Shown: in pieces, positions 1-64,000 of the stretch | Layout of the letters: each line of letters opens with the position of its first letter | Numbering within the stretch: the first letter of the stretch is position 1 | Assembly (NCBI GenBank): GCA_964601305.1 | Contig: CAZRMW010000001.1 | Span: 135,450-199,449, forward strand | From: an uncultured Candidatus Saccharibacteria bacterium | GTDB lineage: Bacteria > Patescibacteriota > Minisyncoccia > JAHISW01 > Tagabacteraceae | Direction of reading: 5' to 3' | Length of the DNA: 64,000 nt | Notes under the pieces: model-generated | Told to the model about the DNA's origin: nothing | The model's database searches: none | Seen by the model: the letters and a program-made list of their open reading frames with translations, nothing else | Program-made: the position numbers and the translations under genes

Positions 1-898
1 TTAACTCTTTGTCTCCATAATGTTTTAAGTATTCTTTCCATATTCCTTCGCAGTAATCAAACAGTTTGCACCCCTTACACCGCTCCGTTTTTTCGCGCCC
101 CACAACTTTTCTAGAATTTTCGACATCTAAGTTCTCAAAATCTGGCGCCAGATGTTCAGTTTCAAATGTTTGCACCTCTCTAAGTTCACTTACATTTGTT
201 AAATAATTTTTAAAATGACAAAGCGGTACATACCTAATATTCCAAAAAAAATTGCCCTCTTCGGATTCGGACGAGTTTTTTGTTAAATCTAGACACTTTT
301 TAACATAAGGCGCCACTTTAGATATTTTAGGAACTAATTTTTTAAAATTATCGTGCGCTCCCCCGTAGTTTGGGTCTACAAAAATAAACTCCGAAGTTTT
401 TATATTATTATCTAAAATAAACTGCCCTATTTTTGGTAGAAATTTATAGTTTTGTTTTACAATAGTTGTGTTAGAACCAATTTTTTTAAAGCCACATCTT
501 TTAAAATTTTCTAATCCCTTTTGAAGTTGACTAAAACTTCCCTTTGATTGAGTTAATAAATCGTGTAATTTAGAACTATGTCCATGGATAGAAAAAATAA
601 CATCGGTAAGACCTGCATTTATAGCTTTTCTGGTGTATTCAAGATACGAAAACATTCTCCCATTTGTAGCCATAGAGATAGTTTCAAACTTTAATCCCCG
701 AGCAAAACTTATAAGATCAAAAACATCTGGCCTTATTGTAGTTTCTCCTCCAATAAATTCGATATACGAAGTGCCTCTTTTTTTTGCTTCTTTCATTTCT
801 CTTTTTATTTCCTGGGTTGTTTTATTTCTTAAATCTCTTTTGTTTGAATCTATACAAAAAGAGCACTGATTGTTGCACTTATAACCAGTAATGATCAC
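1..898 (-). CDS. Radical SAM protein, 3' end running off the left window edge; paralog of 912..1760
   Basis: Reverse complement of 841-898 reads VIITGYKCNNQCSFCIDSNKR (CxxxCxxC). Reverse complement of 2-58 reads DYCEGIWKEYLKHYGDKEL, the same C-terminal Cys motif as the neighbouring rSAMs. No stop codon before position 1. Probable GTG start at 896-898. Confidence 0.7.
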   Translation of the reverse strand, partial: MIITGYKCNNQCSFCIDSNKRDLRNKTTQEIKREMKEAKKRGTSYIEFIGGETTIRPDVFDLISFARGLKFETISMATNGRMFSYLEYTRKAINAGLTDVIFSIHGHSSKLHDLLTQSKGSFSQLQKGLENFKRCGFKKIGSNTTIVKQNYKFLPKIGQFILDNNIKTSEFIFVDPNYGGAHDNFKKLVPKISKVAPYVKKCLDLTKNSSESEEGNFFWNIRYVPLCHFKNYLTNVSELREVQTFETEHLAPDFENLDVENSRKVVGREKTERCKGCKLFDYCEGIWKEYLKHYGDKEL

Positions 899-911
899 TG
901 TTTTTTTTATT

Positions 912-1760
912 TTAGAGTTTAAATTCTTCCTCGCCATAAAGATTTAAGTAATCCTTGCTAATGCCACCACAGCTTGTTTTATGTTTACAATTCTTACATA
1001 ATTTTATTTTTGTTTTTTGTAGATTTTCTTCAAGACACGGAAAAGCAAGCTCTCGATACTCTTTTGGAAAAACGCACGCAGGGTATTCTACAAACAAAAA
1101 CTTCACACCACTATGTTTATCTTGGCATTTTATTAGAGCTGGGACAACATCGCTCATCTTGGCAACCATTTTTTTAGAGGACCCAATCTTCTTATTTATA
1201 GGCATTATATGCCCTATATTTATTTCTACTACGCCAAGGCCAACAAAAAAACTTACTATTTCGTAAAGTTGTTTAAGATTTTTTTGAGTAACCATAATAT
1301 TAACAACCAAACTTGTTTCTAGTTTTTTATACAAAAGAATATTTTTTATTCCAGCAAGAGTTTGCTCAAAACTATTTTTGTCCAAAGTGTGCATGTCGTG
1401 CATTTTTGCACTATTTCCCATTACAGTAATTACAATTTGATCCGATCCACTTTTGAGAGCATTTTTAGCAAAATTTTTATAAGCAAACATTCTGCCATTT
1501 GTAGTAATACTAATATTCTTAAAATCCAATTTTTTTGCGTACAAAATAAGCTCAAAAATATCTTTGCGCAAAGTTGGCTCTTGCCCCATAAAGTTTATAA
1601 AATCAAAATTCTCTCTTATCAGTTTCATTTCTCTTTTAATCTCTGCAGTCGTTTTTTGTGAAAATTTTCTATCTGCTTCAAAACAAAAAATACACCGGTT
1701 GTTGCACACATAGCCAGCATAAACAAAAGGGCTCTTGCCTACTGTGTAATAATTATCCAT
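912..1760 (-). CDS. Radical SAM protein with C-terminal CxxCx5CGG auxiliary-cluster-like motif
   Basis: CNNRCIFC (CxxxCxxC), FMGQEPTL (GGEP-like), C-terminal CKNCKHKTSCGG...Y. Confidence 0.8.
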   Translation of the reverse strand: MDNYYTVGKSPFVYAGYVCNNRCIFCFEADRKFSQKTTAEIKREMKLIRENFDFINFMGQEPTLRKDIFELILYAKKLDFKNISITTNGRMFAYKNFAKNALKSGSDQIVITVMGNSAKMHDMHTLDKNSFEQTLAGIKNILLYKKLETSLVVNIMVTQKNLKQLYEIVSFFVGLGVVEINIGHIMPINKKIGSSKKMVAKMSDVVPALIKCQDKHSGVKFLFVEYPACVFPKEYRELAFPCLEENLQKTKIKLCKNCKHKTSCGGISKDYLNLYGEEEFKL

Positions 1761-3636
1761 GTTTTAGTTCTTTTATTTCTTTATCCCCCTTTTTTTTAAA
1801 ATAAGGTTTTGCTAAACCGCCACATTTATCAAAGTATACACAACTCTTACAAACCTTGGGTTTTATTTTGTATTTATCTTCGTATATGTATCCCTTCTTT
1901 GTTTTACTTTTGGAAACACGCTCTGGACCAAACCCTTTTTGATTTATATCTTCATATCTGTTTTGAGGAGTGAAAAAAGTTATATTTTTTATATCGAAAA
2001 CTTCTGGTTCAAAAATACAAAAAGGAAAATCAAAAATATCTACCTTATCAAAATGTTTGGAAAATTCTGATATTTTTTTAAACCCCAAAGATAAATCCTT
2101 ATACCCCACAGCTATATTGTTGTAAGCGCTAGTTCCCCTGCCATCTGGAAGAAGTTCTAAAAGATGCCATTCTCCAACACCCAAATCTCTTAAAAAATCT
2201 GCCATCTCCAAAAGATGTTTGTAGTTCATTTTCGAAACAACTGTATTTATTATTACTTTCACTTTTGGATTTTTAATAGCGTTTTTAACCCCCGAAAGAC
2301 ATTGCTTAAAAGAGCCTGGCGTTCTTGTCATTCCATCGTGCAGCACTTTTTTGTGCCCATGAAGAGAAAAATTTATAACCCGAAGACCTTCATCAACACC
2401 TTTTTTAAGAAAATAATCGTAGCCAAACAACCGACCATTTGTGGTTAATCGAATATCGTCAAAACCTATTTTTTTTGCCCCCGAAACAAGATTAAAAAAA
2501 TCTGATCGTATACTCACCTCTCCACCAATAAATTCTATTATTCTATATCCATCTTTATAGGCTTGTTTTACATCTTCTAATATTTCTTTTGTGCTTCTGT
2601 TTATATTTCTGTCTGAAACTGTTGTACAAAAAACGCAATTATTATTACACGACCAACCAGTAACCGCCAAAAAAACTTCTCCTTTGTTTTCAGTTTCTGT
2701 TTTTTTTCTGCTGACAACAGGTTTTAGTTCATCTGCCCCGTAGATTGAAACATAATCTTTCCAAAGTCCTCCACATCTATCGTCAAAAAAACATTTCTCA
2801 CAAACAGATGATTTTATTTTTGTTTTTTTATGAAATTTTTTAGAAGCAAGTTGATATCTTGTATTTTGATTTGCATCAACAAGACCAACATTTTCCGGCT
2901 GATCTAATTCTTGTTGATCAAGTAAAACATCTTCATATTCACTTAAAAAACACAGCGGCACCGTACCACACGTACTTAAAGAAAAATTTATTTTTTTCTT
3001 TTTGCATAAATCTAGAGCCTCTTTTAAATATGGTTCTACCTTCGAGAGTTTTGGAAAAATATCCTTATTCTTTAGAGCTGCGCCAGCAGGATAAATAAAA
3101 GAAAAAGTAATATTTTTTATTTTAGGAAAATTTTTATCAACAAATTTCACAAAGTCTGGCAAATACTCATAATTGTATCTAGAAATAATATGGTACAAAG
3201 AAACATCTTTACATTCACAAGACAGCAAGTTCTCTATTCCTTTTATTGTTTTATCAAAAGAATTTTTCGTGCCAGTAATTTTTTCCGAAATATTTTTTTT
3301 GTGTGAATGAAGCGACACTGAAAAAGATGCAGGCAATAATTTTTTTACCAAACCCCTATCTGCCAAAGAAACTCCGTTGGTTAAAATGTTAATTTTTTTA
3401 AAGCCCAGACCCACGGCAAAACCAACAAGCTCTTTGAGGTCCTTTCTCAGGGTCGGTTCTCCGCCGTCGAAGTAAATTTCATCATATCCTTCTTTTGCCT
3501 TTTTTTCTAAAATTTTTTTAGATTGACTCGTATTTAGAAGCTTGATTTTTGGCTCATCGCCCCCCCGCGCACAAAACAAGCACTTTTGATTGCAATTTCC
3601 TAAACTAGCAAAATATATTTTTTTTGTACTTTTCAT
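1753..3636 (-). CDS. Fused tandem double radical SAM protein (two rSAM cores, each followed by a CxxCx5CGG motif)
   Basis: CNQKCLFC near the N-terminus and CNNNCVFC around residue 330. FDGGEPTL and FIGGEVSI. CEKCFFDDRCGG mid-protein and CKSCVYFDKCGG at the C-terminus. Confidence 0.8.
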   Translation of the reverse strand: MKSTKKIYFASLGNCNQKCLFCARGGDEPKIKLLNTSQSKKILEKKAKEGYDEIYFDGGEPTLRKDLKELVGFAVGLGFKKINILTNGVSLADRGLVKKLLPASFSVSLHSHKKNISEKITGTKNSFDKTIKGIENLLSCECKDVSLYHIISRYNYEYLPDFVKFVDKNFPKIKNITFSFIYPAGAALKNKDIFPKLSKVEPYLKEALDLCKKKKINFSLSTCGTVPLCFLSEYEDVLLDQQELDQPENVGLVDANQNTRYQLASKKFHKKTKIKSSVCEKCFFDDRCGGLWKDYVSIYGADELKPVVSRKKTETENKGEVFLAVTGWSCNNNCVFCTTVSDRNINRSTKEILEDVKQAYKDGYRIIEFIGGEVSIRSDFFNLVSGAKKIGFDDIRLTTNGRLFGYDYFLKKGVDEGLRVINFSLHGHKKVLHDGMTRTPGSFKQCLSGVKNAIKNPKVKVIINTVVSKMNYKHLLEMADFLRDLGVGEWHLLELLPDGRGTSAYNNIAVGYKDLSLGFKKISEFSKHFDKVDIFDFPFCIFEPEVFDIKNITFFTPQNRYEDINQKGFGPERVSKSKTKKGYIYEDKYKIKPKVCKSCVYFDKCGGLAKPYFKKKGDKEIKELKHG

Positions 3637-3637
3637 T

Positions 3638-4534
3638 TTATTTTTTTACTGGAACAAATTCGCTCCAACCATAAAGCTCTGGGTATTCTTTCCATGGACC
3701 TTCGCAAACTTTAAAGTATTTACATTTTTTACAATTTGGCCCTTTTGTTTTTCCTTTTGACACTCTGTATTTTGAATAATCTTTCACTGCAAATCCAGCG
3801 TCGTATATGCTAGTTTCTGGAATAAAATTTTCAGCAATACAATTTTCGTAGCCCCCCATTAGACAATACGGTATAGCTTCTGTAGAGACAATTTTACCTG
3901 CCTTAATGCCTATATCCAAAGCTTTTTTCACAAAAGGCATTATTTCTGATTTTTTAGGAGTGATCCATTCTCTATTTTCCCAAGCCGTACCACCCAAATG
4001 AATAAAGGCAAATTGGAACTGATTTACCCCTAATTTGGTGAAAACCTTAGCCATTTTCACCAAATACCTATAATTTTTCGAGGTAATCACCGAATTTGTC
4101 AAAACATATTGCCCCAAATCCTTTAAGTTTTCTATACCCCGCAAAGTCTGTTTAAAGCTTCCTTTTGCTCCCGTTAAAAAATCATGTATCTCAGCTGTAT
4201 GGCCATGAAGAGAGGGGGAAAATTCTGTCGCCCCCGCATCAACAGCCCTCCTGCAAAAATCTTTATACGCAAACATCCTACCATTTGTCTGAATTTGAAT
4301 TTGTTTAAATCCAATATCTCTAGCTAAAGAAATAACTTTTAAAATATCTGGGTGCATACATGGCTCCCCTCCTGTAAAAACAACTTCTCTTTTTCCTTCA
4401 GCAAAAGATTCTTTTAGGGACTTTTCTATTTCTTTTATATCCTTGTTCGCGCGAAAATCTCGCTTCTTGCCCTGCACACAAAACAAGCAATAATTATTAC
4501 ACCCAAAACCTATTTTTATATCTACTCGTTCCAT
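3638..4534 (-). CDS. Radical SAM protein (same family)
   Basis: CNNYCLFC, FTGGEPCM, C-terminal CKKCKYFKVCEGPWKEY. Confidence 0.8.
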   Translation of the reverse strand: MERVDIKIGFGCNNYCLFCVQGKKRDFRANKDIKEIEKSLKESFAEGKREVVFTGGEPCMHPDILKVISLARDIGFKQIQIQTNGRMFAYKDFCRRAVDAGATEFSPSLHGHTAEIHDFLTGAKGSFKQTLRGIENLKDLGQYVLTNSVITSKNYRYLVKMAKVFTKLGVNQFQFAFIHLGGTAWENREWITPKKSEIMPFVKKALDIGIKAGKIVSTEAIPYCLMGGYENCIAENFIPETSIYDAGFAVKDYSKYRVSKGKTKGPNCKKCKYFKVCEGPWKEYPELYGWSEFVPVKK

Positions 4535-4535
4535 A

Positions 4536-5654
4536 TTAATTTTTAAAATATTTTTCTTCCCAAACCAAGTCCTGATGTTTTTTAAAAAATTCAGGATTTT
4601 CTAGCTTTTTATAATACTTATAGCACTGCACGTCTGGAACAAAAAGTTTGCCAGCATAACAGTATTTTACACAAGGCGCCCCACCAAAACAAAGGTCGAA
4701 ATTACTACATTTTTTACAAAAAATATGCGCATTGTTTAAATTTCTTAAATCTGCCAATTTTTCTGATCCGAAATAAACATCTTTCATTGTATCTTTCTTT
4801 ATATTTCCCAATTTTATAGGAAGCCTTCTGCAAGGATAAATATCCCCATTTGGCATAATCACCATTATTCTCCCCTCTATTATTCCACAATAATTTTTTA
4901 TGGATAGTTCGCCCATCTCAGAGTTAAATAGGCCACTTTCACATCCTGTGCTTATTCTGAGAGAACTTTTCTCTTTAATTAAACTTTTATTGGCTTCTAA
5001 AACCTGCCTATAAAAATTTTTAAGTTCTTTTGGTTCTAAAATGCTATTTTTAAGTTTTTTCCCTCTTCCCCAAGAAATAGGCCTCCTTACCCCCAATGTC
5101 GATACCCCCATACCACCTAGTCTTTTTGCTAGAGCAGGAACATCTTTTATATTTTCTTTTGTTAAGGTTAGCGAAACCACAGTTTTTATGTTTGCATCCA
5201 CCAACATTTCTATTGCTTTTAAAATTTTTTTAAAAGATCCTTTGCCTCTAATTTTATCGTTAGTTTTTTCTTCTCCCTCTAGGCTTACTTGACAAGCTAC
5301 AATATTATAATCCTTCAGCTTTTTTATATTTTTTTTTGTTAAAAGAGATCCGTTTGTAAGAAGTGCCCACTCAAATAAATCCACATTATCACCAAGACTC
5401 CTCGCAAAATTTAGAAAATCTTTTCTTATCATTGGCTCCCCTCCTGTAATATTTATCCTGGCAAATTTTTTGGACAACCCCCATTTCTTGATTAAAAAAA
5501 TGTACTGATTTAAAACCTTCGCAAGCTCCTTCCTAGACATTTCCTTTTTTATAAAATCTTTGTTTTGATAACAGTGCCCACACCTCCAGTTGCACCTTTC
5601 TGTAATGTGCCACTGCAAAGTAAAAGAAGTAGGTTTTAAAATTTTATTAGACAT
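4536..5654 (-). CDS. Radical SAM/SPASM-domain protein
   Basis: CNWRCGHC, ITGGEPMI, Cys-rich C-terminus (CGIIEG...CRRLP...CKKCSNFDLCFGG...C..C...C). Confidence 0.8.
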   Translation of the reverse strand: MSNKILKPTSFTLQWHITERCNWRCGHCYQNKDFIKKEMSRKELAKVLNQYIFLIKKWGLSKKFARINITGGEPMIRKDFLNFARSLGDNVDLFEWALLTNGSLLTKKNIKKLKDYNIVACQVSLEGEEKTNDKIRGKGSFKKILKAIEMLVDANIKTVVSLTLTKENIKDVPALAKRLGGMGVSTLGVRRPISWGRGKKLKNSILEPKELKNFYRQVLEANKSLIKEKSSLRISTGCESGLFNSEMGELSIKNYCGIIEGRIMVIMPNGDIYPCRRLPIKLGNIKKDTMKDVYFGSEKLADLRNLNNAHIFCKKCSNFDLCFGGAPCVKYCYAGKLFVPDVQCYKYYKKLENPEFFKKHQDLVWEEKYFKN

Positions 5655-7015
5655 TAAAGATTCTTTTTATTAGCTAGTGGATCTTTTTTGAAATAATCAC
5701 CATAAAACACCTTGGACGCTTGCCTACTTCCTCCTTTGCATTTAGAAACAAAAAAACATTTTTTGCATTCTTCTGGCAAATAATTTAAACTGCGGATTTT
5801 TTTTAGAAATTTATTTTTCCATACTTTTAGCACACTTGAAGTATCTCCTAAATTTTCATCGATAAAATAATGTGGTTTGTAAAACCCTCTCGGATCGACA
5901 ACAATTCTTGAATGTCCGTCGTCGGCAGTTGCGCCAACAGAAATACTACTCAATTTATTTGTATCTTTAATTGCACAAAAAGGAAGAGAGTTAGCTAAAG
6001 CAATAGGCATATCTAGTGTTTTTCTTATTTTAAAAATTTTTTCTACAAAAACTTTTACTAATTTAGAGTCTAAGATATTTTCTCCCGATATAGGAATTGG
6101 CCTATAAAACTCCCACTCATCAATGGGAAGTTTTTCAATAAAATCAGCCATATTTTCAAGATTTAAAATATTTTCTTTTGTAAGCACTGTGCCAACACGA
6201 ACAGTTTTTATTCCACTTTCTTTCAAAAATTTTATAGAGATTTCTTTCTTTTTTAAAACCCCTTTTCCTCCTGTAATTATATCCTCTTTTTGGGGTAAAT
6301 AATTTTCTATTGGGATTAAAATGTTGTCGACAAGTTTTGCTAAATTGTCTGCCATGGCTTTGTTTACCAAAATTCCATTTGTGTTTAGCCTTACTTCATC
6401 AAATCCCCTATTTTTTGCATACTTAAGAATTTTAAAAATATCTTTTCGTAAAAGAGGCTCCCCTCCAGTAAACCTGACTGTTTTTATTTTTGAACTATAG
6501 ACATCGTCTATAATTTTTTTTGTTTTCTCAAAACCCAACCGGGGAGACTTTTCTCTTCCACAAGAGGCAAAGGAAATTTTATTAAAACAAAAATTACACC
6601 TTAGATTACACTTTGGCTCTATTTCTATCATTACTTCTGTAGGTAAATCCAAAATAGGACTAAAGCCATTCTCCCTATAGTATTTCAAGTATCCCTTCGG
6701 GAATCCTCCACAAGATTTGTCCCACTTACATTTTTTGCAACTTTTCCCTTTATCTCCAGAAAAATTATCAAAAACGATATGGTCAAGAGAATTTGAAGAA
6801 ACCAAGCAATATGGAAAATTCTTTAAAATAATTTTTATCTTGCTTTCATATTTATTTAAAAGATTGTAAATAGATTCGAGAAGTTCTGGAAAAGACGGTA
6901 AATCAAGCAAGTTTTCTGCCAAAATAATTTCTAAGTTTTCTGATCTACTTTCAACAGCAATCTTCGCCAAAGAATCTATTGTTGAATAGTTTTGTTTGTC
7001 TATTTTATATTTCAT
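5654..7015 (-). CDS. Radical SAM protein with an extra N-terminal domain carrying the family CxxCx5CGG motif
   Basis: N-terminal CKKCKWDKSCGGFPKGY, central CNLRCNFC, FTGGEPLL, C-terminal CKKCFFVSKCKGG. Confidence 0.75.
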   Translation of the reverse strand: MKYKIDKQNYSTIDSLAKIAVESRSENLEIILAENLLDLPSFPELLESIYNLLNKYESKIKIILKNFPYCLVSSNSLDHIVFDNFSGDKGKSCKKCKWDKSCGGFPKGYLKYYRENGFSPILDLPTEVMIEIEPKCNLRCNFCFNKISFASCGREKSPRLGFEKTKKIIDDVYSSKIKTVRFTGGEPLLRKDIFKILKYAKNRGFDEVRLNTNGILVNKAMADNLAKLVDNILIPIENYLPQKEDIITGGKGVLKKKEISIKFLKESGIKTVRVGTVLTKENILNLENMADFIEKLPIDEWEFYRPIPISGENILDSKLVKVFVEKIFKIRKTLDMPIALANSLPFCAIKDTNKLSSISVGATADDGHSRIVVDPRGFYKPHYFIDENLGDTSSVLKVWKNKFLKKIRSLNYLPEECKKCFFVSKCKGGSRQASKVFYGDYFKKDPLANKKNL

Positions 7016-7653
7016 TTTCTCAAAACTCTAAAGTTTTCTTCATCAATAATTTCTACAACAGTAGAAGGTCTCTTTTTAGGCAACTCGCCAACATCCAAAA
7101 TTAATATATCTGAGGGAAAATTATTTTCCTCTCCAAATTGATTTAACAGCTCCTCTACGCTATAACACACCTCCCTACCAGATAAATTGGCGCTAGTTCC
7201 CACAAGTGGATTATTCAATTTAGAAAGTAGTTTTAAATAAAAAATATTTCTAGGAATTTGTATACCAATTGTTTTTAATCCAGGATTTAGACTAATAGGT
7301 ACGTTGTCTTTCCTTGGTACAATAAATGTAAATATTTTTTCTTGTTTTTTTTGAAGTATTCTTTCAACCAAAAAACTTGCCTTTCCATAAGTATTAAACT
7401 CTTCTACATTTTTGACTGTTATAAAAAAGGGCTTACTATAATCCCTGTTTTTAAACTGATAAATTTTTTTTATTGCATCTTCATTGTTCATATCGGCACC
7501 TATGCCATAGCAAGAATCTGTAGGATGCACAATAAGACCCCCTCTCTCTATCACCCCAATCGAAGCTTTTATTGCTTCATTTACTTCTTTCTCGTTTTCT
7601 TGATTTATTTTTAAAATTTCCATACTCATATCAAAGTGTAATGTTAGGCTCAA
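7012..7653 (-). CDS. YrdC/Sua5/TsaC-family (threonylcarbamoyl-AMP synthase-like) protein
   Basis: HPTDSCYGIGAD resembles the PTDTxYGLG signature. About 210 aa. Shares a 4-nt overlap with the downstream gene. Confidence 0.65.
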   Translation of the reverse strand: MSLTLHFDMSMEILKINQENEKEVNEAIKASIGVIERGGLIVHPTDSCYGIGADMNNEDAIKKIYQFKNRDYSKPFFITVKNVEEFNTYGKASFLVERILQKKQEKIFTFIVPRKDNVPISLNPGLKTIGIQIPRNIFYLKLLSKLNNPLVGTSANLSGREVCYSVEELLNQFGEENNFPSDILILDVGELPKKRPSTVVEIIDEENFRVLRK

Positions 7654-8668
7654 AATTTTTGAATTTTATTTTGTATTTATTTTGGTAATAGGCCAAGCAT
7701 CCAATCATTGCAGCATTATCTAACCTATATTCTTTTTTTGTTGGCTTTCTTAAAATAATTTCACCCCTTATTTTATTTTTGATTTTTTTGTACAAATCTT
7801 TGTTTTGAGAAAGTCCACCAACTAAATGAACCTCTTTTGCTTTCTTTTTTTTAGCTAGCAAAACTATTTTTTCAGAAAGTATTTCGTTTAATGATTCTTG
7901 AAAACTTGCTGCCACGTCTCTGGCAAAAGATCTGCTAATCCTTCCTGTTTTTCTTTTTTCTACCTCTATAAAAAGTTTAATTTGCTTTAAGAAATTAAAA
8001 AAGTTTAAATCTGTCAAATCTCCTTTGTAATACTTTTTGAAATTATATTTACAGGGATCCCCTTGCTCCATAATCTTTATAGCATTTTTAATTCCATCTA
8101 CATCGTCTCTGGAGGGCTTAACAACCCCTAAACTCTTTCCAACTGCCCTAAAAATTTTTCCAACACCTATAAAAGTTTTTATTCCGGCAATTTTTTTAGT
8201 TTCCACACTTCCACAAAGAGATTCGAAACTCTTTATATTTTTGATCAACGCAAAATCGCTATGGCTTCCAGAAGCAGAAAAAACTAATATTGGAAAATTA
8301 AAATCTTCTGGTTTTCTTTCGATCCACGAGGAATAATTGTGAGCCAAGATATGATCAACTTCCACGACGGGTTTTTTGTAAATCTTTCCCAACAACTTGG
8401 CAAACGATAATCCAACCAAAACGCAGTTATATATACCAGACTTTGAACTGACAGCAATAGCATCTATTTTATCCAAATTTATATTTTTATTATTTATATT
8501 TTTTAGCAAAAACTCTAAATGTTTTTTGGGGAGCAATTGAATAAACTCTCTCCAGCTCTTTGTTGGCAAATACCCTGAACCAGTTTTGTTAAACAAAACT
8601 TCTGTTCCATTTTCTACTATAGAAATTGCGGCACTAAAACCAGTTGTATCAATTGCTAAAATTCTCAT
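7631..8668 (-). CDS. Kae1/TsaD(Gcp)/HypF-type ASKHA-fold protein, divergent
   Basis: MRILAIDTTG start, HILAH (HxxxH metal motif), SASGSHSDF resembles SGGHT. About 345 aa. Immediately follows the YrdC-like gene. Confidence 0.55.
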   Translation of the reverse strand: MRILAIDTTGFSAAISIVENGTEVLFNKTGSGYLPTKSWREFIQLLPKKHLEFLLKNINNKNINLDKIDAIAVSSKSGIYNCVLVGLSFAKLLGKIYKKPVVEVDHILAHNYSSWIERKPEDFNFPILVFSASGSHSDFALIKNIKSFESLCGSVETKKIAGIKTFIGVGKIFRAVGKSLGVVKPSRDDVDGIKNAIKIMEQGDPCKYNFKKYYKGDLTDLNFFNFLKQIKLFIEVEKRKTGRISRSFARDVAASFQESLNEILSEKIVLLAKKKKAKEVHLVGGLSQNKDLYKKIKNKIRGEIILRKPTKKEYRLDNAAMIGCLAYYQNKYKIKFKNFEPNITL

Positions 8669-9822
8669 AACAATTCTTTAACTACTTTATTTCTCTTAAT
8701 TTTTCCTAAATTTAATTTTAAAAAACTTTTTTTCATTTTCTTTGTATTTTTTAAAGCACTTTTTACTTCTTTTTTAAAAATATTTTTTGAATCTTTGTCT
8801 ACAACTCTAGCCACACCAACATTTTTTAAAAATTTTGCTCGTTCATATTGTTCTTTGCTGTCTCTGTCTAGCGGAACTAACACTGATGGCACCCTCGCCT
8901 GCACTATTTCATTACAAACATTATAGCCCGCTGTAGATATTATTAAACTAGACAAAGTAAAAAGTTCGGGTAAGTTTTTTTCAAAAGATATTAATTTTAT
9001 TTTTAGTTTTCTTCTTTTAACTTCTTTTTTAAGTTTATCTAAATATTTAAAAGAAGGCCCCACACAAATAATCATTCTTGCTTTTGTTTCTTCTTTTTTT
9101 ATTTCTTCAAAAATTTCCACAGTTCGCTTCGCTACCCAAAAAGGAGACTTGCAATTAGCATTAACTATTTCTCCTCCACCCCCCAAAGAGACGGTAATTA
9201 AAAAATCATTATTTTTTATTTTATATTTTACTCTGCATTCACTTATATTTTTTTTAGAAATACTTTTTACTATACTCCCTGAAATAAAAAATTTTTTGTC
9301 TTTTTTAATATTTTTAAATTCTTTTTTAGATAAAATTCTAGCGACCTCTTCTTCACTATGTGGAATAATAATTTTATCAAACTCACTTAAAATTTCACTT
9401 CTTTTTTTTAAAACTAATTGATACTTTTCTTTGTCAGCTAATCTAAAGATTAACACCTTTTTTATATCACCAAACTCCGAGTCTAATATTTCAAAAGGGA
9501 AAGAAAACCCAAACAAAAAAACATCAACCACTATAGTATCTGGCTTGTGTTTGTAGATAGTTTTAATAAATTTTTCTCTATTTTTTTCCTTGGTTTTTAA
9601 AATACTTTTTCTTCCTTTTTTAATTAGACCATCTGAGGCAGGAGTAAGCCGTACAAAGGAAATATTGTTTTCTTTCAAAAAATGTGGTGATTTGCTTAAA
9701 GTGGCAAACAAAATATCTGTTTTTGGTTTTTCTTTTTTAACCAAATTAGCCAAAAGAATTGATCTTCTTAAGTGCCCTAAGCCAACACTATTTGAAGCAT
9801 AAAATAAAATTTTTTTATCCAT
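8665..9822 (-). CDS. GT-B fold glycosyltransferase-family protein (MurG/PseG/SpsG-like)
   Basis: N-terminal FYASNSVGLGHLRRSILLANLV matches the PseG/MurG G-x-G-H..R motif. C-terminal STAGYNVCNEIVQARVPSVLVP resembles the MurG C-terminal domain. Confidence 0.5.
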   Translation of the reverse strand: MDKKILFYASNSVGLGHLRRSILLANLVKKEKPKTDILFATLSKSPHFLKENNISFVRLTPASDGLIKKGRKSILKTKEKNREKFIKTIYKHKPDTIVVDVFLFGFSFPFEILDSEFGDIKKVLIFRLADKEKYQLVLKKRSEILSEFDKIIIPHSEEEVARILSKKEFKNIKKDKKFFISGSIVKSISKKNISECRVKYKIKNNDFLITVSLGGGGEIVNANCKSPFWVAKRTVEIFEEIKKEETKARMIICVGPSFKYLDKLKKEVKRRKLKIKLISFEKNLPELFTLSSLIISTAGYNVCNEIVQARVPSVLVPLDRDSKEQYERAKFLKNVGVARVVDKDSKNIFKKEVKSALKNTKKMKKSFLKLNLGKIKRNKVVKELL

Positions 9823-10726
9823 TTTTGTTTTTTAAAAACTTGGCAATACAAGGCCCCTCTATCAAACAATCTTTTTCTTCTGTTTTGTAAAGCAAGCTAT
9901 TAAAATATTTTTCAATCTCTCTGCAATTTTTAAAATCACCAAGTTTTTTTCTGTGCCAACTAGCCAGTGGGAGGCATCTAAAAACAGATAAATCTGTGCC
10001 TATATCAAACTTTCCGGAATTACCCTCGCAACCATATTTAATCCCTTTCTTATTGAAAACATCTTTAGATAGACCACAGCCCAAACCGACTCCTATGTTT
10101 TCTCTTTTAATTTTTTGGATTTCATTTATAAGTTTTTCTGAGTTTACAGAAAAATTCGGATTAGCCAGTCTTAAAACAATATTTTTTATACCAAATCTTT
10201 TGGCAATTTTTATTAAATAGTCTGATTCAAACTTATCGTCAAAAACGACCGCACCCACCAGAGTGTTTTTAAAAACAGAAATTTTTTCTAAATTTTTTAA
10301 AACCTGGTTCCATATTTTGGAAGAATATTTTTCTTTTGGATTTATATTAAAACTATATCTTATTCGAGAATCCTTACTTAACAAAAAATCTAAAATATTT
10401 TTATCAAAAATTCCGTTTGTAAAAATTTGCACAGAAAACCCTCTTTTTAAAGACGCTTCTACAATTTCTTTGAATTTAGGGTGCAAAGTTGGCTCTCCAC
10501 CCATTAGACGCACCTTTTTTTCTCTGCTCCCCCCCAAAAAATCCAAAACTTTTTCAAAATCAGAAAAAGACATTTCTTTGTTTTTTTTCTCCATTTCGCT
10601 TTTAGCAAAACAATAAGAACATTTTTGATTACATCTATTTGTCAGTAAAATATTAGCCATAGAATATAAGTTTATTCTATATAAAATAAACCAAATGAAA
10701 AAGGCATGCTGTACAAGACAACACAC
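9815..10726 (-). CDS. Radical SAM protein (start probably at MANILLTNRCN, position 10660)
   Basis: CNQKCSYC, LMGGEPTL, Cys-containing C-terminus. Confidence 0.75.
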   Translation of the reverse strand: MCCLVQHAFFIWFILYRINLYSMANILLTNRCNQKCSYCFAKSEMEKKNKEMSFSDFEKVLDFLGGSREKKVRLMGGEPTLHPKFKEIVEASLKRGFSVQIFTNGIFDKNILDFLLSKDSRIRYSFNINPKEKYSSKIWNQVLKNLEKISVFKNTLVGAVVFDDKFESDYLIKIAKRFGIKNIVLRLANPNFSVNSEKLINEIQKIKRENIGVGLGCGLSKDVFNKKGIKYGCEGNSGKFDIGTDLSVFRCLPLASWHRKKLGDFKNCREIEKYFNSLLYKTEEKDCLIEGPCIAKFLKNKNG

Positions 10727-10749
10727 CTTTAGCTTGAAAGACCCTTACC

Positions 10750-10965
10750 TTACCAACTGGTAATTTCGGTCTCATCGACACCGAAAAACATATCGGTGTC
10801 GATGGCTGACGGCAAGTTTGTCGAAAACCATTTCATGATTTCGGCATCATTTATGTTTATGCCGAAATACATGTCAGAATCGACGGCCGACATAGGCTCG
10901 GCAGCGATGGCCAGAGAAGCAACAAAACAAACAATAAGTGCGGCGATAAGCAGTGAACGGATCAT
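10750..10965 (-). CDS. Small secreted/signal-peptide protein with two internal repeats (DSDMYFGI.../DTDMFFGV...)
   Basis: 71 aa with a hydrophobic N-terminus (LLIAALIVCFVASLAIAA). Strong SD AAGGAG 7 nt before the ATG. TTGACA-N17-TAAACT promoter on the minus strand at about 11024-11052. GC about 46% against about 30% in the flanks. Confidence 0.5.
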   Translation of the reverse strand: MIRSLLIAALIVCFVASLAIAAEPMSAVDSDMYFGININDAEIMKWFSTNLPSAIDTDMFFGVDETEITSW

Positions 10966-11066
10966 GATGTCTCTCCTTTTTTTATCTGTTTTTTAAAATA
11001 TCACATCCCATAATCTATTCTGAAGTTTATCATAGCCTATTCTATCTGTCAAGACCCTGATACAAT

Positions 11067-12233
11067 TTAAAAACGATTTAGTTTTTCTATTCTTATTCCT
11101 TCTTTTTTCTTCAACACCCTTCTTCTATGTTGACGCCCAGTACATTCACCTGCAATTTTTCCAATTGCCACATCTTTTTTAAGACAATTCTGCTCTTGAC
11201 GCATATTTACCATACTTTGATCAAACCACAATTCTTTAAGTGATGTTTTTTTTACGTTTCCAGTCGGCAAATCTTCCCTCATCCAACAAGGAACAACATT
11301 CCCTTTTTCGTTAATAAACAATGACATTTTCTCCATTAAGCAAATGTCCCCATCCAAAAACGGAGCACCGATCCAACTCCAACCCTCTTTTTGAATCTTT
11401 TCCATTTTTTGATTAAATCCAAAAATTTGCTTTTCTGTAAGTTGTAATTTTTTAAAATTATCAATAGCCCTACCAGACCACTGTATCCTTTCTACACAAG
11501 GTTGTATATTATGACCAACACACCATTTGATGATATTAGGCACCTCTTTGTAATTCAAACTACAAAGTAAATTATTGTTTATTAATCTGGTTCTGCCCCA
11601 CTGATTGCTTTTATTAAAACCTGCCGACATCAAATTAAAAACACCTTTATACATTTTAGTTGCTGCGCCAGACACACCAACTAAATAGTCTTGTGTTTTA
11701 GAATCAAAAGAATTGATCTTAAATATAATCGAACAATCTAAGTCATATAGCCTATGGGCAATCTTAGGTGTAACTAAAATTGCATTTGTCAGCAATAAAC
11801 TACGAACACCTTGGCTTCTTGTGTATTCCATTAACTTCCAAATAAAAGGATATAACAATGGTTCGCCTCGTCCAGCAAAAATTACTTGTTTAACCCCCAA
11901 ATCAGCTGCCTGCTGAATTATGTTTTTATATTCTTCTTCCGATAATATTTGACTTTTGTTTTCTTTGCCACAGCTACCCAAACAATAAATACATTTCAAA
12001 TTACATTTTTTACCAAGAAACAACTGTAGTTTGTCGGGACGATAATCAGATTCAAAATCGACTAAACTATTTTTACAATACAATTTCCTAAAAACACCTC
12101 TTTGGTTTTTTGGTAAATTCCTGTTTGTGGAAGGCAAAATATCAAAAGCTGATTTTGTTGTTTTAATCATAAAATAAATTAATTTATAAAATCTATAAAA
12201 TACTCGTAAGAATACTCTTGCTTTCTTGGACAA
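11067..12233 (-). CDS. Radical SAM protein (start likely MIKTTK, position 12170)
   Basis: CNLKCIYCLGSC, FAGRGEPLL, Cys in the C-terminal part. Confidence 0.75.
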   Translation of the reverse strand: MSKKARVFLRVFYRFYKLIYFMIKTTKSAFDILPSTNRNLPKNQRGVFRKLYCKNSLVDFESDYRPDKLQLFLGKKCNLKCIYCLGSCGKENKSQILSEEEYKNIIQQAADLGVKQVIFAGRGEPLLYPFIWKLMEYTRSQGVRSLLLTNAILVTPKIAHRLYDLDCSIIFKINSFDSKTQDYLVGVSGAATKMYKGVFNLMSAGFNKSNQWGRTRLINNNLLCSLNYKEVPNIIKWCVGHNIQPCVERIQWSGRAIDNFKKLQLTEKQIFGFNQKMEKIQKEGWSWIGAPFLDGDICLMEKMSLFINEKGNVVPCWMREDLPTGNVKKTSLKELWFDQSMVNMRQEQNCLKKDVAIGKIAGECTGRQHRRRVLKKKEGIRIEKLNRF

Positions 12234-13147
12234 AATCTTTTTTTAGTATCTTCTATAGATATTGAAAAACTATTCCCCCAATTAAGGTGTTCGTACCCTT
12301 TATTGGCAAGCATTTCTAGAAAAAAGAGATTCAAAACACCACTAGCACCCGGTATTTTTCTGTCTACACACAAAACACTTCCAGATAAATTCTTTGATTT
12401 TGCAAGTTTGAAGGCAATATTTATCCCTATTGGACGCTGGTTGCAACACAAAACAAAACTTTCATACAATCTTGGGTTTTTTAGTGTTTCTTTTACTATT
12501 CTTAGATTCTTATTATAAACATGCTTGTAAGTAACAAGATTGGTCTCCTCTTTCTCCGCCCCCCTCTCTTTGTGTTTTTTCCAATCATCTAAAAGTCTTT
12601 TTACGCCACAATAATTACTATCTAACAATGGCTGGTAGGAAATTTGTTGTTTAGTTTTCTGTTTAGCTACAAAATTAAAAAAACTATTCCAACTTTTTCG
12701 TCTTAAATCAGGCTTGTCAGACAAAAAATCTTCTAAGTTTTTATAATCAGGCAGGTAAGAAATAAGCCTCTTTCGTTTTACAAATTTTATGGATTTGAAC
12801 TTTTCGTTGTGCAAATATTTATCTAAAACCTGTTCTGGCAACTCCCAAAGCCAAGCTTTTCTAAAATTTTTACCTAATTTATCTTTTCGTTTGATTAAAA
12901 AAGAAAATAATTTCTCTTGCCAATCTTTACCCTTGGGACAACAGAAAAAATACATTCCTGAATTAAACTTACCAAAAAAGAAAATATCTTTCCCGTCGTT
13001 GTAACTCAGGGCTAGTTTATTGCCATCAATATAATTATCAACAAAAGCTTCGCTGTCACTAAAAAAAGAAGAATTGGGGCTACATAAACGATTAAAGAGT
13101 TCTACGTCACCCTTATTAATTGAATGTATTTCAGATAAATTAACCAT
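12179..13147 (-). CDS. Hypothetical protein (322 aa), no confident family assignment
   Basis: Long ORF co-directional within the operon. No recognisable motif. Confidence 0.45.
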   Translation of the reverse strand: MVNLSEIHSINKGDVELFNRLCSPNSSFFSDSEAFVDNYIDGNKLALSYNDGKDIFFFGKFNSGMYFFCCPKGKDWQEKLFSFLIKRKDKLGKNFRKAWLWELPEQVLDKYLHNEKFKSIKFVKRKRLISYLPDYKNLEDFLSDKPDLRRKSWNSFFNFVAKQKTKQQISYQPLLDSNYCGVKRLLDDWKKHKERGAEKEETNLVTYKHVYNKNLRIVKETLKNPRLYESFVLCCNQRPIGINIAFKLAKSKNLSGSVLCVDRKIPGASGVLNLFFLEMLANKGYEHLNWGNSFSISIEDTKKRFCPRKQEYSYEYFIDFIN

Positions 13148-13157
13148 TATTAAATAT

Positions 13158-14531
13158 TTAATTAAAATCTTTTTCTAGTTTAGGGTGATTTGGAAGATTT
13201 TCTAGCTTCTTAAGAGCAATTAAAATCTCCGACAAACTAGTCTGACAAAATAAATGCACCCAATCATTAATCATCTCCTGTCTATCAAAACTATCTTTAT
13301 ATTTATATTTCTTCTCCATTTTTTTAACCAATAATTGAAAAGACAAAGAATTAGGCAAAGGCTCAAAAATATGAGACAAGACCACATTCATACCTAACGC
13401 ATTAAGTTTATACACAAAATCTACTGTCCGATCTATTGAATCTTTGCTTTCTCCTGGACCACCAAACACAAAATTCCCTATTACACTAATTCCGGCTTTC
13501 TTCAAATCTTTTACAGCCTTAAACCCAATACTAGTTACTGTGCCTTTTTTCATAGAAGAAAGTATTTTTGGATCACCGCTTTCTAGCCCCAAAACAACCT
13601 GATGAATGTTGAGATCTTTAATTTTTTTAATATTCTCAGAATTTATATCATCAGCTCTAGCATAAACTCTCATTCGTGGTTTAAAACTATATCCTTTGTA
13701 CAAACTGTGAAATTCTTTAAACCAACCTTTCTGATCAAAAAAATCATCACTAATATCCCAAATAAGATCCGCGTTAAATTTTTTTACCAAAGAATCTATC
13801 TCTTCCAAAACTAAATGGGGACTACGAGCTCTTAGGCTCTTATACATTCTAGAACAAAAAATACAGCCACCTTTTGAATTTGTGCGCCAACCACAACCCT
13901 TTTTTGAATATATATGAAAAACATTTTTGTAAAAGCGATCAGGCCATTTTTGATCGAAAATTTTATAATATTTTTTATAATCAATTATTTCCCGACCAAA
14001 ATTGGGCAAGCTGTTTAAATCAACGTGTTCAATTATATTTTTTTTAATAGAGCCGTCTTTTCTGTCTTGGAAAACAAGATTCTTTATTTTGCTTAAAGGT
14101 TTGCCTATTGCATATTCATAAAAACTCCTTTCCCCATCTTCTTGAATAACCGCATCAACACAATAATTATCAGAACAAATTCCTCGATTTAGCATAATTT
14201 CTTCAGCAAGACCTGTTGCATGATGGCCACCCATAACAACTTTACTGCCCAACATCTTCGATTTTAAAGCCAAAGACAAAGCATTGCCATAATTAACAAG
14301 CATTGGTCCAATTCCCACCAAGTCCGGTTTATTTTCTTCTAAAAAAGAAATAGTTTCAGAAAGATCCAAAATTTGGCCATCTAAAATATGTATTTCTGCT
14401 TTTAAATTTTTTCTTTCTAAATAATTAGCCAGACTAATAGCCCAAAGTGGTGGATAAATACACCCCTCAATAAAAACGTTATCATTATATCCATCGTCGT
14501 CTTTTGGGGGATCTATCAACACAATAATCAT
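13158..14531 (-). CDS. B12-binding domain / radical SAM (class B rSAM, methyltransferase-like)
   Basis: N-terminal Rossmann-like cobalamin-binding region (LVGIGPM...VVMGGHHATG), then CGWRTNSKGGCIFC and LGLESGD. Typical class-B architecture. Confidence 0.7.
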   Translation of the reverse strand: MIIVLIDPPKDDDGYNDNVFIEGCIYPPLWAISLANYLERKNLKAEIHILDGQILDLSETISFLEENKPDLVGIGPMLVNYGNALSLALKSKMLGSKVVMGGHHATGLAEEIMLNRGICSDNYCVDAVIQEDGERSFYEYAIGKPLSKIKNLVFQDRKDGSIKKNIIEHVDLNSLPNFGREIIDYKKYYKIFDQKWPDRFYKNVFHIYSKKGCGWRTNSKGGCIFCSRMYKSLRARSPHLVLEEIDSLVKKFNADLIWDISDDFFDQKGWFKEFHSLYKGYSFKPRMRVYARADDINSENIKKIKDLNIHQVVLGLESGDPKILSSMKKGTVTSIGFKAVKDLKKAGISVIGNFVFGGPGESKDSIDRTVDFVYKLNALGMNVVLSHIFEPLPNSLSFQLLVKKMEKKYKYKDSFDRQEMINDWVHLFCQTSLSEILIALKKLENLPNHPKLEKDFN

Positions 14532-15241
14532 AGATGACTTTTTTTAAGAATATATATTGGATAAAGTTCAAAATCGCTGTAATCAGCAGCCATTTTTAAA
14601 TCACGAACAATAAAATATTTTGATAAAAGCTCATCAATTTCTTCTACTGTTCTTTGTGTAAGAATTTGAGAATCATTCTTTTTGTTAATAATATTTTTAT
14701 CAAACAAACACACGCGGGTAACAAAAAATCCAGTCTCTTTCAGCAAAAGAGAAATTCTTTTTAAAAATTCCGCTTGTTCATTTGGCTCAAAATTACACAA
14801 AACAAAATCACCAATAATTAAATCAAAATGACTTTCTTTTAAAAAACCAGTCAAATCCATCCAATTAGCCTTTGTCCATTTTTCATTATTTTTAACCTCC
14901 TCTTTACATACCACAACATCAATATTAAGCTTAAACAAAACATCTCTTATTTCTGGGGTAGAACCTAAGAGCAAAACTTTTTCTTTTATGCTTATTTGAT
15001 TAAAAATCAGCAAGTAATTTTTGATATCTTCTGGAGAAAGCCTAAAAGGAGAAGAATATTCGGCCCACCTTGATAAAGCGCCACCCTGATCTAGTTCGTC
15101 AAATAAGCTATTGTTATTCGACAATTCTAATGATTTCTGTAGTTTTTTATTGTTGTTTATACCTCTTATTGTCATTAATTTTTCAGCTGATATTTTAAAT
15201 TTCTTTTGTGTTATTCTCTCATAAAAAGTATGGGCACTCAA
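14528..15241 (-). CDS. Rossmann-fold SAM-dependent methyltransferase-like protein (paralog A)
   Basis: VLLLGSTPEIRDV...VVVCKEE and FDLIIGDFVLCNFEPNEQAEFLKRISLLLKETGFFV (motif II/III-like). Paralogous to 15284..16135. Confidence 0.4.
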   Translation of the reverse strand: MSAHTFYERITQKKFKISAEKLMTIRGINNNKKLQKSLELSNNNSLFDELDQGGALSRWAEYSSPFRLSPEDIKNYLLIFNQISIKEKVLLLGSTPEIRDVLFKLNIDVVVCKEEVKNNEKWTKANWMDLTGFLKESHFDLIIGDFVLCNFEPNEQAEFLKRISLLLKETGFFVTRVCLFDKNIINKKNDSQILTQRTVEEIDELLSKYFIVRDLKMAADYSDFELYPIYILKKSHL

Positions 15242-15283
15242 GCATTTGTACCAAAAGAAGTATATATTAATTTAATACGACGC

Positions 15284-16135
15284 TCACTCCAAGCATCGTT
15301 TTTTCATTTTGTATACTGGATAAAATTCCGAATCTATATAGTCACCAGAGTTTATATTTTTATTTATATAAAAACTATCCAAAAACATTTTTTCTAATTC
15401 TTCTTTAGTATTCTGAACCCATGTTCTCTTCCCTCTCCATTTTTTTAAAATATTTTCTAAAACAACTTTTTCTCTTTTGCTTGTTGTTTTGTTATTTAAA
15501 TAGTTATAAATATCATTGGTAAATTTTTCTTTATTAATTTTTTTATTTTTCAGATTTGTGTTTTTATCAAACAAACGAGATGTTATAAGATCCTCGATCA
15601 ATTTACTTTTCAAAACAGAATATTTTTTAAAAGCGTTTTTTATTATATTTTCTGACTTAAAATTAATCATTTTTTTGTTAAAACAATGTATTCTCGTAAT
15701 AAAAATTCCTTCTTTGTTTAATAGTCTTGAGATTTTGTTTAAAAACTTGCTTTGGTATTTGGTCTCAATATTTCGCAAAACCAAATCTCCCAAAATAAAA
15801 TCAAAATAATTATCCTCAAAAAATTTATCTAAATTTAACCAATCAATTTTTATCCATTCTTCTTTGTTTTTGTTAATTTTGTATCCTAATTTAGTCATTT
15901 CTTCCATCATTTCTATAGAAAAATCTGCCACAGTAATTTTAGAACTATTTTTTGAAAAAATTTCTCTAATTTCTGGGGTAGCTCCCAACAATAATATTTT
16001 TTTATTACTATCTATACCAGAAAAATAATTTTTTATGTCCTTTTTAGAAGGTCTGAAAGGGAAAGTATATTTATTCCATAACAAAGAAGCATTTTCCCAA
16101 TTTGATTTTTTAAAATTACTCTTTTTTGTTTTCAT
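15284..16135 (-). CDS. Rossmann-fold SAM-dependent methyltransferase-like protein (paralog B)
   Basis: ILLLGATPEIREIF, FDFILGDLVLRNIETKYQSKFLNKISRLLNKEGIFI. Clearly homologous to 14528..15241. Confidence 0.4.
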   Translation of the reverse strand: MKTKKSNFKKSNWENASLLWNKYTFPFRPSKKDIKNYFSGIDSNKKILLLGATPEIREIFSKNSSKITVADFSIEMMEEMTKLGYKINKNKEEWIKIDWLNLDKFFEDNYFDFILGDLVLRNIETKYQSKFLNKISRLLNKEGIFITRIHCFNKKMINFKSENIIKNAFKKYSVLKSKLIEDLITSRLFDKNTNLKNKKINKEKFTNDIYNYLNNKTTSKREKVVLENILKKWRGKRTWVQNTKEELEKMFLDSFYINKNINSGDYIDSEFYPVYKMKKRCLE

Positions 16136-16197
16136 TAAAAAATAATACCAAAGGATTGGTATTTATAAAACACAAACAACTAGCTGTAATCTCAAAA
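16136..16197 (-). terminator. Intra-operon hairpin plus U-tract (partial terminator/attenuator) between the membrane-protein gene and the methyltransferase-like genes
   Basis: On the minus strand, AAUACCAAUCCUUUGGUAUU (8-bp stem) is followed by AUUUUUUA immediately before the next start codon. Confidence 0.4.
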
Positions 16198-17109
16198 CTA
16201 CTCAATCTCACACAACAAACCTAAAAAAACACTTAAATGTTCCGTCTCGCAATAATCTCCCTTGATGTATTCTTCGTATTCTTTTATCCTTAAAATTTCG
16301 TCATTGCATACTATTTCTGAAGTTCCCATATTTTTACAAACTAGACGAGAAAAATCTTCACCTAAAGATCTATAGGCATAAGCAATTCTAATACCAGTCT
16401 GCACCTCTCTTATTTTTTTATTTTCTACCAAAGGCCCTATGCCCTCTATCGCTTTGAGTGCTTCACCTTCTTCTAGCCCGGAAAAACTCTTTGCAACGTC
16501 ACAAATATTATCACATTTCTTCGGAAATCCACTAGGAGTAGTGTCCAAAGAATTTAATCCATCCTCACATCTTTTTGTTAAAAGACTACAAGTATCTTCG
16601 TTTAAATCTTCTACTGTGGCTAAAACAAGTATAAGTTTATTAAAACCTTCTCTTTCTTCTAATTTTTCCAGATATGTTTTTTTTGATTCATCAGCAGTAT
16701 CTTCTTGATAATTTATATTTTCAATAAAATTTTTAGCTCTATTATAAAAATCTTCATCATTAGGATTTGCAAGAGATTTACATATTAAATATCTTCTAAG
16801 TTTACCGACAGCCAAAGACATTCTGTCTAATTCAAATGTAGTATTTCTAAAAACAATGTTGTTAACCTTAAAATCCAAGCTTTTGTCTGATTCTTTTAGA
16901 TTTGCTAATTTTTCTATCAACTCATCGTCTGATAAATTTTTAGATTCTTCTAAACATTTTGCTTTTACCGCTTCTGATGAAATATGGTGTTGGTCTCTAC
17001 TAAAAAACCAAAAAGCCACAGCTAATAAAATCAAAACAACTGCTGTAAATATTATTGAAAATTTTTTATTTTGTAGCATTTGAAAAATTAATAAGCCGGA
17101 CTCATACAC
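16198..17109 (-). CDS. Membrane-anchored Cys-rich hypothetical protein
   Basis: N-terminal TM segment (FSIIFTAVVLILLAVAFWFF) and many Cys residues. Probable start at M11, which removes the overlap with the precursor gene. Confidence 0.5.
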   Translation of the reverse strand: MYESGLLIFQMLQNKKFSIIFTAVVLILLAVAFWFFSRDQHHISSEAVKAKCLEESKNLSDDELIEKLANLKESDKSLDFKVNNIVFRNTTFELDRMSLAVGKLRRYLICKSLANPNDEDFYNRAKNFIENINYQEDTADESKKTYLEKLEEREGFNKLILVLATVEDLNEDTCSLLTKRCEDGLNSLDTTPSGFPKKCDNICDVAKSFSGLEEGEALKAIEGIGPLVENKKIREVQTGIRIAYAYRSLGEDFSRLVCKNMGTSEIVCNDEILRIKEYEEYIKGDYCETEHLSVFLGLLCEIE

Positions 17110-17570
17110 CCGCCACCACTACAACACGCAAAACAAACACAAGCATTTGAATGGTTTGCATGAGAACTATGTGAACCATGGCTACCGTGTGATCCATGAC
17201 TACCGTGACGGCCGTGACTACCGTGAGACCCATGCGATCCATGCGAACCATGAGATCCGTGACTACCATGCGATCCGTGACTACCATGCGATCCGTGACT
17301 GCCGTGAGAACCATGTGAGCCATGAGAACCGTGAGACCCATGCGAGCCATGCGAACCGTGAGACCCGTGGCTACCGTGTGATGCATGAGAACAATCAGCC
17401 GAACTTGTATTTGGCTTCATCGCCCCCGAAAGCACAACACCCAAAGACAGCACCCCCATAGCAATTTTGGCAGCACTTTTTTTATTTATTCTACCCTCTT
17501 CACTATTTAAAAAAGCTTTTATATCTTTTTTAATTTGAGGAAATTTTTCTTCCGATTTCTTTTTGGCCAT
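17088..17570 (-). CDS. His-Xaa-Ser repeat (HxsA-like) precursor-type protein: leader/TM-like N-terminus, 27 S-H-G-type triplets, Cys-rich tail CVCFACCSGGGC
   Basis: Translation MAKKKSEEKF...SSADC-SHA-(SHG)19-RHG-(SHG)3-SHS-SHA-NHS-NACVCFACCSGGGCMSPAY. A rSAM/SPASM gene sits directly upstream. Confidence 0.8.
   Translation of the reverse strand: MAKKKSEEKFPQIKKDIKAFLNSEEGRINKKSAAKIAMGVLSLGVVLSGAMKPNTSSADCSHASHGSHGSHGSHGSHGSHGSHGSHGSHGSHGSHGSHGSHGSHGSHGSHGSHGSHGSHGRHGSHGSHGSHGSHSSHANHSNACVCFACCSGGGCMSPAY
17148..17390 (-). repeat. 9-bp-periodic coding tandem repeat encoding Ser-His-Gly triplets
   Basis: catgNccgtgNNtaccgtg-type periodicity with varied codons (synonymous heterogeneity), so not a recent slippage array. 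Confidence 0.85.
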
Positions 17571-17591
17571 TAACTAAATTATAACAATTAT

Positions 17592-19022
17592 TTAATTTTT
17601 ATTAAACCAGTCTTCTAAAATTTTTCTAGACTCTTTATTTTTAAGTTTTTCAAACAAAAACTCTAGTGTTGCCATATTTATCTTACACCTTTCATTTGAA
17701 GACATTTGCCCAAAAATATTTCCCTGAACAAAATAATTGTATATAGGGCAAACCCCGCAATACGGCTTGTAGGCACAATCGCAACACCCGGGCAGACCAT
17801 CTAAGCACGACGCCATACACATAGTTCTAGATACAGGACTAGCTACTATTTCTTGGTAACTATCCTTGGAAACATTGCCAAGTCTAAAACTTTCATCGCC
17901 CATCATACTCATCATTCTGCCTTCATCGCACGTGTAAACATCGCCATTATAATTGTAAGCTAGCTGCCCTATACCTGCTCCGCACGGAGACCTAAAATCT
18001 AAATGGTTTGGGTCTTTGTGAGTTAAAATTTTTGCCAAAAAAGTAATAGCCATTTTTTCCCTGAAATCTACCCCTTTTTTGTTTAATTCTAAAATATAAT
18101 CAAAAGCGGCTTTGTAGAAATCCATATATTCATCGGTAGTATAGCCAATTTTTTCAAAATGATTTTTAGAAAAACCAAATGGATTAAGCGGTCTTAAATA
18201 AACATCGGAAAATCCAAGCTTAATAAATTCGTCTATCATTTTTTTATAATATGGCAAAGAGAATTTGCTTACGGTTACAGAAGGACTTAGTTTGTAAATA
18301 TAGCCTTTTTTCTTTAGCTGTGGATACATCTTATTAAACTTTTTCGCCCATTTAATCGCATGTTTGTAGCTGTTTTTATTTTTGCCACTTATTATTGGCC
18401 TGTTTTTATTGTGGACACCCTCTGGGCCGTCTAAAGAAATACAAAAACTCACTTTGTTGTCTATTAGATATTTAAACTTGTTTTCTGTCATCAAAGAAAA
18501 ATTAGAAACTAACCTTAGTTGCAAATCTTTATTAGCTTTTTTATTTTTTTCTTGCGCATACTCAATAATAAATTTTACTATAGACCAATTCACCAGTGGT
18601 TCTCCCCCCTGAAATTCTATTGCCACAAAATCACTTGTTGTTTCAAAAATTTTATCAACCACGCTTTTTGCAGTTTTTTTATCCATATCTAAATCCCCTC
18701 TATCTAAATCTTGGGCGCTTGCATGACAATATACACACTTATGATTGCATCTTAAAGTAACCACAACTATGTGCAAACTGGGTCCACCAAAAACAAAATC
18801 ATTTTTAGATTTATATTTTTCTATTACATAGCTTAAGTCTGCTTCATTTTTTAAGAAATTTTTGTCCTCTAGTTTTTTGTATAGTTTACTCCTCTTTTTT
18901 ACTTTTCCATCTTTAAAATCTTGAAAATCTTCTTTACCTAAAAACAAAAAATCACCAACATCGTTGGTTAAAAAATATTCATCTCCCACTAATTTAAAAC
19001 GAAAATGACTAGGTTTGCTCAT
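17592..19022 (-). CDS. Radical SAM/SPASM maturase (HxsB/HxsC-like, anSME-like)
   Basis: CNHKCVYCHA, FQGGEPLV, C-terminal SPASM cysteines (CGAGIGQ...C...CMASC...CCDCAYKPYCGVCP). Confidence 0.8.
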   Translation of the reverse strand: MSKPSHFRFKLVGDEYFLTNDVGDFLFLGKEDFQDFKDGKVKKRSKLYKKLEDKNFLKNEADLSYVIEKYKSKNDFVFGGPSLHIVVVTLRCNHKCVYCHASAQDLDRGDLDMDKKTAKSVVDKIFETTSDFVAIEFQGGEPLVNWSIVKFIIEYAQEKNKKANKDLQLRLVSNFSLMTENKFKYLIDNKVSFCISLDGPEGVHNKNRPIISGKNKNSYKHAIKWAKKFNKMYPQLKKKGYIYKLSPSVTVSKFSLPYYKKMIDEFIKLGFSDVYLRPLNPFGFSKNHFEKIGYTTDEYMDFYKAAFDYILELNKKGVDFREKMAITFLAKILTHKDPNHLDFRSPCGAGIGQLAYNYNGDVYTCDEGRMMSMMGDESFRLGNVSKDSYQEIVASPVSRTMCMASCLDGLPGCCDCAYKPYCGVCPIYNYFVQGNIFGQMSSNERCKINMATLEFLFEKLKNKESRKILEDWFNKN

Positions 19023-19025
19023 AAA

Positions 19026-19253
19026 TTAATTAAGCATTAAAGCTAAAACATAATTGCAAAATTCATCTTTTACCAGAGTAGCTTTAGATTTTTTTAGATT
19101 TTTTATTTTCACTGAAAAATAGTTCCCTTTTCTGCTAAAAACAAAATCTGCAAAACCACTAAAGTCTTTTATGGCCAATTTTATTGCTCCTAATTTATAT
19201 AACTTATTATGAAATTTTATTGTTTCCATATTTTTCTTCCCATGGCACGGCAA
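19026..19253 (-). CDS. Small hypothetical protein (75 aa)
   Basis: ORF within the operon. No motif. Confidence 0.3.
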   Translation of the reverse strand: MPCHGKKNMETIKFHNKLYKLGAIKLAIKDFSGFADFVFSRKGNYFSVKIKNLKKSKATLVKDEFCNYVLALMLN

Positions 19254-19629
19254 TGCCTAATGGATCATCCTCAGAGTTAAACGAATCATCAAAATCTTCT
19301 TCGCTTTCTCCCACAGCCGAAAACAAAGCTTGTCCCACTATAAACTCTCTTATTTTCTTATTGTTTTTAGAAAGTCTCGCTCTAGTTTCGCAACTTAATA
19401 ACTCGTTTAAAAATTCATCTTTCAAATTTTCTAATTGTTTTTTGGTAGAATTTTTTTTAGATTTTAAAGATACCAAAATTTTTTTTGGACTTTTGTTGTC
19501 AAAAAATATATAGGCTTTATCTAAAAACGCATAAGCTGCACCATAAAGAGCATCTACAGAATAATTTTGTAGATTAAAAACAAATTCTATCTTATCTTTT
19601 TCGATTTTTTCGCTATATTTTTTACTCAT
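19207..19629 (-). CDS. Hypothetical acidic-C-terminus protein; possible HxsD-like accessory protein (weak FLNELLSCE resemblance to the LLNDYxLRE motif)
   Basis: 140 aa ORF, first gene of the block. Confidence 0.35.
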   Translation of the reverse strand: MSKKYSEKIEKDKIEFVFNLQNYSVDALYGAAYAFLDKAYIFFDNKSPKKILVSLKSKKNSTKKQLENLKDEFLNELLSCETRARLSKNNKKIREFIVGQALFSAVGESEEDFDDSFNSEDDPLGIAVPWEEKYGNNKIS

Positions 19630-19751
19630 TGTTAATTAAATAGCTATCTTCAAAGCATGTCTCATTAGCCTTAGTTTTTGCCAAATAAAAACCAGCATAA
19701 AAAGATAGTGCTAAAAAAACAAAAACAAAGAGATATCTAAAAAAAATCTTC
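19622..19751 (-). CDS. Possible small membrane peptide (42 aa, MKIFFRYLFVFVFLALSFYAGFYLAK...) upstream of the cluster
   Basis: Short ORF below the track cutoff. Hydrophobic. Confidence 0.2.
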
Positions 19752-19778
19752 ATACAACCTTAGAATAACAAAAACAAA

Positions 19779-22415
19779 CTATGAGCACAAACCCCACCCA
19801 CAAGCTGGGCAAGACAAACAACCTTCTTTGAAAGAAACCTCTACTTCACAATTTGGACAGTGAGTAACTTTTTTACCAAAGTCTTTTACCTCTTCCTCCC
19901 CACCAGCTTCTCCATTTACATATGGCGCCGAAGGGTCTCTATAAACTGCTAGCCCTTCTGCTTTTTCATCTTTAATCCTTTTTAGCGATTCAAGATCAAC
20001 CTCCTCTTTCTTTTTCTTTTCTCTTTTTTTGTTTGTAGAAGAAAGAACCTGGTCTTTTATAGAGCCATCTCTGTACACTGTTGTACCCTTACATCCAAGT
20101 TCATAAGCCAACATATAAACTTTTTTCATATCGGCTATCGTTGCATCTTTTGGAAAATTAATAGTTTTTGAAATAGAAGAATCTACCCATTTCTGAAAAG
20201 ATGCCAAACTTCTAACATGATCTTCTGGTTTAATATCGTGGCTTACTACAAAAACTTTTTTTAAAGCTGGCGGAATGTAGTTTATTTTCTGAGAAGAGCC
20301 TCCATGATTTAAAACATCCGTAACCAAGCTGTCATCAAATAACTCTTCTGCGAGCATAGCTCTCTCAAAAACAGAGTCTATATAATAAAACTTTCCGACA
20401 GCCACATTTTTTTGAAACACCAAAGAATACACAGGCTCTATTCCTGAAGAACATCCTGCAATCATAGAAATAGAGCCAGTCGGAGCAATTACTGTGGTAT
20501 AGCTATTTCTAATGCCATTTTTTTTGATATCTTTTGCAAGTTTTTTCCAGTCGAGGTTCCAACTACTCTTGTTATAAAAACCAGCAAAAGGCATTTTGCC
20601 CTCTGCATAAGAACTATTCTTAAATAAGGGGAAAACTCCCCGACTTTTCGCCATATTCATAGATTCTGCCTTAGAATAATAGTTTATAAATTCTGCAATT
20701 TTTTCCATTAAATCTCTACCTTTTTTAGAATTGTAAGGAATTCTAAGCTCAAAAAGCAAATCACCAAGCCCCATTATTCCGAGACCGATTTTTCTTGTTT
20801 TTAAAGTCATTTCCTCTATCTCGGCCATAGGAAAAGCATTTATATCTATAATATTGTCTAAAAATCGCACTGCAGAACGCACAGCTTCTTCCAGTTTATC
20901 CCAGTCTATAGATTTCTTTTTTCGATTGTTTATTTTTACAAAACGCCATAAGTTTATTGAACCTAAGTTGCAAGATTCGTCTGGGTAAAGAAGTAATTCG
21001 CCGCATGGATTTGTGGTAACAATATCGCCCAACTCTTTTGCAAGAGGGTTGTGTTCGTTTATTCTGTCATGAAAAAGCACGCCAGGCTCTGCAGACTCCC
21101 ATGCCTGATAAACAATACTTTCAAACAATATTTTTGAAGAAATTGTTCCCAAAATTTTTCCGTCTCTAGGGTTTTTTAGTGGGTAAGGCTTTCCTTTTTT
21201 GTAGTAATCCCAAAAATCTCCCATCATTAGTACAGAAATATTAAAATTCTTTAACGCTTTGTTGCCATCTTTTGCTACAACAAATTTTTCAATATCTGGA
21301 TGATTGCTATTCATAATACCCATATTAGCGCCTCTGCGTATTCCCCCTTGCTTTACAACTTCTGTCATAGTATCGAAAAGCTTCATAAAACTAAGCGGAC
21401 CAGAAGATGTACCTCCAGTTTTTTTAATAAAATCTCCCTCCGGACGAAGTTTTGAAAAATTATATCCCAACCCACCGCCAGATTTAAAAATAAGAGCTGC
21501 TTTTCTTAAAGTATCCATTATAGAATCCATTGAATCGTCAATATCTAAAGCAAAACAAGCAGAGCCCATACCCAAGTAGCTACCAAAATTTGCTAGAGTT
21601 GGTGTATTTGGCATAAAACTTCTAGAAACCATTAGGTTATAAAAATTATCTATTTCTTTTTGGTGCTCATCAAACTTTCCCTTCTTTAACATAGAGACAA
21701 GTTTATCCCATTTTATTTTTATTTTCCCATTAGACTCAAGCCTTTTAAAAGTATGGTGCAAAGCTTTTATATGAAATCTATTTAAAGTGTACTCTCCTAT
21801 TTTGATCTTTCCCTCTAACACGATGGCCTTTTTGTTGCTCAAGGTAAGTTTTTCTTCGCTTGGAACAGTATCTTTTTTAACTTTCTTATAACTAACTCTT
21901 TTGTCGTACAAAATATCTGGTAAAGCAGTATGTATTGCTACTCTTAAAAAAAGTTCTCTAGGTGTTTCTTCTATCTTTCCTTCGTCGTTTTTGTTTAAAT
22001 ACCTACTTTTTAAAACCTTAAGCGCGTTTGAATCAAAAGCTTTGTCTACATCATCTATTTCCTTCTTGTTTAAAATTTCTTGTTTTTCTTTTCTAATCTC
22101 AGATCTTTTTTGCCTGTACAATATATAAGTCTTTGCAACCTTAGCAAATCCTTTATCCACCAAAGACTGTTCTACCATATCTTGAACTTCTTCAATGGTT
22201 GGCACAGCCTTTGAAAAATTTTTCTTATGCTTGGCAAAAATTTTTTCAAGCACCGATACTGTAACTTCTTCCGCAAGTTTTTTTTCAGGCTTTCCGCACA
22301 CCTCAAGTGCCTTAAAAACCGCCTCTGTAATGCGGTTTTTGTCAAAATCTTCTATTCTCCCACCTCTTTTTTTAATCTTTTTGGGAGTCTTTAATTGGGA
22401 ATTTTTTCCTCTCAT
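19779..22415 (-). CDS. nrdJ: Adenosylcobalamin-dependent ribonucleotide reductase (class II) with N-terminal ATP-cone and C-terminal zinc ribbon
   Basis: ATP-cone RGGRIEDFDKNRITEAV, active-site TNPCGE, C-terminal CPNCEVEV...CLSCPACG. Confidence 0.85.
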   Translation of the reverse strand: MRGKNSQLKTPKKIKKRGGRIEDFDKNRITEAVFKALEVCGKPEKKLAEEVTVSVLEKIFAKHKKNFSKAVPTIEEVQDMVEQSLVDKGFAKVAKTYILYRQKRSEIRKEKQEILNKKEIDDVDKAFDSNALKVLKSRYLNKNDEGKIEETPRELFLRVAIHTALPDILYDKRVSYKKVKKDTVPSEEKLTLSNKKAIVLEGKIKIGEYTLNRFHIKALHHTFKRLESNGKIKIKWDKLVSMLKKGKFDEHQKEIDNFYNLMVSRSFMPNTPTLANFGSYLGMGSACFALDIDDSMDSIMDTLRKAALIFKSGGGLGYNFSKLRPEGDFIKKTGGTSSGPLSFMKLFDTMTEVVKQGGIRRGANMGIMNSNHPDIEKFVVAKDGNKALKNFNISVLMMGDFWDYYKKGKPYPLKNPRDGKILGTISSKILFESIVYQAWESAEPGVLFHDRINEHNPLAKELGDIVTTNPCGELLLYPDESCNLGSINLWRFVKINNRKKKSIDWDKLEEAVRSAVRFLDNIIDINAFPMAEIEEMTLKTRKIGLGIMGLGDLLFELRIPYNSKKGRDLMEKIAEFINYYSKAESMNMAKSRGVFPLFKNSSYAEGKMPFAGFYNKSSWNLDWKKLAKDIKKNGIRNSYTTVIAPTGSISMIAGCSSGIEPVYSLVFQKNVAVGKFYYIDSVFERAMLAEELFDDSLVTDVLNHGGSSQKINYIPPALKKVFVVSHDIKPEDHVRSLASFQKWVDSSISKTINFPKDATIADMKKVYMLAYELGCKGTTVYRDGSIKDQVLSSTNKKREKKKKEEVDLESLKRIKDEKAEGLAVYRDPSAPYVNGEAGGEEEVKDFGKKVTHCPNCEVEVSFKEGCLSCPACGWGLCS

Positions 22416-22453
22416 TCTTCTATTGTACCTCTAAAATTTCCAAACACCAAAAC

Positions 22454-22484
22454 TGTGGATAACCCAGTCATCCGACCGGATAAA
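22454..22484 (-). promoter_or_regulatory. Two DnaA-box-like motifs (TTATCCACA perfect; TTATCCGG) abutting a putative TTGGTG-N17-TACAAT promoter of nrdJ
   Basis: The plus strand shows TGTGGATAA (22454-22462) and CCGGATAAA (22476-22484). The -10 TACAAT ends 7 nt before the ATG, which suggests a leaderless mRNA. Confidence 0.45.
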
Positions 22485-22493
22485 CAATATTTT

Positions 22494-22526
22494 TTGCACC
22501 AAAAAAACCGCCTTCGCAGGCGGTTT
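22494..22526 (-). terminator. Rho-independent terminator of the HTH gene
   Basis: AAACCGCC-TTCGCA-GGCGGTTT hairpin followed by a U7 tract on the minus strand. Confidence 0.75.
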
Positions 22527-22550
22527 CTATATCGCAAATTTTAAGAGAAA

Positions 22551-22847
22551 TTATTTCTTACTTAAGCACCCTCCATCACAGGCGCATTTATGTTCAGGTT
22601 TGTCTGCCACGAAGTTTATCAGTTTTTTCAAAATATTTGATCTCATCATCATTGCTGGATAGGTTTCCTTTTCGATCCACCTTTCTACACTATCTGTGGG
22701 TACCCCAATCTCCCGAGCCACAGTCTCTGTGTCCAAATCGTAAAGATAAATAAGTGTTTTAAAAAAATCACAAAAATAATCATCTCCTAACTTTTTTGCA
22801 TCCTTAATTTCTTCCGGCAAAATAGCCCCCCATTCCTTTTTTCCCAT
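22551..22847 (-). CDS. Small HTH DNA-binding protein with C-terminal Cys cluster
   Basis: TETVAREIGVPTDSVERWI helix-turn-helix. HKCACDGGC tail. Strong RBS GGGAGGAG. Confidence 0.5.
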   Translation of the reverse strand: MGKKEWGAILPEEIKDAKKLGDDYFCDFFKTLIYLYDLDTETVAREIGVPTDSVERWIEKETYPAMMMRSNILKKLINFVADKPEHKCACDGGCLSKK

Positions 22848-23063
22848 TTCTCCTCCCTTGCCCGCCTGCTTGTGTAATTTGCGGCGAGTCCTTTTTTGTT
22901 AAAAACCAGTCTTTTGCCTCAATTTTGTCTACCAAAAAGATATCACCTCAACTTGGCACTGTCAAATAAAAACCTAATACATCCTTGGCGATAGCGTGAT
23001 ATATATTAGGTTTTGATTTTGAAGGTATTGAGATAGCAACTAAGTTAATATACTCTAATTAAT

Positions 23064-24335
23064 ATGAAAACAAAGAAAAAAACTATCCCAAAACAAGATA
23101 AACCCGAACTTCTTGCGCCTGTGCAAGACTACATTTCCTTAAAAACAGCTGTAGACAGTGGTGCAGACGCTGTGTATTTTGGCATCCGCGGGTTTAATAT
23201 GCGCGCTGGCGCCAAAAATTTCACCACACTAGATTTGCCTAAAATTTCTAAAATTGCGCACAGTAAAGGTGTTCGTGTTTTTTTAGCGATAAATACAATA
23301 ATTTATGAAGAAGAACTAAAAAATGTAGAAAAAATCTTAGAAAAAGCCAAGAAAGCAAAGATAGATGCCATTATTTGTTGGGATATGGCTGTAATGAAAA
23401 TAGCAAAAAAATTAGACTTTGAAATTCACTTAAGCACGCAGGCTAGTGTAGCCAATTCCGAGGCAGCAGAATTTTACCGCAAAGCTGGAGCAAATAGAAT
23501 TATTTTGGCGCGCGAATGTAGCCTTGAGCAAATTAAAAAAATAAAGAAAGCTTGTCCAAAAATAGAGATAGAAATATTTATTCACGGAGCTATGTGTGTG
23601 TCTGTTTCTGGCCGGTGTTTTATCTCTCAATTTTTACATAATAAATCTGCAAATCGCGGAGAGTGTCTCCAACCTTGCAGACGAAAATATTTAATTAAAC
23701 AAGTTAGCAATGGAGATGGAAAAAATACAGAGCTAGAAATAGCAGAAAGCTATGTGCTAAGCCCAAAAGATTTGTGTACAATAGATTTTTTTGAAAAATT
23801 AATGGATGTTGGCGTAGATTGCTTCAAAATAGAGGGTAGAAACAGAAGTCCAGAATATGTCGCCACCACCACAAAAGCATACAGAACTCTCATAGATTTT
23901 CTATCTGTTGGAAGTCGGACCTCCAACCGAAGCAAAGATGGACTAAATAAACTAAAAACGAAACTCAAAAACGATGTTAAAAAAGTATACAATCGTAAGT
24001 TTGGAAGTGGGTTTTTTCTAGGTAAACCAATCAGTGAGTGGACAAACTCCTACGGAAGCCAAGCTACAGAGAAAAAAATTCATATTGGTATTGTGTCTCA
24101 CTATTACAAAAAAATCGGGGTAGCAGAAATTTTAATTCAAGCAAATAAAAGTATAAAAATTGGTGACACCTTAATTTTTCAAGGCCCAACGACAGGAAGC
24201 CACAAACAAAAAATAGAATCTATGGAAATAGACCACAAGCCAATTAAAAAAGCCCTTCAGGGAGACAAAGTTGCAATAAAATTAAGAAAAATTGTTCACA
24301 AAAACGACCAGGTGTATATAATAAAGAAGGTTTAG
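23064..24335 (+). CDS. Peptidase U32 family protein
   Basis: EIFIHGAMCVSVSGRC U32 signature. About 420 aa. Confidence 0.8.
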   Translation: MKTKKKTIPKQDKPELLAPVQDYISLKTAVDSGADAVYFGIRGFNMRAGAKNFTTLDLPKISKIAHSKGVRVFLAINTIIYEEELKNVEKILEKAKKAKIDAIICWDMAVMKIAKKLDFEIHLSTQASVANSEAAEFYRKAGANRIILARECSLEQIKKIKKACPKIEIEIFIHGAMCVSVSGRCFISQFLHNKSANRGECLQPCRRKYLIKQVSNGDGKNTELEIAESYVLSPKDLCTIDFFEKLMDVGVDCFKIEGRNRSPEYVATTTKAYRTLIDFLSVGSRTSNRSKDGLNKLKTKLKNDVKKVYNRKFGSGFFLGKPISEWTNSYGSQATEKKIHIGIVSHYYKKIGVAEILIQANKSIKIGDTLIFQGPTTGSHKQKIESMEIDHKPIKKALQGDKVAIKLRKIVHKNDQVYIIKKV

Positions 24336-24346
24336 ATAATTTACAT

Positions 24347-24437
24347 GGTGAGGTGTCCGAGTGGTTTAAGGAGCACGCTTGGAAAGCGTGTGTGCGTTCA
24401 TTGCGTACCGCGGGTTCGAATCCCGCCCTCACCGCCA
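24347..24437 (+). tRNA. tRNA-Ser (anticodon GGA), long variable arm, CCA encoded
   Basis: GGTGAGG acceptor stem, anticodon loop CTTGGAAAG, TTCGAATCC T-loop, terminal ...CCTCACCGCCA. Confidence 0.85.
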
Positions 24438-24517
24438 ATCAAAAGGTTCCCTGCCCGCAGTCGCTAAAGCGACAGTTTTTGCAGGCGGGAAATCCTGTCT
24501 CCTCCGCATTGTAAAAA

Positions 24518-24871
24518 TTAGGCGGCTTTTTTAGTAGCAGTATCTCCTTCTTGAATTTTTAGAGACAAAAATTCATAAAACATAAAACGCGGGTCTTCTT
24601 CCAACTCTCCCTCCTCTTCGTCAAAACTTCCTATTATCTCTAGCCTATATTTACTTAAAATACCCACCATTTCACCAAAAGACAGGTCTCCTTCATCAAA
24701 CTCTTTATATTTTTTAAAAACAACAAGATCATCATCTCCAAACTCCTCTATATCTACATCATCAGCTACCTCTTCAGACAAAAACTCTTGCAACTCGTCT
24801 CTTAAAAGCACTGCTTCATTATCTTCTAAAATTTCCTCTTCGTTATCAATTGGTACACCTTCAAAAGTCAT
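24518..24871 (-). CDS. Highly acidic hypothetical protein
   Basis: 117 aa, rich in Asp/Glu. Confidence 0.4.
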   Translation of the reverse strand: MTFEGVPIDNEEEILEDNEAVLLRDELQEFLSEEVADDVDIEEFGDDDLVVFKKYKEFDEGDLSFGEMVGILSKYRLEIIGSFDEEEGELEEDPRFMFYEFLSLKIQEGDTATKKAA

Positions 24872-24898
24872 AAAAATTTATTAATAATTTTAATAAAT

Positions 24899-25813
24899 TT
24901 ATTTTAATTTAATTCCCCTTAGTTTTGCAACCCTGTTTTCCACAGGTGGATGAGTAGCAAACAGTCCTGCGATATTTCTTCGAGCTTGCCCGCTGAAGCC
25001 TAGGCGAAGGCGGGGATCAGATACCCACAAATGATTCGTAGCTTTATTGGCCACCTTCAGCGGTGTTGTATCTTTACTAATTTTAATTAGCGCTTGTGCC
25101 AGCCCCTCTGGATATCTAGTTAAAAATGCTCCTGAAGTGTCTGCTAAATATTCTCTTTTTCTAGATATTGCTAATTGAATAAGTGTGGTAGCTATTGGTG
25201 CCAAAATCGCCAAAGCAATCCCAACAACAAGTAAAATTGCCCCCACCCTACCACCGTCGTCTCTATCCCTAAAACTCCCCCAAAAAAGAGACCTCATAAA
25301 AAAATCAGAGAGGAGTGCCACAAACCCCACAAGCACAACCACAACAGTAGAAATAAGCATATCTCTGTTGCCCACATGCGCAAGTTCATGCGCGAGCACT
25401 CCCTCAAGCTCTGTTCTGTTTAGTTTATTCAACAAGCCTGTAGTTACAGCCACCACCGCATGCTCTGGATCTCTTCCGGTAGCAAAAGCATTTGGAGCTT
25501 GCTCGTCTACCAAATAAAGTTTTGGCATTGGAAGCCCCGCGGTAATACTTAAATTTTCTAAAATATTATAAAGCTCTCTGTGAGTTTCTCTTTTTATTTC
25601 TTTAGCTTTGCTAATTTTTAATACAATTTTGTCGCTATACCAATAGCTAAAAAAACTCATAAAAAAACTAAGGCCCACGGCAAAAACCAAAATCACAGAA
25701 TTGCCATAAATTTGAGAAAACACCCAACCAATACCAATTACAACCACAAAAAACAATGTAAACAACATCCACGTCCTTCGTATATTAGATTCCTTTTGAG
25801 TATATAAATTCAT
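24899..25813 (-). CDS. htpX: Zinc metalloprotease HtpX (M48)
   Basis: HELAHVGNRD (HExxH), TM segments, ~300 aa, adjacent to a LemA-like gene. Confidence 0.85.
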   Translation of the reverse strand: MNLYTQKESNIRRTWMLFTLFFVVVIGIGWVFSQIYGNSVILVFAVGLSFFMSFFSYWYSDKIVLKISKAKEIKRETHRELYNILENLSITAGLPMPKLYLVDEQAPNAFATGRDPEHAVVAVTTGLLNKLNRTELEGVLAHELAHVGNRDMLISTVVVVLVGFVALLSDFFMRSLFWGSFRDRDDGGRVGAILLVVGIALAILAPIATTLIQLAISRKREYLADTSGAFLTRYPEGLAQALIKISKDTTPLKVANKATNHLWVSDPRLRLGFSGQARRNIAGLFATHPPVENRVAKLRGIKLK

Positions 25814-25815
25814 TT

Positions 25816-26376
25816 TTAGAAACTAACTTTTACTGGTTCTTTTTCAGTGTCGTTTATGGTTTCAAAAAATTTCATTTTTGAAAATCCAAACACACCAGCA
25901 ACAAGTATTGTTGGAAAAGTTTCTACTTTTATGTTTAAGTCGCGAATATTTGTATTGTAAAACCTTCGTGATGCTTGAATTTTATTTTCTGTATCTGCAA
26001 GCTCACGTTGAAGGTCTAAAAAATTTGCATTTGCTTTTAAGTCTGGATAATTTTCAGAAACCGCAAACAAAGTTTTTAGAGTTTGTGAAAGCATATTTTC
26101 TTTTTCTGCCTTCTCTACTGCGTCGCCCGATGCATTCATAACTTCTGTTCGAGCCTTGGTAACACTATCTAGTGTCTCTTTCTCGTGGCTAGCATAACCT
26201 TTTACAGTTTCAATAAGGTTTGGAATAAGATCGTACCTTCTTTTTGTTTGCACATCTATATCACTGAGAGCTTCTTTTGTTCTTGTTCTTAAAACAACCA
26301 ATCTGTTAAAAGTAAAAATAAGCCACAAGGCAACAACCCCTAAAACTGATAAAACTATAATTAAAGTAGTACTCAT
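25816..26376 (-). CDS. lemA: LemA family protein
   Basis: N-terminal TM segment, RRYDLIPNL motif, ~186 aa. Confidence 0.8.
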   Translation of the reverse strand: MSTTLIIVLSVLGVVALWLIFTFNRLVVLRTRTKEALSDIDVQTKRRYDLIPNLIETVKGYASHEKETLDSVTKARTEVMNASGDAVEKAEKENMLSQTLKTLFAVSENYPDLKANANFLDLQRELADTENKIQASRRFYNTNIRDLNIKVETFPTILVAGVFGFSKMKFFETINDTEKEPVKVSF

Positions 26377-26421
26377 AGAAAATTGTGTCCCACCTGAGGC
26401 GGATAAGTTAATTATTAATAA

Positions 26422-26781
26422 TTAAGCTGTTTGAGCTTGTAAAGATCTTAATTGCTTTTCAAAGCTATCTTGTCTTTCGCTTATTTTTTCTATTTGTTTA
26501 TTTAAAGCAATAATATCTTCGTTTTCTGTTTTTGTGATTCTATCAACTTTTTCTTTTAACATTTCTATATCTCGTTCGATAGAGGTTAGCCTATCTGATA
26601 TAGAATCTAATCTCAAAAAAATTGGTTCTAGCTTTTCGTCCAACTTTTGGCCTAGCTTTTCATCTAAACTAATCTCAACAACTTCTTTTATTAACTTTAA
26701 GTCTTCTTTTTCTAACATGTGTTTATTATAATCAAAAGCACAAAATTGTACAACAAACATATATATCAAAACAAAATTCAT
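26422..26781 (-). CDS. Coiled-coil hypothetical protein
   Basis: Heptad-like Lys/Glu/Leu-rich sequence. Confidence 0.35.
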   Translation of the reverse strand: MNFVLIYMFVVQFCAFDYNKHMLEKEDLKLIKEVVEISLDEKLGQKLDEKLEPIFLRLDSISDRLTSIERDIEMLKEKVDRITKTENEDIIALNKQIEKISERQDSFEKQLRSLQAQTA

Positions 26782-26830
26782 GACACCAAAACAGAAAAGC
26801 CCATAAAGGGCTTTTTTAGTCTATTTATCT

Positions 26831-27277
26831 TTATCTTTTCAAGGCTCCTGATCTGATATGACCAGAATAAAGTCTTCCTTTGGGAACTAAATAATTTCCA
26901 GGAATGTGTTTTTTTATAGTACCTAAATATTCCTCTGTGCTAACTTCTTTCCATTTCCCATCTTTTATTATAAATAACTGACCAAATTTAGTTTTTCCAT
27001 TCATTAATTGACCATCGTCAAAAATTACATATTGAACGATCTGCACATCAATTCCAACAAACTCAATGCGGACAGCATATTCCTTTCTCTTGATTATTCT
27101 ATCCTCGCTTATATAAATAATAGCCTTGATTTTTGGTGGATCAGACAAAGCGTCCTCGCGCTCAACCACATTTTCAAATTTCGAAAAATCTATCGCCTCA
27201 ACCTCGGCGCCACACTCACAAGCAACAAAAAACAAACAGAAAAAAACTAAACCAAAAAACAATGTGTGTTTTCTCAC
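26831..27277 (-). CDS. Secreted hypothetical protein (signal peptide, GTG start)
   Basis: AAGGAG RBS, then GTG. Hydrophobic N-terminus. Confidence 0.45.
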   Translation of the reverse strand: MRKHTLFFGLVFFCLFFVACECGAEVEAIDFSKFENVVEREDALSDPPKIKAIIYISEDRIIKRKEYAVRIEFVGIDVQIVQYVIFDDGQLMNGKTKFGQLFIIKDGKWKEVSTEEYLGTIKKHIPGNYLVPKGRLYSGHIRSGALKR

Positions 27278-27289
27278 TTTAATTCTCCT

Positions 27290-27310
27290 TCTTGCCCCGC
27301 TCGGCGGGGT
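27290..27310. repeat. GC-rich hairpin CTTGCCCCGCTCGGCGGGG (plus adjacent TTTGTTAAGGTTCA) between groEL and the next gene
   Basis: Reverse complement identical to 40571..40590. Confidence 0.6.
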
Positions 27311-27333
27311 TTGTTAAGGTTCAAGCCTAATTT

Positions 27334-29233
<1,900 letters not shown>

Positions 29234-29548
29234 TTATTCAATTACTGCTAATATGTTACTTTCACTTATTATAAAATATTCTTTGTCGTCGACTTTTATT
29301 TTTTCAGAACTATACTCTGAAAAAACCACGAGCTGATCTTTTTTGATGTTCATTGGAATTTTTTTACCATCTTCAGAGATTCTCCCCGGACCTACAGCTA
29401 CCACATGGCCTCTGTCTACTTTCTTCTCGCCCCTCACCGTGTCTGGAATGATTATTCCAGTTTTTGTTTTTTTAGTTCTTTCCTCTTCTGAAAGCGGTTC
29501 TATTAAAACTCTATCTGCAAGAGGTGTGATTTTTGTTTGTTTTGGCAT
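29234..29548 (-). CDS. groS: Co-chaperonin GroES (start re-placed at MPKQTKITPLADRVLIEP)
   Basis: GroES family sequence. A start at 29611 would run through an upstream terminator hairpin. Confidence 0.85.
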   Translation of the reverse strand: MPKQTKITPLADRVLIEPLSEEERTKKTKTGIIIPDTVRGEKKVDRGHVVAVGPGRISEDGKKIPMNIKKDQLVVFSEYSSEKIKVDDKEYFIISESNILAVIE

Positions 29549-29584
29549 AATATTTTTATTAAAAAGTGTTATTTTATAAAGGTA

Positions 29585-29645
29585 TTCTAACAAAAAACCC
29601 CCGTGTGTCAACCCCGCCTAACGGGGTGAAGAACACGGGGGTTTT
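29585..29645 (-). terminator. Compound hairpin plus U-tract; terminator of 29653..30159, lying in the groES upstream region
   Basis: AAAACCCCCGTGT...(inner CCCCG-CCTAA-CGGGG)...ACACGGGGGTTTT, then UUUUUUGUU on the minus strand. Confidence 0.75.
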
Positions 29646-29652
29646 GTATTAT

Positions 29653-30159
29653 TTAAAATTCTGGAAAAATCACAATATCTTTATTTAATGAATTCCCAAG
29701 CCTAGCTTCAATATAATTTTTAAGAAGATTCATTTCACTAAGAGTATTCTTGTTCATTGTCTTTCGACAACATTTAGTTAAAATTGTTACAAAAATCCAT
29801 TCAATTTCTTCTTTTTTGATATCTTTTCTTAATAAATAAGCTGGTATTAAAGGGTATTTTTTAATATGCTTAACAAGTTCTGTCATTCTTGATTTTTCTT
29901 GAAGATGAACAACCCCTCTCCCATTCGTTTGTGGAAAAAATTCAAGAAAAAGATCTATGCCGGTTTTATCCTTTTCTCCGTGCATTTTTGAAAAAAAATA
30001 AGACATTAACCATCTTTTCTCAATAAATTCATCAAGAGTAGTGTTTCTTAAGCTTCTTACAGCAAGAGTTTCTTCAGAAGGTTTTTGTATCTTTTTACTA
30101 GACCTCTTTTTCTTTCTAGGAACGACCTTATGATACGCCCGCCTTAGTGATTCGGACAA
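29653..30159 (-). CDS. Hypothetical basic protein (TTG start after AGAGGAGG SD)
   Basis: 168 aa ORF. Confidence 0.45.
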   Translation of the reverse strand: MSESLRRAYHKVVPRKKKRSSKKIQKPSEETLAVRSLRNTTLDEFIEKRWLMSYFFSKMHGEKDKTGIDLFLEFFPQTNGRGVVHLQEKSRMTELVKHIKKYPLIPAYLLRKDIKKEEIEWIFVTILTKCCRKTMNKNTLSEMNLLKNYIEARLGNSLNKDIVIFPEF

Positions 30160-30197
30160 AATTGCCTCCTCTTGTTTTGATTGTCAACTTGTCCCGC

Positions 30198-30222
30198 TCG
30201 GCGGGATTTATAGATTTATATT
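30198..30222. repeat. GC-hairpin family member with compensatory stem change (TCCCGC-TCG-GCGGGA)
   Basis: C to T and G to A changes preserve base pairing. Confidence 0.55.
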
Positions 30223-30260
30223 TAAAGTACAATTATTTCTACAATAAATCAAGGACAGCA

Positions 30261-30294
30261 AATAAAAAAACGGGGTAGCACATAGTACTACCCC
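30261..30294 (-). terminator. Rho-independent terminator (minus strand)
   Basis: GGGGTAG-loop-CTACCCC followed by U7 on the minus strand. Confidence 0.65.
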
Positions 30295-30296
30295 AT

Positions 30297-30905
30297 ACAA
30301 CAAAGAACATTAACTTAGATTTTAGCCTTAGGTGAGTTGGTTACAGATACTTTGTACCCTAGAGTACATTTCTCCTTAGCCTAACGGTAAGACCGTCGAT
30401 TGAATTACCGCTCTGAACATCACCCAGATTCCTACCTTTTTCAAGATAGTACTTGGAATATTCGTCCAGGAAGATTTAGGTCACCCTAAATTTTGTAACT
30501 CCCCGAGAGATCTGCTAATCTCTCCAACGAATCTCCGCAACCCTCCACAAGCAACGCTAGCAGGCTTTAACGCACGTGAAGTTTGGGCTATTCCGGGTAT
30601 ACCGGTTACCGGAATCACTCTTTGTTTTCTTGCTAAGTTAATGACCTTTTTTAACTGTTCTTAATACAGTATATAAAAATAAATTCTCAAGTCAAGCGTT
30701 TGTTTATCCCCAACAGACTAGAGGTATGCACCTGTCCAGCCTGCCGGTAAGTATGACTCGGTAGACAAAAAATACCAAACTTACAACTTCGAAGTGAAAA
30801 CAGTGGAGGTGTGGACAAGCCTTGACGACAGAATAGTAAATATGATATATATTTAAGATATTAACACCACTGCCCCTGCTCCTTGGAGTAAGGGCAGTTT
30901 GTTGT
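30297..30905 (-). ncRNA. Candidate structured non-coding RNA of about 600 nt (identity unknown; strand uncertain)
   Basis: About 770 bp without an ORF and with locally elevated GC. Many stem-loops. A minus-strand terminator at the 3' side, a weak TTGAAT-N15-TATAAC promoter near 30900, and a plus-strand hairpin plus T-run at 30868-30905. Confidence 0.3.
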
Positions 30906-30932
30906 TATAGTTAAACGTATTCAAATTCAAAT

Positions 30933-31493
30933 ATGCTATTTAAATCTCCGAAAAAAGAACGAGTGGCGATATATATTGATGGTAATAATTTTTATAATCG
31001 CTTAAAAGAACCTGAAATTAATTTTCCAAAAGGTGTTAATTTTAATTATTCAGAATTTATAAATTTTTTGTTGGGAGACAGAGAATTAATTTCAAAAAGA
31101 TATTATATTGGTATAGTAAAAAATTTTGATGGAAAAGAAAAAAGCAAGAAAATGGTTTCAAGTCAGCAAAAATTTCTATCTGAATTAGAAAATCAGGGGT
31201 TTAGTATTAAAAGAGGTAAAATTATTTATGACAACGGGAAGCCAAGAGAAAAAGGCGTTGATGTTAAAATAGCCATAGATTTGATTACGGGAGCAATTGA
31301 TGATTTATATGATACAGCTATTTTAATAAGTTCTGATACAGATTTAATACCAGCGATCAAATATATTAAATTTAAAGACAAAAAACTTGAATATGTTGGA
31401 TTTTCTCACAACCCATCCTTTGGGATGATAAAATGGTCAACCACAAGAAGACTTCTTCTACCTGAAGATATAAACAGATTTAAGCAATTTTGA
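30933..31493 (+). CDS. NYN-domain (LabA-like) protein
   Basis: VAIYIDGNNFYNRL...GVDVKIAIDLI...AILISSDTDLIPAI. Confidence 0.7.
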   Translation: MLFKSPKKERVAIYIDGNNFYNRLKEPEINFPKGVNFNYSEFINFLLGDRELISKRYYIGIVKNFDGKEKSKKMVSSQQKFLSELENQGFSIKRGKIIYDNGKPREKGVDVKIAIDLITGAIDDLYDTAILISSDTDLIPAIKYIKFKDKKLEYVGFSHNPSFGMIKWSTTRRLLLPEDINRFKQF

Positions 31494-31567
31494 ATTCTTC
31501 TGATTGGTAGTATTGACTTAAAAAGTACTTGCAATATACTGTAGATATCGTTTAATACTCATTATAT

Positions 31568-31786
31568 ATGGAAAACATTCTACCAATATTTCAAATAGTT
31601 GTTTCTGTTTTGCTTGTAGTTGCTGTTTTACTCCAACAAAGAGGCGCTGGTCTTTCTGGGCTTTTTGGCGGAAGCGACGGGGGCTATCACACCAAAAGAG
31701 GTTTTGAGAAAAAGCTGTTCGTGGCAACCATAGTTCTTGCCTTTCTGTTTTTGGCATCAACATTCGTTGCACTACTTATACACTAA
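31568..31786 (+). CDS. secG: Preprotein translocase subunit SecG
   Basis: Two TM segments flanking QQRGAGLSGLFGGSDG. Confidence 0.75.
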   Translation: MENILPIFQIVVSVLLVVAVLLQQRGAGLSGLFGGSDGGYHTKRGFEKKLFVATIVLAFLFLASTFVALLIH

Positions 31787-31795
31787 ACACAAAAA

Positions 31796-33580
31796 GTGAT
31801 TTATCTAAAAAAAATCCAAGCAAAAATTATCTTGCTGGAGCTAAGGCTTCGGTATGTTTTGCTTCACCTGTCGCCAAGACTTAAAAAAGTTTTGCTTTTT
31901 TCTTTGGCTATATTTATTATGAGCACTGCGCTTATAATAAACGAAATAGATAAAAATCTAAGTACAAAAATTCCAGAAAAAGGAGGGGCTTTAACAGAAG
32001 GAATAATAGGTACTCCCAGATTTGTAAATCCGGTGCTTACAATTTCCGACGCAGATAGAGACCTAACCATGCTAGTTTATTCAGGGCTTCTTAGGTCAAA
32101 CAACAACCAGCTTGTATTAGATTTGGCAGAAAGCTACGAAATAGATGAAGACGAACTTTGCTACACATTTACACTAAAACCAAACTTGCGCTGGTCAGAC
32201 AATATGCCACTAACCAGCGACGATGTTATTTTTACCATAGAGCAAATAAAGAACCCTACAACAAAAAGCCCTAGAAGAGCTTCTTGGGAAGGAGTAGAGA
32301 TTGAAAAAATAGATGAAAAAAATTTGAGTTTTTGTCTGCAAAAACCTTATGCTCCTTTTTTAGAAAACATGACTCTTGGAATATTACCAAAACATATTTG
32401 GAAAGATGTACTCCCAGAACAAATGCCTTTAAGTATTTTTAATATAGAAGCGACTGGTTCTGGACCATACAAAATAGAAAACATTTCTAGAAATTCTTCT
32501 GGTATCATCACTTCATACACACTTAAACCAAACAAAAACTTCCCTATACAAGACCCTTATCTTCAAAAAATAATTCTTAAGTTTTATCCATCAGAAAAAG
32601 AGCTTGTTTCTGCTTACAAAAGTGGAGAAATAGATAGCTTGAGTGCTTTAGCTCCACAAAAAATACTAGAAATAAAAAAAGATAACTCTTTTATAAAAAC
32701 CTATTTCCTTTCTCGTGTTTTTGCTATTTTCTTTAACCAAGACAATGCAAAACTTTTTGCAGAAAGCGAAGTAAGGCACGCACTTGATGTAAGCACAAAC
32801 AAACAAAAAATAGTAAATGAAATATTAAAAAACTTTGGTACACCAATTAGCTCCCCTATTCCTCCAGGAAGTATCGGTTTTAAAGAAACATCCACAATAC
32901 AAGAAAATATAAATGGAGATTTAGGAAAAGCAAAAGATATTTTAGAAAGAAATGGATGGAAGTTTCCAAAAACTAAACCCGCCGAAAGTGAAGACATTCA
33001 GGCGGGCAAGGACGAAGAACAGAAAGTACTAGAAAGAAAAAAGGGCAAAGAACTCTTACGACTTGAATTTTCTATTTCAACTTCAAACATTCCCGACTTG
33101 GTACAAACAGCTGAGCTTATAAAACAAAACTGGGAAGAACTTGGCGCAAAAGTGAATTTGAAAATATATGAAATAGGAGATCTTGAACAAAATGTTATCC
33201 GCCCAAGAGAATACGATGCGCTTCTTTTTGGAGAAATTATGGGCAAAGATCCAGATGCTTTCGCTTTTTGGCACTCCTCTCAAAGAAACGATCCTGGCTT
33301 GAACATAGCACAATATACCAATATCAGCGCCGACAAATTTCTTGAAGAAGCTCGTACAACTTTCGATATCAAAAAAAGAGAAGATAAATATCTAAAATTT
33401 CAAGAAGAAATAAAAGAAGATGCACCAGCTGTATTTCTATATTCACCATATTTTGTTCATCTACTACCAACTTCTATAAAAGGGGTCGACGAAGAATCTA
33501 TTACTGTGTCCTCTGAAAGATTCTCTCAAATTTATAAATGGCACATAAAAACCAAAAAAGTATGGAAAATATTTCAATAG
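31796..33580 (+). CDS. ABC transporter substrate-binding protein, family 5 (OppA/DppA-like)
   Basis: Size and SBP_bac_5-like central region. N-terminal signal/TM segment. The true start may lie downstream. Confidence 0.6.
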   Translation: MIYLKKIQAKIILLELRLRYVLLHLSPRLKKVLLFSLAIFIMSTALIINEIDKNLSTKIPEKGGALTEGIIGTPRFVNPVLTISDADRDLTMLVYSGLLRSNNNQLVLDLAESYEIDEDELCYTFTLKPNLRWSDNMPLTSDDVIFTIEQIKNPTTKSPRRASWEGVEIEKIDEKNLSFCLQKPYAPFLENMTLGILPKHIWKDVLPEQMPLSIFNIEATGSGPYKIENISRNSSGIITSYTLKPNKNFPIQDPYLQKIILKFYPSEKELVSAYKSGEIDSLSALAPQKILEIKKDNSFIKTYFLSRVFAIFFNQDNAKLFAESEVRHALDVSTNKQKIVNEILKNFGTPISSPIPPGSIGFKETSTIQENINGDLGKAKDILERNGWKFPKTKPAESEDIQAGKDEEQKVLERKKGKELLRLEFSISTSNIPDLVQTAELIKQNWEELGAKVNLKIYEIGDLEQNVIRPREYDALLFGEIMGKDPDAFAFWHSSQRNDPGLNIAQYTNISADKFLEEARTTFDIKKREDKYLKFQEEIKEDAPAVFLYSPYFVHLLPTSIKGVDEESITVSSERFSQIYKWHIKTKKVWKIFQ

Positions 33581-34284
33581 AGGCACTTGTTAAAGACATC
33601 GAAAACACTCCTCGAAAACTAGAAGGTCTAAAAGATGTATTAAAAACTCCAAAAATCGCCGACCAAAATCCTCAAAAAATTGTATATGACGTCTATAGAG
33701 AAGTAGATCTGGTAAACACTTTGAGATACGATATCACTATTATGCACCCAGAAATGCTAGGTAGTGAATTTTGCAAAACATACGGACACTCTCATGAATA
33801 CTTAGAGGTAATGGAGGTGCTAGAAGGAAAAGCTCTGTGGTTACTTCAGAAACACGACCAGAATAACCCAGAAATCATAAAAGAAGTCTATTTGGTTTCT
33901 GCAAACAAAGGAGAAAAAGCTATTATTCCCAGCGACTTTGGATCAATAAGCATAAACCCAACAAAAGAAAAGGCCGTGCTTTCAAACTGGATGTGTACAG
34001 AGTCTATAAGTAGCTACGAATTAAACAAAAAATTTCAGGGTATGTGCTATTACATTTTAAAAAACAAAAACGGAGAAATAATTTATGAAAAAAATCCAAA
34101 TTACAAAGAAGTTCCTAGTTTAATTGAGTTAAAGCCAAAAGAACTACCAGAATACGGAATCACTTTCGACAAACCCCTACTCTCTTTAAAAGAAACTCCT
34201 GAAAAATTGGAATTTCTTAAAGACCCCGAAAAATATAAAAACATTCTTACAATCGATAAATGTTATGAAGAAACAAGAAAATAA
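33538..34284 (+). CDS. Hypothetical protein, possible cupin-fold (GHSHEY motif)
   Basis: KTYGHSHEYLEVMEVLEG is cupin-like. Weak. Confidence 0.3.
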   Translation: MAHKNQKSMENISIEALVKDIENTPRKLEGLKDVLKTPKIADQNPQKIVYDVYREVDLVNTLRYDITIMHPEMLGSEFCKTYGHSHEYLEVMEVLEGKALWLLQKHDQNNPEIIKEVYLVSANKGEKAIIPSDFGSISINPTKEKAVLSNWMCTESISSYELNKKFQGMCYYILKNKNGEIIYEKNPNYKEVPSLIELKPKELPEYGITFDKPLLSLKETPEKLEFLKDPEKYKNILTIDKCYEETRK

Positions 34285-34780
34285 TTACGCTTTTATAGAC
34301 AGCCAAAATGTTAATCTCGGTGTCCAAAGTCTTGGATGGAAATTGGATTTCAAAAAATTCCGAGCTTACTTAAAAGATAAATACAATATAAACAAAGCCT
34401 TTTTGTTTATTGGATATCTTCCAGGCAACGAACGACTGTACACCTTTTTACAAAAAGCTGGTTTTATCTGTGTTTTAAAACCAACCCTTGAACTACCTAA
34501 CGGTCGAGTAAAAGGAAATGTTGATGCTGAATTAGTTTTACACACAATGATTGAAATTAATAATTTTGACAAAGCAATAATTGTATCTGGAGACGGAGAT
34601 TTTTATTGTTTAGTTAAACACTTATTAAAAATTAGAAAATTTAAAAAAATGCTTATACCTAACCAAAAACGGTATTCCGGACTTCTTAAACAACTAAGTA
34701 CTCCAGATTATAATATTCTCGATTTTATGGATACATTACAGAAAAAACTTTTTTTCGAAAAAAGAAAAGAGCTCTCGTAG
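34265..34780 (+). CDS. NYN-domain (LabA-like) protein, second copy
   Basis: YAFIDSQNV...GNVDAELV...AIIVSGDGDF. Confidence 0.65.
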   Translation: MKKQENNYAFIDSQNVNLGVQSLGWKLDFKKFRAYLKDKYNINKAFLFIGYLPGNERLYTFLQKAGFICVLKPTLELPNGRVKGNVDAELVLHTMIEINNFDKAIIVSGDGDFYCLVKHLLKIRKFKKMLIPNQKRYSGLLKQLSTPDYNILDFMDTLQKKLFFEKRKELS

Positions 34781-34861
34781 AGAACCCCTTTCGTCGTGAT
34801 GTTTTCACTATATCAAATCAAAAAAAAAAGTCAAGTAATAAATAATTAACAATAAATAAAA

Positions 34862-36532
34862 ATGAAAATTTCTAACAAGGTAAAAATAATCCCACTTGGT
34901 GGAGTGGAAGAAATCGGTCGCAATATGACAGTAATAGAATACGGAAACGACATCGTTGTTGTCGATGCTGGTTTTCAATTTCCCGAAGCAGAAACTCCTG
35001 GCATAGATTATATTTTGCCAAACACAGAGTATCTACAAAAAAACAAACACAAAATCCGCGGGCTAATAATTAGCCACGGACACTTAGACCATATTGGCGC
35101 CATTCCATACATAATGGATAAAATTGGCAACCCTACTATTTACACAACTAGACTTACAAAAGCTATGGTACTTAAACGCCAAGAAGAATTTCCACATGTA
35201 CCAAAACTGATTATAAAAGAAATAAAATCTGGAGATAGAATTAGGCTTGGGAACCTAAAAGCAAAATTTTTCGATATTACTCACACCATTCCAGATGCAA
35301 TAGGTACAATAATAGAAACCCCTCTAGGAAATGTTGTTTATCCGGGTGATGCAAAAATAGAGCACAATAGTCGTGGACAAATTTCTAAAACAGAGGCCTA
35401 TCAAAAACTAGGCAAAGAAAAAAACTTGGTTCTACTTTTAGAAAGCACCAACTCTGAAAAGCCTGGCTTTTCAATGACAGAAGACACCGTAAAGAAAAAC
35501 TTGGAAAAAGTTTTTAAAGAAGCTCCAAAAAGAATTATCGTTGGAACATTTTCTTCTCAGCTTGAAAGAATAATAGAGATTATAAAAATCGCCCAGAAGC
35601 TAAAAAAGAAAGTCGCTATCGACGGATTTAGTATGAAATCCAACATTGAAATTGCCAAAAAACTAGAACTTTTTAAGCCTAAAAAAGATACTATAATACC
35701 CATAAAAAACATTGACGATTATCCAGACGAAAGAATTATTATAGTGTGCACAGGCGCGCAAGGAGAAAAAAACGCTTCACTTATGCGCATAGCAAGTAAA
35801 AAACATGCACATATAAACTTAAAGTCTAGAGATACTGTAGTACTTTCTTCTTCCATTATTCCTGGAAATGAAAAGAGTATTCAAAACCTAAAAGATAATC
35901 TTGCAAGGCAAGACGCTAAAGTAATTCACTACGAAGTGGCCGACATCCATGCTAGTGGGCACGCATATGCTGAAGAATTAAAAATAATTACAAAGCTTAT
36001 AAAACCAAAATTTTTAGTGCCAGTGCATGGACACTTCTTTATGCTAAAAACAAATGCCCTTTTGGGAGAATCCGTAGGTATACCCAAAGCAAACATAGAA
36101 GTACCTATGAAAAACGGAGTAATAATAGAAACTGACGGCAAAAAAATAAGCACCAGAAAAGAAACAGTACCGGCAAACTATGTTATGGTAGACGGGCTTG
36201 GCGTTGGCGATGTACGAGAAGTGGTGCTTAGGGACAGGCAAATGCTCGCCAAAGACGGAATTTTCGTAATCATCGCCGTAATAGATACCAAAGCCAGAAA
36301 AGTGCTTGGCTCTCCAGATATTATTTCTCGTGGCTTTGTTTATCTAAAAGAATCTCAAGATTTATTAAAAAAAGCTCGGTTTATTGTGAAAAAAATTGTT
36401 GGCGAATCTGCGCAAATGAGCCCAATGAATATTACGTTTGTAAAAGACAATATTCGTGAACGAATTGGCAAATACCTTTTCCAAAAAACAAAAAGACGAC
36501 CGATGGTCTTACCGGTCGTCATTGAGATCTAA
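34862..36532 (+). CDS. rnj: Ribonuclease J
   Basis: Metallo-beta-lactamase HxHxDH (ISHGHLDHIG), beta-CASP region and RNase J C-terminal domain. 556 aa. Confidence 0.9.
   Translation: MKISNKVKIIPLGGVEEIGRNMTVIEYGNDIVVVDAGFQFPEAETPGIDYILPNTEYLQKNKHKIRGLIISHGHLDHIGAIPYIMDKIGNPTIYTTRLTKAMVLKRQEEFPHVPKLIIKEIKSGDRIRLGNLKAKFFDITHTIPDAIGTIIETPLGNVVYPGDAKIEHNSRGQISKTEAYQKLGKEKNLVLLLESTNSEKPGFSMTEDTVKKNLEKVFKEAPKRIIVGTFSSQLERIIEIIKIAQKLKKKVAIDGFSMKSNIEIAKKLELFKPKKDTIIPIKNIDDYPDERIIIVCTGAQGEKNASLMRIASKKHAHINLKSRDTVVLSSSIIPGNEKSIQNLKDNLARQDAKVIHYEVADIHASGHAYAEELKIITKLIKPKFLVPVHGHFFMLKTNALLGESVGIPKANIEVPMKNGVIIETDGKKISTRKETVPANYVMVDGLGVGDVREVVLRDRQMLAKDGIFVIIAVIDTKARKVLGSPDIISRGFVYLKESQDLLKKARFIVKKIVGESAQMSPMNITFVKDNIRERIGKYLFQKTKRRPMVLPVVIEI
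36483..36520 (-). terminator. Terminator of the DUF378 gene, overlapping the rnj 3' coding end; copy 1 of a duplicated terminator module
   Basis: GACGACCGG-loop-CCGGTCGTC followed by UUUUUGUUUUUUU on the minus strand. Confidence 0.65.
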
Positions 36533-36590
36533 AATATAAACGGCCCTCGACTTTGTGTCGGGACCATTTATATTTTTACTATAAAAAACT

Positions 36591-36797
36591 TTACTTACAA
36601 CAATTACCAGTAAGTTTTGGAAGCATTGTTAGCATATATACAGCGCTAATACCTACTAAAATATAAACTACTTTAGAAAGCATAGACATATCTCCAAAAA
36701 TAGTAGCAACCAAATCAAAACCAAACAGACCAACTAGTCCCCAGTTTAATCCTCCAATTACTACTAAAATAACAGCAATTAAGTTTAAAATTTTCAT
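36591..36797 (-). CDS. DUF378-family small membrane protein
   Basis: VIGGLNWGLVGLFGFDLVA motif. Confidence 0.7.
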   Translation of the reverse strand: MKILNLIAVILVVIGGLNWGLVGLFGFDLVATIFGDMSMLSKVVYILVGISAVYMLTMLPKLTGNCCK

Positions 36798-36867
36798 AAA
36801 TTTTTTTATACATTATATAACTCGACCCTACCTATATTTTACCTCAAAAACTAGTTAAATGACTGTG

Positions 36868-36904
36868 GAAAACAAAAAGACGACCGATGGTACTCCCGGT
36901 CGTC
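36868..36904 (-). terminator. Terminator of 36918..37415; copy 2 of the duplicated module
   Basis: GACGACCGGGAGUACCAUCGGUCGUC followed by UUUUUGUUUUCC. Confidence 0.7.
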
Positions 36905-36917
36905 ATAGAAATTTAAA

Positions 36918-37415
36918 CTAGAAAGATCCCTTCGGGCCTTTTGGTATTTCTGTCCAGGCTGTTACCTCAATCCGATGCTTAGTGGTTTTTCTAAAAATTC
37001 CTGTCGAAATTTTTGCTTCCCAAAAACGTGGTTTTATAGTCGCATTAAACCTTCTTATCCACCAAGTACCCTGTTCTACAAAAAAACGAGCTTGCTCAGG
37101 AATCACTGATTCTCTACTTTCGTCATCCCAAATAAGTTTTACTAGTAGCATTCGCTCATGCTTCGGAGGTTCTTTTGGGTCTCTCCAATCAATATGCTCC
37201 CGGAAATTTTCTCGTCTTTCTTTTTCGGCTTTTAAAGCAACTAAATCGTCGTCAAGAGCCTTTATGTACAAACGTTCATAACCTTGATCTTTGGCTGATT
37301 TCAAATCTTTTCTAGCAATATTTAAGTTCTTTTGTTGTATTTCAATAAATTCCTCTAACTCACTATCAGAAATCTCTTTCAAATTTTCGACATCAGAAAA
37401 TGTTACTTGACTCAT
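36918..37415 (-). CDS. Hypothetical protein, paralog of 38113..38625 (shared EKERRENFRE.IDW...KGPKGSF)
   Basis: Pairwise similarity visible across the full length. Confidence 0.5.
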   Translation of the reverse strand: MSQVTFSDVENLKEISDSELEEFIEIQQKNLNIARKDLKSAKDQGYERLYIKALDDDLVALKAEKERRENFREHIDWRDPKEPPKHERMLLVKLIWDDESRESVIPEQARFFVEQGTWWIRRFNATIKPRFWEAKISTGIFRKTTKHRIEVTAWTEIPKGPKGSF

Positions 37416-37574
37416 TTTGTCTCCTCCTTTTTCTTCCTTTCCATTTTATTTTTTCTCGGACATCCGTGTAAAAGATGGGTTAAATCAGTTCGAACACCGC
37501 CACACAAAGGACACAATCCCATTCCAACAAGCATTGCCGGGATATTCCTCACCAGACGACGTTTTTTCTTTTTT

Positions 37575-37982
37575 TTAAACATTAAGTTTCTTCCCCCAAA
37601 CAGAATATACGCCAGAAATTTGGCGACCACCCCAGCCTGCATCCGTACAAACCAGCACATCGTAGCCTTCTTTTTTAAAACTCTCTATCACTTTCCAAGG
37701 TCTCGGATCATGAAACGAAGAAACTCTCTTTAAAATATTTCTGAGATGTGTATAATCCATCTCCTCAAGTTCTTCTGGGCTGTGTCTGCTTACAACAATT
37801 TCTTTTTCTGGCCCATCAGACCGATCACTTACTTTACCCACAATCCAAGAAAAAAATAAAAGAAAAAATAGACAGCCTAAAAAATTCATAAGAAAATTCC
37901 TTTCCTTTTTTGTCAACCATTGCCTACTCACAAAACTACCAAAAACAGTCTCAAAAAGCAAGTTTTTTAAACTTAAGTACAC
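37575..37982 (-). CDS. Membrane-anchored hypothetical protein, paralog of 38622..38987
   Basis: Shared LFE.VFGS..., SPEELEEM.Y..L and K.QGY...VWGKK. TM segment. Confidence 0.45.
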   Translation of the reverse strand: MYLSLKNLLFETVFGSFVSRQWLTKKERNFLMNFLGCLFFLLFFSWIVGKVSDRSDGPEKEIVVSRHSPEELEEMDYTHLRNILKRVSSFHDPRPWKVIESFKKEGYDVLVCTDAGWGGRQISGVYSVWGKKLNV

Positions 37983-37998
37983 TTTTATCTACATAAAC

Positions 37999-38038
37999 AA
38001 AATGCCAAACTCTTACGATCGTATGAGTATGGCGAATT
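37999..38038. repeat. 40-nt imperfect palindromic element (ATGCCA...CTTACGATCGTATGAG.ATGGCGAA), copy 1
   Basis: Near-identical to 56924..56966. Confidence 0.6.
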
Positions 38039-38112
38039 AGAAAACTTGAAAAACAAAGTAAAAAATAAATTTAAACGCCTCAGTCGACTGAGGCGTTTGT
38101 TTTTTAGTTTTG

Positions 38113-38625
38113 CTATTTCATTTTTTCGTCCAAGGCTCCCATATAAACTTCTTTCTTTTTTTGTTTTGTTGAAAAAGATCCTTTTGGGCCTTGTGGCATT
38201 TCTGTCCAAGCCTCCACTACTACCGCCACATTTTTAAATTTCCAAACACCTGGTTTTATCCAGGCATTATGTCTTCTTATCCACCAACTCTTTACTTCAG
38301 TCATCCAACGTACTTCTTGAAAAGTTCGAATGTTGTCATTTTCCCAAAAAAGACGCCCAAGTAGTGCTTTATTGTGCGTTGGCAGATCCTTCGGGTCATT
38401 CCAATCAATGTATTCACGAAAATTTTCTCGTCTTTCTTTTTCGGCATAAAGAATTTCCAAATTTTCCCTAACAGCAGTTATGTAAGATCCTTCTGGAGGA
38501 TTGTCGGCATAACCAATTCCCTCTAAAGATCTCAGAGCATTTTCTTGTCTCTCTAAAAACCTCCCTAAATTAATATCCGAAATGCTTTTCAAATACCTAG
38601 CAAACGGATTTTCTGTTTTAATCAT
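38113..38625 (-). CDS. Hypothetical protein, paralog of 36918..37415
   Basis: See paralog. Confidence 0.5.
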   Translation of the reverse strand: MIKTENPFARYLKSISDINLGRFLERQENALRSLEGIGYADNPPEGSYITAVRENLEILYAEKERRENFREYIDWNDPKDLPTHNKALLGRLFWENDNIRTFQEVRWMTEVKSWWIRRHNAWIKPGVWKFKNVAVVVEAWTEMPQGPKGSFSTKQKKKEVYMGALDEKMK

Positions 38626-38987
38626 TTGTCCTCCTTAGGTTTTTTACCCCATACAACGTGGTGTTTATTGTCAAACAGAAGAATAATTATTTCATACCCT
38701 TGCTCTTTTAGCTTTTTAATTTCAGCACCGGGGTGAGCTTCAAAAAAAGTGGGATTATTTTTTATGAAAAAAAGTTCTTCATATCCCATTTCTTCTAATT
38801 CTTTGGAAGTATATTCTGAAATAACAATCTCTTCATCTAGCTCATAGTGTTCCCCGCATGTTTTACCAACAACAATCACTAAAAACAAAACCCCGATAAT
38901 TACTGCTAATACCGTTCCATCTATTCCCATATTTTGCCTCCTATTTTCTACCTCCAAACTACCAAAAACAGCCTCAAAAAGCAACAA
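38622..38987 (-). CDS. Membrane-anchored hypothetical protein, paralog of 37575..37982
   Basis: 4-nt overlap with the downstream partner. TM segment. Confidence 0.45.
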   Translation of the reverse strand: MLLFEAVFGSLEVENRRQNMGIDGTVLAVIIGVLFLVIVVGKTCGEHYELDEEIVISEYTSKELEEMGYEELFFIKNNPTFFEAHPGAEIKKLKEQGYEIIILLFDNKHHVVWGKKPKEDK

Positions 38988-39036
38988 ACTACCAAAAACC
39001 TATATAGGTTTTTGGTAGTTTGGCTCATTTAAAGCC

Positions 39037-39834
39037 TTATTTTCCTTCGTAATGCTCGAGTAAAAATTCTACTAAAATTTCACCTCCAAGTTGACCCTTG
39101 CTTCTTGCCCCGCCCGGCGGGGTTGGTTCTATAAAATACTCCGACTCTACTCTATCTTTGTTTACCGTTATACCCTTGCCCACTTGAAGCATTTCTGCAT
39201 CATTATAGTTGTTGCCCGTGGTCATAATTTGTTTTGGCTCTATGTTTAACTGCTTAGCTAAATTTTTTATTCCCATCCCTTTGTTTGTTTTTTTGCTTCC
39301 TATATCGTACCCTTCATTTGTCCAAAGACAGTAAAGCTCTCCTTCTCCAACCTCTTCCACCAATTTACAAATTTCTTCCATTTCATCACAATGAACCGTA
39401 AGCACAAAAAGTTTTGGTTCAAACCCTCTTATCCTGCTGTCCATCTTTTTCATTTCTTTTATTTTTTCTTTAAGAACTCTCAATTTATTAAAATATTCAT
39501 CGCTATAAACTTCGTGAGTAATTCTGTTATCAAGCCAAGTGATATTTCCATTCTCTGCTTGCAAAATCGTTTCTTTGTCAGAAAATCTATTTGTTAAACT
39601 TTTTAGATACAAAATATTTCTACCAGATGAAAAGTTTAAACGCACATATTTTTCTAGCTTGTTTAAATTTTCTACAAATTTATCTGAAAGCTGCTTAGAC
39701 TCCATAAAAAGCTTAGAGCCATCATCCTCCTCTCTAATTTCTGTACCAACAGGAGCTATCACTCCATCGATATCAAAAGTAACTACTTTTATATTGTCTA
39801 ATTCTTCTTTAGTTATTTCTTCTAGTTTTTTCAT
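39037..39834 (-). CDS. HAD-superfamily hydrolase (Cof/IIB-like)
   Basis: VVTFDIDGVI (DxD), TGNNYNDAEML (motif IV). The C-terminus carries an in-frame GC-rich repeat (PPGGARSKG). Confidence 0.7.
   Translation of the reverse strand: MKKLEEITKEELDNIKVVTFDIDGVIAPVGTEIREEDDGSKLFMESKQLSDKFVENLNKLEKYVRLNFSSGRNILYLKSLTNRFSDKETILQAENGNITWLDNRITHEVYSDEYFNKLRVLKEKIKEMKKMDSRIRGFEPKLFVLTVHCDEMEEICKLVEEVGEGELYCLWTNEGYDIGSKKTNKGMGIKNLAKQLNIEPKQIMTTGNNYNDAEMLQVGKGITVNKDRVESEYFIEPTPPGGARSKGQLGGEILVEFLLEHYEGK
39104..39125. repeat. GC-hairpin family member CTTGCCCCGCCCGGCGGGG inside the 3' end of the HAD CDS
   Basis: One loop substitution relative to 27290. Confidence 0.55.
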
Positions 39835-39951
39835 CCCGTACGAAATAGAGAATCAAAGATTCTCGTTTATTAATCTAATAATTTTATAATAAAAAATAAT
39901 TTTTCTTGTTTTTTGTTTTTATCTATCTAAATCCCGGATTTCGTACGGGAT
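39833..39951. mobile_element. MITE-like element (~119 bp) with 14-bp TIRs ATCCCGTACGAAAT/ATTTCGTACGGGAT, copy 1
   Basis: Two copies share the TIRs and an internal GAGAATC-ARA-GATTCTC hairpin. The end abuts the ATG of 39037..39834. Confidence 0.6.
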
Positions 39952-40008
39952 TCATGTGTTTATTTTTTTGGTTTTGTTAAATTACAATATTTAGTATATC
40001 ATACTGTT

Positions 40009-41103
40009 ATGAAAATCGGTATTGTAGGCCTACCAAACGTAGGCAAATCCACACTTTTTAAAGCACTAACAAAAATACAGGTAGATATAAACAACTACCC
40101 GTTTTGTACTATTGAACCAAATACAGGTATCGTTGAGGTGCCCGACGAAAGAATAGACAATCTTGCCAAACTTTCTAACTCCAAGAAAAAAATCTATGCC
40201 ACAATAGAGTTTGTAGACATTGCAGGAATTATAGAAGGAGCCAGCGAAGGTCAGGGACTTGGAAACAAATTTCTTCACAATATCCGCGAAGTAGATGCTA
40301 TAGCCCAAGTAGTGCGTGCTTTTAGAAATAAAAATATTACTCATGTACGAGACGAAGTAAATCCAGAAAAAGACATTGAAATTATAAACACCGAGCTTAT
40401 TTTGGCCGACATGGAAACAGTTTTAAAAAGAATTCCAAAACTAGAAAAAGAGGCCCGGGCACTAGATAAAACCGCTATCAAGCAATTAGAACTCGTCAAG
40501 CAACTCGAAAAAATATTAAACGAAAATAGTATGAAAAAAGTGAAAGAATTTATAAATTCTTTGGGAGAAGACCCCGCCGAGCGGGGCAAGCTTGAATTAA
40601 TTAAAGACCTTCACTTACTTTCTTTTAAACCAATCTTGTATGTAGTAAATGGGAGTAATTCGGGGGAAAAAATTGAAGGACTCGATAACAAAAACAGCCT
40701 CGTGCTAGATATAAAAACTGAGGAGGATTTGCTTGAATTATCAAACGAAGAACAACAAGAACTAGAATTAAAATCTCATCTATCAAAACTAATTACAAAA
40801 AGCTATGAGCTATTAGGGCTTATGACCTTTCTCACAACTGGAGAGGACGAGACGCGGGCATGGACCGTACCTATAAGCTCTGCGGCCCCGCGAGCTGGGC
40901 GCGCTATTCATGGAGATTTTGAAGAAAAATTTATCCGCGCTGATATCATCAACTACACCACTCTCCTCTCATCTGTGGGAAGCTCAACTTCCCACAGAGA
41001 TGATGTCAACCCTATGGCAAACGCCCGCGAAAAAGGCCTCATAAAAACCGTTGGTAAAGACTATATAGTCCAAAACGGCGACATAATAGAGTTTAGGATA
41101 TAA
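40009..41103 (+). CDS. ychF: Ribosome-binding ATPase YchF (Obg-like ATPase)
   Basis: MKIGIVGLPNVGKSTLF, TGS/C-terminal AWTV...IHGDFE...GKDYIVQNGD. Contains in-frame REP (SVGSSTSHR) and GC-hairpin (DPAERGK) segments. Confidence 0.9.
   Translation: MKIGIVGLPNVGKSTLFKALTKIQVDINNYPFCTIEPNTGIVEVPDERIDNLAKLSNSKKKIYATIEFVDIAGIIEGASEGQGLGNKFLHNIREVDAIAQVVRAFRNKNITHVRDEVNPEKDIEIINTELILADMETVLKRIPKLEKEARALDKTAIKQLELVKQLEKILNENSMKKVKEFINSLGEDPAERGKLELIKDLHLLSFKPILYVVNGSNSGEKIEGLDNKNSLVLDIKTEEDLLELSNEEQQELELKSHLSKLITKSYELLGLMTFLTTGEDETRAWTVPISSAAPRAGRAIHGDFEEKFIRADIINYTTLLSSVGSSTSHRDDVNPMANAREKGLIKTVGKDYIVQNGDIIEFRI
40571..40590. repeat. GC-rich hairpin repeat CCCCGCCGAGCGGGGCAAG (in-frame in ychF)
   Basis: Identical 19-mer to the reverse complement of 27290..27310. 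Confidence 0.6.
40972..40998. repeat. 27-bp REP palindrome TCTGTGGGAAGCTCAACTTCCCACAGA (in-frame in ychF)
   Basis: One mismatch to the copies at 42160 and 42395. Confidence 0.7.
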
Positions 41104-41149
41104 AAACTGGTAAACAAAAACTTTGCTTACCAGTTTCAAACAACTCTTT

Positions 41150-41584
41150 TTATTTTTTCTTTGTCAAAAACAAACAATTCTCAGTCCATTCTATTGTTTG
41201 TATCTCAAGCGAGTTTATTATTTTTTCTACAATTTCTCCGTCTTCTATGTTAAACACATGAGCACAAAGCTCTCCATCTTTATTCAAAAAAATAACAACG
41301 GGAAGATATTTAACAAAACTTGGAGATATTTCAAAAAAAACTTTTACCTCATTCAGACTAGCAGACATGAGAGACTTTTCTGCCATTTCTTTTGTAACTT
41401 TTTTTGTTGAGCTACCATCTTTTGTGGTAAATAAATGAAAATCACCACTCTCAAAACTGGGCGCCACCACCCCATCTTTAATGTTTAATTCACCACAATC
41501 TCTACAGTTTCTTAATAATTTTCCACATTCATCACAATACTCTGGTTTTACAGGTTTCATAAAATCTCCCTTTTTTATTTTCAA
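41150..41584 (-). CDS. Hypothetical protein with N-terminal zinc-ribbon (CDEC...CRDC)
   Basis: Probable start at MKPVKPEYCDEC. Confidence 0.4.
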   Translation of the reverse strand: MKIKKGDFMKPVKPEYCDECGKLLRNCRDCGELNIKDGVVAPSFESGDFHLFTTKDGSSTKKVTKEMAEKSLMSASLNEVKVFFEISPSFVKYLPVVIFLNKDGELCAHVFNIEDGEIVEKIINSLEIQTIEWTENCLFLTKKK

Positions 41585-41653
41585 CGATCAATGTTAGTTT
41601 ATAAAATAAAACCACAAAACCAAATTTTTTACAACACCACACACAAAATCTTC

Positions 41654-41682
41654 ATCTGTGCGACATCCGATGTCGCACAGAT
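41654..41682. repeat. REP-variant palindrome ATCTGTGCGACATCCGATGTCGCACAGAT, 3' of the RAYT gene
   Basis: Perfect 29-bp palindrome sharing the ATCTGTG...CACAGAT ends with the REP family. Confidence 0.65.
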
Positions 41683-41706
41683 ACCCTGTCAAGTTTTTAC
41701 ACCATC

Positions 41707-42387
41707 CTACTCTATTATAAATTCTCTAATTTCTTCGAAGGTGTTTTTTGCTTTGTTTTTATTTTTTTGGCAACTTTTTAAAAACTCATCGTACTCACTA
41801 AAGTTTTTACAATTTGTCCATTTATATTCTTCTAAAAACTTTTTTGCTTTTCTCCAATCTTTTAATCCACCATCTTTCCACCCTGGTTCAAATAAATCTA
41901 AGGGATTCATGTAAATATATTGTTTCAAATAATTTAAATATTCATCTCTATTAACCAAAATAGCCTTAAATCTTCCTTGGAAAAGAGACCCGCTTCTTTC
42001 ATATTTCTGATTAAAATAATTAGTATAACCAGTGCCAAGCTTTTGCATAAAACTAACAACCCCATTTTCTTCTACTTGTTCAAGTATCAAATGAAAATGA
42101 TTCGACATCAAACAAGAACAATGAATCTTAATTACTGGTTCCCTATCTTCTTTTTCTATTCTGTGGGAAGTTGAACTTCCCACAGATACAATACCGTTGC
42201 TCTTATTTATACGTCGAAATAAATTAATCGAAGAATTTTTGTCGTTAAAATCTCTCAACCCATAAAGAAACCTGTGGTAGTCTTCGTTATTCATAAAGAC
42301 TTTTCTCTTGTCTACTCCACGATTAAAAATATGATAAAAATGATTGTCTACAAATTGTGGTCTTTTCATTGTTTGTAGTATACACAT
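41707..42387 (-). CDS. REP-associated tyrosine transposase (RAYT; IS200/IS605-like Y1 HUH transposase)
   Basis: HFYHIFNRG...LMSNHFHLIL (HuH)...GTGYTNYFNQKYERSGSLFQGRFKAILV...YIYMNPL. Flanked by REP palindromes. A 27-bp REP lies in-frame at 42160-42186. Likely start at MKRPQF (42369). Confidence 0.75.
   Translation of the reverse strand: MCILQTMKRPQFVDNHFYHIFNRGVDKRKVFMNNEDYHRFLYGLRDFNDKNSSINLFRRINKSNGIVSVGSSTSHRIEKEDREPVIKIHCSCLMSNHFHLILEQVEENGVVSFMQKLGTGYTNYFNQKYERSGSLFQGRFKAILVNRDEYLNYLKQYIYMNPLDLFEPGWKDGGLKDWRKAKKFLEEYKWTNCKNFSEYDEFLKSCQKNKNKAKNTFEEIREFIIE
42160..42186. repeat. REP palindrome TCTGTGGGAAGTTGAACTTCCCACAGA (inside the RAYT CDS, in-frame)
   Basis: Exact reverse complement of the 42395..42421 copy. 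Confidence 0.75.
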
Positions 42388-42394
42388 TTTTTTA

Positions 42395-42421
42395 TCTGTG
42401 GGAAGTTCAACTTCCCACAGA
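42395..42421. repeat. REP palindrome TCTGTGGGAAGTTCAACTTCCCACAGA (between the RAYT start and rpsF)
   Basis: Perfect 11-bp arms. Confidence 0.75.
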
Positions 42422-42473
42422 TATATTGCATAATTTTGGAAAATTGGTAGTATATATCAGTAATACAAATATT

Positions 42474-42944
42474 ATGACAAAAGAAGAAAATTTATACGAA
42501 ATAGGTTATTTACTTAAATCAGACCTCAAAGATGAGGAGCTTTTAGCATTTTCTAATGAACTTAAGGAAGAAATTTCTAAAAAAAGTGGTTTGGTATTAT
42601 CCGAAGGAAGAAATAAGAGAGAAAACTTGTCTTACCCTATCTCAAAAGAAACTACTGCTTTTTTTAATTGGATAAAATTTAATCTTCCAAAAACCGATGT
42701 AATAAAAGAAATCTCTAGCCACTTAGAAAAACAAACAAGTGTTCTAAGATTTCTTACTATAAAATCTTCTGAAGAGGAAAAAATTAAGCCTTTTACTCCC
42801 AGAACTTTTATTAAAAAACCACGTCTTGATTCGAATAAAATTGAAAAAGAAGAAACAACCATCACAAAAAAGTCAGAGCCAATAAAAGAGAAGGTTAAGG
42901 AAGAGGAAATTGATAAAAAAATTGAGGAATTATTAGGAAAATAA
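42474..42944 (+). CDS. rpsF: 30S ribosomal protein S6 (with Lys/Glu-rich C-terminal extension)
   Basis: MTKEENLYEIGYLL... Gene order rpsF-ssb-rpsR. Confidence 0.7.
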   Translation: MTKEENLYEIGYLLKSDLKDEELLAFSNELKEEISKKSGLVLSEGRNKRENLSYPISKETTAFFNWIKFNLPKTDVIKEISSHLEKQTSVLRFLTIKSSEEEKIKPFTPRTFIKKPRLDSNKIEKEETTITKKSEPIKEKVKEEEIDKKIEELLGK

Positions 42945-42953
42945 ACAAAAAAT

Positions 42954-43406
42954 ATGAATTTAAACAAAGTTTTTATAATCGGTAGATTAACACAAGATCC
43001 GGAGATGAGAAATCTTCCTTCTGGTAAGCCTGTTGTTTCGTTTGGTCTTGCAACCAATAGAAATTGGACTAGTCAAAGTGGAGAAAAACAACAAGACACA
43101 CAATTTCACAATATTGTTTTGTTTGGACGTTTGGCAGAAATAGCTAGCCAGTATCTTAAAAAAGGAAGTATGGCTCTAATTGAGGGCCGAATACAAACGA
43201 GAAACTGGGAAGGCCAAGATGGAAATAAAAAATATAAAACAGAAATTATAGCCGAAAGACTTCAGATGGGTCCAAGAAGTGCAGGAAGCGCTAATTCAGC
43301 TCCATCAACAGCAAACAATTTTAACCAAAATAACAAGAAGGAAGAAACTCTAGATACAATCGAGTACCCTGAAGAAAACAATAATCCAGATAAAATTCCT
43401 TTTTAA
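42954..43406 (+). CDS. ssb: Single-stranded DNA-binding protein
   Basis: [19 protein letters not shown]...[20 protein letters not shown]...acidic tail DKIPF. Confidence 0.9.
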
Positions 43407-43426
43407 ATATTAACTTATTAAAACCT

Positions 43427-43630
43427 ATGACTAAGCAATGCTTTTTTTGCACAAACAATATAAAAAAAATAGACTATAAAGAGACAGATACTCTTAAAAA
43501 TTTTATTGATGCACAAGCAAAAATTCTTCCTAAAAGACAAACTCATTTGTGTATAAAACACCAAAAAAGACTCGCACTAGCTATAAAGAGAGCTCGGTTT
43601 TTAGCACTACTTCCTTTTGTTAAGAAGTAA
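43427..43630 (+). CDS. rpsR: 30S ribosomal protein S18
   Basis: [23 protein letters not shown]...[28 protein letters not shown]. Confidence 0.9.
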
Positions 43631-43641
43631 CGCTTTATAAT

Positions 43642-44646
43642 TTAGGAATTTTTTAACTCTTCTTTTATTTTTTTAGTAATTTCTTTAGCTACTCCTGTGT
43701 TTTCTTTTAAGAAAGCTCGGGCTTTTTCGTATCCAACACCTAGTTTAGTCTTACCATAAGAGTAAGAAGCTCCAGCTTTTTTGACTATTCCATACTTTTC
43801 TCCTAAATTAAGTATCTCGCCTGTATGAGAAATCCCTTCATTGTAAATAAGGTCAAACTCCGCAATCCTAAAGGGAGCAGCTGTTTTGTTTTTTACTACC
43901 TTAGCCCTGGTTCTGTTTCCAATTATCTGATCTCCTTTTTTGATTTGTGCAATTCTTCTTACATCTATCCTTACTGAAGAATAAAATTTTAGAGCTTTAC
44001 CTCCAGGAGTAGTTTCTGGACTCCCAAACATTACCCCAATCTTCATTCTAATTTGATTTATAAAGATAACTATTGTGTTTGATTTAGCAACTATGGAAGT
44101 AAGTTTTCTAAGTGCTTGAGACATTAGTCTAGCCTGCAAGCCTATATGCCTGTCGCCCATCTCTCCTTCTATTTCTGCCTTTGGTGTTAAGGCTGCCACA
44201 GAGTCCACCACTACCACATCTAATTTACCTGAACGTACCAAGCTTTCTGTAATCTCTAGTGCCTGTTCGCCTGTATCTGGCTGAGAAATAAGCAAATCTT
44301 TTACCTTTACACCTAATTTTTTGGCATACACAGGATCCATTGCATGTTCGGCATCTACAAATGCGCAAAGCCCTCCTTTCTTTTGAGCTTGAGCTACCAC
44401 ATGAAGAGCCAGTGTAGTTTTTCCAGAAGATTCTGGACCGTACACCTCCACTACCCTTCCTTTTGGAAGACCTCCTACACCAAGCGCAGCGTCAAGAGCT
44501 AACGACCCAGTAGGAATCGAGTCTACATGCACCTTTGGCACATCGCCAAGCTTCATTATTGCTCCCTCACCATATTTTGCTTTTAATCCCTCTAAAACAA
44601 TTTCTATGTCTTCTCCTGTTTTTTTAACCTTTTTTTCTTTTGCCAT
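43642..44646 (-). CDS. recA: Recombinase RecA
   Basis: [23 protein letters not shown]...[19 protein letters not shown]. Confidence 0.95.
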
Positions 44647-44647
44647 A

Positions 44648-44995
44648 TTATTTAAGTATTACTTTTAATTTTTTATGTACTTCTCTATCAAACTTGTCTT
44701 TGGCTAATAGCTCGATAATATTATAACCCTCTGCTAAAATCAAGCTCCCCTTAAAATTACCAGATGTATCGACAAGAATGCTTTTCCCATTTAAAAGCAA
44801 GAGGGAAACATTTTGAGCTTTTCCTTTAACTTCAATTAAAGATTCTTTTAAAACATCTCCATTTTGTGGAAATTCTACAACAATACGTGGTCCTAGTATA
44901 AAAAATCTAGCTTGATAAAAAAAATAAAAAATTAAAATCCCGGATATAATTATCAGTACAGAAAGTCTAATATAAAAAAGTGGTTTTGAATTCAT
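44648..44995 (-). CDS. Hypothetical membrane protein
   Basis: N-terminal TM segment. The start codon abuts MITE copy 2. Confidence 0.4.
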
Positions 44996-45113
44996 CCCGT
45001 ACGAAATAGAGAATCAGAGATTCTCGTTTGTTAGTCTAATAATTTGATAATTTATATTTTTTATTTTTCTACACATAAAAATGTTTATTAAAAGTCAGAA
45101 TTTCGTACGGGAT
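44994..45113. mobile_element. MITE-like element copy 2 (~120 bp; same TIRs and internal hairpin)
   Basis: See copy 1. Lies between the ftsK stop and the start of 44648..44995. Confidence 0.6.
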
Positions 45114-45119
45114 TCATTT

Positions 45120-47261
45120 TTAATATTCTTCACTTGGTTTTTCTACCAAAACATCTCTAGGCTTAGAACCATCTGCAGGTCCAACAACCCCCCTCTCTTC
45201 TAGCATATCTAAAAGACGCGCTGCTCTGGCATACCCCACACGCAATCTTCTTTGCAAATAAGAAGAAGACGCTTTGCCAGCAGCAATAACAATTTCTCTT
45301 GCCTCTTCATAAAGGTCGTCGCCATTCTCACCTGAATCTTCTAATGAACTATCGTCAAAAATAGATGTCTGTTGAGTTTCCCCACTCATACTAACTTCCT
45401 GCGAGTCATAATCTTCATATTCTTTTTTGAGAAAATCAACTACATTTCTTACTTCTTTCTCTGAAACAAAAGAGCCTTGAATACGCCTTGGTTTTGAAGA
45501 ATCACTAGACAAGAAAAGCATATCTCCATTACCCAGAAGTTTCTCTGCCCCAGACATATCCAAAATAGTCCTCGAATCAACCTGGGAAGCCACCTGAAAT
45601 GCTATACGCCCAGTAATATTGGCCTTAATTAGACCTGTAATAACATTTACGGAAGGTCTTTGTGTAGAAACAACTAGGTGTATCCCCACAGCTCTAGACA
45701 TCTGTGCAAGCCTTACAATAGAAGCCTCAAACTCTCTCGGATAAGTCGCCATAATATCTGCAAGCTCATCTATAACAATAACAATGTAAGGCATATCGTC
45801 TGGTCTTTTTTTGTGATAAGAATTAATATCTCTAGCTCCTACTTCAAGAAGAGCTTCGTACCTTCTTTCCATTTCTTTTGTCGCCCATTTAAGCGCCATT
45901 ATGGCTTTTTTTGCTTCTGTAATAACCGGAGTAAGTAAGTGGGGCAAATCGTTGTAAACATTAAGCTCTACTCTCTTTGGATCTACCAAAAGAAGCTGTA
46001 ATTCTTGCGGTGAATGCCTAAAAAGCAAACTCATCATAAGGCCGTGTATGGAAACAGATTTTCCAGAGCCAGTAGCTCCAGCTATAAGCAAATGTGGCAT
46101 TTTAACAATGGAAGAAAAAACAGATCTTCCAGCAACATTTTTACCAAGAGCGAGAAGCAAAGGAATTTCTTTATATTTTTTATTTGCCTCTTCAAGAAGT
46201 TTTTTAAGACCAACAACAGAAGAAGACCTATTTGGAACTTCTATCCCAACAAGAGATTTTCCAGGAATAGGGGCTTCTATCCTTATCGGGTGCGCAGCCA
46301 AGGCTAGAGATAAGTCGTTGTTTAGTGCAACTATTCTTGAAAGTTTCACCCCTTCTGCTGGCTTTATGGAATATTGAGTTACTGCAGGACCTATACAAAC
46401 TTCTGCTATTTCCACATTAATACCAAAATTTTGAAATGTTCTTCTTATTATATTAGAATTTGCCTTTATATCTCCTGCCGAAGGCTTACCTTTATCGCTC
46501 TGCAAGAGATCTAGGGGTGGTCCAGAAAAACTTTTGTTGCCAAAAAATTTGAGTGAACTTATTTTTGTACCTCTACCTTTAAAAAATCCCTCTTCTTTTG
46601 TTTCTTGTTTGCTGTTTGTTGTTTGTCCGTCTTCTGACGCTGTTTCTTGTTCGTATTCTTCATCTTCCTCTTCACCATCGTCTTCCTCTTGGTCTTCTAT
46701 CTCCTCACCTTCACTGTCGTCTTCAAATAGTTTTTGCTGTTTTGGCTTTCTTTTTAGAAAAGAGAAGGAAAGTGGCACATTAAACATTACCAAAAATCCG
46801 ATTAGTAAAATTATTATAAAAATTATTAAGGTGGCCCAAAAATCTACTAATTTTAAAAAAGGGAGAGAAATAAAATACCCCGCATACCCTCCTGTTTTTT
46901 CTCCAAAAAGAATTTCAGCAAGAGCTAAGCCACTTAAAAGTATTAAAAAGCCTCCTACCAAGTTAGAAGATAATAAATTTGGACGAAAAGAGGCAAATAA
47001 AGAAACTGCAGCTAAAACAAAAAGCAAAGGTATTAAAAACAATCCATCTCCAAACAGAAACTCTAAAACCATATAAGTATACCTACCTAAAAGGCCTGCC
47101 TTGCTAAATATAGCTAAAATAAAAAAGACGGAGAATCCAAGGGAGACAATGGCCCAAATAGAATGGGTTGTCTCTTTGTTTAGCCCGTGGTACCACCTTT
47201 CAATTACATCTCTTTCTTTGTTTTTTGTAATTTTTTTCTTCTTTGCAACCATACTACCCAT
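45120..47261 (-). CDS. ftsK: DNA translocase FtsK/SpoIIIE
   Basis: TM N-terminus, acidic linker, Walker A GATGSGKS, FtsK gamma-like C-terminus. Confidence 0.9.
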   Translation of the reverse strand: MGSMVAKKKKITKNKERDVIERWYHGLNKETTHSIWAIVSLGFSVFFILAIFSKAGLLGRYTYMVLEFLFGDGLFLIPLLFVLAAVSLFASFRPNLLSSNLVGGFLILLSGLALAEILFGEKTGGYAGYFISLPFLKLVDFWATLIIFIIILLIGFLVMFNVPLSFSFLKRKPKQQKLFEDDSEGEEIEDQEEDDGEEEDEEYEQETASEDGQTTNSKQETKEEGFFKGRGTKISSLKFFGNKSFSGPPLDLLQSDKGKPSAGDIKANSNIIRRTFQNFGINVEIAEVCIGPAVTQYSIKPAEGVKLSRIVALNNDLSLALAAHPIRIEAPIPGKSLVGIEVPNRSSSVVGLKKLLEEANKKYKEIPLLLALGKNVAGRSVFSSIVKMPHLLIAGATGSGKSVSIHGLMMSLLFRHSPQELQLLLVDPKRVELNVYNDLPHLLTPVITEAKKAIMALKWATKEMERRYEALLEVGARDINSYHKKRPDDMPYIVIVIDELADIMATYPREFEASIVRLAQMSRAVGIHLVVSTQRPSVNVITGLIKANITGRIAFQVASQVDSRTILDMSGAEKLLGNGDMLFLSSDSSKPRRIQGSFVSEKEVRNVVDFLKKEYEDYDSQEVSMSGETQQTSIFDDSSLEDSGENGDDLYEEAREIVIAAGKASSSYLQRRLRVGYARAARLLDMLEERGVVGPADGSKPRDVLVEKPSEEY

Positions 47262-47317
47262 TATAAACTATTTGAGTTATGATTTAAACAGCTTGAAAAA
47301 AAGGAGGATTACTGATT

Positions 47318-47713
47318 ATGAAAAAAATGTCTTTATTTTGTGTAGTTTTGTTTGTGCTTTCTACTCTTATTTCTTTTATATCTGTATCTTTTGTAAATAG
47401 TGCCAGTAGTCCAACAACGGACTACAAAAAAATACTAGAAACACTTAAAAAAGAAAAACCAAGTATTGAATATTTTATTACAAGCACCGGAGATAAAATA
47501 GAAGACCCTTCCCATGCAAAAGGAAAAGATTATATAAAATTAGTAAGACAAAAAAGAGGGAATATAAGACTTGTACAATATATCATCTTTGAAAAAAACA
47601 ACACATATAAAATAGTCTATTTATATATAAACAATAAATTATTAATAGACAGAGAAGACAAGGAAGGAAATCAAGGAGCAGATGGAAAATTCGAAGCAGA
47701 GTTTCCATATTAA
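47318..47713 (+). CDS. Secreted hypothetical protein
   Basis: Signal peptide. 131 aa. Confidence 0.4.
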   Translation: MKKMSLFCVVLFVLSTLISFISVSFVNSASSPTTDYKKILETLKKEKPSIEYFITSTGDKIEDPSHAKGKDYIKLVRQKRGNIRLVQYIIFEKNNTYKIVYLYINNKLLIDREDKEGNQGADGKFEAEFPY

Positions 47714-47721
47714 TATAAAAA

Positions 47722-47773
47722 TCCCCCCGCCAACATCTGTGAAGTTGTGGCAGGGGGAATTTCGTTTTTTATT
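47722..47773. terminator. Bidirectional terminator between convergent genes
   Basis: UCCCCCCGCCAACA...UUGUGGCAGGGGGAA hairpin with a T-run on the plus side and an A-run on the other. Confidence 0.7.
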
Positions 47774-48368
47774 TCAAAAGTGGGTTTATGATTTTTTTCA
47801 TTTGTTCCAGCGTCTTTACTGGTGCATTATGCTCAGAAAATCTAACAATACCCTGATCATCAAAAACAATGAGAAAAGGGTAATTTCCCACCTTATGTTT
47901 TTTAAGCAAGGGAATAAGGCTCGAATATTCCGGATGCGACTGAATTAAAAGCCAATTCTCAAAATCAAACGGGCCAAACCTGTTTATCATAGAAGCTTGT
48001 GCTGGGCGATAAAATGAAACAGCAGGAATTCCAATAATCTTGATTTTGTTTTTATATTCTTTGGACAATTCGTTAAAAACTTTCACCTGCAAACTGCAGT
48101 CTTTTGCTCCTGGTCACCAAAATCCTAAAACAGTTACCTTCCCTTTTGTTTCTTCATAAAAATTCATAGAAAAGGTTTGTCTCGTGTGAAAATTAATGTG
48201 AACCAAAGTAAAGTCGACTGCCTTTTGGCCAACCATTGAATCGCCAACGGCAATATCGTCTTGATTTTGTTCATCAGCGACGACCTTGGTATCCAGAGCC
48301 AAAACAGCTCCACAAAACACCAAAGAAACCACGACTGCCAAAGTTAAAAAGATTGATATCTGTTTCAT
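47769..48368 (-). CDS. TlpA/ResA-like thioredoxin-fold protein interrupted by an in-frame TGA at the active-site position (candidate selenoprotein, recoding, or pseudogene)
   Basis: Signal peptide ...GKVTVLGFW-TGA-PGAKDCSLQVKVF.... The frame is continuous across 48114-48116. The combined length of ~199 aa fits the TlpA family. Confidence 0.55.
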
Positions 48369-48569
48369 GGTTCTATCCCCCTAGTTTTGTTGGTTTTTAC
48401 TTAATGATTGTTGTCAAAGATTTTTATCTCTACCCTATTTTTAGTCTAGTTTATTAAAAAAAAATTAAAAGTACCTAATATAACAATACAGACATACCAA
48501 AATGTCTATATAAAACAAAAATCCTGGTGATATAAAACCACGAGGATTTTCTTTACTTAAAATTTATCA

Positions 48570-50372
48570 TTAATATGGAGTTGTTATCTCCAAAAATGAA
48601 TTTACCATCATTTTATAAACTTTATTGCCAGTTATATTCTTTTTGGCAAATTCTTTTGATAATTCAAAAATACTTTGCTTCGTTTCTACCAACCTGTCTC
48701 CGTCAAAGTATCTTTCAACAATTTTGTACACACCCGGTTCCATCTGAAAATTTTTAACAGAAGTTTTTTTATTTTCTTCTGTATCAGGCATAAGACCAAA
48801 AACATATTTTGGAACTAATTTATTACTTGGTTCAAAAATCCTCACCTCAACCCTGTGTTTGGGGTCTTTATTTATCATACGAGCTGGGTATCCATCTCCA
48901 ACAGACGGACTTGTGGATTGCAGTACTTTTAAAGCCACATCTATAGCCTCATCATTTTCTGTTTTTGGATCATCAACAACATAGACATCAGGAGTTACGC
49001 CTACACCTTCTATATCTTCCTCTTTTACTGGAGAAAAGTATCTGCCAGTTGGAAGCATAAAAGTACCGCCTGTTTTTAAGTGAAACTCAGAGAGTATAGT
49101 TCCTTTTCCTGTTGTATTTTCTCCTACAACAATTGCTCCTCTGTCTCTTAAAGCAACACTCATTACTTCTGAACCGCTGGCAGAATTTCTATTTACTAAA
49201 ACAATAATTTTTGTTTTTTTAGACAAGATTTTAGGCACTTCACTTTCAGGAGGAGAAATGAAATAACCGCTGTAAAAAACATCTTCTTTTTTTGGGATAT
49301 GGGGATAATTATAATAAACGGTAATTTCCCCAGGCGAAATTAATCGCTCCAAAATCATATCTGTTAAAACAAATAAGCCTCCGGTATTGTCTCTCAAATC
49401 AAGCACTAACCCTTTTTTCATCCCTTTCTTTTTTAATTCATTCACTTTATCAACAAAGGGCTTAACAAATTTTTCCCTACCTTTTTTTGTCTGAAAATCC
49501 GCACCTTCTGTTGGCCATATAAAAGTGTTGAGTGAAAGATATCCTACGTCATCAGAAAGCATTTTAGCCTTCAGCTCAACTTTTGTAATCAGACCCCTCA
49601 TTACTTCTATTTCTTTTTTTGTTTTTCCATCTGGAGAAAGAAGTTTAAGAAGAACTTTTGTCCCTTCTGGGCCTCTAATCAAATCTACAGCATCCTTCAA
49701 ACGAAGTCCTTTAAAAAGACTCTCTTCTTCTTTTGATTTTACACCAACAGCAAACCAACCTTCTTCAACGCCAGCCTTGTGAGCCCCCTGACCAGGCATT
49801 ATTTTATCAATAAGCAATCCTTTGTCGCCAAGAACAGGGTTTTTAAAATTTTCATAAAGTTTTTTAAATTCAGGCTTTTTTAGCATCAACCTAAAAACTA
49901 ATGCCGTAATTTCAACGTCCTCAAACTCTGTTTCTGAAAAAGGAAAGGAATTAAACAGTTTTTCCCTTTCTTTTTCAAAAGATTCTAAATACCCCTCGTC
50001 TGCTGACGACACACCCATACCAACTCCTGAAAAATTTTGATTTTTTTCTTCTTGTTCTTTGTGTTTCTTGGGAATGTACCCACCCCATTTGTGCCCCGAG
50101 GTGTTTATAAGCAATCCCAAAAAGAACTCCATTTGATCTATCATTTTTTTCTTATTTTCTGGCTTTATTGAGCTATAGGCTTTTTTATCAAGCCTGTGAA
50201 GAATTTCTACAAAGTCTACCGCCCATCTACCTATTTCTTCTTTATTCCTCCAATTTAAAAATTCTTGAAGAGCAGGATTCCCTTGCTGTCTAAAGGCAAG
50301 AACAAAATTAGGTACAGACGCAAACACAAAAAACACTAAAAATACAAATGTTATAAGCCTTTTTGTATTCAT
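48570..50372 (-). CDS. S41 family C-terminal processing peptidase (with PDZ)
   Basis: GLVLDLRDNTGGL, LVNRNSASGSEVMSVAL, GENTTGKGT. Confidence 0.75.
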   Translation of the reverse strand: MNTKRLITFVFLVFFVFASVPNFVLAFRQQGNPALQEFLNWRNKEEIGRWAVDFVEILHRLDKKAYSSIKPENKKKMIDQMEFFLGLLINTSGHKWGGYIPKKHKEQEEKNQNFSGVGMGVSSADEGYLESFEKEREKLFNSFPFSETEFEDVEITALVFRLMLKKPEFKKLYENFKNPVLGDKGLLIDKIMPGQGAHKAGVEEGWFAVGVKSKEEESLFKGLRLKDAVDLIRGPEGTKVLLKLLSPDGKTKKEIEVMRGLITKVELKAKMLSDDVGYLSLNTFIWPTEGADFQTKKGREKFVKPFVDKVNELKKKGMKKGLVLDLRDNTGGLFVLTDMILERLISPGEITVYYNYPHIPKKEDVFYSGYFISPPESEVPKILSKKTKIIVLVNRNSASGSEVMSVALRDRGAIVVGENTTGKGTILSEFHLKTGGTFMLPTGRYFSPVKEEDIEGVGVTPDVYVVDDPKTENDEAIDVALKVLQSTSPSVGDGYPARMINKDPKHRVEVRIFEPSNKLVPKYVFGLMPDTEENKKTSVKNFQMEPGVYKIVERYFDGDRLVETKQSIFELSKEFAKKNITGNKVYKMMVNSFLEITTPY

Positions 50373-50474
50373 TTTGATACTCCTTTTATTTAGTTTTCAA
50401 GCTTGTTCGCCTCCGGCGATGTCTATTTTTATTGTATAACTCGTATTTTTGCGGTCAATTGACTAATTATAAGA

Positions 50475-50509
50475 AAACAAAAAAGCCGAATCTGCAAATT
50501 GCATCCGGC
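50475..50509 (-). terminator. Terminator of 50525..51178
   Basis: GCCGGAUGCAAUUUGCAGAUUCGGC followed by UUUUUUGUUUUC. Confidence 0.6.
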
Positions 50510-50524
50510 CTTTATATTCATTTT

Positions 50525-51178
50525 TTATTTTACTTTGTCGGGAAAATTTTTTTTAACAAAAGAAGAAAGCTGATCGGAATCCATACCGTCAATTAAAGGA
50601 ATTTCTCCGACAATATCTCCCTTACCATCAATAAGAAACAAGTGAGGAATGGAAGCTATCCCTGTTTTAGACAAAATTTCATACCCATCTTGATCTTCCA
50701 GCATATATGCTTTCCCACCGTATATCTTATTAATGGCCTTGTAATATATTATGCCTCTGGGAGAAAACTCTACTCTTTCTCCTTTATCACCTCTCATAAC
50801 AGCCTCTACCATTGCCACGTTAAAATCTGGATTATTTTCTTTAAATATTGCTATTACAAAAATCAAACCAGCGGTATCTATAACACCAGGATTATATTTG
50901 GTAATAACGACAAGCGTTGGTTTTTTACCGGTAACACTCTCTATATCAACAGCTTCCCCTTCTACATTGCTCATACTAACGAGCCTTAGATCTTTTAAAG
51001 ATTTTTCAGGAACAGCAGGTTTTTCCACCTCTTTTACAACAGGAATTTCCTCCTCTTCTACACTTGAGCTAAACGCCCACCCCGAGGGTGCCACCAAGCA
51101 TACAGACATAAAAAACAATAAAAACAAAATATGTTTGTTTTTCATTTTTGCCATCCTTTTGTTTTTGTTAAGGTTCAT
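50525..51178 (-). CDS. Secreted thioredoxin-fold-like protein lacking CxxC
   Basis: Signal peptide. IPHLFLIDGKGDIV strand typical of the TlpA fold. No Cys. Confidence 0.4.
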   Translation of the reverse strand: MNLNKNKRMAKMKNKHILFLLFFMSVCLVAPSGWAFSSSVEEEEIPVVKEVEKPAVPEKSLKDLRLVSMSNVEGEAVDIESVTGKKPTLVVITKYNPGVIDTAGLIFVIAIFKENNPDFNVAMVEAVMRGDKGERVEFSPRGIIYYKAINKIYGGKAYMLEDQDGYEILSKTGIASIPHLFLIDGKGDIVGEIPLIDGMDSDQLSSFVKKNFPDKVK

Positions 51179-51195
51179 CCGCCTTCGGCGGGTTC
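51164..51195. repeat. TTTGTTAAGGTTCA motif plus CCGCCTTCGGCGG hairpin (variant of the GC-hairpin family)
   Basis: Same TTTGTTAAGGTTCA motif as at 27311..27327. Confidence 0.5.
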
Positions 51196-51210
51196 TTGCT
51201 TATTTTCAGC

Positions 51211-52200
51211 CTACATTTCCTGCACCTCCACGTCAACCCTTTTCCACTCTCCCCACTCGCCTTTTTTGAGCAAGCCATTTGTAGCTCCCATTTCTTGAAG
51301 TACAGATGTAGCATTAGCCGTGCCCAGCTGAATTGCATGAGAGATATCTCCAGTATCTATATAGCCCGCAGTAAACGCAGAGCCAAACGCATCGCCCGCG
51401 CCAGTTCTCTCTACCATATCCGACTCTGGTATTCCAGCAGAATAAAGTTTTTCACCGTCCGACACTACCACCCCATCAGGGCCTTTTGTCATTACAACAA
51501 TTCCACCCGCCATCTGCCCCAATTTCTCAAAAATTTCTTTTTCATTTTTATAATCTACTCCCGTTAACTTCGCGCACTCTTCTTGGTTTAATATTAAAAT
51601 ATCTATTTTATCTAAATTTTCTTTAAGGATTTGCATATGTTCGTCTGTTTTTAGACTGCCAGCAGGATTTGAAGATACTTTTATCCCCTCGCTCCTAGCA
51701 TGCTCTAAGATAGCCGGAAGCATATCGTGACTATTTCCAGAAAGAGATCCTAAATAAAACCAATCTGCTTTCAAATCTCCAAAAGGAAGATCTTTTTCTA
51801 CAAGCTCGTGGCAAGCTCCGTATTTTTCTAAAATACTTCTCCCCACTTCTGGCAAAGAAAGTACCACTGAAAATGCTGTGTTGTACTCTTCTGACTCCCT
51901 AAGTAAATCTAAAGACACACCGTGCTTTGTTAATTCGTTTTTCACAGATTCTCCAAACGGATCTGTACCAACACCGCCAAAATACGCCGTTTTTAAGCCT
52001 TGCTCTGCAAGAGTGCAAGCAGTATTTGTGCCAACACCCCCCATTGCAAAAAGAACACTGTCCATTTTCATTTTAGAACCCAAAGAAATACACAGGCCTT
52101 TGTGTGTATCAAATTTTTCATTTTCTATCTCAGTAAAATTTTTACTACTCATAAAAACATCTTGAGTAGCGGAACCAAAAGTAATTATATCAAACTTCAT
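51211..52200 (-). CDS. PfkB-family carbohydrate kinase (ribokinase-like)
   Basis: TGAGDAFGSAFTAGY (DTxGAGD). N-terminal GSATQD. Confidence 0.8.
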   Translation of the reverse strand: MKFDIITFGSATQDVFMSSKNFTEIENEKFDTHKGLCISLGSKMKMDSVLFAMGGVGTNTACTLAEQGLKTAYFGGVGTDPFGESVKNELTKHGVSLDLLRESEEYNTAFSVVLSLPEVGRSILEKYGACHELVEKDLPFGDLKADWFYLGSLSGNSHDMLPAILEHARSEGIKVSSNPAGSLKTDEHMQILKENLDKIDILILNQEECAKLTGVDYKNEKEIFEKLGQMAGGIVVMTKGPDGVVVSDGEKLYSAGIPESDMVERTGAGDAFGSAFTAGYIDTGDISHAIQLGTANATSVLQEMGATNGLLKKGEWGEWKRVDVEVQEM

Positions 52201-52202
52201 TT

Positions 52203-53198
52203 TTAATCTTTTCTTTTTAAAACTTTTCTAATCGCTTCTTTTATGCTTTCCACACCCATTCCAAATTTTTCTATAAGCTCTTCCGGCTCTCCAGACTCTC
52301 CAAACCTATCTTGTACACCTACAAATTCCATCGGTACCGGGCAATTTTTTGCCAAAACTTCTGCCACCGCACTTCCAAGCCCTCCATTTATTTGATGCTC
52401 CTCCACAGAAACAACGGTCCCAGATCTTTTAGCACTCTCACAAATTGTTTTTTCATCTATCGGTTTTATAGTGTGATTGTTTATTACCTCTACTCCTATT
52501 CCCTCTTCTTCCAATTCTTTTGCTGCCAAAAGTGCTTTATATACCAAGGGTCCACACGCTATTACAGAAACTTTTGGAGATTTTTTGCTAGTATAAAAAA
52601 CTTCAGCTTTGCCTATTTCAAAAGGAGTATCTTCTGTTGTAAAAACCGGTGTCTTTTCTCTCGCAAATCTTAAATATGCTGGCCCTTTAGCTTTTGCCAG
52701 AGCCAAAGTAGCCTTTTTGGTTTCTATGCTGTCGCAAGGCACAACTACAGTCATATTTGGAATCACTCTTGTAATAGCTATATCTTCTACGGCTTGATGT
52801 GTAGCACCGTCTGGCCCCACAGAAACACCTGCATGCGCTCCAACAATTTTTACATTTGAATCGTTATAACAAATCGTTGTCCTAATTTGCTCCCAATTTC
52901 TTCCCGGAGAAAACATGGCATACGAAGCCAAAAAAGGAATCTTTCCTTCAGCCGCCATACCAGAAGCAACGCTAGCCATACTCTGTTCACCTATCCCCAT
53001 TTGTACAAATCTTTCTGGAAATTTATCAGAAAAAACTTGAGTACGTGTAGACCCAGAAAGGTCTGCACAAAGCGCCACAACATTTTCGTTTTCCTCACCC
53101 GCTTGAACCAGCCCCTCCCCATATCCATTTCTAGTGGGAATTTGTTCTATCTCCTCGCTAAATATTTTTTCTGATAGTTTTAAATTTTTATTTAACAT
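52203..53198 (-). CDS. Transketolase, C-terminal subunit (pyrimidine-binding plus C-terminal domains)
   Basis: RNGYGEGLV...ADLSGST...FVQMGIGEQSMASVASGMA. Confidence 0.85.
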   Translation of the reverse strand: MLNKNLKLSEKIFSEEIEQIPTRNGYGEGLVQAGEENENVVALCADLSGSTRTQVFSDKFPERFVQMGIGEQSMASVASGMAAEGKIPFLASYAMFSPGRNWEQIRTTICYNDSNVKIVGAHAGVSVGPDGATHQAVEDIAITRVIPNMTVVVPCDSIETKKATLALAKAKGPAYLRFAREKTPVFTTEDTPFEIGKAEVFYTSKKSPKVSVIACGPLVYKALLAAKELEEEGIGVEVINNHTIKPIDEKTICESAKRSGTVVSVEEHQINGGLGSAVAEVLAKNCPVPMEFVGVQDRFGESGEPEELIEKFGMGVESIKEAIRKVLKRKD

Positions 53199-53322
53199 AA
53201 AAATAATTTTAAATTTTAAGTTTTAAGTTTTAATTGAATTTTAAATAAGTAAATATTTTAAAAATTAAATAATTTAGATTTGATTTAAAATTTAAAATTT
53301 GTTATTTAAAATTTTATTAATA
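53199..53322. repeat. 124-bp spacer of essentially only A/T/G (no C), heptamer-like AA(T/G)TTTTA repeats, splitting the two transketolase subunit genes
   Basis: Direct inspection of 53199-53322. Confidence 0.7.
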
Positions 53323-54210
53323 CTAATCCACTTCACTAACAATTTTTCCATCTAGCGACCTCAGTTGTCTCAATGCTCTCTCTGCCTCTTCTGGTTTAGG
53401 TGGCTTACCATGCCACGAAAACTCTCTTTCCATAAAATCCACACCTTTGCCAGGAATTGTATTTGCAATTATTATAGATGGCTTATTAAAAATCGTCTTA
53501 CACTTTTCTACAGAATCCACAATTTCTTCAAAATTATGCCCGTTTATTTCTTCCACATGCCAACCAAAATCCTCAAACTTATCTTTTAGTGGCTCAAGAG
53601 GCATCACGTCTTCTGTAAAGCCATCTATTTGAATGTTGTTTCTATCTATAATTCCAATAATATTATAAAGTTTTTCTTTGCCTGCCATCATTGTAGCTTC
53701 CCAAATTTGCCCGCAATCAAGCTCTCCGTCGCCAAGCAAGCAATAAATCCAACTTGGATTGTCCGCCCTTTCCCCTTCTTTTTCTTTATCTATCCCCATT
53801 CTCATGGCAAGCGACATTCCAATAGCTTGTGAAAGACCAGAGCCAAGAGGCCCAGAGCTAGTTTCAAGGCCTGGAAGCACAGTTCTGTGCGGATGCCCCT
53901 GAAGCCTTGTGCCAAGCTTTCGCAAAGTTTTTAGCTCTTCAAGTGGCAAATATCCAGCATGAGCCATAGCAGTATATTGCACAGGGCAAATATGCCCATT
54001 TGAAAGTATGAGTCTGTCTCTTTCTTCCCAATCTGGCTTTTGTGGATCGTGTTTTAAAATATGAAAATAAAGTGCTGTAAAAATATCTGCCATACCAAGT
54101 GGCCCAGCAGAATGCCCAGACTTAGCCTCAAGAAGCATTTCTATTACATCTTGGCGAATTTCGTTCGCTTTTTCTTCTAAAAATTTTGTTTTTTTATCGT
54201 CTAAAGACAT
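53323..54210 (-). CDS. Transketolase, N-terminal subunit (TPP-binding)
   Basis: GHSAGPLGMADI...SNGH...GDGELDCGQIWEA. Confidence 0.85.
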   Translation of the reverse strand: MSLDDKKTKFLEEKANEIRQDVIEMLLEAKSGHSAGPLGMADIFTALYFHILKHDPQKPDWEERDRLILSNGHICPVQYTAMAHAGYLPLEELKTLRKLGTRLQGHPHRTVLPGLETSSGPLGSGLSQAIGMSLAMRMGIDKEKEGERADNPSWIYCLLGDGELDCGQIWEATMMAGKEKLYNIIGIIDRNNIQIDGFTEDVMPLEPLKDKFEDFGWHVEEINGHNFEEIVDSVEKCKTIFNKPSIIIANTIPGKGVDFMEREFSWHGKPPKPEEAERALRQLRSLDGKIVSEVD

Positions 54211-54872
54211 TTTAACTCCTCTATTTTTTGTTTAATATTATCACTTTCGAATATGTGGCTTGCCGCGCTTACTATATCTGCCCCTGCTTCTTTACATTTC
54301 TCTGCCACTTCTTTGTTTATTCCACCATCAACCTCAATTATAGCATCTGGACAATTTTTTCGTAAGTGCTCTATTTTTTCTAAACTTTCTTCTACAAATT
54401 TTTGCCCAGAAGGTCCAGGATAAACCGCCAAAATCTGAAACAAGTCTACCTTTTCATAAAACTGCGCAAGCTGTGTCCACGGTGTATCTGGCCCTATAGA
54501 AATTCCCACTTCTTTATCGGCTTCTTTGCATTTTTTGATTATAAAATGCGGATCTTTTACAGATTCCAATTGAAAAATTATTCTTTTTATTGGCGCTATT
54601 AGCCAATCTTCTATTCTCCTTTCTAAATTATCTATCATTAAATGAACTTCGATATTTAGCGAAGTTTCTACAGAAAGAAGGTCGCTGGCATTGTGCCATT
54701 TTACAACACTATTAAAAGTGCCATCTGAAATATCTATTTGTACAAAATCTACAAGATGCTTAAACGGCTCAATGGCTTTGAGCCGTTTTTTTACTTCCTC
54801 AAAATCTTCTACATTTATAATTGGAATAACTTGCATTAGGATAATTATATCAAAAATCCCCCCGAAGTACAT
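54201..54872 (-). CDS. rpe: Ribulose-phosphate 3-epimerase family protein (true start probably M13 at 54836)
   Basis: DISDGTF, EVHLMI, GISIGPDTP, VDGGIN. The first 12 codons lie in an upstream terminator hairpin. Confidence 0.7.
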   Translation of the reverse strand: MYFGGIFDIIILMQVIPIINVEDFEEVKKRLKAIEPFKHLVDFVQIDISDGTFNSVVKWHNASDLLSVETSLNIEVHLMIDNLERRIEDWLIAPIKRIIFQLESVKDPHFIIKKCKEADKEVGISIGPDTPWTQLAQFYEKVDLFQILAVYPGPSGQKFVEESLEKIEHLRKNCPDAIIEVDGGINKEVAEKCKEAGADIVSAASHIFESDNIKQKIEELKCL

Positions 54873-54890
54873 CGGGGGGATTTGTTTTTT
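54854..54890 (-). terminator. Terminator of 54893..55375
   Basis: AAAUCCCCCCGA-loop-UCGGGGGGAUUU (12-bp stem) followed by UUUUGAUAU. Confidence 0.75.
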
Positions 54891-54892
54891 AT

Positions 54893-55375
54893 TTATTCTC
54901 TCAAAAAAGGATGAGTATAAATTGCAACAATTTTTCTATCACCATTATATTGGAAATGATGAATTTTGGGAACACCACTAGGCGACCTAGTGCTTATAGC
55001 TTGTTGACCATATAAATAAAAACCAACATGTTTGTGCATTTTCCCATCACTCTTTTTTTGAGCCTCCCAAACAAGAATAACACCTGGTTTTAAAAGTTTT
55101 AAATTATTTGTAAATTTCCAACCACACTTCTCTAGTTCCTTCATGAGAGTATCAATATTTGCAGTAGGTGTCTCTATAAGATTAAATCTACTCAAAGTAT
55201 TGGATACAAAAACTGCACAACTAAACATACCTCTTTGACAGACATCCAAGATTTCTCCGTTTTCATTCTTAACAAAACAGTGCAAAAAAAGATCACTATT
55301 TTCGCTGTATCTTATTGTAGTAAGATAATTTTCTTTCAAAACAAAAGTATATTGTGGTTTTTTTATTTTACTCAA
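54893..55375 (-). CDS. Hypothetical protein (possible papain-like Cys/His hydrolase fold)
   Basis: Conserved-looking C and H positions only. Weak. Confidence 0.3.
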   Translation of the reverse strand: MSKIKKPQYTFVLKENYLTTIRYSENSDLFLHCFVKNENGEILDVCQRGMFSCAVFVSNTLSRFNLIETPTANIDTLMKELEKCGWKFTNNLKLLKPGVILVWEAQKKSDGKMHKHVGFYLYGQQAISTRSPSGVPKIHHFQYNGDRKIVAIYTHPFLRE

Positions 55376-55518
55376 TTTTTCCTCCTTTATCGTTTTGTTT
55401 TCAAACCTAAATCTAAACCAAAAATAGCACGCTTGGTACTATTTGTCTATAAAAACCGAAAACCGACATCGCCACGCCCGCCGCGCTTCGCTGGCGATAC
55501 GGGCAGGTAAGTCGGTTA

Positions 55519-55779
55519 TTAAGAATAAAGATTGCTATGAGTATCTATATCAACAAATTCAACTGAATCTCTGTCTAATATACTATAAATCGCCCGGAAA
55601 TCACCGGTAATGTTAATGCTTCTAAATATTTTAAATTTTCCACAAAGAGGATGGTTATTTAAAAAAGGATCGAAGGGATTTATTTCAAATAGTTTAAGTT
55701 TTTCATCAAATTTTCTCCGCTCTCGCAAGCGAAGTTTTTTGTACTTCTTTTTAAAAGATTTATGAAAATTTATATTCAT
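55519..55779 (-). CDS. RelE/ParE-superfamily toxin (YafQ-like), copy 1
   Basis: NNHPLCGKFKIFRSINITGDFRAIYSI...THSNLY fits the YafQ pattern hPLxGxWKGYRxxHIxxDWxLIY...TGTHxxL. Confidence 0.65.
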   Translation of the reverse strand: MNINFHKSFKKKYKKLRLRERRKFDEKLKLFEINPFDPFLNNHPLCGKFKIFRSINITGDFRAIYSILDRDSVEFVDIDTHSNLYS

Positions 55780-55789
55780 TATTTATGAA

Positions 55790-56062
55790 TTATGAATGCA
55801 GATATGCAATAGCTTCTTTTGCACTCTTAAAAGGACCGTCGACATTCTTATTGTTTTCCATATCTAGCAATATCCGATCTAAAAGTTTTTGAGTTTTATT
55901 ATTTGGTTTGGGGTGAGTAGAAAAAACAACTCGTTGTTCTTGAACGAATTCTCTTAGATATGAGTTTATAATAGTTCCCAACGGGAGCCTTAGCTCTTTT
56001 GCAATTTTTTGAGCTTCTTCTTTAAGACTCTTGTCTGTTTTTATGTTTATAACTGTTTGCAT
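55790..56062 (-). CDS. DinJ/RelB-family RHH antitoxin, copy 1
   Basis: INIKTDKSLKEEAQKIAKELRLPLGTIINSYLREFV, ribbon-helix-helix DinJ-like. Confidence 0.6.
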   Translation of the reverse strand: MQTVINIKTDKSLKEEAQKIAKELRLPLGTIINSYLREFVQEQRVVFSTHPKPNNKTQKLLDRILLDMENNKNVDGPFKSAKEAIAYLHS

Positions 56063-56134
56063 AATAACCTCAGTATATACCTAGGTTAAGTTTTGTCAAC
56101 ACGTACCATAAAAACCGACATCGTAAGTCGGTTG

Positions 56135-56395
56135 TTAAGAATAAAGATCGCTGTGAGAGCCAATATCAATAAATCTTACAATGTTGAAATCAATTTTGGT
56201 ATAAATAGCCCTTATATCACCAGTGATATTTATGCTTCTAAACTCAGACCACTTACCAGAAAGTGAATGATTTTTAAGTCGAGTGTCCATTGGGTCAATT
56301 AAAAATATTTCTAGCTGTCTAATTGTTTTATTTTTAATTTTTTGAGAAAATTTAGAAAAACTTTTCTCAAACTGTTTTGATAGTATATACTGCAT
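56135..56395 (-). CDS. RelE/ParE-superfamily toxin (YafQ-like), copy 2
   Basis: KNHSLSGKWSEFRSINITGDIRAIYTK...SHSDLYS. Confidence 0.65.
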   Translation of the reverse strand: MQYILSKQFEKSFSKFSQKIKNKTIRQLEIFLIDPMDTRLKNHSLSGKWSEFRSINITGDIRAIYTKIDFNIVRFIDIGSHSDLYS

Positions 56396-56398
56396 ACT

Positions 56399-56773
56399 CT
56401 AAAACTTAGATAAATGTTCCAAAAGCTGCTTACCCGAAATTGGCCCGGTTGATTCTCCTCTTATATATTCTTTTTCGGCTTCTTTTATAATACTTTGGAG
56501 ATATGGAGTGGGAACAGAGTTATTTGAAGACAAAGTTATTTCTTTATCTCTCACAAATTGCTTAAGAAAAGCATTTATAGCAGTTCCCAAAGGAATACCT
56601 ATTTCCTTTGCGGTTTGTTGAGCTGCTCCCTTTAAACTTTTTTCAGTTTTTATGTTTAATATAGTTTTAGTATTCATATACCTTAGTATATACAACGGTA
56701 TATTTTTGTCAACACACGCTAAAAACAAAAATAGCACACATAACGCTGTTTTGTCTATATTAGGTACGAACAC
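56399..56773 (-). CDS. DinJ/RelB-family antitoxin, copy 2 (start probably MNTKTILNIKTEK)
   Basis: LNIKTEKSLKGAAQQTAKEIGIPLGTAINAFLKQFV. Confidence 0.6.
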   Translation of the reverse strand: MFVPNIDKTALCVLFLFLACVDKNIPLYILRYMNTKTILNIKTEKSLKGAAQQTAKEIGIPLGTAINAFLKQFVRDKEITLSSNNSVPTPYLQSIIKEAEKEYIRGESTGPISGKQLLEHLSKF

Positions 56774-56923
56774 CCTAAATCCAGGGGGGTTTTGGTAGAA
56801 TAGAAGAAAAAACGGCTTAACAAGGCACTTAATTTATGACAAATACAAAAGGTTCAACAAAACCCTAATTTTAAAAACATACCTTTTTAAATTGAGTATT
56901 TAAAGATTTAACCTGAAACATCA

Positions 56924-56966
56924 AAAATGCCATCTGCTTACGATCGTATGAGAATGGCGAAATTTA
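56924..56966. repeat. 40-nt palindromic element, copy 2 (see 37999..38038)
   Basis: AAAATGCCATCTGCTTACGATCGTATGAGAATGGCGAAATTT. Confidence 0.6.
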
Positions 56967-57068
56967 AAAATTGTAAAAAATTAAACTCTCCAGTTTAAAT
57001 CGAGATTTTTGTTGCCAAAAGTATGTATTTTAGGTATATTATATACGAGTCGAAGGAGTCTTTTTAAG

Positions 57069-57141
57069 TCGGGGTAGCTCAGTTGGTTAGAGCACAGCAC
57101 TCATAAAGCTGAGGTCGTGAGTTCGAATCTCACCCTCGACA
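57069..57141 (+). tRNA. tRNA-Met (anticodon CAT; elongator or Ile2-type, not initiator-like)
   Basis: GTCGGGG acceptor stem, TAGCTCAGTTGGTTAGAGC D-arm, CTCATAA anticodon loop, GTGAGTTCGAATCTCAC T-arm. No encoded CCA. Confidence 0.85.
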
Positions 57142-57165
57142 CACGGCAAAAAATAAAATAAATTT

Positions 57166-57239
57166 GCGGGTGTAGCTTAGTGGTTTAAAGCGCTGCCCTG
57201 TCACGGCAGAGACCGTGGGTTCAAATCCCATCACTCGCG
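57166..57239 (+). tRNA. tRNA-Asp (anticodon GTC)
   Basis: GCGGGTG acceptor stem, CTGCC-CTGTCAC-GGCAG anticodon arm, GTGGGTTCAAATCCCAT T-arm. Confidence 0.85.
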
Positions 57240-57291
57240 CATAGCCAAAAATAGTCATCTTTTGATGGTTTATTTTTGTGCTTGGATGTTC

Positions 57292-57320
57292 TTGACACAG
57301 TGTGTTTAACGTGCTATTAT
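57292..57320 (+). promoter_or_regulatory. Near-consensus sigma70-type promoter TTGACA-N17-TATTAT
   Basis: TTGACA at 57292-57297 and TATTAT at 57315-57320. Confidence 0.6.
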
Positions 57321-57344
57321 CAAATCAGTTTGAAATCCTAGTTT

Positions 57345-57394
57345 TCACGACAGCAAGATGTAAATAATTACTTGTTCATATCTTGCTGTCGTGA
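57345..57394 (+). promoter_or_regulatory. Perfect 15-bp inverted repeat (TCACGACAGCAAGAT...ATCTTGCTGTCGTGA, 20-nt spacer) in the 5' UTR/operator region of 57452..57829
   Basis: Lies between the promoter and the AAAGGAG RBS. Confidence 0.6.
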
Positions 57395-57451
57395 TGATAG
57401 CGAGTGAAATAATTTTTCTTTGAGATGTGATATCTCAGAAAGGAGTAGAAA

Positions 57452-57829
57452 ATGTCCAAAAAGAGTTTGGTGGCTAAGGATTTAGCAGTAGTAGAAGTAA
57501 TTTCACACTTCTGTCGTCGGTTTAATTTCAGATTTTTTAATCGTGGAGGAATGGATATCAGGTATGCAGATGGAAAAAATCCAAGTCTGGCTATGGCAAT
57601 CGTGAAATTTTTATTGGTTACTAAAGATTCCGTTTCTCCAATAAAATGCAAGGTTGTTGTCACTTTGACCGAGTTAGAGGGAGTTTGGGAAGCCCTCGGT
57701 ATATTTCAAGTTAATATGAAAGAGGTTGGGGTGCCCCAAAGCAAATTTTCCAAACTCAATTCGTTTTCGGTTCGCTTTGACGACGACGGCGAGGATACTG
57801 AACACCGTTACGTCTTTACCCAAAGATAA
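57452..57829 (+). CDS. Small hypothetical protein (cassette 1)
   Basis: RBS AAAGGAG, own promoter. 125 aa. Confidence 0.45.
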   Translation: MSKKSLVAKDLAVVEVISHFCRRFNFRFFNRGGMDIRYADGKNPSLAMAIVKFLLVTKDSVSPIKCKVVVTLTELEGVWEALGIFQVNMKEVGVPQSKFSKLNSFSVRFDDDGEDTEHRYVFTQR

Positions 57830-57945
57830 AAAACCTGCCAGCGAGGAAGACTTGCTTCGGCAGGTTTTCCTTTTTTGAAAGTAATTAAACTATTTTTGCC
57901 TCCTCTAAACTCAGTTTTGGTATAAAAAATCTTTCGTTGCTTTGC

Positions 57946-58000
57946 TCAAAAAAAGTTCTAACGTCATTCACCAGTCCGCGCATAGCCAAGAAAAGGCCCA
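57946..58000 (+). repeat. Pseudo-tRNA 3'-half repeat (GTTCTAACGTC...CCGCGCATAGCCAAG) plus hairpin; copy of the tRNA-Asp 3' end/downstream region
   Basis: Aligns with 57206-57260 (GTTCAAATCCC...TCGCGCATAGCCAAA). Confidence 0.55.
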
Positions 58001-58107
58001 ATTTTAATTGGGTTTTTTCTTGTGCTTGGATACAACAACTTGTTTTTGAGCATAAAAAAATATATAATTTTTTTAGAACAATATTAAAACAACATTGGGA
58101 GGGAAAA

Positions 58108-58350
58108 ATGTCAGAAGATGAAAAAGAGTTTAAGGTTTCAGTTTATCTTGATGATGGAAGAATTTTTTTCTACCACGTTCCTACAGCAAATAAAGCCAGG
58201 GAACATTCGGCTGCAATAGTGAAAGGTGGCTACAGACACAATGATGGAAAGGGTGAATTTGAACATTATCCTTCACATAGGATTCTTAAGGTAAAAGTTT
58301 CTGGTAACATAGTACCTACTAATTATCTAGACGGAGTAGAGGGAACTTAA
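58108..58350 (+). CDS. Small hypothetical protein (cassette 2; start MSEDEKEF)
   Basis: TTGTTT-N17-TATAAT promoter, GGGAGGG RBS. Confidence 0.45.
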   Translation: MSEDEKEFKVSVYLDDGRIFFYHVPTANKAREHSAAIVKGGYRHNDGKGEFEHYPSHRILKVKVSGNIVPTNYLDGVEGT

Positions 58351-58415
58351 TTATATCTCCTCCTTTCTTAAGCCATCTTGTTTACAAGGTGGCATTTGTT
58401 TTTCGCAACCTCAGT

Positions 58416-58470
58416 TCTAACGTCCCCCACGAGGGTGCGCATCGAAAATAAGCCTTATTTTACAAGGCTT
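58416..58470 (+). repeat. Pseudo-tRNA 3'-half repeat, third copy (GTTCTAACGTCCCCCACGAGGGTGCGCAT...) plus terminator-like hairpin AAGCCTT/AAGGCTT
   Basis: Homologous to the two junctions upstream. Confidence 0.5.
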
Positions 58471-58577
58471 ATTTTTGTCGGTTGATGAAAGTTAGAACTG
58501 AAATTGAAAAAAAGATATAATATGCTATCCTCTTAGAAAAATAGCAAACGTTGAAATCTAAAAAAAGGACGAATAAA

Positions 58578-58910
58578 ATGAATGTTTATCGAGAAAACCG
58601 AGGAAAAGAAGTAAGAGAAAAAATAAGGATAATTTTAAATAAACACGGACATTCGTATAAAAGAGAAGATGAGACAAGACATTCATGGAATGAAAAGTCT
58701 GGAAAAGAAGTCTGTTTTAATTGTGAAGGAAAGAGATTAATCATTGATTCGGGCTGGAGTTCTACAGAAGGAAAATCAGGCGGAGGAGGATGTCGGCATT
58801 ATGAGATGGTTGAGTTTAATGGAGAAATTGTTTTTTTCTACAACGAAAAAGTTGTTGATTTCAAGCCAGGAAAGTGGTTGGAGGAATTAGATAAAATTTG
58901 CGAAAAATAA
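58578..58910 (+). CDS. Small hypothetical protein with CFNCEG...GGGGCRHYE (cassette 3; start MNVYREN)
   Basis: AAGGA RBS 8 nt upstream. Confidence 0.45.
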   Translation: MNVYRENRGKEVREKIRIILNKHGHSYKREDETRHSWNEKSGKEVCFNCEGKRLIIDSGWSSTEGKSGGGGCRHYEMVEFNGEIVFFYNEKVVDFKPGKWLEELDKICEK

Positions 58911-58923
58911 ATAGCTTCAATTT

Positions 58924-58958
58924 AAAAGCGGTGCGATAATATCAATCCGCTTTTTTTG
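58924..58958 (+). terminator. Terminator of cassette 3
   Basis: AAAGCGG-loop-CCGCTTTTTTT. Confidence 0.65.
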
Positions 58959-59066
58959 TTTCTGCCGCGATCCGAGGGGGTTAAAAAGAAAAAGAGCTTC
59001 CACGAAAAAAAATTTTCCGCGAAAGCTCAAGTTATCAAAAGGTTCAAAACCTCAAGACTTCAAGGT

Positions 59067-59834
59067 TCAGTTGAACTTCCGAGAGGACGAGACACCCAAG
59101 CGGCCGCCGCGAGCGTCATCCCAGTCGTTGCTGAAGCCGAGCCCGTCCGAGCCAAAGCCACCAACGCCGACACGGCCATCGCCAGAGAACAAATCCGAGC
59201 AACGGGCATAGATGTGTTCAAACAGTCGTTCGCCCGTGTTCAGATAATGCCCGATAATTGTATAGTCCATAACACGAGCGGTTGGGGTCTCTTCGTTGTC
59301 GCCGAGCAGGGCTTGCTGTTCACCCCAGTTCTTGCTGGTGGAGTTCGGCACGATGGTCTTGCGAACCAAGTGCGAACCAACTTCGCCTTTGTCATTGGCG
59401 AATTTCTCGTTGGCATACCAGCCTTCCGTTTCGGAGTAGAAAAGTTTTTTGTTTGCTTTTCTGACATCTAGAATGGAGAGGGGAAATACGGCAACCAAGA
59501 CGTGTGTGTCTTTGGTTTCCCGAAGCTCCTGCTCACTGAACGGGATGACCGACAGGGTGGCAAGCTGGGCTCTGGTCGGTTTGACCTTGAAGTGCTGAAT
59601 GGCTTCCTGCACGCCGAAGACGGGAATACCGATTGCCCGTGCCATTTTCTCGTCGGTTGTGGGTTCATAGTCGCCTGACCGCCAGAACTTGACCAGTCTT
59701 GCCCGCATTTGCGGGTCATCAATTGGGCTCTGAAAATCCTCGTAAGTCAGCCCTGCTTCCATCAGGCGACGCAAGCACTCGCTTGTGCGTGCAATCACTT
59801 TTTCTGGTGCAGGGTTCGCAATGTATTGAGACAT
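59067..59834 (-). CDS. Hypothetical protein encoded in a ~0.9-kb GC-rich (~55% GC) island; no family recognised
   Basis: Sharp compositional shift between 58950 and 59890. Strong SD AGGAGGTG. Gly-rich C-terminus. Confidence 0.45.
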   Translation of the reverse strand: MSQYIANPAPEKVIARTSECLRRLMEAGLTYEDFQSPIDDPQMRARLVKFWRSGDYEPTTDEKMARAIGIPVFGVQEAIQHFKVKPTRAQLATLSVIPFSEQELRETKDTHVLVAVFPLSILDVRKANKKLFYSETEGWYANEKFANDKGEVGSHLVRKTIVPNSTSKNWGEQQALLGDNEETPTARVMDYTIIGHYLNTGERLFEHIYARCSDLFSGDGRVGVGGFGSDGLGFSNDWDDARGGRLGVSSSRKFN

Positions 59835-59890
59835 CGCACACCTCCTATTTTGTATTACCCAAAACGCTTGGGTTTACGACTTGTCTCTAA

Positions 59891-59946
59891 GTTGAGACGA
59901 GTGTTTCAGAAACTGCTTATTTAGCGTCCAAAACACTCATCTCAAC
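59891..59946. promoter_or_regulatory. 16-bp inverted repeat (GTTGAGACGAGTGTTT / AAACACTCATCTCAAC, 24-nt spacer) at the island boundary; tandem TTGTCAAA repeats follow
   Basis: Direct inspection. Confidence 0.5.
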
Positions 59947-60053
59947 AAACTGAACCATTTTCAAAGAACACCTCAATTATATCATTCTGTCAAATTTTGT
60001 CAAACTAAATTCAAGTTGCGCAAATCAAAAAAGCCTCACAATCGCAAGGCGTT

Positions 60054-60947
60054 TTATTTTTTGGAAGGCAACCTTCCCACTAGTTCATAAATATAGTCCT
60101 TTACATCTAATGTTGTCCTCCAGCCAAACCACTCACACATTTTACTTACATCAATCGTAGAACTATTCCTGTCCCCCTTTTTCTTCGCTTTCCAATCTAT
60201 TTCTCCACCGAAAAATCCGGCAATTTGTTTTATAGAATACGTGTTTTCAGGACCAAGACAAAAACCATCGCCAACTCCATTTTCTCCTACCATTATTAAT
60301 CCACGTACAACATCTTTTACCCAAGTAAAAGCTCTCCTCTGTTCACCTTTCCCGTATATAATAAGTTTCTTACCTTCTTGCATCGCTCTTGCATATTTAG
60401 CGATAAGAGTGCCGTATTTTTTACTGTCATTTTCTCTCTTGCCAAAAACATTATAAAAATAAACTATAGCATAAGGCATTTTAAACCAGTCTCCATAATT
60501 TTTTACCCACTCCGTATTATCTGCCTTTGATCGCGCATAGGGCGAAGAATTTATATCACCGATACTATCCCCAAATTTTGTACTAGATCCTGCATAAACA
60601 AGTTTTATTTTATGTTTTTTGCAAAAATCCAAAACTGCTCGTGTCCCCACGACATTAAATAAGTTTACAAGCCTTACATCAGTAAAACTCGTCAAAACTC
60701 GAGAATATTCTCCTAAATGATAGATAACATATGGCAAATCAATCGAATTTTCTTTTAATACTTCACCTATGCCCCCCGTAAAACCTTTTATATATCTGAC
60801 TCCTGCAATATGATTTTTTTCGCTACCAGTAAAATAATTATCCAAAGACACGACATTGTGTCCATTTTTTAATAATTCTTCTACTAAGTGCGAGCCTATA
60901 AATCCAGCTCCACCAGTTACAAGAACTATTTTATTTTTATTCGACAT
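60054..60947 (-). CDS. NAD-dependent NDP-sugar epimerase/dehydratase (SDR family; UXS/RmlB-like)
   Basis: VLVTGGAGFIGSHLV, YARSKADNTEW (YxxxK). Confidence 0.8.
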   Translation of the reverse strand: MSNKNKIVLVTGGAGFIGSHLVEELLKNGHNVVSLDNYFTGSEKNHIAGVRYIKGFTGGIGEVLKENSIDLPYVIYHLGEYSRVLTSFTDVRLVNLFNVVGTRAVLDFCKKHKIKLVYAGSSTKFGDSIGDINSSPYARSKADNTEWVKNYGDWFKMPYAIVYFYNVFGKRENDSKKYGTLIAKYARAMQEGKKLIIYGKGEQRRAFTWVKDVVRGLIMVGENGVGDGFCLGPENTYSIKQIAGFFGGEIDWKAKKKGDRNSSTIDVSKMCEWFGWRTTLDVKDYIYELVGRLPSKK

Positions 60948-60971
60948 TTTGTCCCCCTAAATTTTCAAGGT

Positions 60972-63179
60972 CTATGGATTTCTTCCAGCTCGTATTTCAT
61001 TTATAAAATACTCTCCTTGCTGTTTAAAATCTGGCGCCAACTGCATAGCTTTTTGAATATTTTTTATGGCTTCTTCCCTTTCTCCCAAATTGAGATTTGT
61101 TGCTGCTAGACTAATGTAATTTTGTGGATTTGTAGGCTCCACTTCTGTCAATCTTAGCCAAACTTTTTTCACCTTCCTGTAGTCGCCAAGCCCAACAAAT
61201 GCATTTAAAAAACTTTTGTTTAAAACCGATTCCTTGCCGTGCATCTCCTCTATCTCAAAAATAATTTCACTTGCATAGTCTTTTTGTCCTGCAGAAACAG
61301 CAACTCTTGCTAAATTAGCGCCGGCTGCAATATAATTTTTGTCTAATTCGTAGGCTGTCTTTAAAACTCCAATCGCTTTGTCTAGTTGGTTTGTAGACAA
61401 ATAAACATCTGCCATACCAAATAATATTTGTTGTTTTTTTGGAGAAAGCTCTAGCGCTCTCTCAAAAGTTTCTATAGATTTTTCAAACAAGCCGCTCCTC
61501 AAATAAATATTGGCTAAAAAAGTTTGAGTCCGAGTACTTTTTGGATGTTCTTTTGCTTGTTTTTCCATTTCCTCTATTGCTTTATTTAAAACTTTTATCT
61601 TATCTTCCTGAGAAACACTGCCACTCATGGCAATATTATTTGCATAGCCAGCAAGCTGTTCGCGGGCTTCCCCTGTACCAAAAGTATTATAAGAAAAAAC
61701 TTTGTCATACATAGACAACACCACATCAGCAGAAGCACCTCCTCGAGTAGCTCCCAAGGCCTTGAGCAAATTGTTTGAAGCTAAAATTGGCTTAACATTT
61801 GCAAAATAAATAGAAAAAATTACAAAACAAAAAACGAATGTAATAAGGATATAGGCTCCTATACTCATATCTTCTTCTTTAATTTTTTTTGCAGGTTCTT
61901 CTTGTCTGTCATTTATACTAGAAAAATGAACAAACCCCAACACAGAGAAAAACATAAAATAAGAAGTCAAATTATCAAAAACGAAAAGGTTATGGAAAAA
62001 ATAAGCGACAAAAAGAGAAACTATTGTAGCAAATTCAAACAATAGTATCTTCTTTTCTTTAAAAAGTTTTTTAAGAGCTAAAAGAGAAAAAACAAATATG
62101 CTTATGTAGGCCAAAAAGCCAAGAAGCCCTGCACTAATTAGCCAATCAAAAACAACATTATGAGATCTATCAAACCAAGCCTCCTGTTTCCATAATTTTG
62201 GCTCAAAATACTTATTAAAAACTTGATTATAATTTTCTATTCCCCACCCCATTATTGGATACTCTTGCAATCCTTTCATAGACATTCCCCAAATTGTAAA
62301 TCGAGATTCAACTGTTGTTTCTTTAAGAGATATAGAAGCTAGTCTTCCAAAAACATAGTTGTCTCTTATAAAAGGAGCGTCTTTTAAAGCAATGAATAAA
62401 ATTACCAACAAAACCACTCCTGCTCCACCAAGAAGAAAAGTTTTCTTAACTCTTTTATTTTCTGAAAAAACACCTACTAACAAGGCAAAAAGAAAAGATG
62501 CACCAATAAGTCCGAGTATTGCTCCCCTAGTAGCAGTTCTAAAAACAATAAACAGTTCAAAGAAAATTAAAGCTGCGAGGCCTGCTCTAATCCAAGTATT
62601 TTTATTCCAAAAGAAAAACAGTAAAGCAATAAAAATATTAAAAATTAAATATATAGCCAAATATCCAGAGTTACCCAAAGTAGCATCTAAGCGCACATCG
62701 CTTTGATATACAGATATTTTTCCCAAAGACTGAAGAAAACCATAGCAAGCCACCACAAAACCAACAGCCAAATTTGTGCCCAGAAAATACTTCCAAATCT
62801 TTTTTGTTTGAAAAACGCTTGTTAAAATTAAAAAGTAGGCAAAGAGGTGTATATGCCCTATAAGCCCCTCCATTCTTTCATAATTAGACCAAAAACTTCT
62901 ATATGGATCTTCACCAAATATTGTAGAAACAGACAAAAACAAAAGAACGGCAAAAAGAGAAATTAATATTGGAGAAAATTTTGGTCTATATTTTTTATCA
63001 AAAACTGCAATAAAAACCCAGAAGAAAAATAATATCTCAACTACTATTCTAAAGAAGAAGTTTTTTCCAGTAATAAACGGAAAAAACATTGAGCTAGAAA
63101 TAATAAGCGACAAGACAGGAAGTATAAACAACCCCGCAACTATGATATAAGAAATATATTTTATGGATTTTTCGGACAT
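60972..63179 (-). CDS. Polytopic membrane protein, O-antigen ligase/polymerase-like, with C-terminal TPR repeats
   Basis: About 10 TM segments over ~400 aa, then TPR-like repeats (SGLFEKSIETFERALELSP...). Confidence 0.5.
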   Translation of the reverse strand: MSEKSIKYISYIIVAGLFILPVLSLIISSSMFFPFITGKNFFFRIVVEILFFFWVFIAVFDKKYRPKFSPILISLFAVLLFLSVSTIFGEDPYRSFWSNYERMEGLIGHIHLFAYFLILTSVFQTKKIWKYFLGTNLAVGFVVACYGFLQSLGKISVYQSDVRLDATLGNSGYLAIYLIFNIFIALLFFFWNKNTWIRAGLAALIFFELFIVFRTATRGAILGLIGASFLFALLVGVFSENKRVKKTFLLGGAGVVLLVILFIALKDAPFIRDNYVFGRLASISLKETTVESRFTIWGMSMKGLQEYPIMGWGIENYNQVFNKYFEPKLWKQEAWFDRSHNVVFDWLISAGLLGFLAYISIFVFSLLALKKLFKEKKILLFEFATIVSLFVAYFFHNLFVFDNLTSYFMFFSVLGFVHFSSINDRQEEPAKKIKEEDMSIGAYILITFVFCFVIFSIYFANVKPILASNNLLKALGATRGGASADVVLSMYDKVFSYNTFGTGEAREQLAGYANNIAMSGSVSQEDKIKVLNKAIEEMEKQAKEHPKSTRTQTFLANIYLRSGLFEKSIETFERALELSPKKQQILFGMADVYLSTNQLDKAIGVLKTAYELDKNYIAAGANLARVAVSAGQKDYASEIIFEIEEMHGKESVLNKSFLNAFVGLGDYRKVKKVWLRLTEVEPTNPQNYISLAATNLNLGEREEAIKNIQKAMQLAPDFKQQGEYFINEIRAGRNP

Positions 63180-63281
63180 ACCTTTATATACGAGTATACA
63201 ACCAATTTAGCACGAGAAAAGTTTTTTGGAAACATTTTGCCCTAATATTGAATTTTAAATATAAAGTGATAGTATAAAGTA

Positions 63282-64000
63282 ATGATTTTGTCAAAAAATA
63301 AAGGGGTTTTTACCCTTCTTTTGGGAGATTTAGCTCTTTTTTATGTGAGTCTCTTTTGGGCTCTTTTTTTTCGATATTTAGGAAACATTACTTTTAGTGC
63401 GTGGGATATCCATCAACTTCCTTTTCTGTTTATACATATTGTTTGGCTTTTGGTTTTTTATGCTAGCGAAATGTACGACACAAGTATATTCCCATCTCTT
63501 AAAAAAACTTCTGAAAAAGTTCTAAAAACTATGGCTGTAGCCACTGTAGTAGCCACTCTTATTTTCTACCTAAACTTAGCCCCAGGTGTAGAAATCACAC
63601 CAAAAACAAACTTATTTATAGATGCTGGTATTTTAACAGTACTTTTAATTTTATGGAGAAGATTTTTCTGGAAACTAAACAAAAATGCATCAAAGACCAA
63701 TGCGATGTTTTTAGGAGAGTCAAAAGAAGTCGACGAAATCATAGAAAAATTAAAAATAAATCCCCACTTAGGATATTTTCCGAGCGTCGTTTTAAGTAAT
63801 TTTTCTAAAAATTTAAAGAAAATAATAAAAGAAAAAAATATACACCTAGTTGTAGCCTCAAAAAAATTTTTAGAAGATCAGGAGTATTCTAAAAAACTAT
63901 ACGAAGTAATTCCTCTCGGAGTAAGTATTATAAACCTGCCAAACTTTTATGAAATGCTTTCAGAAAAAATACCAATTTCAAGAATAAGCGAAGCATGGTT
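63282..64000 (+). CDS. Partial (5' part) polyprenyl-phosphate sugar transferase-like membrane protein, running off the right edge
   Basis: ATG at 63282. 4-5 TM helices, then a cytoplasmic region. No stop before the window end. Confidence 0.4.
   Translation, partial: MILSKNKGVFTLLLGDLALFYVSLFWALFFRYLGNITFSAWDIHQLPFLFIHIVWLLVFYASEMYDTSIFPSLKKTSEKVLKTMAVATVVATLIFYLNLAPGVEITPKTNLFIDAGILTVLLILWRRFFWKLNKNASKTNAMFLGESKEVDEIIEKLKINPHLGYFPSVVLSNFSKNLKKIIKEKNIHLVVASKKFLEDQEYSKKLYEVIPLGVSIINLPNFYEMLSEKIPISRISEAW

What the first reader, a model, noticed from the sequence alone, without database searches (positions are those of the whole stretch)
1..19751. Expanded His-Xaa-Ser-type RiPP cluster with 11 radical-SAM domains
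About 23 genes lie on one strand with overlaps or gaps of a few nucleotides, so this looks like a single operon.

It contains nine rSAM genes carrying 11 rSAM domains. Most share a distinctive C-terminal CxxCx5C-G-G-x3-Y motif. Two carry SPASM-type Cys clusters and one is a B12-binding class-B rSAM.

The precursor has 27 consecutive S-H-G-type triplets (His-Gly-Ser phase) and a Cys-rich tail. A rSAM/SPASM maturase sits immediately upstream of it.

The bioinformatically defined His-Xaa-Ser (Hxs) system consists of an HxsA repeat precursor, two rSAM enzymes (HxsB and HxsC) and HxsD, and its chemistry is uncharacterised. Here the same precursor type is embedded in a much larger enzyme set that includes candidate carbamoyl/adenylyl-transferase, glycosyl, methyl and B12-rSAM tailoring functions. 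That would make it an undescribed, heavily modified His-rich peptide pathway.
Basis: partly seen in the sequence, partly recalled or inferred. Interest (0 to 1): 0.92.

Follow-up and report, generated by a model that had tools for sequence, protein, structure and literature searches.

The report
Giant His-repeat peptide maturation cluster
A tiny-genome Parcubacteria-type bacterium carries a variant of the His-Xaa-Ser (Hxs) system in which a membrane-targeted protein with 27 Ser-His-Gly repeats sits in one gene string with about 25 genes, including 12 radical-SAM domains, and the same string recurs in related genomes, pointing to an undescribed and very elaborate protein modification pathway.

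Summary
All genes from 19629 down to 1 lie on the minus strand with gaps of -26 to +101 nt.

NCBIfam places four of them above curated cut-offs: HxsD, an HxsD-like protein, HxsB, and the precursor HxsA4 (27 x-His-x triplets plus a Cys-rich tail).

The window holds 10 radical-SAM genes (not nine) with 11 radical-SAM domains. The string continues past the left edge with one more radical-SAM gene (the best HxsC candidate), a prepilin-peptidase-like membrane protease and PKD/Ig proteins.

New here: this is not a one-off. In all five other genomes sampled, the same five-gene Hxs core is present. In four of those five, a conserved module lies on the same contig and strand: GT28, TsaD-like, YrdC and radical-SAM genes including HxsC-like paralogues. 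In one genome the module lies upstream of the core instead of downstream.

No radical-SAM gene reaches the HxsC or HxsC4 cut-off, and the gene order is non-canonical.

Canonical HXS is an antiphage system (Nat Commun 2026).

Verdict: a new, much expanded variant of a known kind. Its chemistry and function are inferred, not shown.

The parts
19207..19629 (-). HxsD (140 aa), first gene of the string
   Evidence: TIGR03976 scores 65.6 bits against a cut-off of 50. PF27806 HxsD is on record. Orthologues are 45-64% identical in L004, L006, L008, L046 and L047.
19026..19229 (-). HxsD-like small protein (67 aa by the gene call)
   Evidence: NF038315 scores 73.1 bits against a cut-off of 41. It is conserved directly before HxsB in L004, L006, L008 and L046; in L047 a 145-aa gene intervenes.
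17592..19022 (-). HxsB, a radical-SAM/SPASM maturase (476 aa)
   Evidence: TIGR03978 scores 529 bits against a cut-off of 370. It carries PF04055 and PF13186 and the motif CNHKCVYC. It is 36% identical to Aeromonas plasmid HxsB.
17088..17570 (-). Precursor HxsA4 (160 aa). Lys-rich leader: 17475-17570. Hydrophobic helix: 17418-17474. Twenty-seven x-His-x triplets: 17148-17390. Cys-rich tail: 17091-17147.
   Evidence: NF038313 scores 107.3 bits against a cut-off of 55. Repeat count. The leader is conserved in five other genomes and in 67 clusters at 50% identity, while the cores vary.
16198..17079 (-). Membrane-anchored Cys-rich protein (~293 aa), fifth member of the conserved core
   Evidence: One N-terminal hydrophobic helix and 10 Cys. 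Homologues are 25-37% identical and lie directly after HxsA4 in L004, L006, L008 and L046; L047 has a 289-aa gene at that position with no BLAST match. No family or PDB match.
15284..16135 (-). Class-I SAM methyltransferase (283 aa)
   Evidence: PF08241 at 29 bits. A 43% identical orthologue lies after the Hxs core in L006.
14528..15241 (-). Second, divergent methyltransferase-like protein (237 aa; start codon uncertain)
   Evidence: Weak PF08241 and CpaM matches. It is a paralogue of the 283-aa methyltransferase.
13158..14531 (-). B12-binding class-B radical-SAM enzyme (457 aa)
   Evidence: PF02310 plus PF04055. Best NCBIfam matches are HpnJ and the RiPP C-methyltransferase family, both below cut-off. 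The cluster motif is Cx10CxxC. Homologues occur in L006, L017 and L047.
12179..13147 (-). Unknown 322-aa protein
   Evidence: No family or PDB match. The single-sequence AlphaFold2 model failed with pLDDT 38. Only L017 holds a homologue.
11067..12170 (-). Radical-SAM/SPASM protein (367-388 aa), specific to this genome
   Evidence: PF04055 plus PF13186 at 40.6 bits, with the motif CNLKCIYC. No close orthologue in the other loci.
10750..10965 (-). 71-aa secreted-looking peptide with two D[ST]DM[YF]FG repeats; possibly a second substrate
   Evidence: Sequence and hydrophobic N-terminus. It is flanked by the largest gaps and followed by a hairpin at 10700-10730. No homologue in any fetched locus.
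9815..10660 (-). Radical-SAM protein (281-303 aa), a recurrent cluster member
   Evidence: PF04055 at 64 bits, with the motif CNQKCSYC. Orthologues are 44-49% identical in L008, L017, L020, L031 and L033.
8665..9822 (-). GT28 (MurG-like) glycosyltransferase (385 aa); start of the conserved module
   Evidence: PF04101 at 57 bits. Orthologues are 32-43% identical and lie before the TsaD-like gene (directly, or one or two genes upstream) in L013-L015, L017, L020, L021, L028 and L031-L033.
7631..8668 (-). TsaD/Kae1-like protein (345 aa), a divergent paralogue
   Evidence: PF00814 at 109 bits. TIGR03723 scores 136 bits against a cut-off of 296. HxxxH and DNAAM are invariant in orthologues. Metagenome loci carry it at 45-57% identity (21 loci in all, 17 over the full protein).
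7012..7623 (-). YrdC/TsaC-type adenylate-forming protein (203-213 aa)
   Evidence: PF01300 at 147 bits. TIGR00057 scores 141 bits against a cut-off of 123. The KxR and SxN motifs are read from the sequence. It follows the TsaD-like gene (directly, or after one small gene in L015) in every long locus that carries the conserved module.
5654..7015 (-). 453-aa radical-SAM protein with an N-terminal CxxCx5C-GG element and a C-terminal CxxCx5C
   Evidence: PF04055 at 80 bits, with the motif CNLRCNFC. Orthologues are 47-54% identical in L013-L015, L020, L021, L028 and L031-L033.
4536..5654 (-). Radical-SAM/SPASM protein (372 aa), specific to this genome
   Evidence: PF04055 plus PF13186. Best NCBIfam matches are the ACGX-system rSAM, SbtM and PapB types, all below cut-off. 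Other genomes have a different ~460-aa rSAM and a 64-81-aa protein at this position.
3638..4534 (-). HxsC-family paralogue C298
   Evidence: Best match is HxsC4 at 158 bits (cut-off 500), then HxsC at 99 bits. More than 120 orthologue clusters are 60-71% identical. The AlphaFold2 model has pLDDT 94.6 and is closest to BlsE and SkfB.
1753..3636 (-). HxsC-family double-domain protein C627 (two radical-SAM domains)
   Evidence: Two PF04055 stretches, two CxxxCxxC motifs and two C-terminal motifs. HxsC4 scores 233 bits and HxsC 172 bits. Orthologues are 57-67% identical.
912..1760 (-). HxsC-family paralogue C282
   Evidence: HxsC4 scores 132 bits and HxsC 103 bits. Orthologues are 63-67% identical.
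1..937 (-). HxsC-family paralogue C316, cut by the window edge (last few codons missing)
   Evidence: The full protein is read from L010:13598-14548. HxsC4 scores 146 bits over the whole model. Orthologues are 65-71% identical. Downstream, outside the window: C301, the A24-like protease, the PKD/Ig protein and the TPR-PKD protein.

Best explanation
This is the chromosomal Hxs locus of a Parcubacteria/Patescibacteria-type bacterium. It is a 'type 4' variant of the His-Xaa-Ser system fused into one co-directional supercluster of about 26 kb and about 25 genes.

**Shown**
- The conserved core is HxsD, an HxsD-like protein, HxsB, HxsA4 and a membrane-anchored Cys-rich protein.
- A conserved module follows: GT28, TsaD-like, YrdC, a 453-aa radical-SAM (rSAM) protein, then six HxsC-family rSAM domains in five genes.
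- Just outside the window, the string continues with an rSAM that is the best HxsC match, a prepilin-peptidase-like intramembrane aspartyl protease, and PKD/Ig surface proteins.
- A variable middle section holds two methyltransferases, a B12-rSAM, two SPASM rSAMs and a 71-aa peptide.

**Inferred mechanism**
1. HxsA4 is made with a conserved Lys-rich leader, one hydrophobic helix, 27 Ser-His-Gly-type repeats and a Cys-rich tail.
2. In the cytoplasm, HxsB and the HxsC-family enzymes, docked by the two HxsD-type proteins, install radical-mediated modifications on the H-x-S motifs. This follows canonical HXS, where an HxsC-HxsD complex is linked to a +8 Da change.
3. The accessory enzymes add methyl, glycosyl and carbamoyl- or threonylcarbamoyl-type groups.
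4. The genome-specific SPASM enzymes may cross-link the genome-specific Cys-rich tail.
5. The hydrophobic helix targets the product to the membrane, and the dedicated A24-like protease (or signal peptidase) removes the leader.
6. The modified His-rich array ends up on the cell surface next to the Cys-rich and PKD proteins.

**Function**
By analogy with canonical HXS, the most likely role is an envelope barrier that intercepts incoming phage DNA. This last step has low confidence.
For: **Family assignments.** Above curated cut-offs: HxsA4 107 against 55, HxsB 529 against 370, HxsD 65.6 against 50, HxsD-like 73 against 41.

**HxsC-like genes.**
- Five rSAM genes hit HxsC4 or HxsC best, well above generic rSAM families.
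- C301 matches HxsC over model positions 31-289 of 292, at 180.5 bits.
- All share the C-terminal CxxCx5C motif found in canonical HxsC. The paper treats that motif as HxsC's second Fe-S site.
- The Hxs core has no HxsC of its own in any of the six genomes.

**Synteny.** The core and the rSAM module lie on the same contig and strand in five genomes:
- the window plus L010
- L004 plus L013
- L008 plus L015, which overlap by 1539 bp
- L046, where the module lies upstream of the core, so the two are rearranged but still adjacent
- L047 plus L048, 4.2 kb apart

**Paralogues.** Each is a distinct, conserved orthologue group: 56-71% identical between genomes against 25-34% between paralogues.

**RiPP-like precursor logic.** The leader is conserved in 67 clusters at 50% identity, while cores vary in length and composition.

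**A24-like protease.** Both Asp motifs are invariant. Pfam A24 scores 26.4 against 26.5.

**Operon compactness.** Gaps of -26 to +101 nt.

**Canonical mechanism.** From PMC13128918.
Against: - No HxsC-family gene reaches a trusted cut-off. The best are 180.5 against 267.9 for HxsC and 233 against 500 for HxsC4.
- In seven long loci anchored on the TsaD-like gene, no Hxs core lies within 10 kb upstream.
- The Hxs core of L006 has no HxsC-like array within 10 kb downstream. Obligate coupling is therefore not shown.
- Two of the five linked genomes were chosen because contig lengths already suggested linkage.
- The C298 model is as close to nucleoside- and sugar-acting rSAMs (BlsE, viperin, DesII, MoaA) as to peptide maturases (SkfB, SuiB).
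- The clusters are rich in glycosyltransferases, including an rSAM-GT2 fusion in L015.
- HxsA4 lacks the peptidoglycan-binding domain of canonical HxsA, and the gene order differs from D-B-C-A.
- PADLOC gives nothing specific.
- No transcript or mass-spectrometry data exist.
Confidence: 0.58

Rival explanations
1. Two or three independent systems are merely juxtaposed. One is a small five-gene Hxs4 core. The other is a separate, widely conserved Parcubacteria module (GT28, TsaD-like, YrdC, an rSAM array, the A24-like protease and PKD proteins). That module would build or attach an unusual sugar or nucleoside-derived group to pilins, PKD proteins or the cell envelope, and would not act on HxsA4.
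For: - Loci anchored on the TsaD-like gene show the module without an Hxs core within 10 kb upstream.
- The Hxs core of L006 has no array within 10 kb.
- The C298 fold is closest to BlsE (27% identity) and close to viperin, DesII and MoaA, which act on nucleotides or nucleotide sugars.
- The clusters hold several glycosyltransferases, a sulfotransferase, a GFO/IDH/MocA oxidoreductase and an rSAM-GT2 fusion.
- Type IV pilus genes flank the clusters in L006, L008, L014 and L015.
- A dedicated prepilin-peptidase-like gene ends the module.
Against: - The array's best family matches are HxsC4 and HxsC, not sugar-acting rSAMs.
- The core lacks its own HxsC, although canonical HXS needs one.
- The core and the module stay adjacent and co-directional in two different relative orders.
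- They share a contig in five of six genomes examined.
- SkfB and SuiB, which are peptide maturases, are equally good fold matches.
Confidence: 0.25
2. The supercluster does mature HxsA4, but the product is a metal-handling molecule rather than a phage barrier. It would be a surface-anchored or released His/Cys-rich metal binder (for Ni, Zn or Cu), a store or a metallophore-like peptide.
For: - The core is 27 His in 81 residues, followed by a six-Cys tail.
- Family members with the same leader carry CHS/NCH-type repeats and Cys-rich ends, which look like metal ligands.
- HxsA4 has no peptidoglycan-binding domain.
- The locus sits between housekeeping genes rather than in a defence island.
Against: - The only experimental data on any Hxs system point to antiphage defence through DNA binding by the repeats.
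- No metal transporter or metal-responsive regulator lies in the cluster. L046 has an ABC transporter next to it, of the NMT1/BPD type.
- Radical modification of His or Ser would probably alter, not preserve, simple His ligation. This last point is inference.
Confidence: 0.12
3. The repeat protein is a sacrificial scaffold. Each Ser-His-Gly unit is modified and then excised to give many copies of a small cofactor or metabolite, following the logic of PQQ or mycofactocin.
For: - There are many identical tripeptide units and a very large enzyme set.
- Repeat number varies between genomes (14 to 42) without change of the unit.
- SPASM rSAMs related to PqqE and MftC appear among the weaker matches.
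Against: - No peptidase able to excise units is conserved. Only the A24-like intramembrane protease is present.
- The conserved hydrophobic helix and the extracytoplasmic partner proteins point to export of a polymer.
- Canonical HxsA acts as a protein.
Confidence: 0.05

Closest known systems
Canonical HXS antiphage system (HxsD-HxsB-HxsC-HxsA; Haft & Basu 2011 families TIGR03976-03979; Li et al., Nat Commun 2026, PMC13128918)
   Same: - It has an HxsD-family protein and an HxsB rSAM/SPASM maturase (36% identical to Aeromonas HxsB).
- The substrate carries tandem H-x-S motifs and an N-terminal export signal.
- The HxsC-type rSAMs carry the same C-terminal CxxCx5C motif.
   Different: - There are 27 contiguous repeats instead of 5.
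- HxsA4 has no peptidoglycan-binding domain. Instead it has a long conserved leader, one hydrophobic helix and a Cys-rich tail.
- There are two HxsD-type proteins.
- No HxsC lies next to HxsB. Seven HxsC-family domains lie 12-18 kb away, none above cut-off.
- About 20 extra genes are present.
- The host is Patescibacteria, whereas 99.7% of canonical systems are in Pseudomonadota.
- The locus is chromosomal and lies between housekeeping genes.
NCBIfam Hxs variants: HxsA4 (NF038313), HxsA3 (NF038309), HxsD-like (NF038315), HxsC4 (NF038332)
   Same: - The precursor and the small protein score above the HxsA4 and HxsD-like cut-offs.
- The HxsC-like genes match HxsC4 best.
   Different: - All HxsC-like genes are far below the HxsC4 cut-off (132-233 bits against 500).
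- No paper in the searchable library mentions these models.
- The extended conserved module is not part of any model.
Multi-rSAM RiPP pathways with SPASM/twitch maturases and B12-rSAM C-methyltransferases (SkfB, SuiB, PapB-type ranthipeptides, proteusin-type clusters)
   Same: - The precursor has a conserved leader and a variable core.
- SPASM rSAMs lie next to the precursor.
- A B12-rSAM, methyltransferases and a dedicated protease are present.
- The C298 fold matches SkfB and SuiB.
   Different: - The number of rSAM domains (12) is far higher, and most belong to one family.
- The substrate is a membrane-targeted 160-aa repeat protein.
- A TsaD-like/YrdC pair and GT28 are part of the conserved set.
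YrdC plus Kae1/TsaD two-step acyl-adenylate transferases (t6A synthesis by TsaC/TsaD; TobZ and HypF carbamoyltransferases)
   Same: - The YrdC protein has the KxR and SxN motifs and passes the TsaC cut-off.
- The TsaD-like protein keeps the HxxxH and DNAAM metal-site motifs.
   Different: - The TsaD-like protein scores 136 bits against a cut-off of 296.
- It is always embedded between GT28 and an rSAM gene, and it is duplicated in some clusters.
- Its substrate is unknown, and the proteins are separate rather than fused as in TobZ and HypF.
Prepilin/preflagellin peptidases (Pfam Peptidase_A24)
   Same: - Two invariant Asp motifs are present (YEDLKYGKVRN and AAGDAKLF).
- It is polytopic in the membrane.
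   Different: - It is 392-405 aa with extra helices.
- Pfam scores 26.4, just under the 26.5 cut-off.
- Related genomes also have a normal PilD in their pilus clusters.
- HxsA4 has no G/FTLIE-type class III signal.

Membership tests
His-Xaa-Ser (Hxs) system | HxsA-type precursor with tandem His-Xaa-Ser repeats | tested here: met
   NF038313 (HxsA4) scores 107.3 bits against a cut-off of 55. There are 24 overlapping H-x-S matches and 27 His.
His-Xaa-Ser (Hxs) system | HxsB radical-SAM/SPASM maturase | tested here: met
   TIGR03978 scores 529.1 bits against a cut-off of 370, over model positions 3-465 of 466.
His-Xaa-Ser (Hxs) system | HxsC radical-SAM maturase paired with HxsB | tested here: inconclusive
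   - No gene reaches TIGR03977 (267.9) or NF038332 (500).
- The best single-domain match is C301, outside the window, at 180.5 bits over model positions 31-289 of 292.
- Five genes hit HxsC4 or HxsC best and share the C-terminal CxxCx5C motif.
- None of them is adjacent to HxsB.
His-Xaa-Ser (Hxs) system | HxsD small protein | tested here: met
   TIGR03976 scores 65.6 bits against a cut-off of 50. A second, HxsD-like protein (NF038315) scores 73.1 against 41.
His-Xaa-Ser (Hxs) system | [quoted passage not shown] | tested here: not met
   The order here is HxsD, HxsD-like, HxsB, HxsA4, a membrane protein, then about 12 genes, then the HxsC-like array.
His-Xaa-Ser (Hxs) system | HxsA with a signal peptide and a peptidoglycan-binding domain; antiphage activity | tested here: not met
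   A hydrophobic N-terminal helix is present, but no peptidoglycan-binding domain is found by Pfam or NCBIfam. Antiphage activity cannot be tested with these tools.
RiPP-type pathway | Conserved leader with a variable core, and modifying enzymes encoded next to the precursor | tested here: met
   The leader is conserved in 67 clusters at 50% identity with diverse cores. HxsB is adjacent in all six genomes. Actual modification is not testable here.
Class-B (B12-dependent) radical-SAM enzymes | N-terminal B12-binding domain plus a radical-SAM domain with a CxxxCxxC motif | tested here: inconclusive
   PF02310 (40.7 bits) and PF04055 (56.4 bits) are both present. However, the cluster motif is Cx10CxxC here and Cx9-10CxxC in the homologues.
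TsaC/TsaD (t6A) or TobZ/HypF-type transferase pair | YrdC fold with KxR/SxN, and a Kae1/TsaD fold with an HxxxH...D metal site | tested here: met
   PF01300 scores 147 bits and TIGR00057 scores 141 against 123. PF00814 scores 109 bits. The motifs are read. Equivalog membership of TsaD is not met (136 against 296).
Peptidase A24 (prepilin peptidase) | Two catalytic Asp motifs in a polytopic membrane protein | tested here: inconclusive
   Both motifs are invariant in four orthologues. Pfam scores 26.4 against the 26.5 gathering score. The gene lies outside the window (L010:15456-16634).

The most novel reading that the evidence does not exclude
Parcubacteria devote 3-5% of a genome under 1 Mb (genome size assumed from general knowledge, not measured) to a lineage-wide pathway of at least 25 genes and 12 or more radical-SAM domains. 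This pathway would convert a membrane-targeted poly(Ser-His-Gly) protein into a cross-linked, glycosylated and acylated surface polymer, or a His-derived cofactor. Such chemistry would have no precedent among RiPPs. It would use seven specialised HxsC-family enzymes and a TsaD/YrdC pair recruited from tRNA modification, and it would be central to the episymbiotic cell surface or its defence.
Probability: 0.3. Interest if true: 0.92.

Novelty: new variant of a known kind. Interest (0 to 1): 0.8.

Why it matters
**For Hxs research.** Hxs systems have just been shown to be a defence that blocks phage DNA entry, but the chemistry (+8 Da) is unsolved and the studied systems have four genes. This variant keeps the recognisable core and couples it to a conserved battery of HxsC-family radical-SAM enzymes and accessory transferases. 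It does so in bacteria with very small genomes that otherwise carry few biosynthetic or known defence genes.

**What it could explain.** If the enzymes act on HxsA4, this would be one of the most radical-SAM-dense peptide maturation pathways known (my own assessment; not compared systematically). It would also give a natural series of paralogues with which to dissect what HxsC enzymes do. It could explain how candidate-phyla-radiation cells protect or decorate their surface.

**Testability.** The precursor is small and naturally His-rich, so it binds Ni resin. The conserved leader and the gene sets from several genomes are now defined.

Tried and rejected
- **Genome scan.** A scan of genome contigs with the single TsaD-like protein returned only a 23% identical Fibrobacteraceae TsaD.
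- **Exact look-up of C282.** It was not on record under that start codon. C298 was used instead.
- **Homologue search for the 293-aa Cys-rich core protein.** The word-index search found only a 97% identical copy, so no alignment and no structure model were possible. BLAST against fetched loci found its 25-37% identical homologues instead.
- **Unknown proteins.** PDB sequence searches for the 322-aa and 293-aa unknowns found nothing meaningful. The single-sequence AlphaFold2 model of the 322-aa protein had pLDDT 38 and was unusable. Lenient Pfam scans of the unknowns gave only noise.
- **PADLOC.** It showed only generic radical-SAM similarity to viperins and no defence-system model.
- **Rfam.** Only three tRNAs were found, with no riboswitch near the cluster.
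- **Promoter and terminator scan.** Promoter-like sites were not above shuffled expectation (70 against 78). The best site lies 8 nt before the HxsA4 start and is not relied on.
- **HxsA4 as collagen-like adhesin.** The Pfam Collagen and Scl matches of HxsA4 are rejected as a low-complexity artefact of the G-x-x periodicity.
- **Housekeeping rSAMs.** The idea that the rSAM genes are MoaA or QueE is rejected. Those families score below HxsC4 and HxsC and far below their own cut-offs.
- **HxsA4 as a type IV pilin.** This is rejected because it has no class III signal motif.
- **Recent horizontal acquisition.** This is not supported. GC content is uniform and the neighbours are housekeeping genes.

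Full report
**What is in the sequence**

All substantial ORFs between 19629 and 1 are on the minus strand, and GC skew is uniformly negative. Translation and family searches give the following order of transcription:

| Window coordinates | Gene |
|---|---|
| 19207-19629 | HxsD |
| 19026-19229 | HxsD-like protein |
| 17592-19022 | HxsB |
| 17088-17570 | precursor HxsA4 |
| 16198-17079 | membrane-anchored Cys-rich protein |
| 15284-16135, 14528-15241 | two class-I methyltransferases |
| 13158-14531 | B12-binding radical-SAM (rSAM) enzyme |
| 12179-13147 | unknown 322-aa protein |
| 11067-12170 | rSAM/SPASM protein |
| 10750-10965 | 71-aa secreted-looking peptide |
| 9815-10660 | rSAM protein |
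| 8665-9822 | GT28 glycosyltransferase |
| 7631-8668 | TsaD/Kae1-like protein |
| 7012-7623 | YrdC/TsaC protein |
| 5654-7015 | 453-aa rSAM protein |
| 4536-5654 | rSAM/SPASM protein |
| 3638-4534 | HxsC-like C298 |
| 1753-3636 | HxsC-like C627 (double domain) |
| 912-1760 | HxsC-like C282 |
| 1-937 | HxsC-like C316 (cut by the window edge) |

Using the gene calls of another assembly of the same organism (L010, 99.9-100% identical), spacings range from -26 to +101 nt.

That makes 10 rSAM genes and 11 rSAM domains in the window.

The precursor has 26 consecutive [S/R]-H-[G/A/S] triplets plus NHS, giving 27 His, and ends in NACVCFACCSGGGCMSPAY. The DNA repeat is imperfect (64-77% matches), so it is not a simple slippage array. 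Two other assemblies end inside it, so the copy number is not independently confirmed.

**Family membership**

NCBIfam places four genes above curated cut-offs:
- HxsA4: NF038313, 107.3 bits against 55
- HxsB: TIGR03978, 529 against 370
- HxsD: TIGR03976, 65.6 against 50
- HxsD-like: NF038315, 73.1 against 41

The HxsC-like genes hit HxsC4 (NF038332) and HxsC (TIGR03977) best. They score well above MoaA, AhbD or BlsE, but none reaches a cut-off.

It includes the Cys pair C342/C345 that Li et al. mutated as HxsC's second 4Fe-4S site.

**The cluster is longer than the window**

L010 shows what follows C316:
- another rSAM, C301
- a 392-aa polytopic membrane protein
- a 361-aa PKD/Ig protein
- a 632-aa TPR protein whose C-terminal part is a copy of the PKD protein
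- then rpoD

C301 is the best HxsC candidate of the whole locus, at 180.5 bits over model positions 31-289 of 292. It is also the closest to canonical HxsC by BLAST.

The membrane protein matches Peptidase_A24 at 26.4 bits, against a gathering score of 26.5. It has both aspartate motifs (YEDLKYGKVRN and AAGDAKLF), and these are invariant in four orthologues.

The whole system is therefore about 25 genes and about 26 kb, with 11 rSAM genes and 12 rSAM domains.

**Organism**

The nearest named HxsB and C298 homologues come from Portnoybacteria, Falkowbacteria, Magasanikbacteria, Pacebacteria and the 'Parcubacteria group'. GC content is about 0.32. The rest of the window is ordinary chromosome, including RecA, FtsK, RNase J, YchF, a split transketolase, GroEL and class II ribonucleotide reductase.

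I infer a Patescibacteria (Parcubacteria-type) chromosome, with no sign of a mobile island.

**Comparative genomics: the new part**

HxsB homologues 53-73% identical are common in these lineages. Five further genomes were examined around HxsB (L004, L006, L008, L046, L047). All five have HxsD, an HxsD-like protein, HxsB, an HxsA4-type precursor and a gene of roughly 275-310 aa right after it; BLAST confirms that last protein as a homologue of the window's Cys-rich protein in four of them, not in L047.

The precursors share a strongly conserved leader (LPQIKKDIKAFLTSEEGKINKK), a hydrophobic helix and the junction ADPTSAAC[ST]HA. They then carry 14 to 42 SH[GS] repeats and end in an aromatic residue. 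Only the window copy has the Cys-rich tail.

A full HMMER scan with the 62-residue leader finds 67 clusters at 50% identity. Their cores range from H-x-S repeats to CHS/NCH repeats and acidic cores. A conserved leader with a variable core is the pattern expected of a RiPP-type substrate.

Independently, C298 has more than 120 orthologue clusters at 60-71% identity. Its neighbourhoods (L013, L014, L015) and the long loci found with a TsaD-like alignment show a conserved module, though some loci lack C627 or C301 or break off earlier:
- GT28
- a variable gene
- TsaD-like
- YrdC
- the 453-aa rSAM
- another rSAM and a small protein of 64-81 aa
- C298, C627, C282, C316 and C301
- the A24-like protease
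- the PKD/Ig protein

Each paralogue is 56-71% identical to its positional orthologue but only 25-34% identical to the other paralogues. The duplications are therefore ancient and each copy is maintained.

**Are the core and the module linked?**

The core and the module lie on the same contig and strand in five genomes:
- the window plus L010
- L004 plus L013, on one 60-kb contig
- L008 plus L015, which overlap by 1539 bp and so are contiguous
- L047 plus L048, 4.2 kb apart on one contig
- L046, where the module lies directly upstream of the core rather than downstream

Adjacency kept through rearrangement is the strongest argument I have for a functional link. A second argument is that none of these cores has an HxsC of its own, whereas canonical HXS requires one.

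There are limits to this evidence:
- Two of the five genomes were chosen because contig lengths already hinted at linkage.
- L006 shows no array within 10 kb of its core.
- The loci anchored on the TsaD-like gene show no core within 10 kb upstream. In the genome of L032, where the same HxsB protein also occurs on L046, the core follows the module instead.

**What is known**

Canonical HXS (HxsD-B-C-A, 99.7% in Pseudomonadota) is an antiphage system. HxsA is a periplasmic, peptidoglycan-anchored effector with five HxS repeats. Its maturation needs HxsB, HxsC and HxsD. It includes a +8 Da change on SHRSS and non-canonical N-terminal cleavage. HxsC binds HxsD, and the repeats bind DNA and block genome entry (PMC13128918).

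No paper in the library mentions HxsA4, HxsC4 or a Patescibacteria Hxs cluster. A 2022 rSAM mapping paper only lists HxsB as an annotated cluster.

**How it most likely works**

Shown:
- the gene content
- the family assignments
- the conserved leader
- the conserved synteny
- intact catalytic motifs: rSAM CxxxCxxC in all but the B12 enzyme, which has Cx10CxxC; HxxxH and DNAAM in the TsaD-like protein; KxR and SxN in YrdC; and the two Asp motifs in the A24-like protease

Inferred:
1. HxsB and the HxsC-family enzymes, docked through the two HxsD-type proteins, modify the H-x-S units in the cytoplasm.
2. The methyltransferases, B12-rSAM, GT28 and the YrdC/TsaD-like pair add further groups. The pair would use adenylate-activated carbamoyl or threonylcarbamoyl transfer.
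3. The two SPASM enzymes found only in this genome act on the Cys-rich tail found only in this genome.
4. The hydrophobic helix takes the product to the membrane, where the A24-like protease or signal peptidase removes the leader. Candidate sites are the invariant EEG[KR]I or AGA|MK.
5. The modified His-rich array sits at the surface with the Cys-rich and PKD proteins.

By analogy, the function is interception of incoming DNA. A metal-binding role is a serious alternative.

**Why I keep a rival at about 25%**

A confident model of C298 (pLDDT 94.6) is closest to BlsE. It is similarly close to SkfB, GDGT-MAS, viperins, SuiB, DesII and MoaA. The fold therefore does not say whether the substrate is a peptide or a nucleotide sugar.

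The clusters are rich in glycosyltransferases, including an rSAM-GT2 fusion. They often lie beside type IV pilus genes. The module could thus be a surface-glycan or pilin-modification pathway that merely neighbours the Hxs core.

**Verdict**

This is a new, greatly expanded variant of a known kind of system. It is conserved across a group of candidate-phyla-radiation bacteria and is not described in the literature I could search.

Noticed in passing
window 10750-10965 (-), hairpin 10700-10730: A 71-aa ORF carries a signal-peptide-like N-terminus and two D[ST]DM[YF]FG[IV] repeats. It sits between an rSAM/SPASM gene and an rSAM gene, is flanked by the two largest gaps of the operon, and is followed by a 13-bp-stem hairpin with a T-run. 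It has no homologue in any fetched locus and may be a second substrate peptide.
   Followed up: partly
window ~9210-9225 (GT28 gene) and ~6601-6677 (453-aa rSAM gene), compared with L010 and L012: Other assemblies of the same organism carry small indels that split the GT28 gene (235 + 173 aa in L010) and the 453-aa rSAM gene (130 + 294 aa in L012). These are either strain-level pseudogenisation or assembly errors.
   Followed up: partly
window 17148-17390; L001, L002 and L009 contig ends: Short-read contigs of the same and related organisms end inside the HxsA4 repeat. The repeat number varies from 14 to 42 between genomes.
   Followed up: partly
window 13158-14531 (-); L006, L047, L048 homologues: The B12-binding rSAM enzymes of these clusters have Cx9-10CxxC (CGWRTNSKGGCIFC in the window) in place of the canonical CxxxCxxC.
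   Followed up: partly
L013:8413-8607, L014:9791-10000 and eight further loci: A conserved 64-81-aa protein (MDKKLLKK...FLITFTVFN...DTFLFVNDFPY...) lies just before C298 in most related clusters. It is absent from the window, where the 372-aa SPASM gene occupies that position.
   Followed up: partly
L006:1-8871, L008:127-8879, L014:19000-20866, L015:18567-20416: Type IV pilus genes (PilM/O, ATPases, pilins, PilD) lie directly upstream of HxsD in two genomes. Pilin-like genes follow the PKD gene in two others.
   Followed up: no
L015:3412-4971: A single 519-aa protein fuses an rSAM domain to a GT2 glycosyltransferase inside the conserved module.
   Followed up: no
L004:16108-19626, L020 and L033 (two copies each): Some clusters carry a second, more divergent TsaD-like/YrdC pair (33-40% identical). 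In L004, a 574-aa rSAM lies between the two genes and an ATP-grasp gene lies next to them.
   Followed up: partly
P0283 (522 aa) and P0292 (484 aa): Two proteins combine the HxsA-type leader and a His/Cys-rich repeat region with a conserved C-terminal domain of about 350 aa and unknown function.
   Followed up: no
window 23064-24335 (+); L004:1858-3159; L006:19856-20731; L013:4608-5555: A Peptidase_U32 gene recurs close to, or inside, these clusters. In L006 it sits next to a small rSAM gene.
   Followed up: no
window 52203-54210 (-): Transketolase is encoded as two separate genes, one for the N-terminal part and one for the pyrimidine-binding and C-terminal parts.
   Followed up: no

Follow-up and report, generated by a model that had tools for sequence, protein, structure and literature searches.

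The window, by which we mean the whole 64-kb stretch of DNA that was analyzed, carries a gene for a TsaD-like protein followed directly by one for a YrdC-like protein, both placed within a long series of radical SAM and glycosyltransferase genes on the reverse strand. A sequence-only reading of this DNA had claimed a YrdC-like and Kae1/TsaD-like pair inside a peptide modification cluster with radical SAM and glycosyltransferase neighbors, and on both points it holds: the Pfam matches and the AF2 and PDB fold comparisons, which give TsaD, establish the pair as real, and the cluster includes a run of 11 radical SAM genes together with HxsA4, HxsB, and HxsD. The features are as follows.

912..4534 (-): HxsC-like radical SAM array of 298 aa, 627 aa (two domains), and 282 aa
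4536..5654 (-): radical SAM/SPASM protein, 372 aa; PF04055 and PF13186
5654..7015 (-): radical SAM protein, 453 aa; PF04055; ATGA overlap onto the YrdC-like gene
7012..7629 (-): predicted TsaC/YrdC-like adenylate synthase, 205 aa from ATG 7629; PF01300, 147 bits
7631..8668 (-): TsaD-like transferase of the cluster-type family "T1," 345 aa; PF00814, 109 bits
8665..9822 (-): GT28 (MurG-like) glycosyltransferase; PF04101; ATGA overlap onto the TsaD-like gene
9815..14531 (-): variable tailoring block comprising a radical SAM protein (303 aa), a 71-aa secreted repeat protein, a radical SAM/SPASM protein, a 322-aa conserved protein, and a B12-binding radical SAM protein
14528..17109 (-): two methyltransferase-like genes and a 303-aa protein; PF08241 for 15284-16135
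17088..17570 (-): HxsA4 His-Xaa-Ser repeat protein, candidate substrate; about 25 HGS repeats and a Cys-rich C terminus; NF038313, 107 bits versus a cut-off of 55
17592..19022 (-): HxsB radical SAM maturase; TIGR03978, 529 bits versus a cut-off of 370
19026..19629 (-): HxsD-like protein (75 aa) and HxsD (140 aa); NF038315, 73 bits versus 41, and TIGR03976, 65.6 bits versus 50

The mechanical open reading frame of the YrdC-like gene (7012-7653, reverse strand) begins at TTG 7653; homologues and public gene calls back a start at ATG 7629 or 7623, and from ATG 7629 the gene starts 1 nt past the TGA of the TsaD-like gene. The two genes had been described as overlapping each other as well as their neighbors. 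The 4-nt ATGA overlaps with the GT28 gene upstream of the TsaD-like gene and with the radical SAM gene downstream of the YrdC-like gene are present, whereas mutual overlap within the pair exists only if translation is counted from TTG 7653. Identical TsaD-like and YrdC-like proteins are encoded by at least seven public contigs.

The arrangement is not peculiar to this contig. A fixed order, GT28-(GT2)-TsaD-like-(YrdC-like)-radical SAM-HxsC-like radical SAM array-A24-like peptidase, was found in all 16 independent contexts read, at 43 to 58% identity, and the contigs of the TsaD-like clusters also carry the HxsD/HxsB/HxsA4 module. GT28 precedes the TsaD-like gene at every locus read, with GT2 often between them or fused; orthologues of the 453-aa radical SAM protein (40 to 50% identity) follow immediately downstream in nearly all loci, those of the HxsC-like array are 56 to 69% identical in related clusters, and the continuation seen in locus L001 places two further radical SAM genes and the A24-like peptidase past the window start. 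The 303-aa radical SAM protein, the 322-aa conserved protein, and the B12-binding radical SAM protein of the tailoring block have orthologues in several related loci, and relatives of the 14528..17109 proteins adjoin HxsA4 in locus L095. The best NCBIfam matches of the 372-aa protein are radical SAM/SPASM models of the peptide maturase type, all under cut-off. The comparison of related clusters revealed no conserved small precursor gene adjoining the pair, and the 71-aa secreted repeat protein (10750-10965), which was considered as a conserved RiPP precursor, was rejected in that it has no homologue there. The complement of the pair itself varies: one cluster (Ga0315545_1001047) contains two different TsaD-like/YrdC-like pairs, another (L093) has two TsaD-like genes and a single YrdC-like gene, and a second-tier pair adjoins an SHMT-family gene, whose product might supply a beta-hydroxy amino acid. 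In a divergent subclade the TsaD-like gene is present and the cluster YrdC gene is absent, which fits the use of TC-AMP from a housekeeping TsaC.

The TsaD-like protein has the TsaD/Kae1 fold. Its AF2 model (pLDDT 91) finds TsaD as the best Foldseek match (E of 1e-21 to 1e-19), and its top PDB matches are bacterial TsaD. It lies far below the NCBIfam equivalog cut-offs, however, with 136.3 versus 296.1 bits for TIGR03723 and 125.8 versus 207.8 bits for TIGR00329, so that the divergence from canonical TsaD noted in the sequence-only reading is borne out. The HxxxH of that reading is indeed kept as part of an HxxxH...D metal triad, with H106, H110, and D317 invariant throughout the family, as are H136 (SGSH136S), GGxSxN289, and DNAAM. 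These residues (H106, H110, D317, H136, and N289) correspond in EcTsaD to the zinc ligands H111, H115, and D300, the carboxylate-binding H139, and the adenine-binding N272 (PMC7913687). The GGVxxN motif was wrongly reported as missing, given that GGLSQN (284-289) and DNAAM (317-321) are both present in the window protein and family invariant. The actual losses are three: the N-terminal ETSCDET, the GVVPE..ASR loop, and the Asp of GEAFDK. ETSCDET has become DTTGFSA in the window protein and D-T-T-G-F-S in 37/37 family members, such that S9/C10/D11/E12 of EcTsaD are replaced by invariant T/G/F/S, and the 40-44 loop is also exchanged, with xDFPYLLPxxH in place of GVVPE..A(S/A)R.H in all 37 members and His50 alone left. 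Both loops are invariant in 15/15 canonical reference sequences and in 14 Patescibacteria tsaD loci, and in EcTsaD they line the threonyl and A37 pockets (PMC7913687). The GEA(F/Y)DK Asp, which in EcTsaD is the ribose-binding D167 (PMC7913687), is Arg in the window protein, and 33 of the 37 members have Tyr, Arg, or some other residue at this position; the neighboring Glu is likewise exchanged in most members, and the donor may thus bind otherwise than in TsaD. The retention of the metal site and of most adenylate motifs suggests that the protein remains catalytic.

The YrdC-like protein is closer to its canonical counterpart. It has the Sua5/YciO/YrdC fold and exceeds the cut-off of the TC-AMP synthase equivalog TIGR00057 (141.4 versus 123.2 bits). 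The KxR...SxN tetrad, which sets TsaC apart from its inactive paralogue YciO (PMC4615747, PMC10321239), is present as K60-N-R62 and S146-A-N148 and is invariant in the cluster family. Also conserved are the threonine-binding triad T37/S189/R204 and the TsaC signature residue T145, for which the references in Pa-Sua5 are T33/S181/R195 and Thr138 (PMC10321239); the "PGPxT" motif is exchanged. We conclude that the donor is probably a TC-AMP-like adenylate. In public databases, members of the TsaD-like family are already labeled N6-L-threonylcarbamoyladenine synthase at JGI, and a Portnoybacteria member of the YrdC-like family is named L-threonylcarbamoyladenylate synthase at NCBI.

HXS has been described as an antiphage system, HxsA-D (Nat Commun 2026, PMC13128918), and the window resembles it in that HxsA4, HxsB, HxsD, and the HxsD-like protein all pass their NCBIfam cut-offs and HxsC-like radical SAM genes close the cluster. 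The latter find HxsC4 and HxsC as their top NCBIfam matches; the best scores of these models in the window (99 to 234 bits) are below the cut-offs of 268 and 500. The system as described consists of four genes, without TsaD, YrdC, or glycosyltransferase genes (PMC13128918), whereas here HxsA4 is set apart from the HxsC-like genes by some 20 kb of additional radical SAM, glycosyltransferase, methyltransferase, and TsaD/YrdC-like genes. A near-identical HxsA4 architecture occurs on the contig carrying the TsaD-like gene of locus L012, and HxsB homologues share contigs with six other T1 TsaD-like genes; HemN-like radical SAM genes of 465 and 477 aa in loci L005 and L009 were considered as HxsB and rejected. 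Between the pair and the HxsABD module lie 9 to 20 kb, in one genome with intervening genes on the opposite strand, and the link between the pair and HxsA4 is therefore one of neighborhood and not of a shared operon. PADLOC returned no defense system match for the pair and only a generic viperin-like radical SAM similarity for its neighbors.

The strongest competing explanation is that the pair is a simple carbamoyltransferase like TobZ, NodU, or HypF that has been divided over two proteins, as the sequence-only reading proposed: the YrdC-like protein would convert carbamoyl phosphate and ATP to carbamoyl-AMP, which the TsaD-like protein would use to carbamoylate a sugar or side chain at O, N, or S. 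The order of the genes, Kae1-like and then YrdC-like, mirrors the domains of TobZ, NodU, CmcH, and GdmN, tailoring enzymes of biosynthetic clusters that often act on sugars and pass an adenylate intermediate between two active sites, a likeness that we propose for the pair. The pair is always immediately preceded by glycosyltransferase genes, TobZ/NodU-type enzymes are classically known for the O-carbamoylation of sugars (PMC4615747, PMC9654439), and some family members have precomputed matches to PF02543 (Carbam_trans_N) or PF22521 (HypF_C_2). HypF, for its part, applies YrdC-like plus Kae1-like chemistry to a protein acceptor, the C-terminal Cys of HypE, and the tail of HxsA4 is also Cys rich. 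On the scores and the absence of PDB matches, membership of the TobZ/HypF families is nevertheless rejected. On the HypF model TIGR00143 (cut-off of 466.1 bits), the TsaD-like protein scores 16.5 bits and the YrdC-like protein 46.0 bits, against 136 bits for TsaD and 141 bits for TsaC, respectively; PF02543 and PF16861 have no match among the window proteins at an E value of ≤0.01; and neither TobZ nor HypF chains appear among the PDB profile or fold matches of the TsaD-like protein. A PDB profile search with the YrdC-like protein gave Sua5/TsaC at 80 to 120 bits, HypF at 39 to 55 bits, and no match to TobZ. The known enzymes are also built differently: those of the TobZ group are single fused polypeptides (PF02543 plus PF16861) that use carbamoyl phosphate, and HypF fuses four domains (ACP, Zn fingers, YrdC, and Kae1), whereas here there are two separate proteins lacking the ACP and Zn finger domains, and there are no hyp genes. 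The clusters showed no carbamate kinase or CPS gene. As the threonine-binding triad is retained, the TC-AMP synthase cut-off is passed, and the carboxylate-binding His is kept, carbamoyl transfer from carbamoyl phosphate is less likely, and we regard this explanation as rather doubtful.

That the pair represents the housekeeping t6A genes of reduced genomes, merely sitting in a conserved neighborhood, is improbable. In that case tRNA A37 would be the substrate of the TsaD-like protein, which might act without TsaB and TsaE as a homodimer like Qri7. The pair does resemble the bacterial t6A pathway, in which TsaC/Sua5 and TsaD (with TsaB and TsaE) are likewise separate proteins of the same two folds, and TsaD is the best sequence, profile, and structure match of the TsaD-like protein, which shares its zinc triad, H139 equivalent, GGxxxN, and DNAAM. 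A housekeeping role accords with the retained metal site, with the finding that the YrdC-like protein shows every TsaC hallmark tested, with the streamlined, tightly packed nature of CPR genomes, and with the lack of any other tsaC or tsaD in the window and the flanks read. Within the scope searched (64 kb of the 201-kb contig and 20-kb flanks at other loci), no tsaE, tsaB, or second, canonical tsaD was found in the window or at any cluster locus; tblastn queries of the window proteins, of canonical TsaD and TsaC, and of the TsaE domain retrieved nothing beyond the pair in the window and the fetched loci, and Pfam scans of TsaB- and TsaE-sized open reading frames in the window gave no TsaB or TsaE. 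Other Patescibacteria, however, own a canonical tsaD with ETSCDET (14 loci), directly followed by tsaE in 11 of the 14, and canonical tsaD and tsaC are normally not neighbors. The pair lacks tsaB and tsaE nearby and always lies in the radical SAM/glycosyltransferase/HXS cluster, at times as two diverged copies, and S9, C10, and D11, which line the A37 and threonyl pockets, are all exchanged (roles from PMC7913687). The family is also discrete, rare, and patchy. It has six representatives at an E value of <1e-72 in a set of 1.84 billion proteins, occurs in 3 of 185,579 GTDB species genomes in a single pattern-limited scan, and accounts for about 12 loci among 241 M JGI records, with identities of 42 to 60% within the family and then a break to about 30% with canonical TsaD. 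A rough neighbor-joining tree (midpoint rooted, no bootstrap, with TobZ, HypF, and Kae1 sequences left out) places the family as monophyletic outside all ETSCDET TsaDs, and it supports only this placement. These observations support the part of the sequence-only reading in which the two genes are dedicated to the cluster and are not housekeeping t6A genes.

About as improbable is an antiphage function in which the pair acts on nucleosides, nucleotides, or nucleic acids but not on tRNA A37, for example on a free purine nucleotide from MoaA/viperin-like radical SAM enzymes or on incoming phage DNA: HXS is an antiphage system (PMC13128918), the HxsC-like and 453-aa radical SAM proteins have partial MoaA-, BlsE-, and viperin-like matches, and in one genome the stretch from HxsA4 to the cluster holds QueC-like, PRTase, nucleoside phosphorylase, and HD genes, but those matches are far under the family cut-offs, the nucleotide metabolism genes are not conserved across clusters, and the adenine-pocket residues of TsaD are not kept.

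The reading that we favor, with moderate confidence, is that the pair is a cluster-dedicated, two-protein acyl-carbamoyl transfer module evolved from t6A enzymes, and it most likely attaches an activated (threonyl)carbamoyl group to a target other than tRNA. Judging from the residues retained, the YrdC-like protein would make a labile N-carboxy-amino-acid adenylate from ATP, bicarbonate, and an amino acid, with L-threonylcarbamoyl-AMP or a near analogue built on a beta-hydroxy amino acid as the likeliest product. The TsaD-like protein would bind this adenylate at the conserved His-His-Asp metal site and, because the loops of the A37 and threonyl pockets are exchanged, would move the (amino-acyl)carbamoyl group to a nucleophile other than tRNA A37. 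The acceptor would belong to the product of the surrounding His-Xaa-Ser supercluster; our best guess, prompted by the GT28 and GT2 genes that always lie immediately upstream, fused or overlapping, is a sugar or a Ser or His side chain on a glycosylated HxsA4 (HGS)n repeat protein. The close packing of the two genes suggests that their products may work as an adenylate-channeling complex, as TobZ and HypF do within one chain. More tentatively, we raise the possibility that the TsaC/TsaD-derived pair decorates a glycosylated His-Xaa-Ser repeat protein, or the glycan on it, with an amino-acid-carbamoyl group (threonine-like, joined through a ureido or carbamate linkage). Such a protein or glycan modification would be previously unknown, and this would be the first recruitment of the universal t6A enzymes, as separate proteins, for a non-tRNA purpose, here in a CPR supercluster of an expanded, antiphage-related HXS type.

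Few protein families are universal. TsaC/Sua5 and TsaD/Kae1 count among them and are treated as single-purpose tRNA enzymes; to our knowledge, the ancient fused carbamoyltransferases TobZ and HypF are the only off-shoots of these families. We found no description of TsaD or YrdC homologues in biosynthetic, RiPP, or HXS clusters in the literature. The cluster is a rare, glycosyltransferase-rich and very radical-SAM-rich one of the His-Xaa-Ser type in ultra-small Patescibacteria, and the pair is a fixed part of it. If the pair is indeed a discrete, recent-looking paralogue pair in which the adenylate chemistry has been kept and the acceptor pocket rebuilt, TC-AMP-type chemistry can be redirected, and automatic annotation mislabels such TsaD-like and YrdC-like genes. 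It would also offer a concrete way into the chemistry of the very large and unexplored radical SAM/glycosyltransferase supercluster that surrounds the recently described HXS antiphage module in Patescibacteria.

The TsaD-like and YrdC-like genes form a real pair that could be cotranscribed with its glycosyltransferase (GT) and radical SAM (rSAM) neighbors, and it lies within a conserved supercluster.

7631-8668, minus strand: TsaD/Kae1-family protein of 345 aa (Pfam PF00814, 109 bits)
7012-7653, minus strand: Sua5/YciO/YrdC-family protein (PF01300, 147 bits), an ORF with a mechanical TTG start; its ATG is at 7629
17088-19629, minus strand: complete-looking HxsD/HxsD-like/HxsB/HxsA4 module of the His-Xaa-Ser system (HXS)

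Read directly, the junctions place the end of the upstream GT28-like gene within the start of the TsaD-like gene (ttATGAga), which itself stops with TGA; one base on, ATG 7629 opens the YrdC-like gene, whose stop codon shares bases with the start ATG of the rSAM gene that follows (aaATGAaa). The sequence-only reading had the two genes overlapping each other as well as these neighbors; the overlaps hold at the GT28 and rSAM junctions and disappear between the pair genes with ATG 7629, which is favored over TTG 7653 by the alignment of homologs and by public gene calls, at 203-205 aa. Only the mechanical TTG start yields an overlap of 23 nt. Identical proteins are encoded on no fewer than seven public contigs, which reach 201,829 nt in length. 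Four public contigs of 99.9% identity (L001-L004) differ or break at ~9180-9225, in the GT28 gene, and at ~6600-6680, in the gene for the 453-aa rSAM protein: in L001 the GT28 gene is broken into a pair of ORFs by about 105 additional bases, the same point is where L002 and L004 begin, and in L003 a replaced stretch divides the rSAM gene. These differences could represent strain variation or assembly artifact.

The pair belongs to a co-directional, tightly packed block with the following order of transcription.

HxsD, HxsD-like, HxsB, HxsA4, an unknown gene, two methyltransferase-like genes
B12-rSAM, a conserved 322-aa unknown, rSAM/SPASM, a 71-aa secreted repeat protein, rSAM
GT28, TsaD-like, YrdC-like, rSAM (453 aa), rSAM/SPASM
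three HxsC-like rSAM genes, one with a doubled domain

Longer public contigs continue with another two rSAM genes and then with a gene for an A24-like membrane peptidase. HxsA4 is 160 aa long; it has roughly 25 repeats of His-Gly-Ser and, at its C terminus, a tail rich in Cys (ACVCFACCSGGGCM). HxsA4, HxsB, HxsD, and HxsD-like score above their NCBIfam cutoffs and the HxsC-like genes below; no gene above the HxsC cutoff lies beside the HxsD/HxsB/HxsA4 module, the only HxsC-like genes being 13 kb downstream (912-4534). The 2026 description of HXS presents an antiphage system of four genes, with the HxsA repeat protein being matured by HxsB, HxsC, and HxsD (PMC13128918); TsaD, YrdC, and GT components go unmentioned there, whereas the cluster in the window contains them. 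The 322-aa protein (12179-13147, minus strand) has no Pfam, NCBIfam, or PADLOC match and adjoins B12-rSAM, at 44-61% identity, in two related clusters (L005 and L099). The 71-aa protein (10750-10965, minus strand) has a signal-peptide-like N terminus and two D(S/T)DM(Y/F)FG(I/V)..E(I/T)..W repeats; it is precursor-peptide-like in appearance, and no homolog was found in related clusters.

Outside the cluster the window, of low GC (~0.33), holds housekeeping genes (class II RNR, GroEL, RNase J, S6, SSB, and three tRNAs), among which an IS200-like Y1 transposase ORF (41707-42387, minus strand) adjoins S6 and SSB. No TsaB, TsaE, or second TsaC or TsaD was found within these 64 kb. Three genomes have a peptidase U32-family gene close to the cluster (window 23064-24335, plus strand; L009 1-296; L095 19856-20731); the one in L095 forms a pair with a small rSAM gene.

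A word-indexed search returned about 68 proteins at 42-60% identity to the TsaD-like protein, canonical TsaD reaching only ~30%. Exhaustive phmmer against 1.84 billion representatives gave six family representatives at E<1e-72 and 21 matches at E<1e-30; many more variant TsaD-like groups beginning IDT... occur among its matches (P0183-P0225). The family was present in 3 of 185,579 genomes, scanned at one per GTDB species, and at ~12 loci among 241 million JGI metagenome records; the named relatives are Patescibacteria (Portnoybacteria and Parcubacteria). We compared 16 independent contexts (the window, L005, L009, L007/L013, L011, L012, L093, L097, L098, L099, L101, and L103-L107), in all of which GT28 and/or GT2 precedes the TsaD-like gene; where the locus is long enough, this gene is followed by the 453-aa rSAM ortholog, HxsC-like rSAM genes, and, last, the A24-like peptidase. 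The YrdC-like gene is directly downstream in 12 contigs, 3 kb off in one, and missing from the cluster in all three members of the most divergent subclade (L007/L013 on CAWFCE010000002.1, 1.27 Mb; L097; L098), where the TsaD-like gene still sits in an rSAM/GT cluster. The L007 protein carries an insertion of ~70 aa, and its gene is directly followed by that for the A24-like peptidase. Six other family members share contigs with HxsB homologs, the contigs having been matched by their length. On CAYOHI010000002.1 an HxsD-HxsD-like-HxsB-HxsA4 module precedes the TsaD-like gene by ~20 kb and has the same orientation, Ga0315545_1001047 begins with an HxsA4 fragment, and in one genome opposite-strand genes separate the HXS module from the pair.

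In two related genomes (L095 and L096), a type IV pilus operon immediately precedes the HxsD/HxsD-like/HxsB/HxsA4 module. The last cluster gene of every long locus encodes a membrane protein of ~390 aa whose prepilin-peptidase (A24) match is borderline (L001 18062-19240, beyond the window start; also L104, L107, L097, L098, and L007). This protein is a candidate for the peptidase that removes the leader of the repeat protein. In one genome, genes for B12-rSAM, a QueC-like protein, an HD hydrolase, a phosphoribosyltransferase, a nucleoside phosphorylase, and a PLP decarboxylase (L095 13588-18884, minus strand) lie between HxsA4 and the TsaD-like cluster, a possible sign that this variant involves nucleoside chemistry.

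TsaD-like proteins of a second, more divergent tier, at 33-38% identity and with N-terminal IDTxxxx, likewise occur in rSAM/GT clusters, accompanied by their own YrdC-like gene, and on two contigs both tiers share one cluster. At L091 and L104 (one JGI contig, Ga0315545_1001047), L093, and L101, second-tier proteins with N termini IDTILHD or LDTTFNS are encoded alongside the first-tier gene; the second-tier pair of L091 is arranged SHMT-family, YrdC-like, TsaD-like, ATP-grasp.

The pair descends from TsaD and TsaC and not from TobZ or HypF. The TsaD-like protein scores 136 bits with NCBIfam TsaD (cutoff, 296) and 16.5 bits with HypF; a PDB profile search and Foldseek with an AF2 model (pLDDT 91) ranked bacterial TsaD first, followed by Kae1 and Qri7, and neither returned TobZ or HypF chains. 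The YrdC-like protein qualifies as a TsaC on all the sequence criteria applied: it scores 141.4 bits against the TIGR00057 equivalog cutoff of 123.2 and retains the KxR/SxN tetrad, which tells TsaC from YciO, the Thr-binding triad T37, S189, and R204, and the TsaC signature Thr145 (residue roles from PMC4615747 and PMC10321239). The profile of its family gives TC-AMP synthases 80-120 bits, HypF 39-55 bits, and TobZ no match; family-specific changes are YPTETVYG to HPTDTCYG and PGPxT to TFxV. Plain carbamoylation of the TobZ type, against which this descent weighs, is possible but unlikely.

The pair is also distinct from canonical Patescibacteria t6A genes. ETSCDET, SGGH(T/S), and GGV(A/S)AN are encoded in all of 14 Patescibacteria tsaD loci taken from the GTDB scan, with tsaE directly after tsaD in 11. 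A rough NJ tree puts every ETSCDET sequence, these 14 included, into one clade and the window's family into a separate monophyletic group. A housekeeping t6A role, despite the TsaC character of the YrdC-like protein, is thus very unlikely, and the suspicion that these are not housekeeping genes gains support from this separation and from the conserved rSAM/GT cluster.

Position by position, 37 family members were compared with 15 canonical sequences. Kept are H106, H110, and D317, S133-G-x-H136, G284-G-x-S-x-N289, and D317-N-A-A-M; switched to other invariant residues are E7 to D, S9 to T, C10 to G, D11 to F, E12 to S, P77 to S, G135 to S, and GEA(F/Y)DK to GK(I/V)F(Y/R)Q. The reported absence of GGVxxN was thus mistaken, G284-N289 being retained across the family; the loss of the ASRDH-like loop was correctly seen, GVVPE..A(S/A)R.H being replaced with His50 as its sole remnant. 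In an inhibitor-bound EcTsaBD structure, H111, H115, and D300 are zinc ligands, H139 hydrogen bonds the threonine carboxylate, N272 binds adenine and D167 ribose, S9, C10, and P82-G83-L84 shape the threonyl pocket, and loops 9-12 and 40-44 surround a modeled A37 (PMC7913687). Read against these roles, the comparison indicates that the family has kept its catalytic metal site and some of its adenylate site and that the loops on the acceptor and threonyl sides have been rebuilt, as has the contact with ribose.

We suggest that the YrdC-like enzyme would make a TC-AMP-like amino-acid-carbamoyl adenylate, from which the TsaD-like enzyme would pass the amino-acid-carbamoyl group to a non-tRNA nucleophile; in the subclade without a cluster YrdC gene, housekeeping TsaC may supply TC-AMP. 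The putative acceptor is probably located on the HxsA4 repeat protein, as its glycan or as a Ser/His side chain, since the pair always has GT genes directly beside it and the cluster is flanked by HXS components, a link to HxsA4 through gene neighborhood only. We infer this whole scheme, of donor, nucleophile, and acceptor, with slightly more belief than doubt. A nucleoside or nucleic acid as the acceptor, for all the nucleoside-type genes of one variant, is at least as improbable as a housekeeping role.

The literature searched held no description of TsaD/TsaC paralogs in biosynthetic, RiPP, or HXS clusters. The Kae1/YrdC adenylate-transfer couple itself is already known; what is new here is that the two partners are separate proteins, derived from TsaD and TsaC, and that they are dedicated to a gene cluster.

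What the first reader, a model, noticed from the sequence alone, without database searches (positions are those of the whole stretch)
10727..11066. GC-rich small secreted repeat peptide with its own consensus -35 promoter in the middle of the rSAM operon
The only sizeable gap in the operon (340 bp) holds a 71-aa ORF with a signal-peptide-like N-terminus. It has two internal repeats (DSDMYFGININDAEIMKWF / DTDMFFGVDETEITSW).

It has a strong SD and a TTGACA-N17-TAAACT promoter. Its GC is about 46% against about 30% in the flanks.

The CDS contains two strong DNA inverted repeats: CATCGACACCGA-N8-TCGGTGTCGATG and TTTCGGCAT-N11-ATGCCGAAA.

It could be a second substrate, an immunity/carrier peptide or a structured RNA element.
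Basis: seen in the sequence. Interest (0 to 1): 0.55.

Follow-up and report, generated by a model that had tools for sequence, protein, structure and literature searches.

The report
Orphan exported two-repeat peptide gene
The gap in this radical-SAM gene array holds a real but species-specific small gene for an exported, very acidic two-repeat peptide with its own expression signals and two unusually strong internal hairpins; whether the neighbouring enzymes modify it is open.

Summary

The ORF looks coding. The two repeats differ mostly at synonymous sites (pS 0.68, pN 0.24; about 0.9 in the other frames).

The hairpins are not a by-product of the peptide. Synonymous recoding almost never recreates them.

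The peptide has no homologue among about 15 billion proteins apart from near-clonal copies of the same organism. It matches no Pfam, NCBIfam, PADLOC, PHROG, PDB or Rfam family, and related CPR clusters lack it.

Its codon usage (GC3 0.53 against 0.27) and strong Shine-Dalgarno are atypical for this genome. Relatives carry other small exported genes with the same traits inside the homologous clusters.

The downstream radical-SAM enzyme has a RiPP-maturase-like fold. Its distant relatives sit directly behind signal-bearing aromatic repeat peptides, so a substrate role stays plausible (about 0.3).

Best reading (about 0.45): an independently expressed, lineage-specific exported peptide at a variable operon junction. 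Moderate interest.

The parts
11024..11052 (-). Sigma-70-like promoter: -35 TTGACA (11052-11047), 17-nt spacer ending in TG, -10 TAAACT (11029-11024)
   Evidence: Best site (10/12, TG-extended) in the 3-kb scan. One of only 8 sites in the window with a perfect TTGACA. Not significant on its own.
10973..10978 (-). Shine-Dalgarno AAGGAG, 7 nt before the ATG
   Evidence: None of the other roughly 20 genes of the array has a Shine-Dalgarno.
10750..10965 (-). CDS of the 71-aa pre-peptide, stop codon included
   Evidence: The same ORF was called in 10 or more metagenome contigs.
10903..10965 (-). Sec-type signal peptide, residues 1-21 (MIRSLLIAALIVCFVASLAIA), predicted cleavage AIA|AEP
   Evidence: Inspection of the sequence (-3/-1 rule). 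AlphaFold2 helix at residues 2-21. Hydrophobicity 3.29 over 12 residues. No dedicated signal-peptide predictor was run.
10825..10887 (-). Peptide repeat 1, residues 27-47 (AVDSDMYFGININDAEIMKWF)
10753..10806 (-). Peptide repeat 2, residues 54-71 (AIDTDMFFGVDETEITSW)
10773..10804 (.). Perfect 12-bp inverted repeat with an 8-nt loop, inside repeat 2 (codons IDTD-MFF-GVD)
   Evidence: I3.: -22.2 kcal/mol, z -6.9.
10834..10872 (.). Perfect 10-bp inverted repeat with an 11-nt loop, inside repeat 1 (codons YFGI...DAEI). Extends to 14 bp with one bulge.
   Evidence: I7.: -16.5 kcal/mol, z -4.7.
10764..10786 (.). 9/10 inverted repeat in repeat 2 at the position equivalent to the repeat-1 hairpin (FG codons pair with TE codons). 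Mutually exclusive with the 12-bp hairpin.
   Evidence: I8.: -10.1 kcal/mol, z -2.9.
10690..10730 (-). Terminator-like hairpin (13 pairs including G-U) followed by UUUUUCAUUU, 20 nt after the stop codon
   Evidence: -15.8 kcal/mol, z -2.0.
9815..10660 (-). Downstream radical-SAM gene (281 aa, true start ATG 10660). RiPP-maturase-like fold. Conserved core of the CPR cluster.
11067..12170 (-). Upstream radical-SAM/SPASM gene (367 aa)
   Evidence: Its relatives pair with a methyltransferase, not a peptide.

Best explanation
This is a genuine, independently expressed small protein-coding gene.

**Proposed mechanism**
1. Transcription starts at the gene's own sigma-70-like promoter, just after the stop codon of the upstream radical-SAM/SPASM gene. 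Read-through from upstream probably adds to it.
2. The only strong Shine-Dalgarno in the array drives translation of a 71-aa pre-peptide.
3. A classical Sec signal peptide (residues 1-21) directs export and is removed after A-I-A.
4. This releases a 50-aa, 5.65-kDa peptide with net charge about -9. It consists of two diverged copies of a roughly 20-residue unit: A-[VI]-D-[ST]-D-M-[YF]-F-G-[IV]...D-x-x-E-I-x-x-W.
5. A weak terminator-like hairpin after the stop codon lets some transcription continue into the downstream radical-SAM gene.

**Place in the genome**
- The gene is lineage-specific. It was probably acquired or assembled recently and sits at a variable junction of a conserved CPR gene cluster.
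- In relatives this junction, and other slots in the homologous clusters, hold other small exported proteins. This peptide is not a conserved component of the radical-SAM chemistry.
- The two perfect intragenic hairpins are a property of the nucleic acid, set by codon choice. The likeliest explanations are mRNA stabilisation or relics of palindromic, template-switch sequence evolution.

**Shown versus inferred**
- Shown: the ORF, its signals, the repeats, the coding-type divergence, the atypical codon usage, the orphan status and the hairpin statistics.
- Inferred: export, the cleavage site, expression level, independence from the radical-SAM enzymes and the role of the hairpins.
For: **Coding**
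- Between the two repeats pS is 0.68 and pN 0.24 (ratio 0.34) in the ORF frame, against 0.86 and 0.96 in the other two frames. Nine of 17 differences fall at third codon positions.

**Expression signals**
- Promoter and terminator-like hairpin.
- Shine-Dalgarno AAGGAG, in a genome where few genes and no other array gene have one.

**Signal peptide**
- Sequence inspection and an AlphaFold2 helix at residues 2-21.

**Orphan status**
- The word-indexed search found only a 99%-identical copy.
- Exhaustive HMMER found only a fragment of itself and a repeat-inflated chance hit.
- No family in Pfam, NCBIfam, PADLOC, PHROGs or PDB.
- Absent from plasmids and phages.
- All carrying contigs are at least 99.7% identical to the window.

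**Not conserved with the cluster**
- Relatives of the upstream radical-SAM/SPASM enzyme have no peptide.
- Orthologous CPR clusters lack it by tblastn. Their junction next to the 281-aa orthologue holds something else or nothing: L012, L096 (opposite strand), L013, L016, L014, L015, L097 and L098.

**Atypical composition**
- GC3 z is +4.3 and codon log-likelihood z is -4.9.

**Same gene class in relatives**
- Small, Shine-Dalgarno-led, signal-bearing genes with raised GC3 recur in relatives' clusters.
Against: - No expression data exist and there is no evolutionary depth. All copies are clonal, so selection on the gene cannot be measured beyond the 18-codon internal repeat comparison.
- The position (89 nt upstream of, and co-directional with, a radical-SAM enzyme of RiPP-maturase-like fold) and the 'signal-like N-terminus plus aromatic repeats' layout match what precedes distant relatives of that enzyme. 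This favours the substrate rival.
- The hairpins are left without a demonstrated role.
Confidence: 0.45

Rival explanations
1. The peptide is the client, a precursor or substrate, of a neighbouring radical-SAM enzyme, most likely the 281-aa enzyme directly downstream. It would be made in excess from its own promoter and Shine-Dalgarno. It would be modified in the cytoplasm on its repeat units (aromatic, Met or Asp-rich motifs) and then exported through its signal-like N-terminus. This parallels HxsA of the HXS system and the signal-bearing Tyr/Trp repeat peptides found next to homologous enzymes.
For: - The model of the 281-aa enzyme (pLDDT 78.7) is closest to the RiPP maturases TigE, SuiB, CteB, SkfB and PqqE (E about 1e-6, TM 0.56-0.68).
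- In Deltaproteobacteria, Bacteroidota, Acidobacteriota and Dehalobacter, homologues at 27-33% identity are directly preceded by repeat peptides (NY, SNY, ASW or YPIR repeats). These carry Sec/Tat-like N-termini or a helical acidic leader (L021, L023, L025, L027, L028, L030, L038).
- A precedent exists for a signal-bearing, radical-SAM-matured exported repeat effector: HxsA (PMC13128918).
- An Hxs-type system lies in the same array.
- A weak terminator after a small, strongly expressed gene is typical of RiPP structural genes (general knowledge).
Against: - The peptide has no sequence or motif similarity to those peptides: no period-3 x-N-Y repeats and no C-terminal Cys.
- Orthologous CPR clusters at 47-59% identity work without any such peptide.
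- Of the distant cassette, only the radical-SAM enzyme itself is shared with the CPR clusters.
- Neither flanking enzyme shows an RRE/PqqD domain hit.
- No peptidase or exporter gene lies in the array.
- The peptide's codon usage differs from that of the enzymes.
Confidence: 0.3
2. The ORF is not functional as a protein. The segment is a recently acquired or rearranged piece of DNA at an operon junction. Its only effect is regulatory: an internal promoter and a partial terminator for the downstream half of the array.
For: - The ORF is an orphan.
- Its codon usage is far from the host's.
- A 72-codon open frame in 45%-GC DNA is not rare by chance (own estimate: about 2% per frame).
- The junction is variable in relatives and holds opposite-strand genes in L012 and L096. 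It is therefore a transcription-unit boundary.
- The one SNP seen in the ORF is non-synonymous and hits the conserved Gly (G35D).
Against: - Divergence between the internal repeats is biased to synonymous sites in the ORF frame only.
- The spacing of Shine-Dalgarno and ATG is ideal, and a textbook signal peptide follows. These features are jointly unlikely in non-coding DNA.
- The same class of small exported, Shine-Dalgarno-led genes recurs in relatives.
Confidence: 0.12
3. The functional product is a structured RNA or an attenuator. The strong hairpins, including two mutually exclusive pairings at 10764-10804, would control transcription or stability of the message for the downstream radical-SAM gene, and the ORF would be incidental or a leader.
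For: - The putative transcript folds with z -3.7 against dinucleotide shuffles.
- The hairpins are far beyond chance and are not dictated by the peptide. Recoding at matched GC3 gave an inverted repeat of at least 12 bp in 0 of 600 trials and of at least 10 bp in 0.3%.
- The FG/xE hairpin recurs in both repeats with one compensatory pair, GGC:GCC against GGT:ACC.
Against: - No Rfam family matches, even at E up to 10.
- Overall fold energy is not lower than in synonymous recodings with the same GC3 (z -1.1 to -1.3).
- No U-tract follows the internal hairpins.
- A 71-codon ORF with a signal peptide is unlike known leader peptides.
- No relatives exist to test covariation.
Confidence: 0.06

Closest known systems
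HxsA, the exported effector of the HXS antiphage system, matured by the radical-SAM enzymes HxsB and HxsC (PMC13128918)
   Same: - Small protein with an N-terminal signal peptide and tandem repeats.
- Encoded in a radical-SAM-rich locus and exported.
- An HxsD/HxsB/HxsA4 set lies 6-9 kb away in the same array.
   Different: - No His-Xaa-Ser repeats and no peptidoglycan-binding domain.
- No match to any HxsA model.
- Strongly acidic (about -9), whereas the window's HxsA4 is basic (about +9).
Uncharacterised signal-bearing Tyr/Trp repeat peptides directly upstream of homologues of the 281-aa radical-SAM enzyme (L021, L023, L027, L028, L030, L038)
   Same: - Same position and strand relative to a homologous enzyme.
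- Signal-like N-terminus.
- Repeat-containing, aromatic-rich C-terminal part.
   Different: - Their repeats are period-3 (x-N-Y, S-N-Y, A-S-W) and several end in Cys-Lys or Cys-Arg. Here there are two roughly 20-residue acidic repeats and no Cys in the mature part.
- The enzymes share only 27-33% identity.
- The other cassette genes (a 289-aa protein and a roughly 700-aa DynA/DarE-like radical-SAM/SPASM enzyme) are absent here.
Radical-SAM/SPASM RiPP precursors with repeated aromatic cores (streptide SuiA/StrA; triceptide-type XyeA/GrrA)
   Same: - Short gene next to a radical-SAM enzyme whose fold matches SuiB, CteB and SkfB.
- Repeated motif containing Trp, Phe and Tyr.
   Different: - The N-terminus is a Sec-type signal rather than a leader.
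- No RRE domain was detected.
- No family model is matched.
- The peptide is not co-conserved with the enzyme.
DUF4440/SnoaL-like small lipoproteins of related CPR clusters
   Same: - Small, exported, Shine-Dalgarno-led genes with raised GC3.
- They occupy the same junction next to the 281-aa enzyme's orthologue in L012, L013, L016 and L096, and another slot of the cluster in L014.
   Different: - No sequence similarity.
- About 150 aa and globular, without repeats.
- Sometimes on the opposite strand.
Sec-exported signalling pro-peptides of Gram-positive bacteria (Phr, PapR, NprX type; recalled from general knowledge)
   Same: A 40-70-aa pre-peptide with a Sec signal, and a small mature peptide released outside the cell.
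   Different: No cognate receptor gene was recognised next to it, and there is no sequence similarity. This was tested only through family scans of the neighbours.

Membership tests
Sec-exported protein with an SPase I signal peptide | Positively charged n-region, hydrophobic h-region of 10-20 residues, small residues at -3 and -1 | tested here: met
   M-I-R, then 15 hydrophobic residues, then A-I-A|A-E-P. Hydrophobicity 3.29 over 12 residues. AlphaFold2 helix at residues 2-21. This is a heuristic; no SignalP-type predictor was available.
Sec-exported protein with an SPase I signal peptide | Demonstrated export and cleavage | not testable with these tools
   Needs PhoA or BlaM fusions, or N-terminal sequencing.
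Radical-SAM RiPP precursor peptide | Short gene adjacent to and co-directional with the maturase | tested here: met
   101 nt after the radical-SAM/SPASM gene and 89 nt before the 281-aa radical-SAM gene, on the same strand.
Radical-SAM RiPP precursor peptide | Co-conservation of precursor and maturase in related clusters | tested here: not met
   No relative of either flanking enzyme has this peptide nearby. No homologue exists anywhere.
Radical-SAM RiPP precursor peptide | Leader recognised by an RRE/PqqD-like domain in the maturase or a partner | tested here: not met
   Neither flanking enzyme gave a PqqD/RRE hit in the Pfam or NCBIfam scans. The 281-aa enzyme starts directly with the CxxxCxxC motif.
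Radical-SAM RiPP precursor peptide | Enzyme-dependent post-translational modification | not testable with these tools
   Needs co-expression and mass spectrometry.
HxsA (His-Xaa-Ser repeat effector) | His-Xaa-Ser repeats and a match to an HxsA model | tested here: not met
   The 71-aa ORF gave no NCBIfam hit. The neighbour at 17088-17570 scores 107 bits on HxsA4, above the cut-off of 55.
Signal-bearing aromatic repeat peptides upstream of homologues of the 281-aa radical-SAM enzyme (uncharacterised) | Directly upstream of the enzyme, same strand, signal-like N-terminus | tested here: met
Signal-bearing aromatic repeat peptides upstream of homologues of the 281-aa radical-SAM enzyme (uncharacterised) | Period-3 Tyr/Trp repeats, usually with a C-terminal Cys | tested here: not met
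   The mature part has two roughly 20-residue acidic repeats, one Tyr, two Trp and no Cys.
Known structured RNA family (Rfam) | Covariance-model match | tested here: not met
   The best hit is 21 bits against a gathering score of 163. The whole-window scan finds only tRNAs.
Haemolysin-type calcium-binding related domain (PF06594) | Pfam model match | tested here: not met
   The peptide matches no family even at E up to 10, while the matching segment of P0003 does hit PF06594. The P0003 hit is 27 bits per copy, inflated by four identical repeats.
Multi-copy mobile element (MITE or REP) | Further copies in the genome, terminal inverted repeats and a target duplication | tested here: not met
   No second copy in the 64-kb window. 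The flanking 8-mer direct repeats are at chance level for AT-rich DNA.
Type I toxin-antitoxin | Small hydrophobic toxin with an overlapping antisense RNA promoter | tested here: not met
   No plus-strand promoter-like site in 10600-11100. A 50-residue acidic tail is unlike these toxins.

The most novel reading that the evidence does not exclude
The peptide would be a new kind of radical-SAM client. It would be a Sec-signal-bearing, strongly acidic two-repeat precursor that the adjacent RiPP-maturase-like radical-SAM enzyme modifies before export. In this CPR bacterium it would replace the Tyr/Trp repeat peptides or small lipoproteins found at that position elsewhere. It might act outside the cell with, or against, the basic, exported HxsA4 effector of the Hxs-type system in the same array: net charge about -9 against about +9. 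The conserved FG/xE mRNA hairpins would then tune its translation or stability.
Probability: 0.25. Interest if true: 0.65.

Novelty: new member of a known kind. Interest (0 to 1): 0.4.

Why it matters
**If the best reading is right**
This is an ordinary case of a lineage-specific small secreted peptide lodged at a permissive operon junction. It is mainly useful as a warning that 'small ORF next to a radical-SAM enzyme' does not equal 'RiPP precursor'.

**What the follow-up uncovered beyond the finding**
- The 281-aa radical-SAM clade has a RiPP-maturase-like fold. In several phyla it sits directly behind uncharacterised, signal-bearing Tyr/Trp repeat peptides.
- CPR versions of the cluster repeatedly carry small exported genes with a Shine-Dalgarno and raised GC3, among enzyme genes that lack both.
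- The array contains an Hxs-type system. HXS was recently shown to be an antiphage defence and was reported almost only from Pseudomonadota (PMC13128918).

**If the peptide is a client of these enzymes**
It would extend radical-SAM maturation of exported repeat proteins to CPR bacteria, and it would give a small, testable substrate.

Tried and rejected
**1. Homology to RTX or HCBP-related repeat proteins.**
- The only non-self hit of the exhaustive search (P0003, E 2e-5) sums four identical repeats.
- One copy scores 27 bits, which is chance level at library scale, and the peptide does not hit PF06594.
- Rejected.

**2. A 42-residue ungapped similarity to flavocytochrome c fumarate reductase.**
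- The match to 1d4c has E 0.47 against the PDB sequences.
- Chance level; rejected.

**3. Fold inference for the peptide.**
- The AlphaFold2 single-sequence model has pLDDT 61 and shows only the signal helix and one short helix.
- No fold search was made on it.

**4. Metagenome scans for diverged copies.**
- A back-translated peptide scan and a two-repeat degenerate DNA pattern were both run.
- Both found nothing, not even the known JGI contigs, so that collection does not index them. The pattern does match the window itself.

**5. Plasmid and phage collections, PHROGs and PADLOC.**
- Nothing for the peptide.

**6. Mobile-element origin.**
- No second copy in the window.

**7. Remnant of the DUF4440-like lipoprotein found at the junction in relatives.**
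- No similarity.

**8. Hairpins shared by the analogous small genes of relatives.**
- None found.

**9. The antisense 66-aa ORF (10796-10996, plus strand).**
- No family hit, no Shine-Dalgarno and no promoter.

**10. Population variation as a test of selection.**
- All copies are clonal, with one SNP in the ORF. Uninformative.
Full report
**What is there**

Window 10661-11066 is the largest intergenic gap in a roughly 19-kb minus-strand gene array.
- It holds one ORF, 10750-10965 on the minus strand, of 71 aa.
Gene callers in all metagenome copies start that gene at ATG 10660, and so does the alignment of 18 homologues, where M1, N3 and T7 are invariant.
- The ORF therefore lies 101 nt after the stop of the upstream radical-SAM/SPASM gene (11067-12170). 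It lies 89 nt before the start of the downstream 281-aa radical-SAM gene (9815-10660).

**The observation**

All listed features are real.
- The N-terminus MIRSLLIAALIVCFVASLAIA|AEP has the layout of a Sec signal peptide: one basic residue, a 15-residue hydrophobic core and A-x-A. AlphaFold2 models residues 2-21 as a helix; the rest of the model is low-confidence, mean pLDDT 61.
- The predicted mature part is 50 aa and 5.65 kDa, with ten acidic residues, one basic residue, seven aromatic residues and no Cys. Net charge is about -9.
- It consists of two repeats, AVDSDMYFGI(NI)NDAEIMKW and AIDTDMFFGV--DETEITSW. Their BLOSUM62 score of 65 was reached by none of 20000 shuffles.
- AAGGAG lies 7 nt before the ATG.
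- TTGACA-17-TAAACT with a TG extension (11052..11024) is the best site in a 3-kb scan. Such matches are not enriched in this AT-rich window: 35 at 10/12 or better against 52 in shuffles. Its weight comes from position, not from the match.
- A terminator-like hairpin followed by a U-run lies 20 nt after the stop codon (10730..10700).
- GC is 0.454 in the ORF against 0.30 and 0.33 in the flanking genes.
- The two inverted repeats are perfect, 12/12 with loop 8 and 10/10 with loop 11. They fold at -22.2 and -16.5 kcal/mol, z -6.9 and -4.7.

**Coding or not**

No relatives exist for a comparative test, so I used the internal duplication as a two-sequence alignment.
- In the ORF frame the repeats differ with pS 0.68 and pN 0.24 (ratio 0.34). 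In the other two frames the ratios are 0.86 and 0.96.
- Nine of 17 differences are at third codon positions, and the replacements are conservative: V/I, S/T, Y/F, I/V, D/E.
- The sample is only 18 codons, but the pattern is what purifying selection on a protein gives.
- Together with the Shine-Dalgarno spacing and the signal peptide, I rate 'protein-coding' at about 0.8.

**The hairpins**

It does not.
- I kept the protein fixed and resampled synonymous codons at the ORF's own GC3. An inverted repeat of at least 12 bp arose in 0 of 600 recodings, and one of at least 10 bp in 0.3%.
- Merely permuting the ORF's own codons among identical residues gave 1.2% and 5.7%.
- The window has 19 perfect inverted repeats of at least 10 bp against 2.3 expected, and two of them are in this 216-nt ORF.
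- The repeat-1 hairpin pairs the Phe-Gly codons with the Ala-Glu codons. Repeat 2 has the same pairing (Phe-Gly with Thr-Glu, 9/10) with one compensatory change, GGC:GCC to GGT:ACC. It also has an alternative, mutually exclusive 12-bp stem.
- The overall fold energy of the ORF is unremarkable against synonymous recodings (z -1.1 to -1.3).
- The whole putative transcript is more stable than dinucleotide shuffles (z -3.7).
- No Rfam family matches.
- The analogous small genes of relatives have no such stems.
- The hairpins are therefore a real nucleic-acid feature of unknown role. I favour mRNA stabilisation or relics of palindrome-templated mutation, by inference only.

**Homologues**

- The word-indexed search of 5.8 billion clusters found only a 99%-identical copy.
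- The exhaustive HMMER search of 1.84 billion representatives found a 34-aa fragment of the same protein. It also found one RTX-like protein whose score sums four identical repeats. One copy gives 27 bits, which is chance level at that scale, and the peptide does not hit PF06594.
- Pfam, NCBIfam, PADLOC, PHROGs and PDB sequences gave nothing significant, nor did plasmids or phages.
- The exact protein occurs on ten or more contigs from several metagenomes. All are at least 99.7% identical to the window across up to 16 kb.
- The single SNP in the ORF is G35D, which also breaks the repeat-1 stem.

**Composition**

- GC3 is 0.53 against a mean of 0.27. Apart from ORF 59067-59834, no 72-codon stretch of any other gene in the window reaches it (z +4.3).
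- The codon log-likelihood under host usage has z -4.9. For example, ATC is used in 5 of 9 Ile codons against 8% in the host, and GCC in 6 of 9 Ala codons against 15%.
- Shine-Dalgarno sequences are rare in this genome, and none of the other roughly 20 array genes has one.

**Context**

The array runs, in transcription order:
1. HxsD, then HxsB (529 bits, cut-off 370), HxsA4 (107 bits, cut-off 55) and a membrane protein.
2. Two methyltransferases, a B12 radical-SAM enzyme and a 322-aa protein.
3. The 367-aa radical-SAM/SPASM enzyme, this ORF, and the 281-aa radical-SAM enzyme.
4. A GT28-like glycosyltransferase, a TsaD-like protein and a Sua5-like protein.
5. Two further radical-SAM genes, one with a SPASM domain.
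6. Three genes holding four HxsC4-like radical-SAM domains, all below cut-off.

HXS was recently shown to be an antiphage system whose signal-bearing HxsA effector is matured by radical-SAM enzymes and exported (PMC13128918).

*The upstream enzyme.* Its relatives, at 42-46% identity, pair with a methyltransferase in other genomes and never with a small peptide.

*The downstream 281-aa enzyme in CPR genomes.* It is the conserved one. Orthologues at 47-59% identity head similar CPR or Saccharibacteria-like clusters.
- None of these loci encodes the peptide.
- The junction next to the orthologue holds a DUF4440/SnoaL-like lipoprotein of about 150 aa in L012 and L096 (opposite strand), and in L013 and L016.
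- L013 additionally has a 126-aa two-repeat secreted protein there.
- L014 carries its DUF4440-like lipoprotein in another slot of the cluster, not next to the orthologue.
- The junction holds no small exported gene in L014, L015, L097 and L098.
- Those small exported genes share the odd traits of this ORF: a strong Shine-Dalgarno and GC3 of 0.38-0.52, among enzyme genes with no Shine-Dalgarno and GC3 of 0.15-0.33.
- The window's first 23 kb contains only one gene of that class, this ORF.

*The downstream enzyme outside CPR.*
- An AlphaFold2 model of the 281-aa enzyme (pLDDT 78.7) is closest to the RiPP maturases TigE, SuiB, CteB, SkfB and PqqE, at E about 1e-6.
- Its relatives at 27-33% identity in Deltaproteobacteria, Bacteroidota, Acidobacteriota and Dehalobacter are directly preceded by repeat peptides. 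Examples are ...NYANYADYTNYANQKYGNY... and ...YSNYDQYSNYGQYSNY....
- Most of those peptides have Sec/Tat-like N-termini.
- Of that cassette, only the radical-SAM enzyme is shared with the CPR clusters.

**Weighing**

*For a substrate role:*
- the position of the ORF;
- its signal-plus-repeat layout;
- the fold and family habit of the downstream enzyme;
- the HxsA precedent.

*Against a substrate role:*
- no motif is shared with those peptides;
- no co-conservation even among close orthologous clusters;
- no RRE domain, peptidase or exporter;
- the junction is a variable transcription-unit boundary in relatives.

My estimates are:

| Reading | Probability |
|---|---|
| Independent, lineage-specific exported peptide | 0.45 |
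| Radical-SAM client | 0.30 |
| Non-functional ORF with a regulatory side effect | 0.12 |
| RNA element | 0.06 |
| Other | remainder |

**Verdict**

- Novelty: a new, orphan member of a known kind, small Sec-exported peptides.
- Interest is moderate (0.4). It is raised mainly by the unexplained hairpins and by the open substrate question, which a simple co-expression and mass-spectrometry experiment would settle.

Noticed in passing
window 17088-19629 and 912-4534: An Hxs-type system sits in what looks like a CPR genome. It comprises HxsD (19207-19629), HxsB (17592-19022; 529 bits, cut-off 370) and HxsA4 (17088-17570; 107 bits, cut-off 55). Four HxsC4-like radical-SAM domains lie at the far end of the array, all below cut-off. 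HXS is an antiphage system reported to be 99.7% in Pseudomonadota (PMC13128918).
   Followed up: partly
window 17242-17277 (against L003): One strain has a 36-bp in-frame deletion in the Ser-His-Gly repeat of HxsA4, giving 148 aa instead of 160. This is repeat-number polymorphism in an otherwise clonal population.
   Followed up: no
L021, L023, L025, L027, L028, L030, L038 (about 5400-10000 in each locus): An uncharacterised cassette occurs in several phyla. Its gene order is a signal- or leader-bearing Tyr/Trp repeat peptide (NY, SNY, ASW or YPIR repeats, often ending Cys-Lys or Cys-Arg), then a homologue of the 281-aa radical-SAM enzyme. In L023 and L028, and in L022, L027 and L030, a 289-aa protein and a roughly 700-aa DynA/DarE-like radical-SAM/SPASM enzyme follow. 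No NCBIfam model matches the peptide or the 289-aa protein.
   Followed up: partly
L012 7419-7865, L013 1103-1591 / 6902-7282 / 15508-16110, L014 11543-12028, L016 5428-5883: In related CPR clusters the small exported proteins carry strong Shine-Dalgarno sequences and GC3 of 0.37-0.52. The surrounding enzyme genes have no Shine-Dalgarno and GC3 of 0.15-0.33. The cause is unexplained: expression class or mobility.
   Followed up: partly
window 59067-59834 (promoter at 60003): A second compositional outlier: a 255-aa ORF with GC 0.54 and GC3 0.63, Shine-Dalgarno AGGAGG and a perfect TTGACA-16-TATAAT promoter with a TG extension. It has no Pfam or PHROG hit and no Rfam hit in the region.
   Followed up: partly
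window 40972-40998, 42160-42186, 42393-42423 (and 41654-41682): A perfect hairpin with arm TCTGTGGGAAG(T) recurs three times within 1.5 kb, and a related one (ATCTGTGCGACAT) lies nearby. This looks like a REP-like palindromic element or shared terminators.
   Followed up: no
window 10661-10726: The mechanical ORF list starts the downstream radical-SAM gene at GTG 10726, which overlaps the terminator-like hairpin. The true start is almost certainly ATG 10660, by gene calls in all copies and the conserved MANILLTN N-terminus.
   Followed up: yes
window 10862 (against L001): The only SNP in the ORF among all copies changes Gly35 to Asp in the conserved Phe-Gly motif. It also turns a G-C pair of the repeat-1 hairpin into a mismatch.
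   Followed up: yes
P0002 (no locus): A 34-aa database entry, MIRSLLIAALIVCFVASLAIAAEPMSAVDSDMSA, matches residues 1-32 and then diverges. It may be a truncated contig end or a variant with a rearranged repeat. It could not be retrieved.
   Followed up: no
window 7012-8668: Adjacent Sua5/YrdC-like and TsaD/Kae1-like genes sit inside the cluster and are conserved in all CPR relatives; the TsaD-like one gives a weak HypF_C_2 hit. The pair recalls split TobZ/HypF-type carbamoyltransferases (inference from general knowledge), which suggests the cluster also makes a carbamoylated small molecule or glycan.
   Followed up: no
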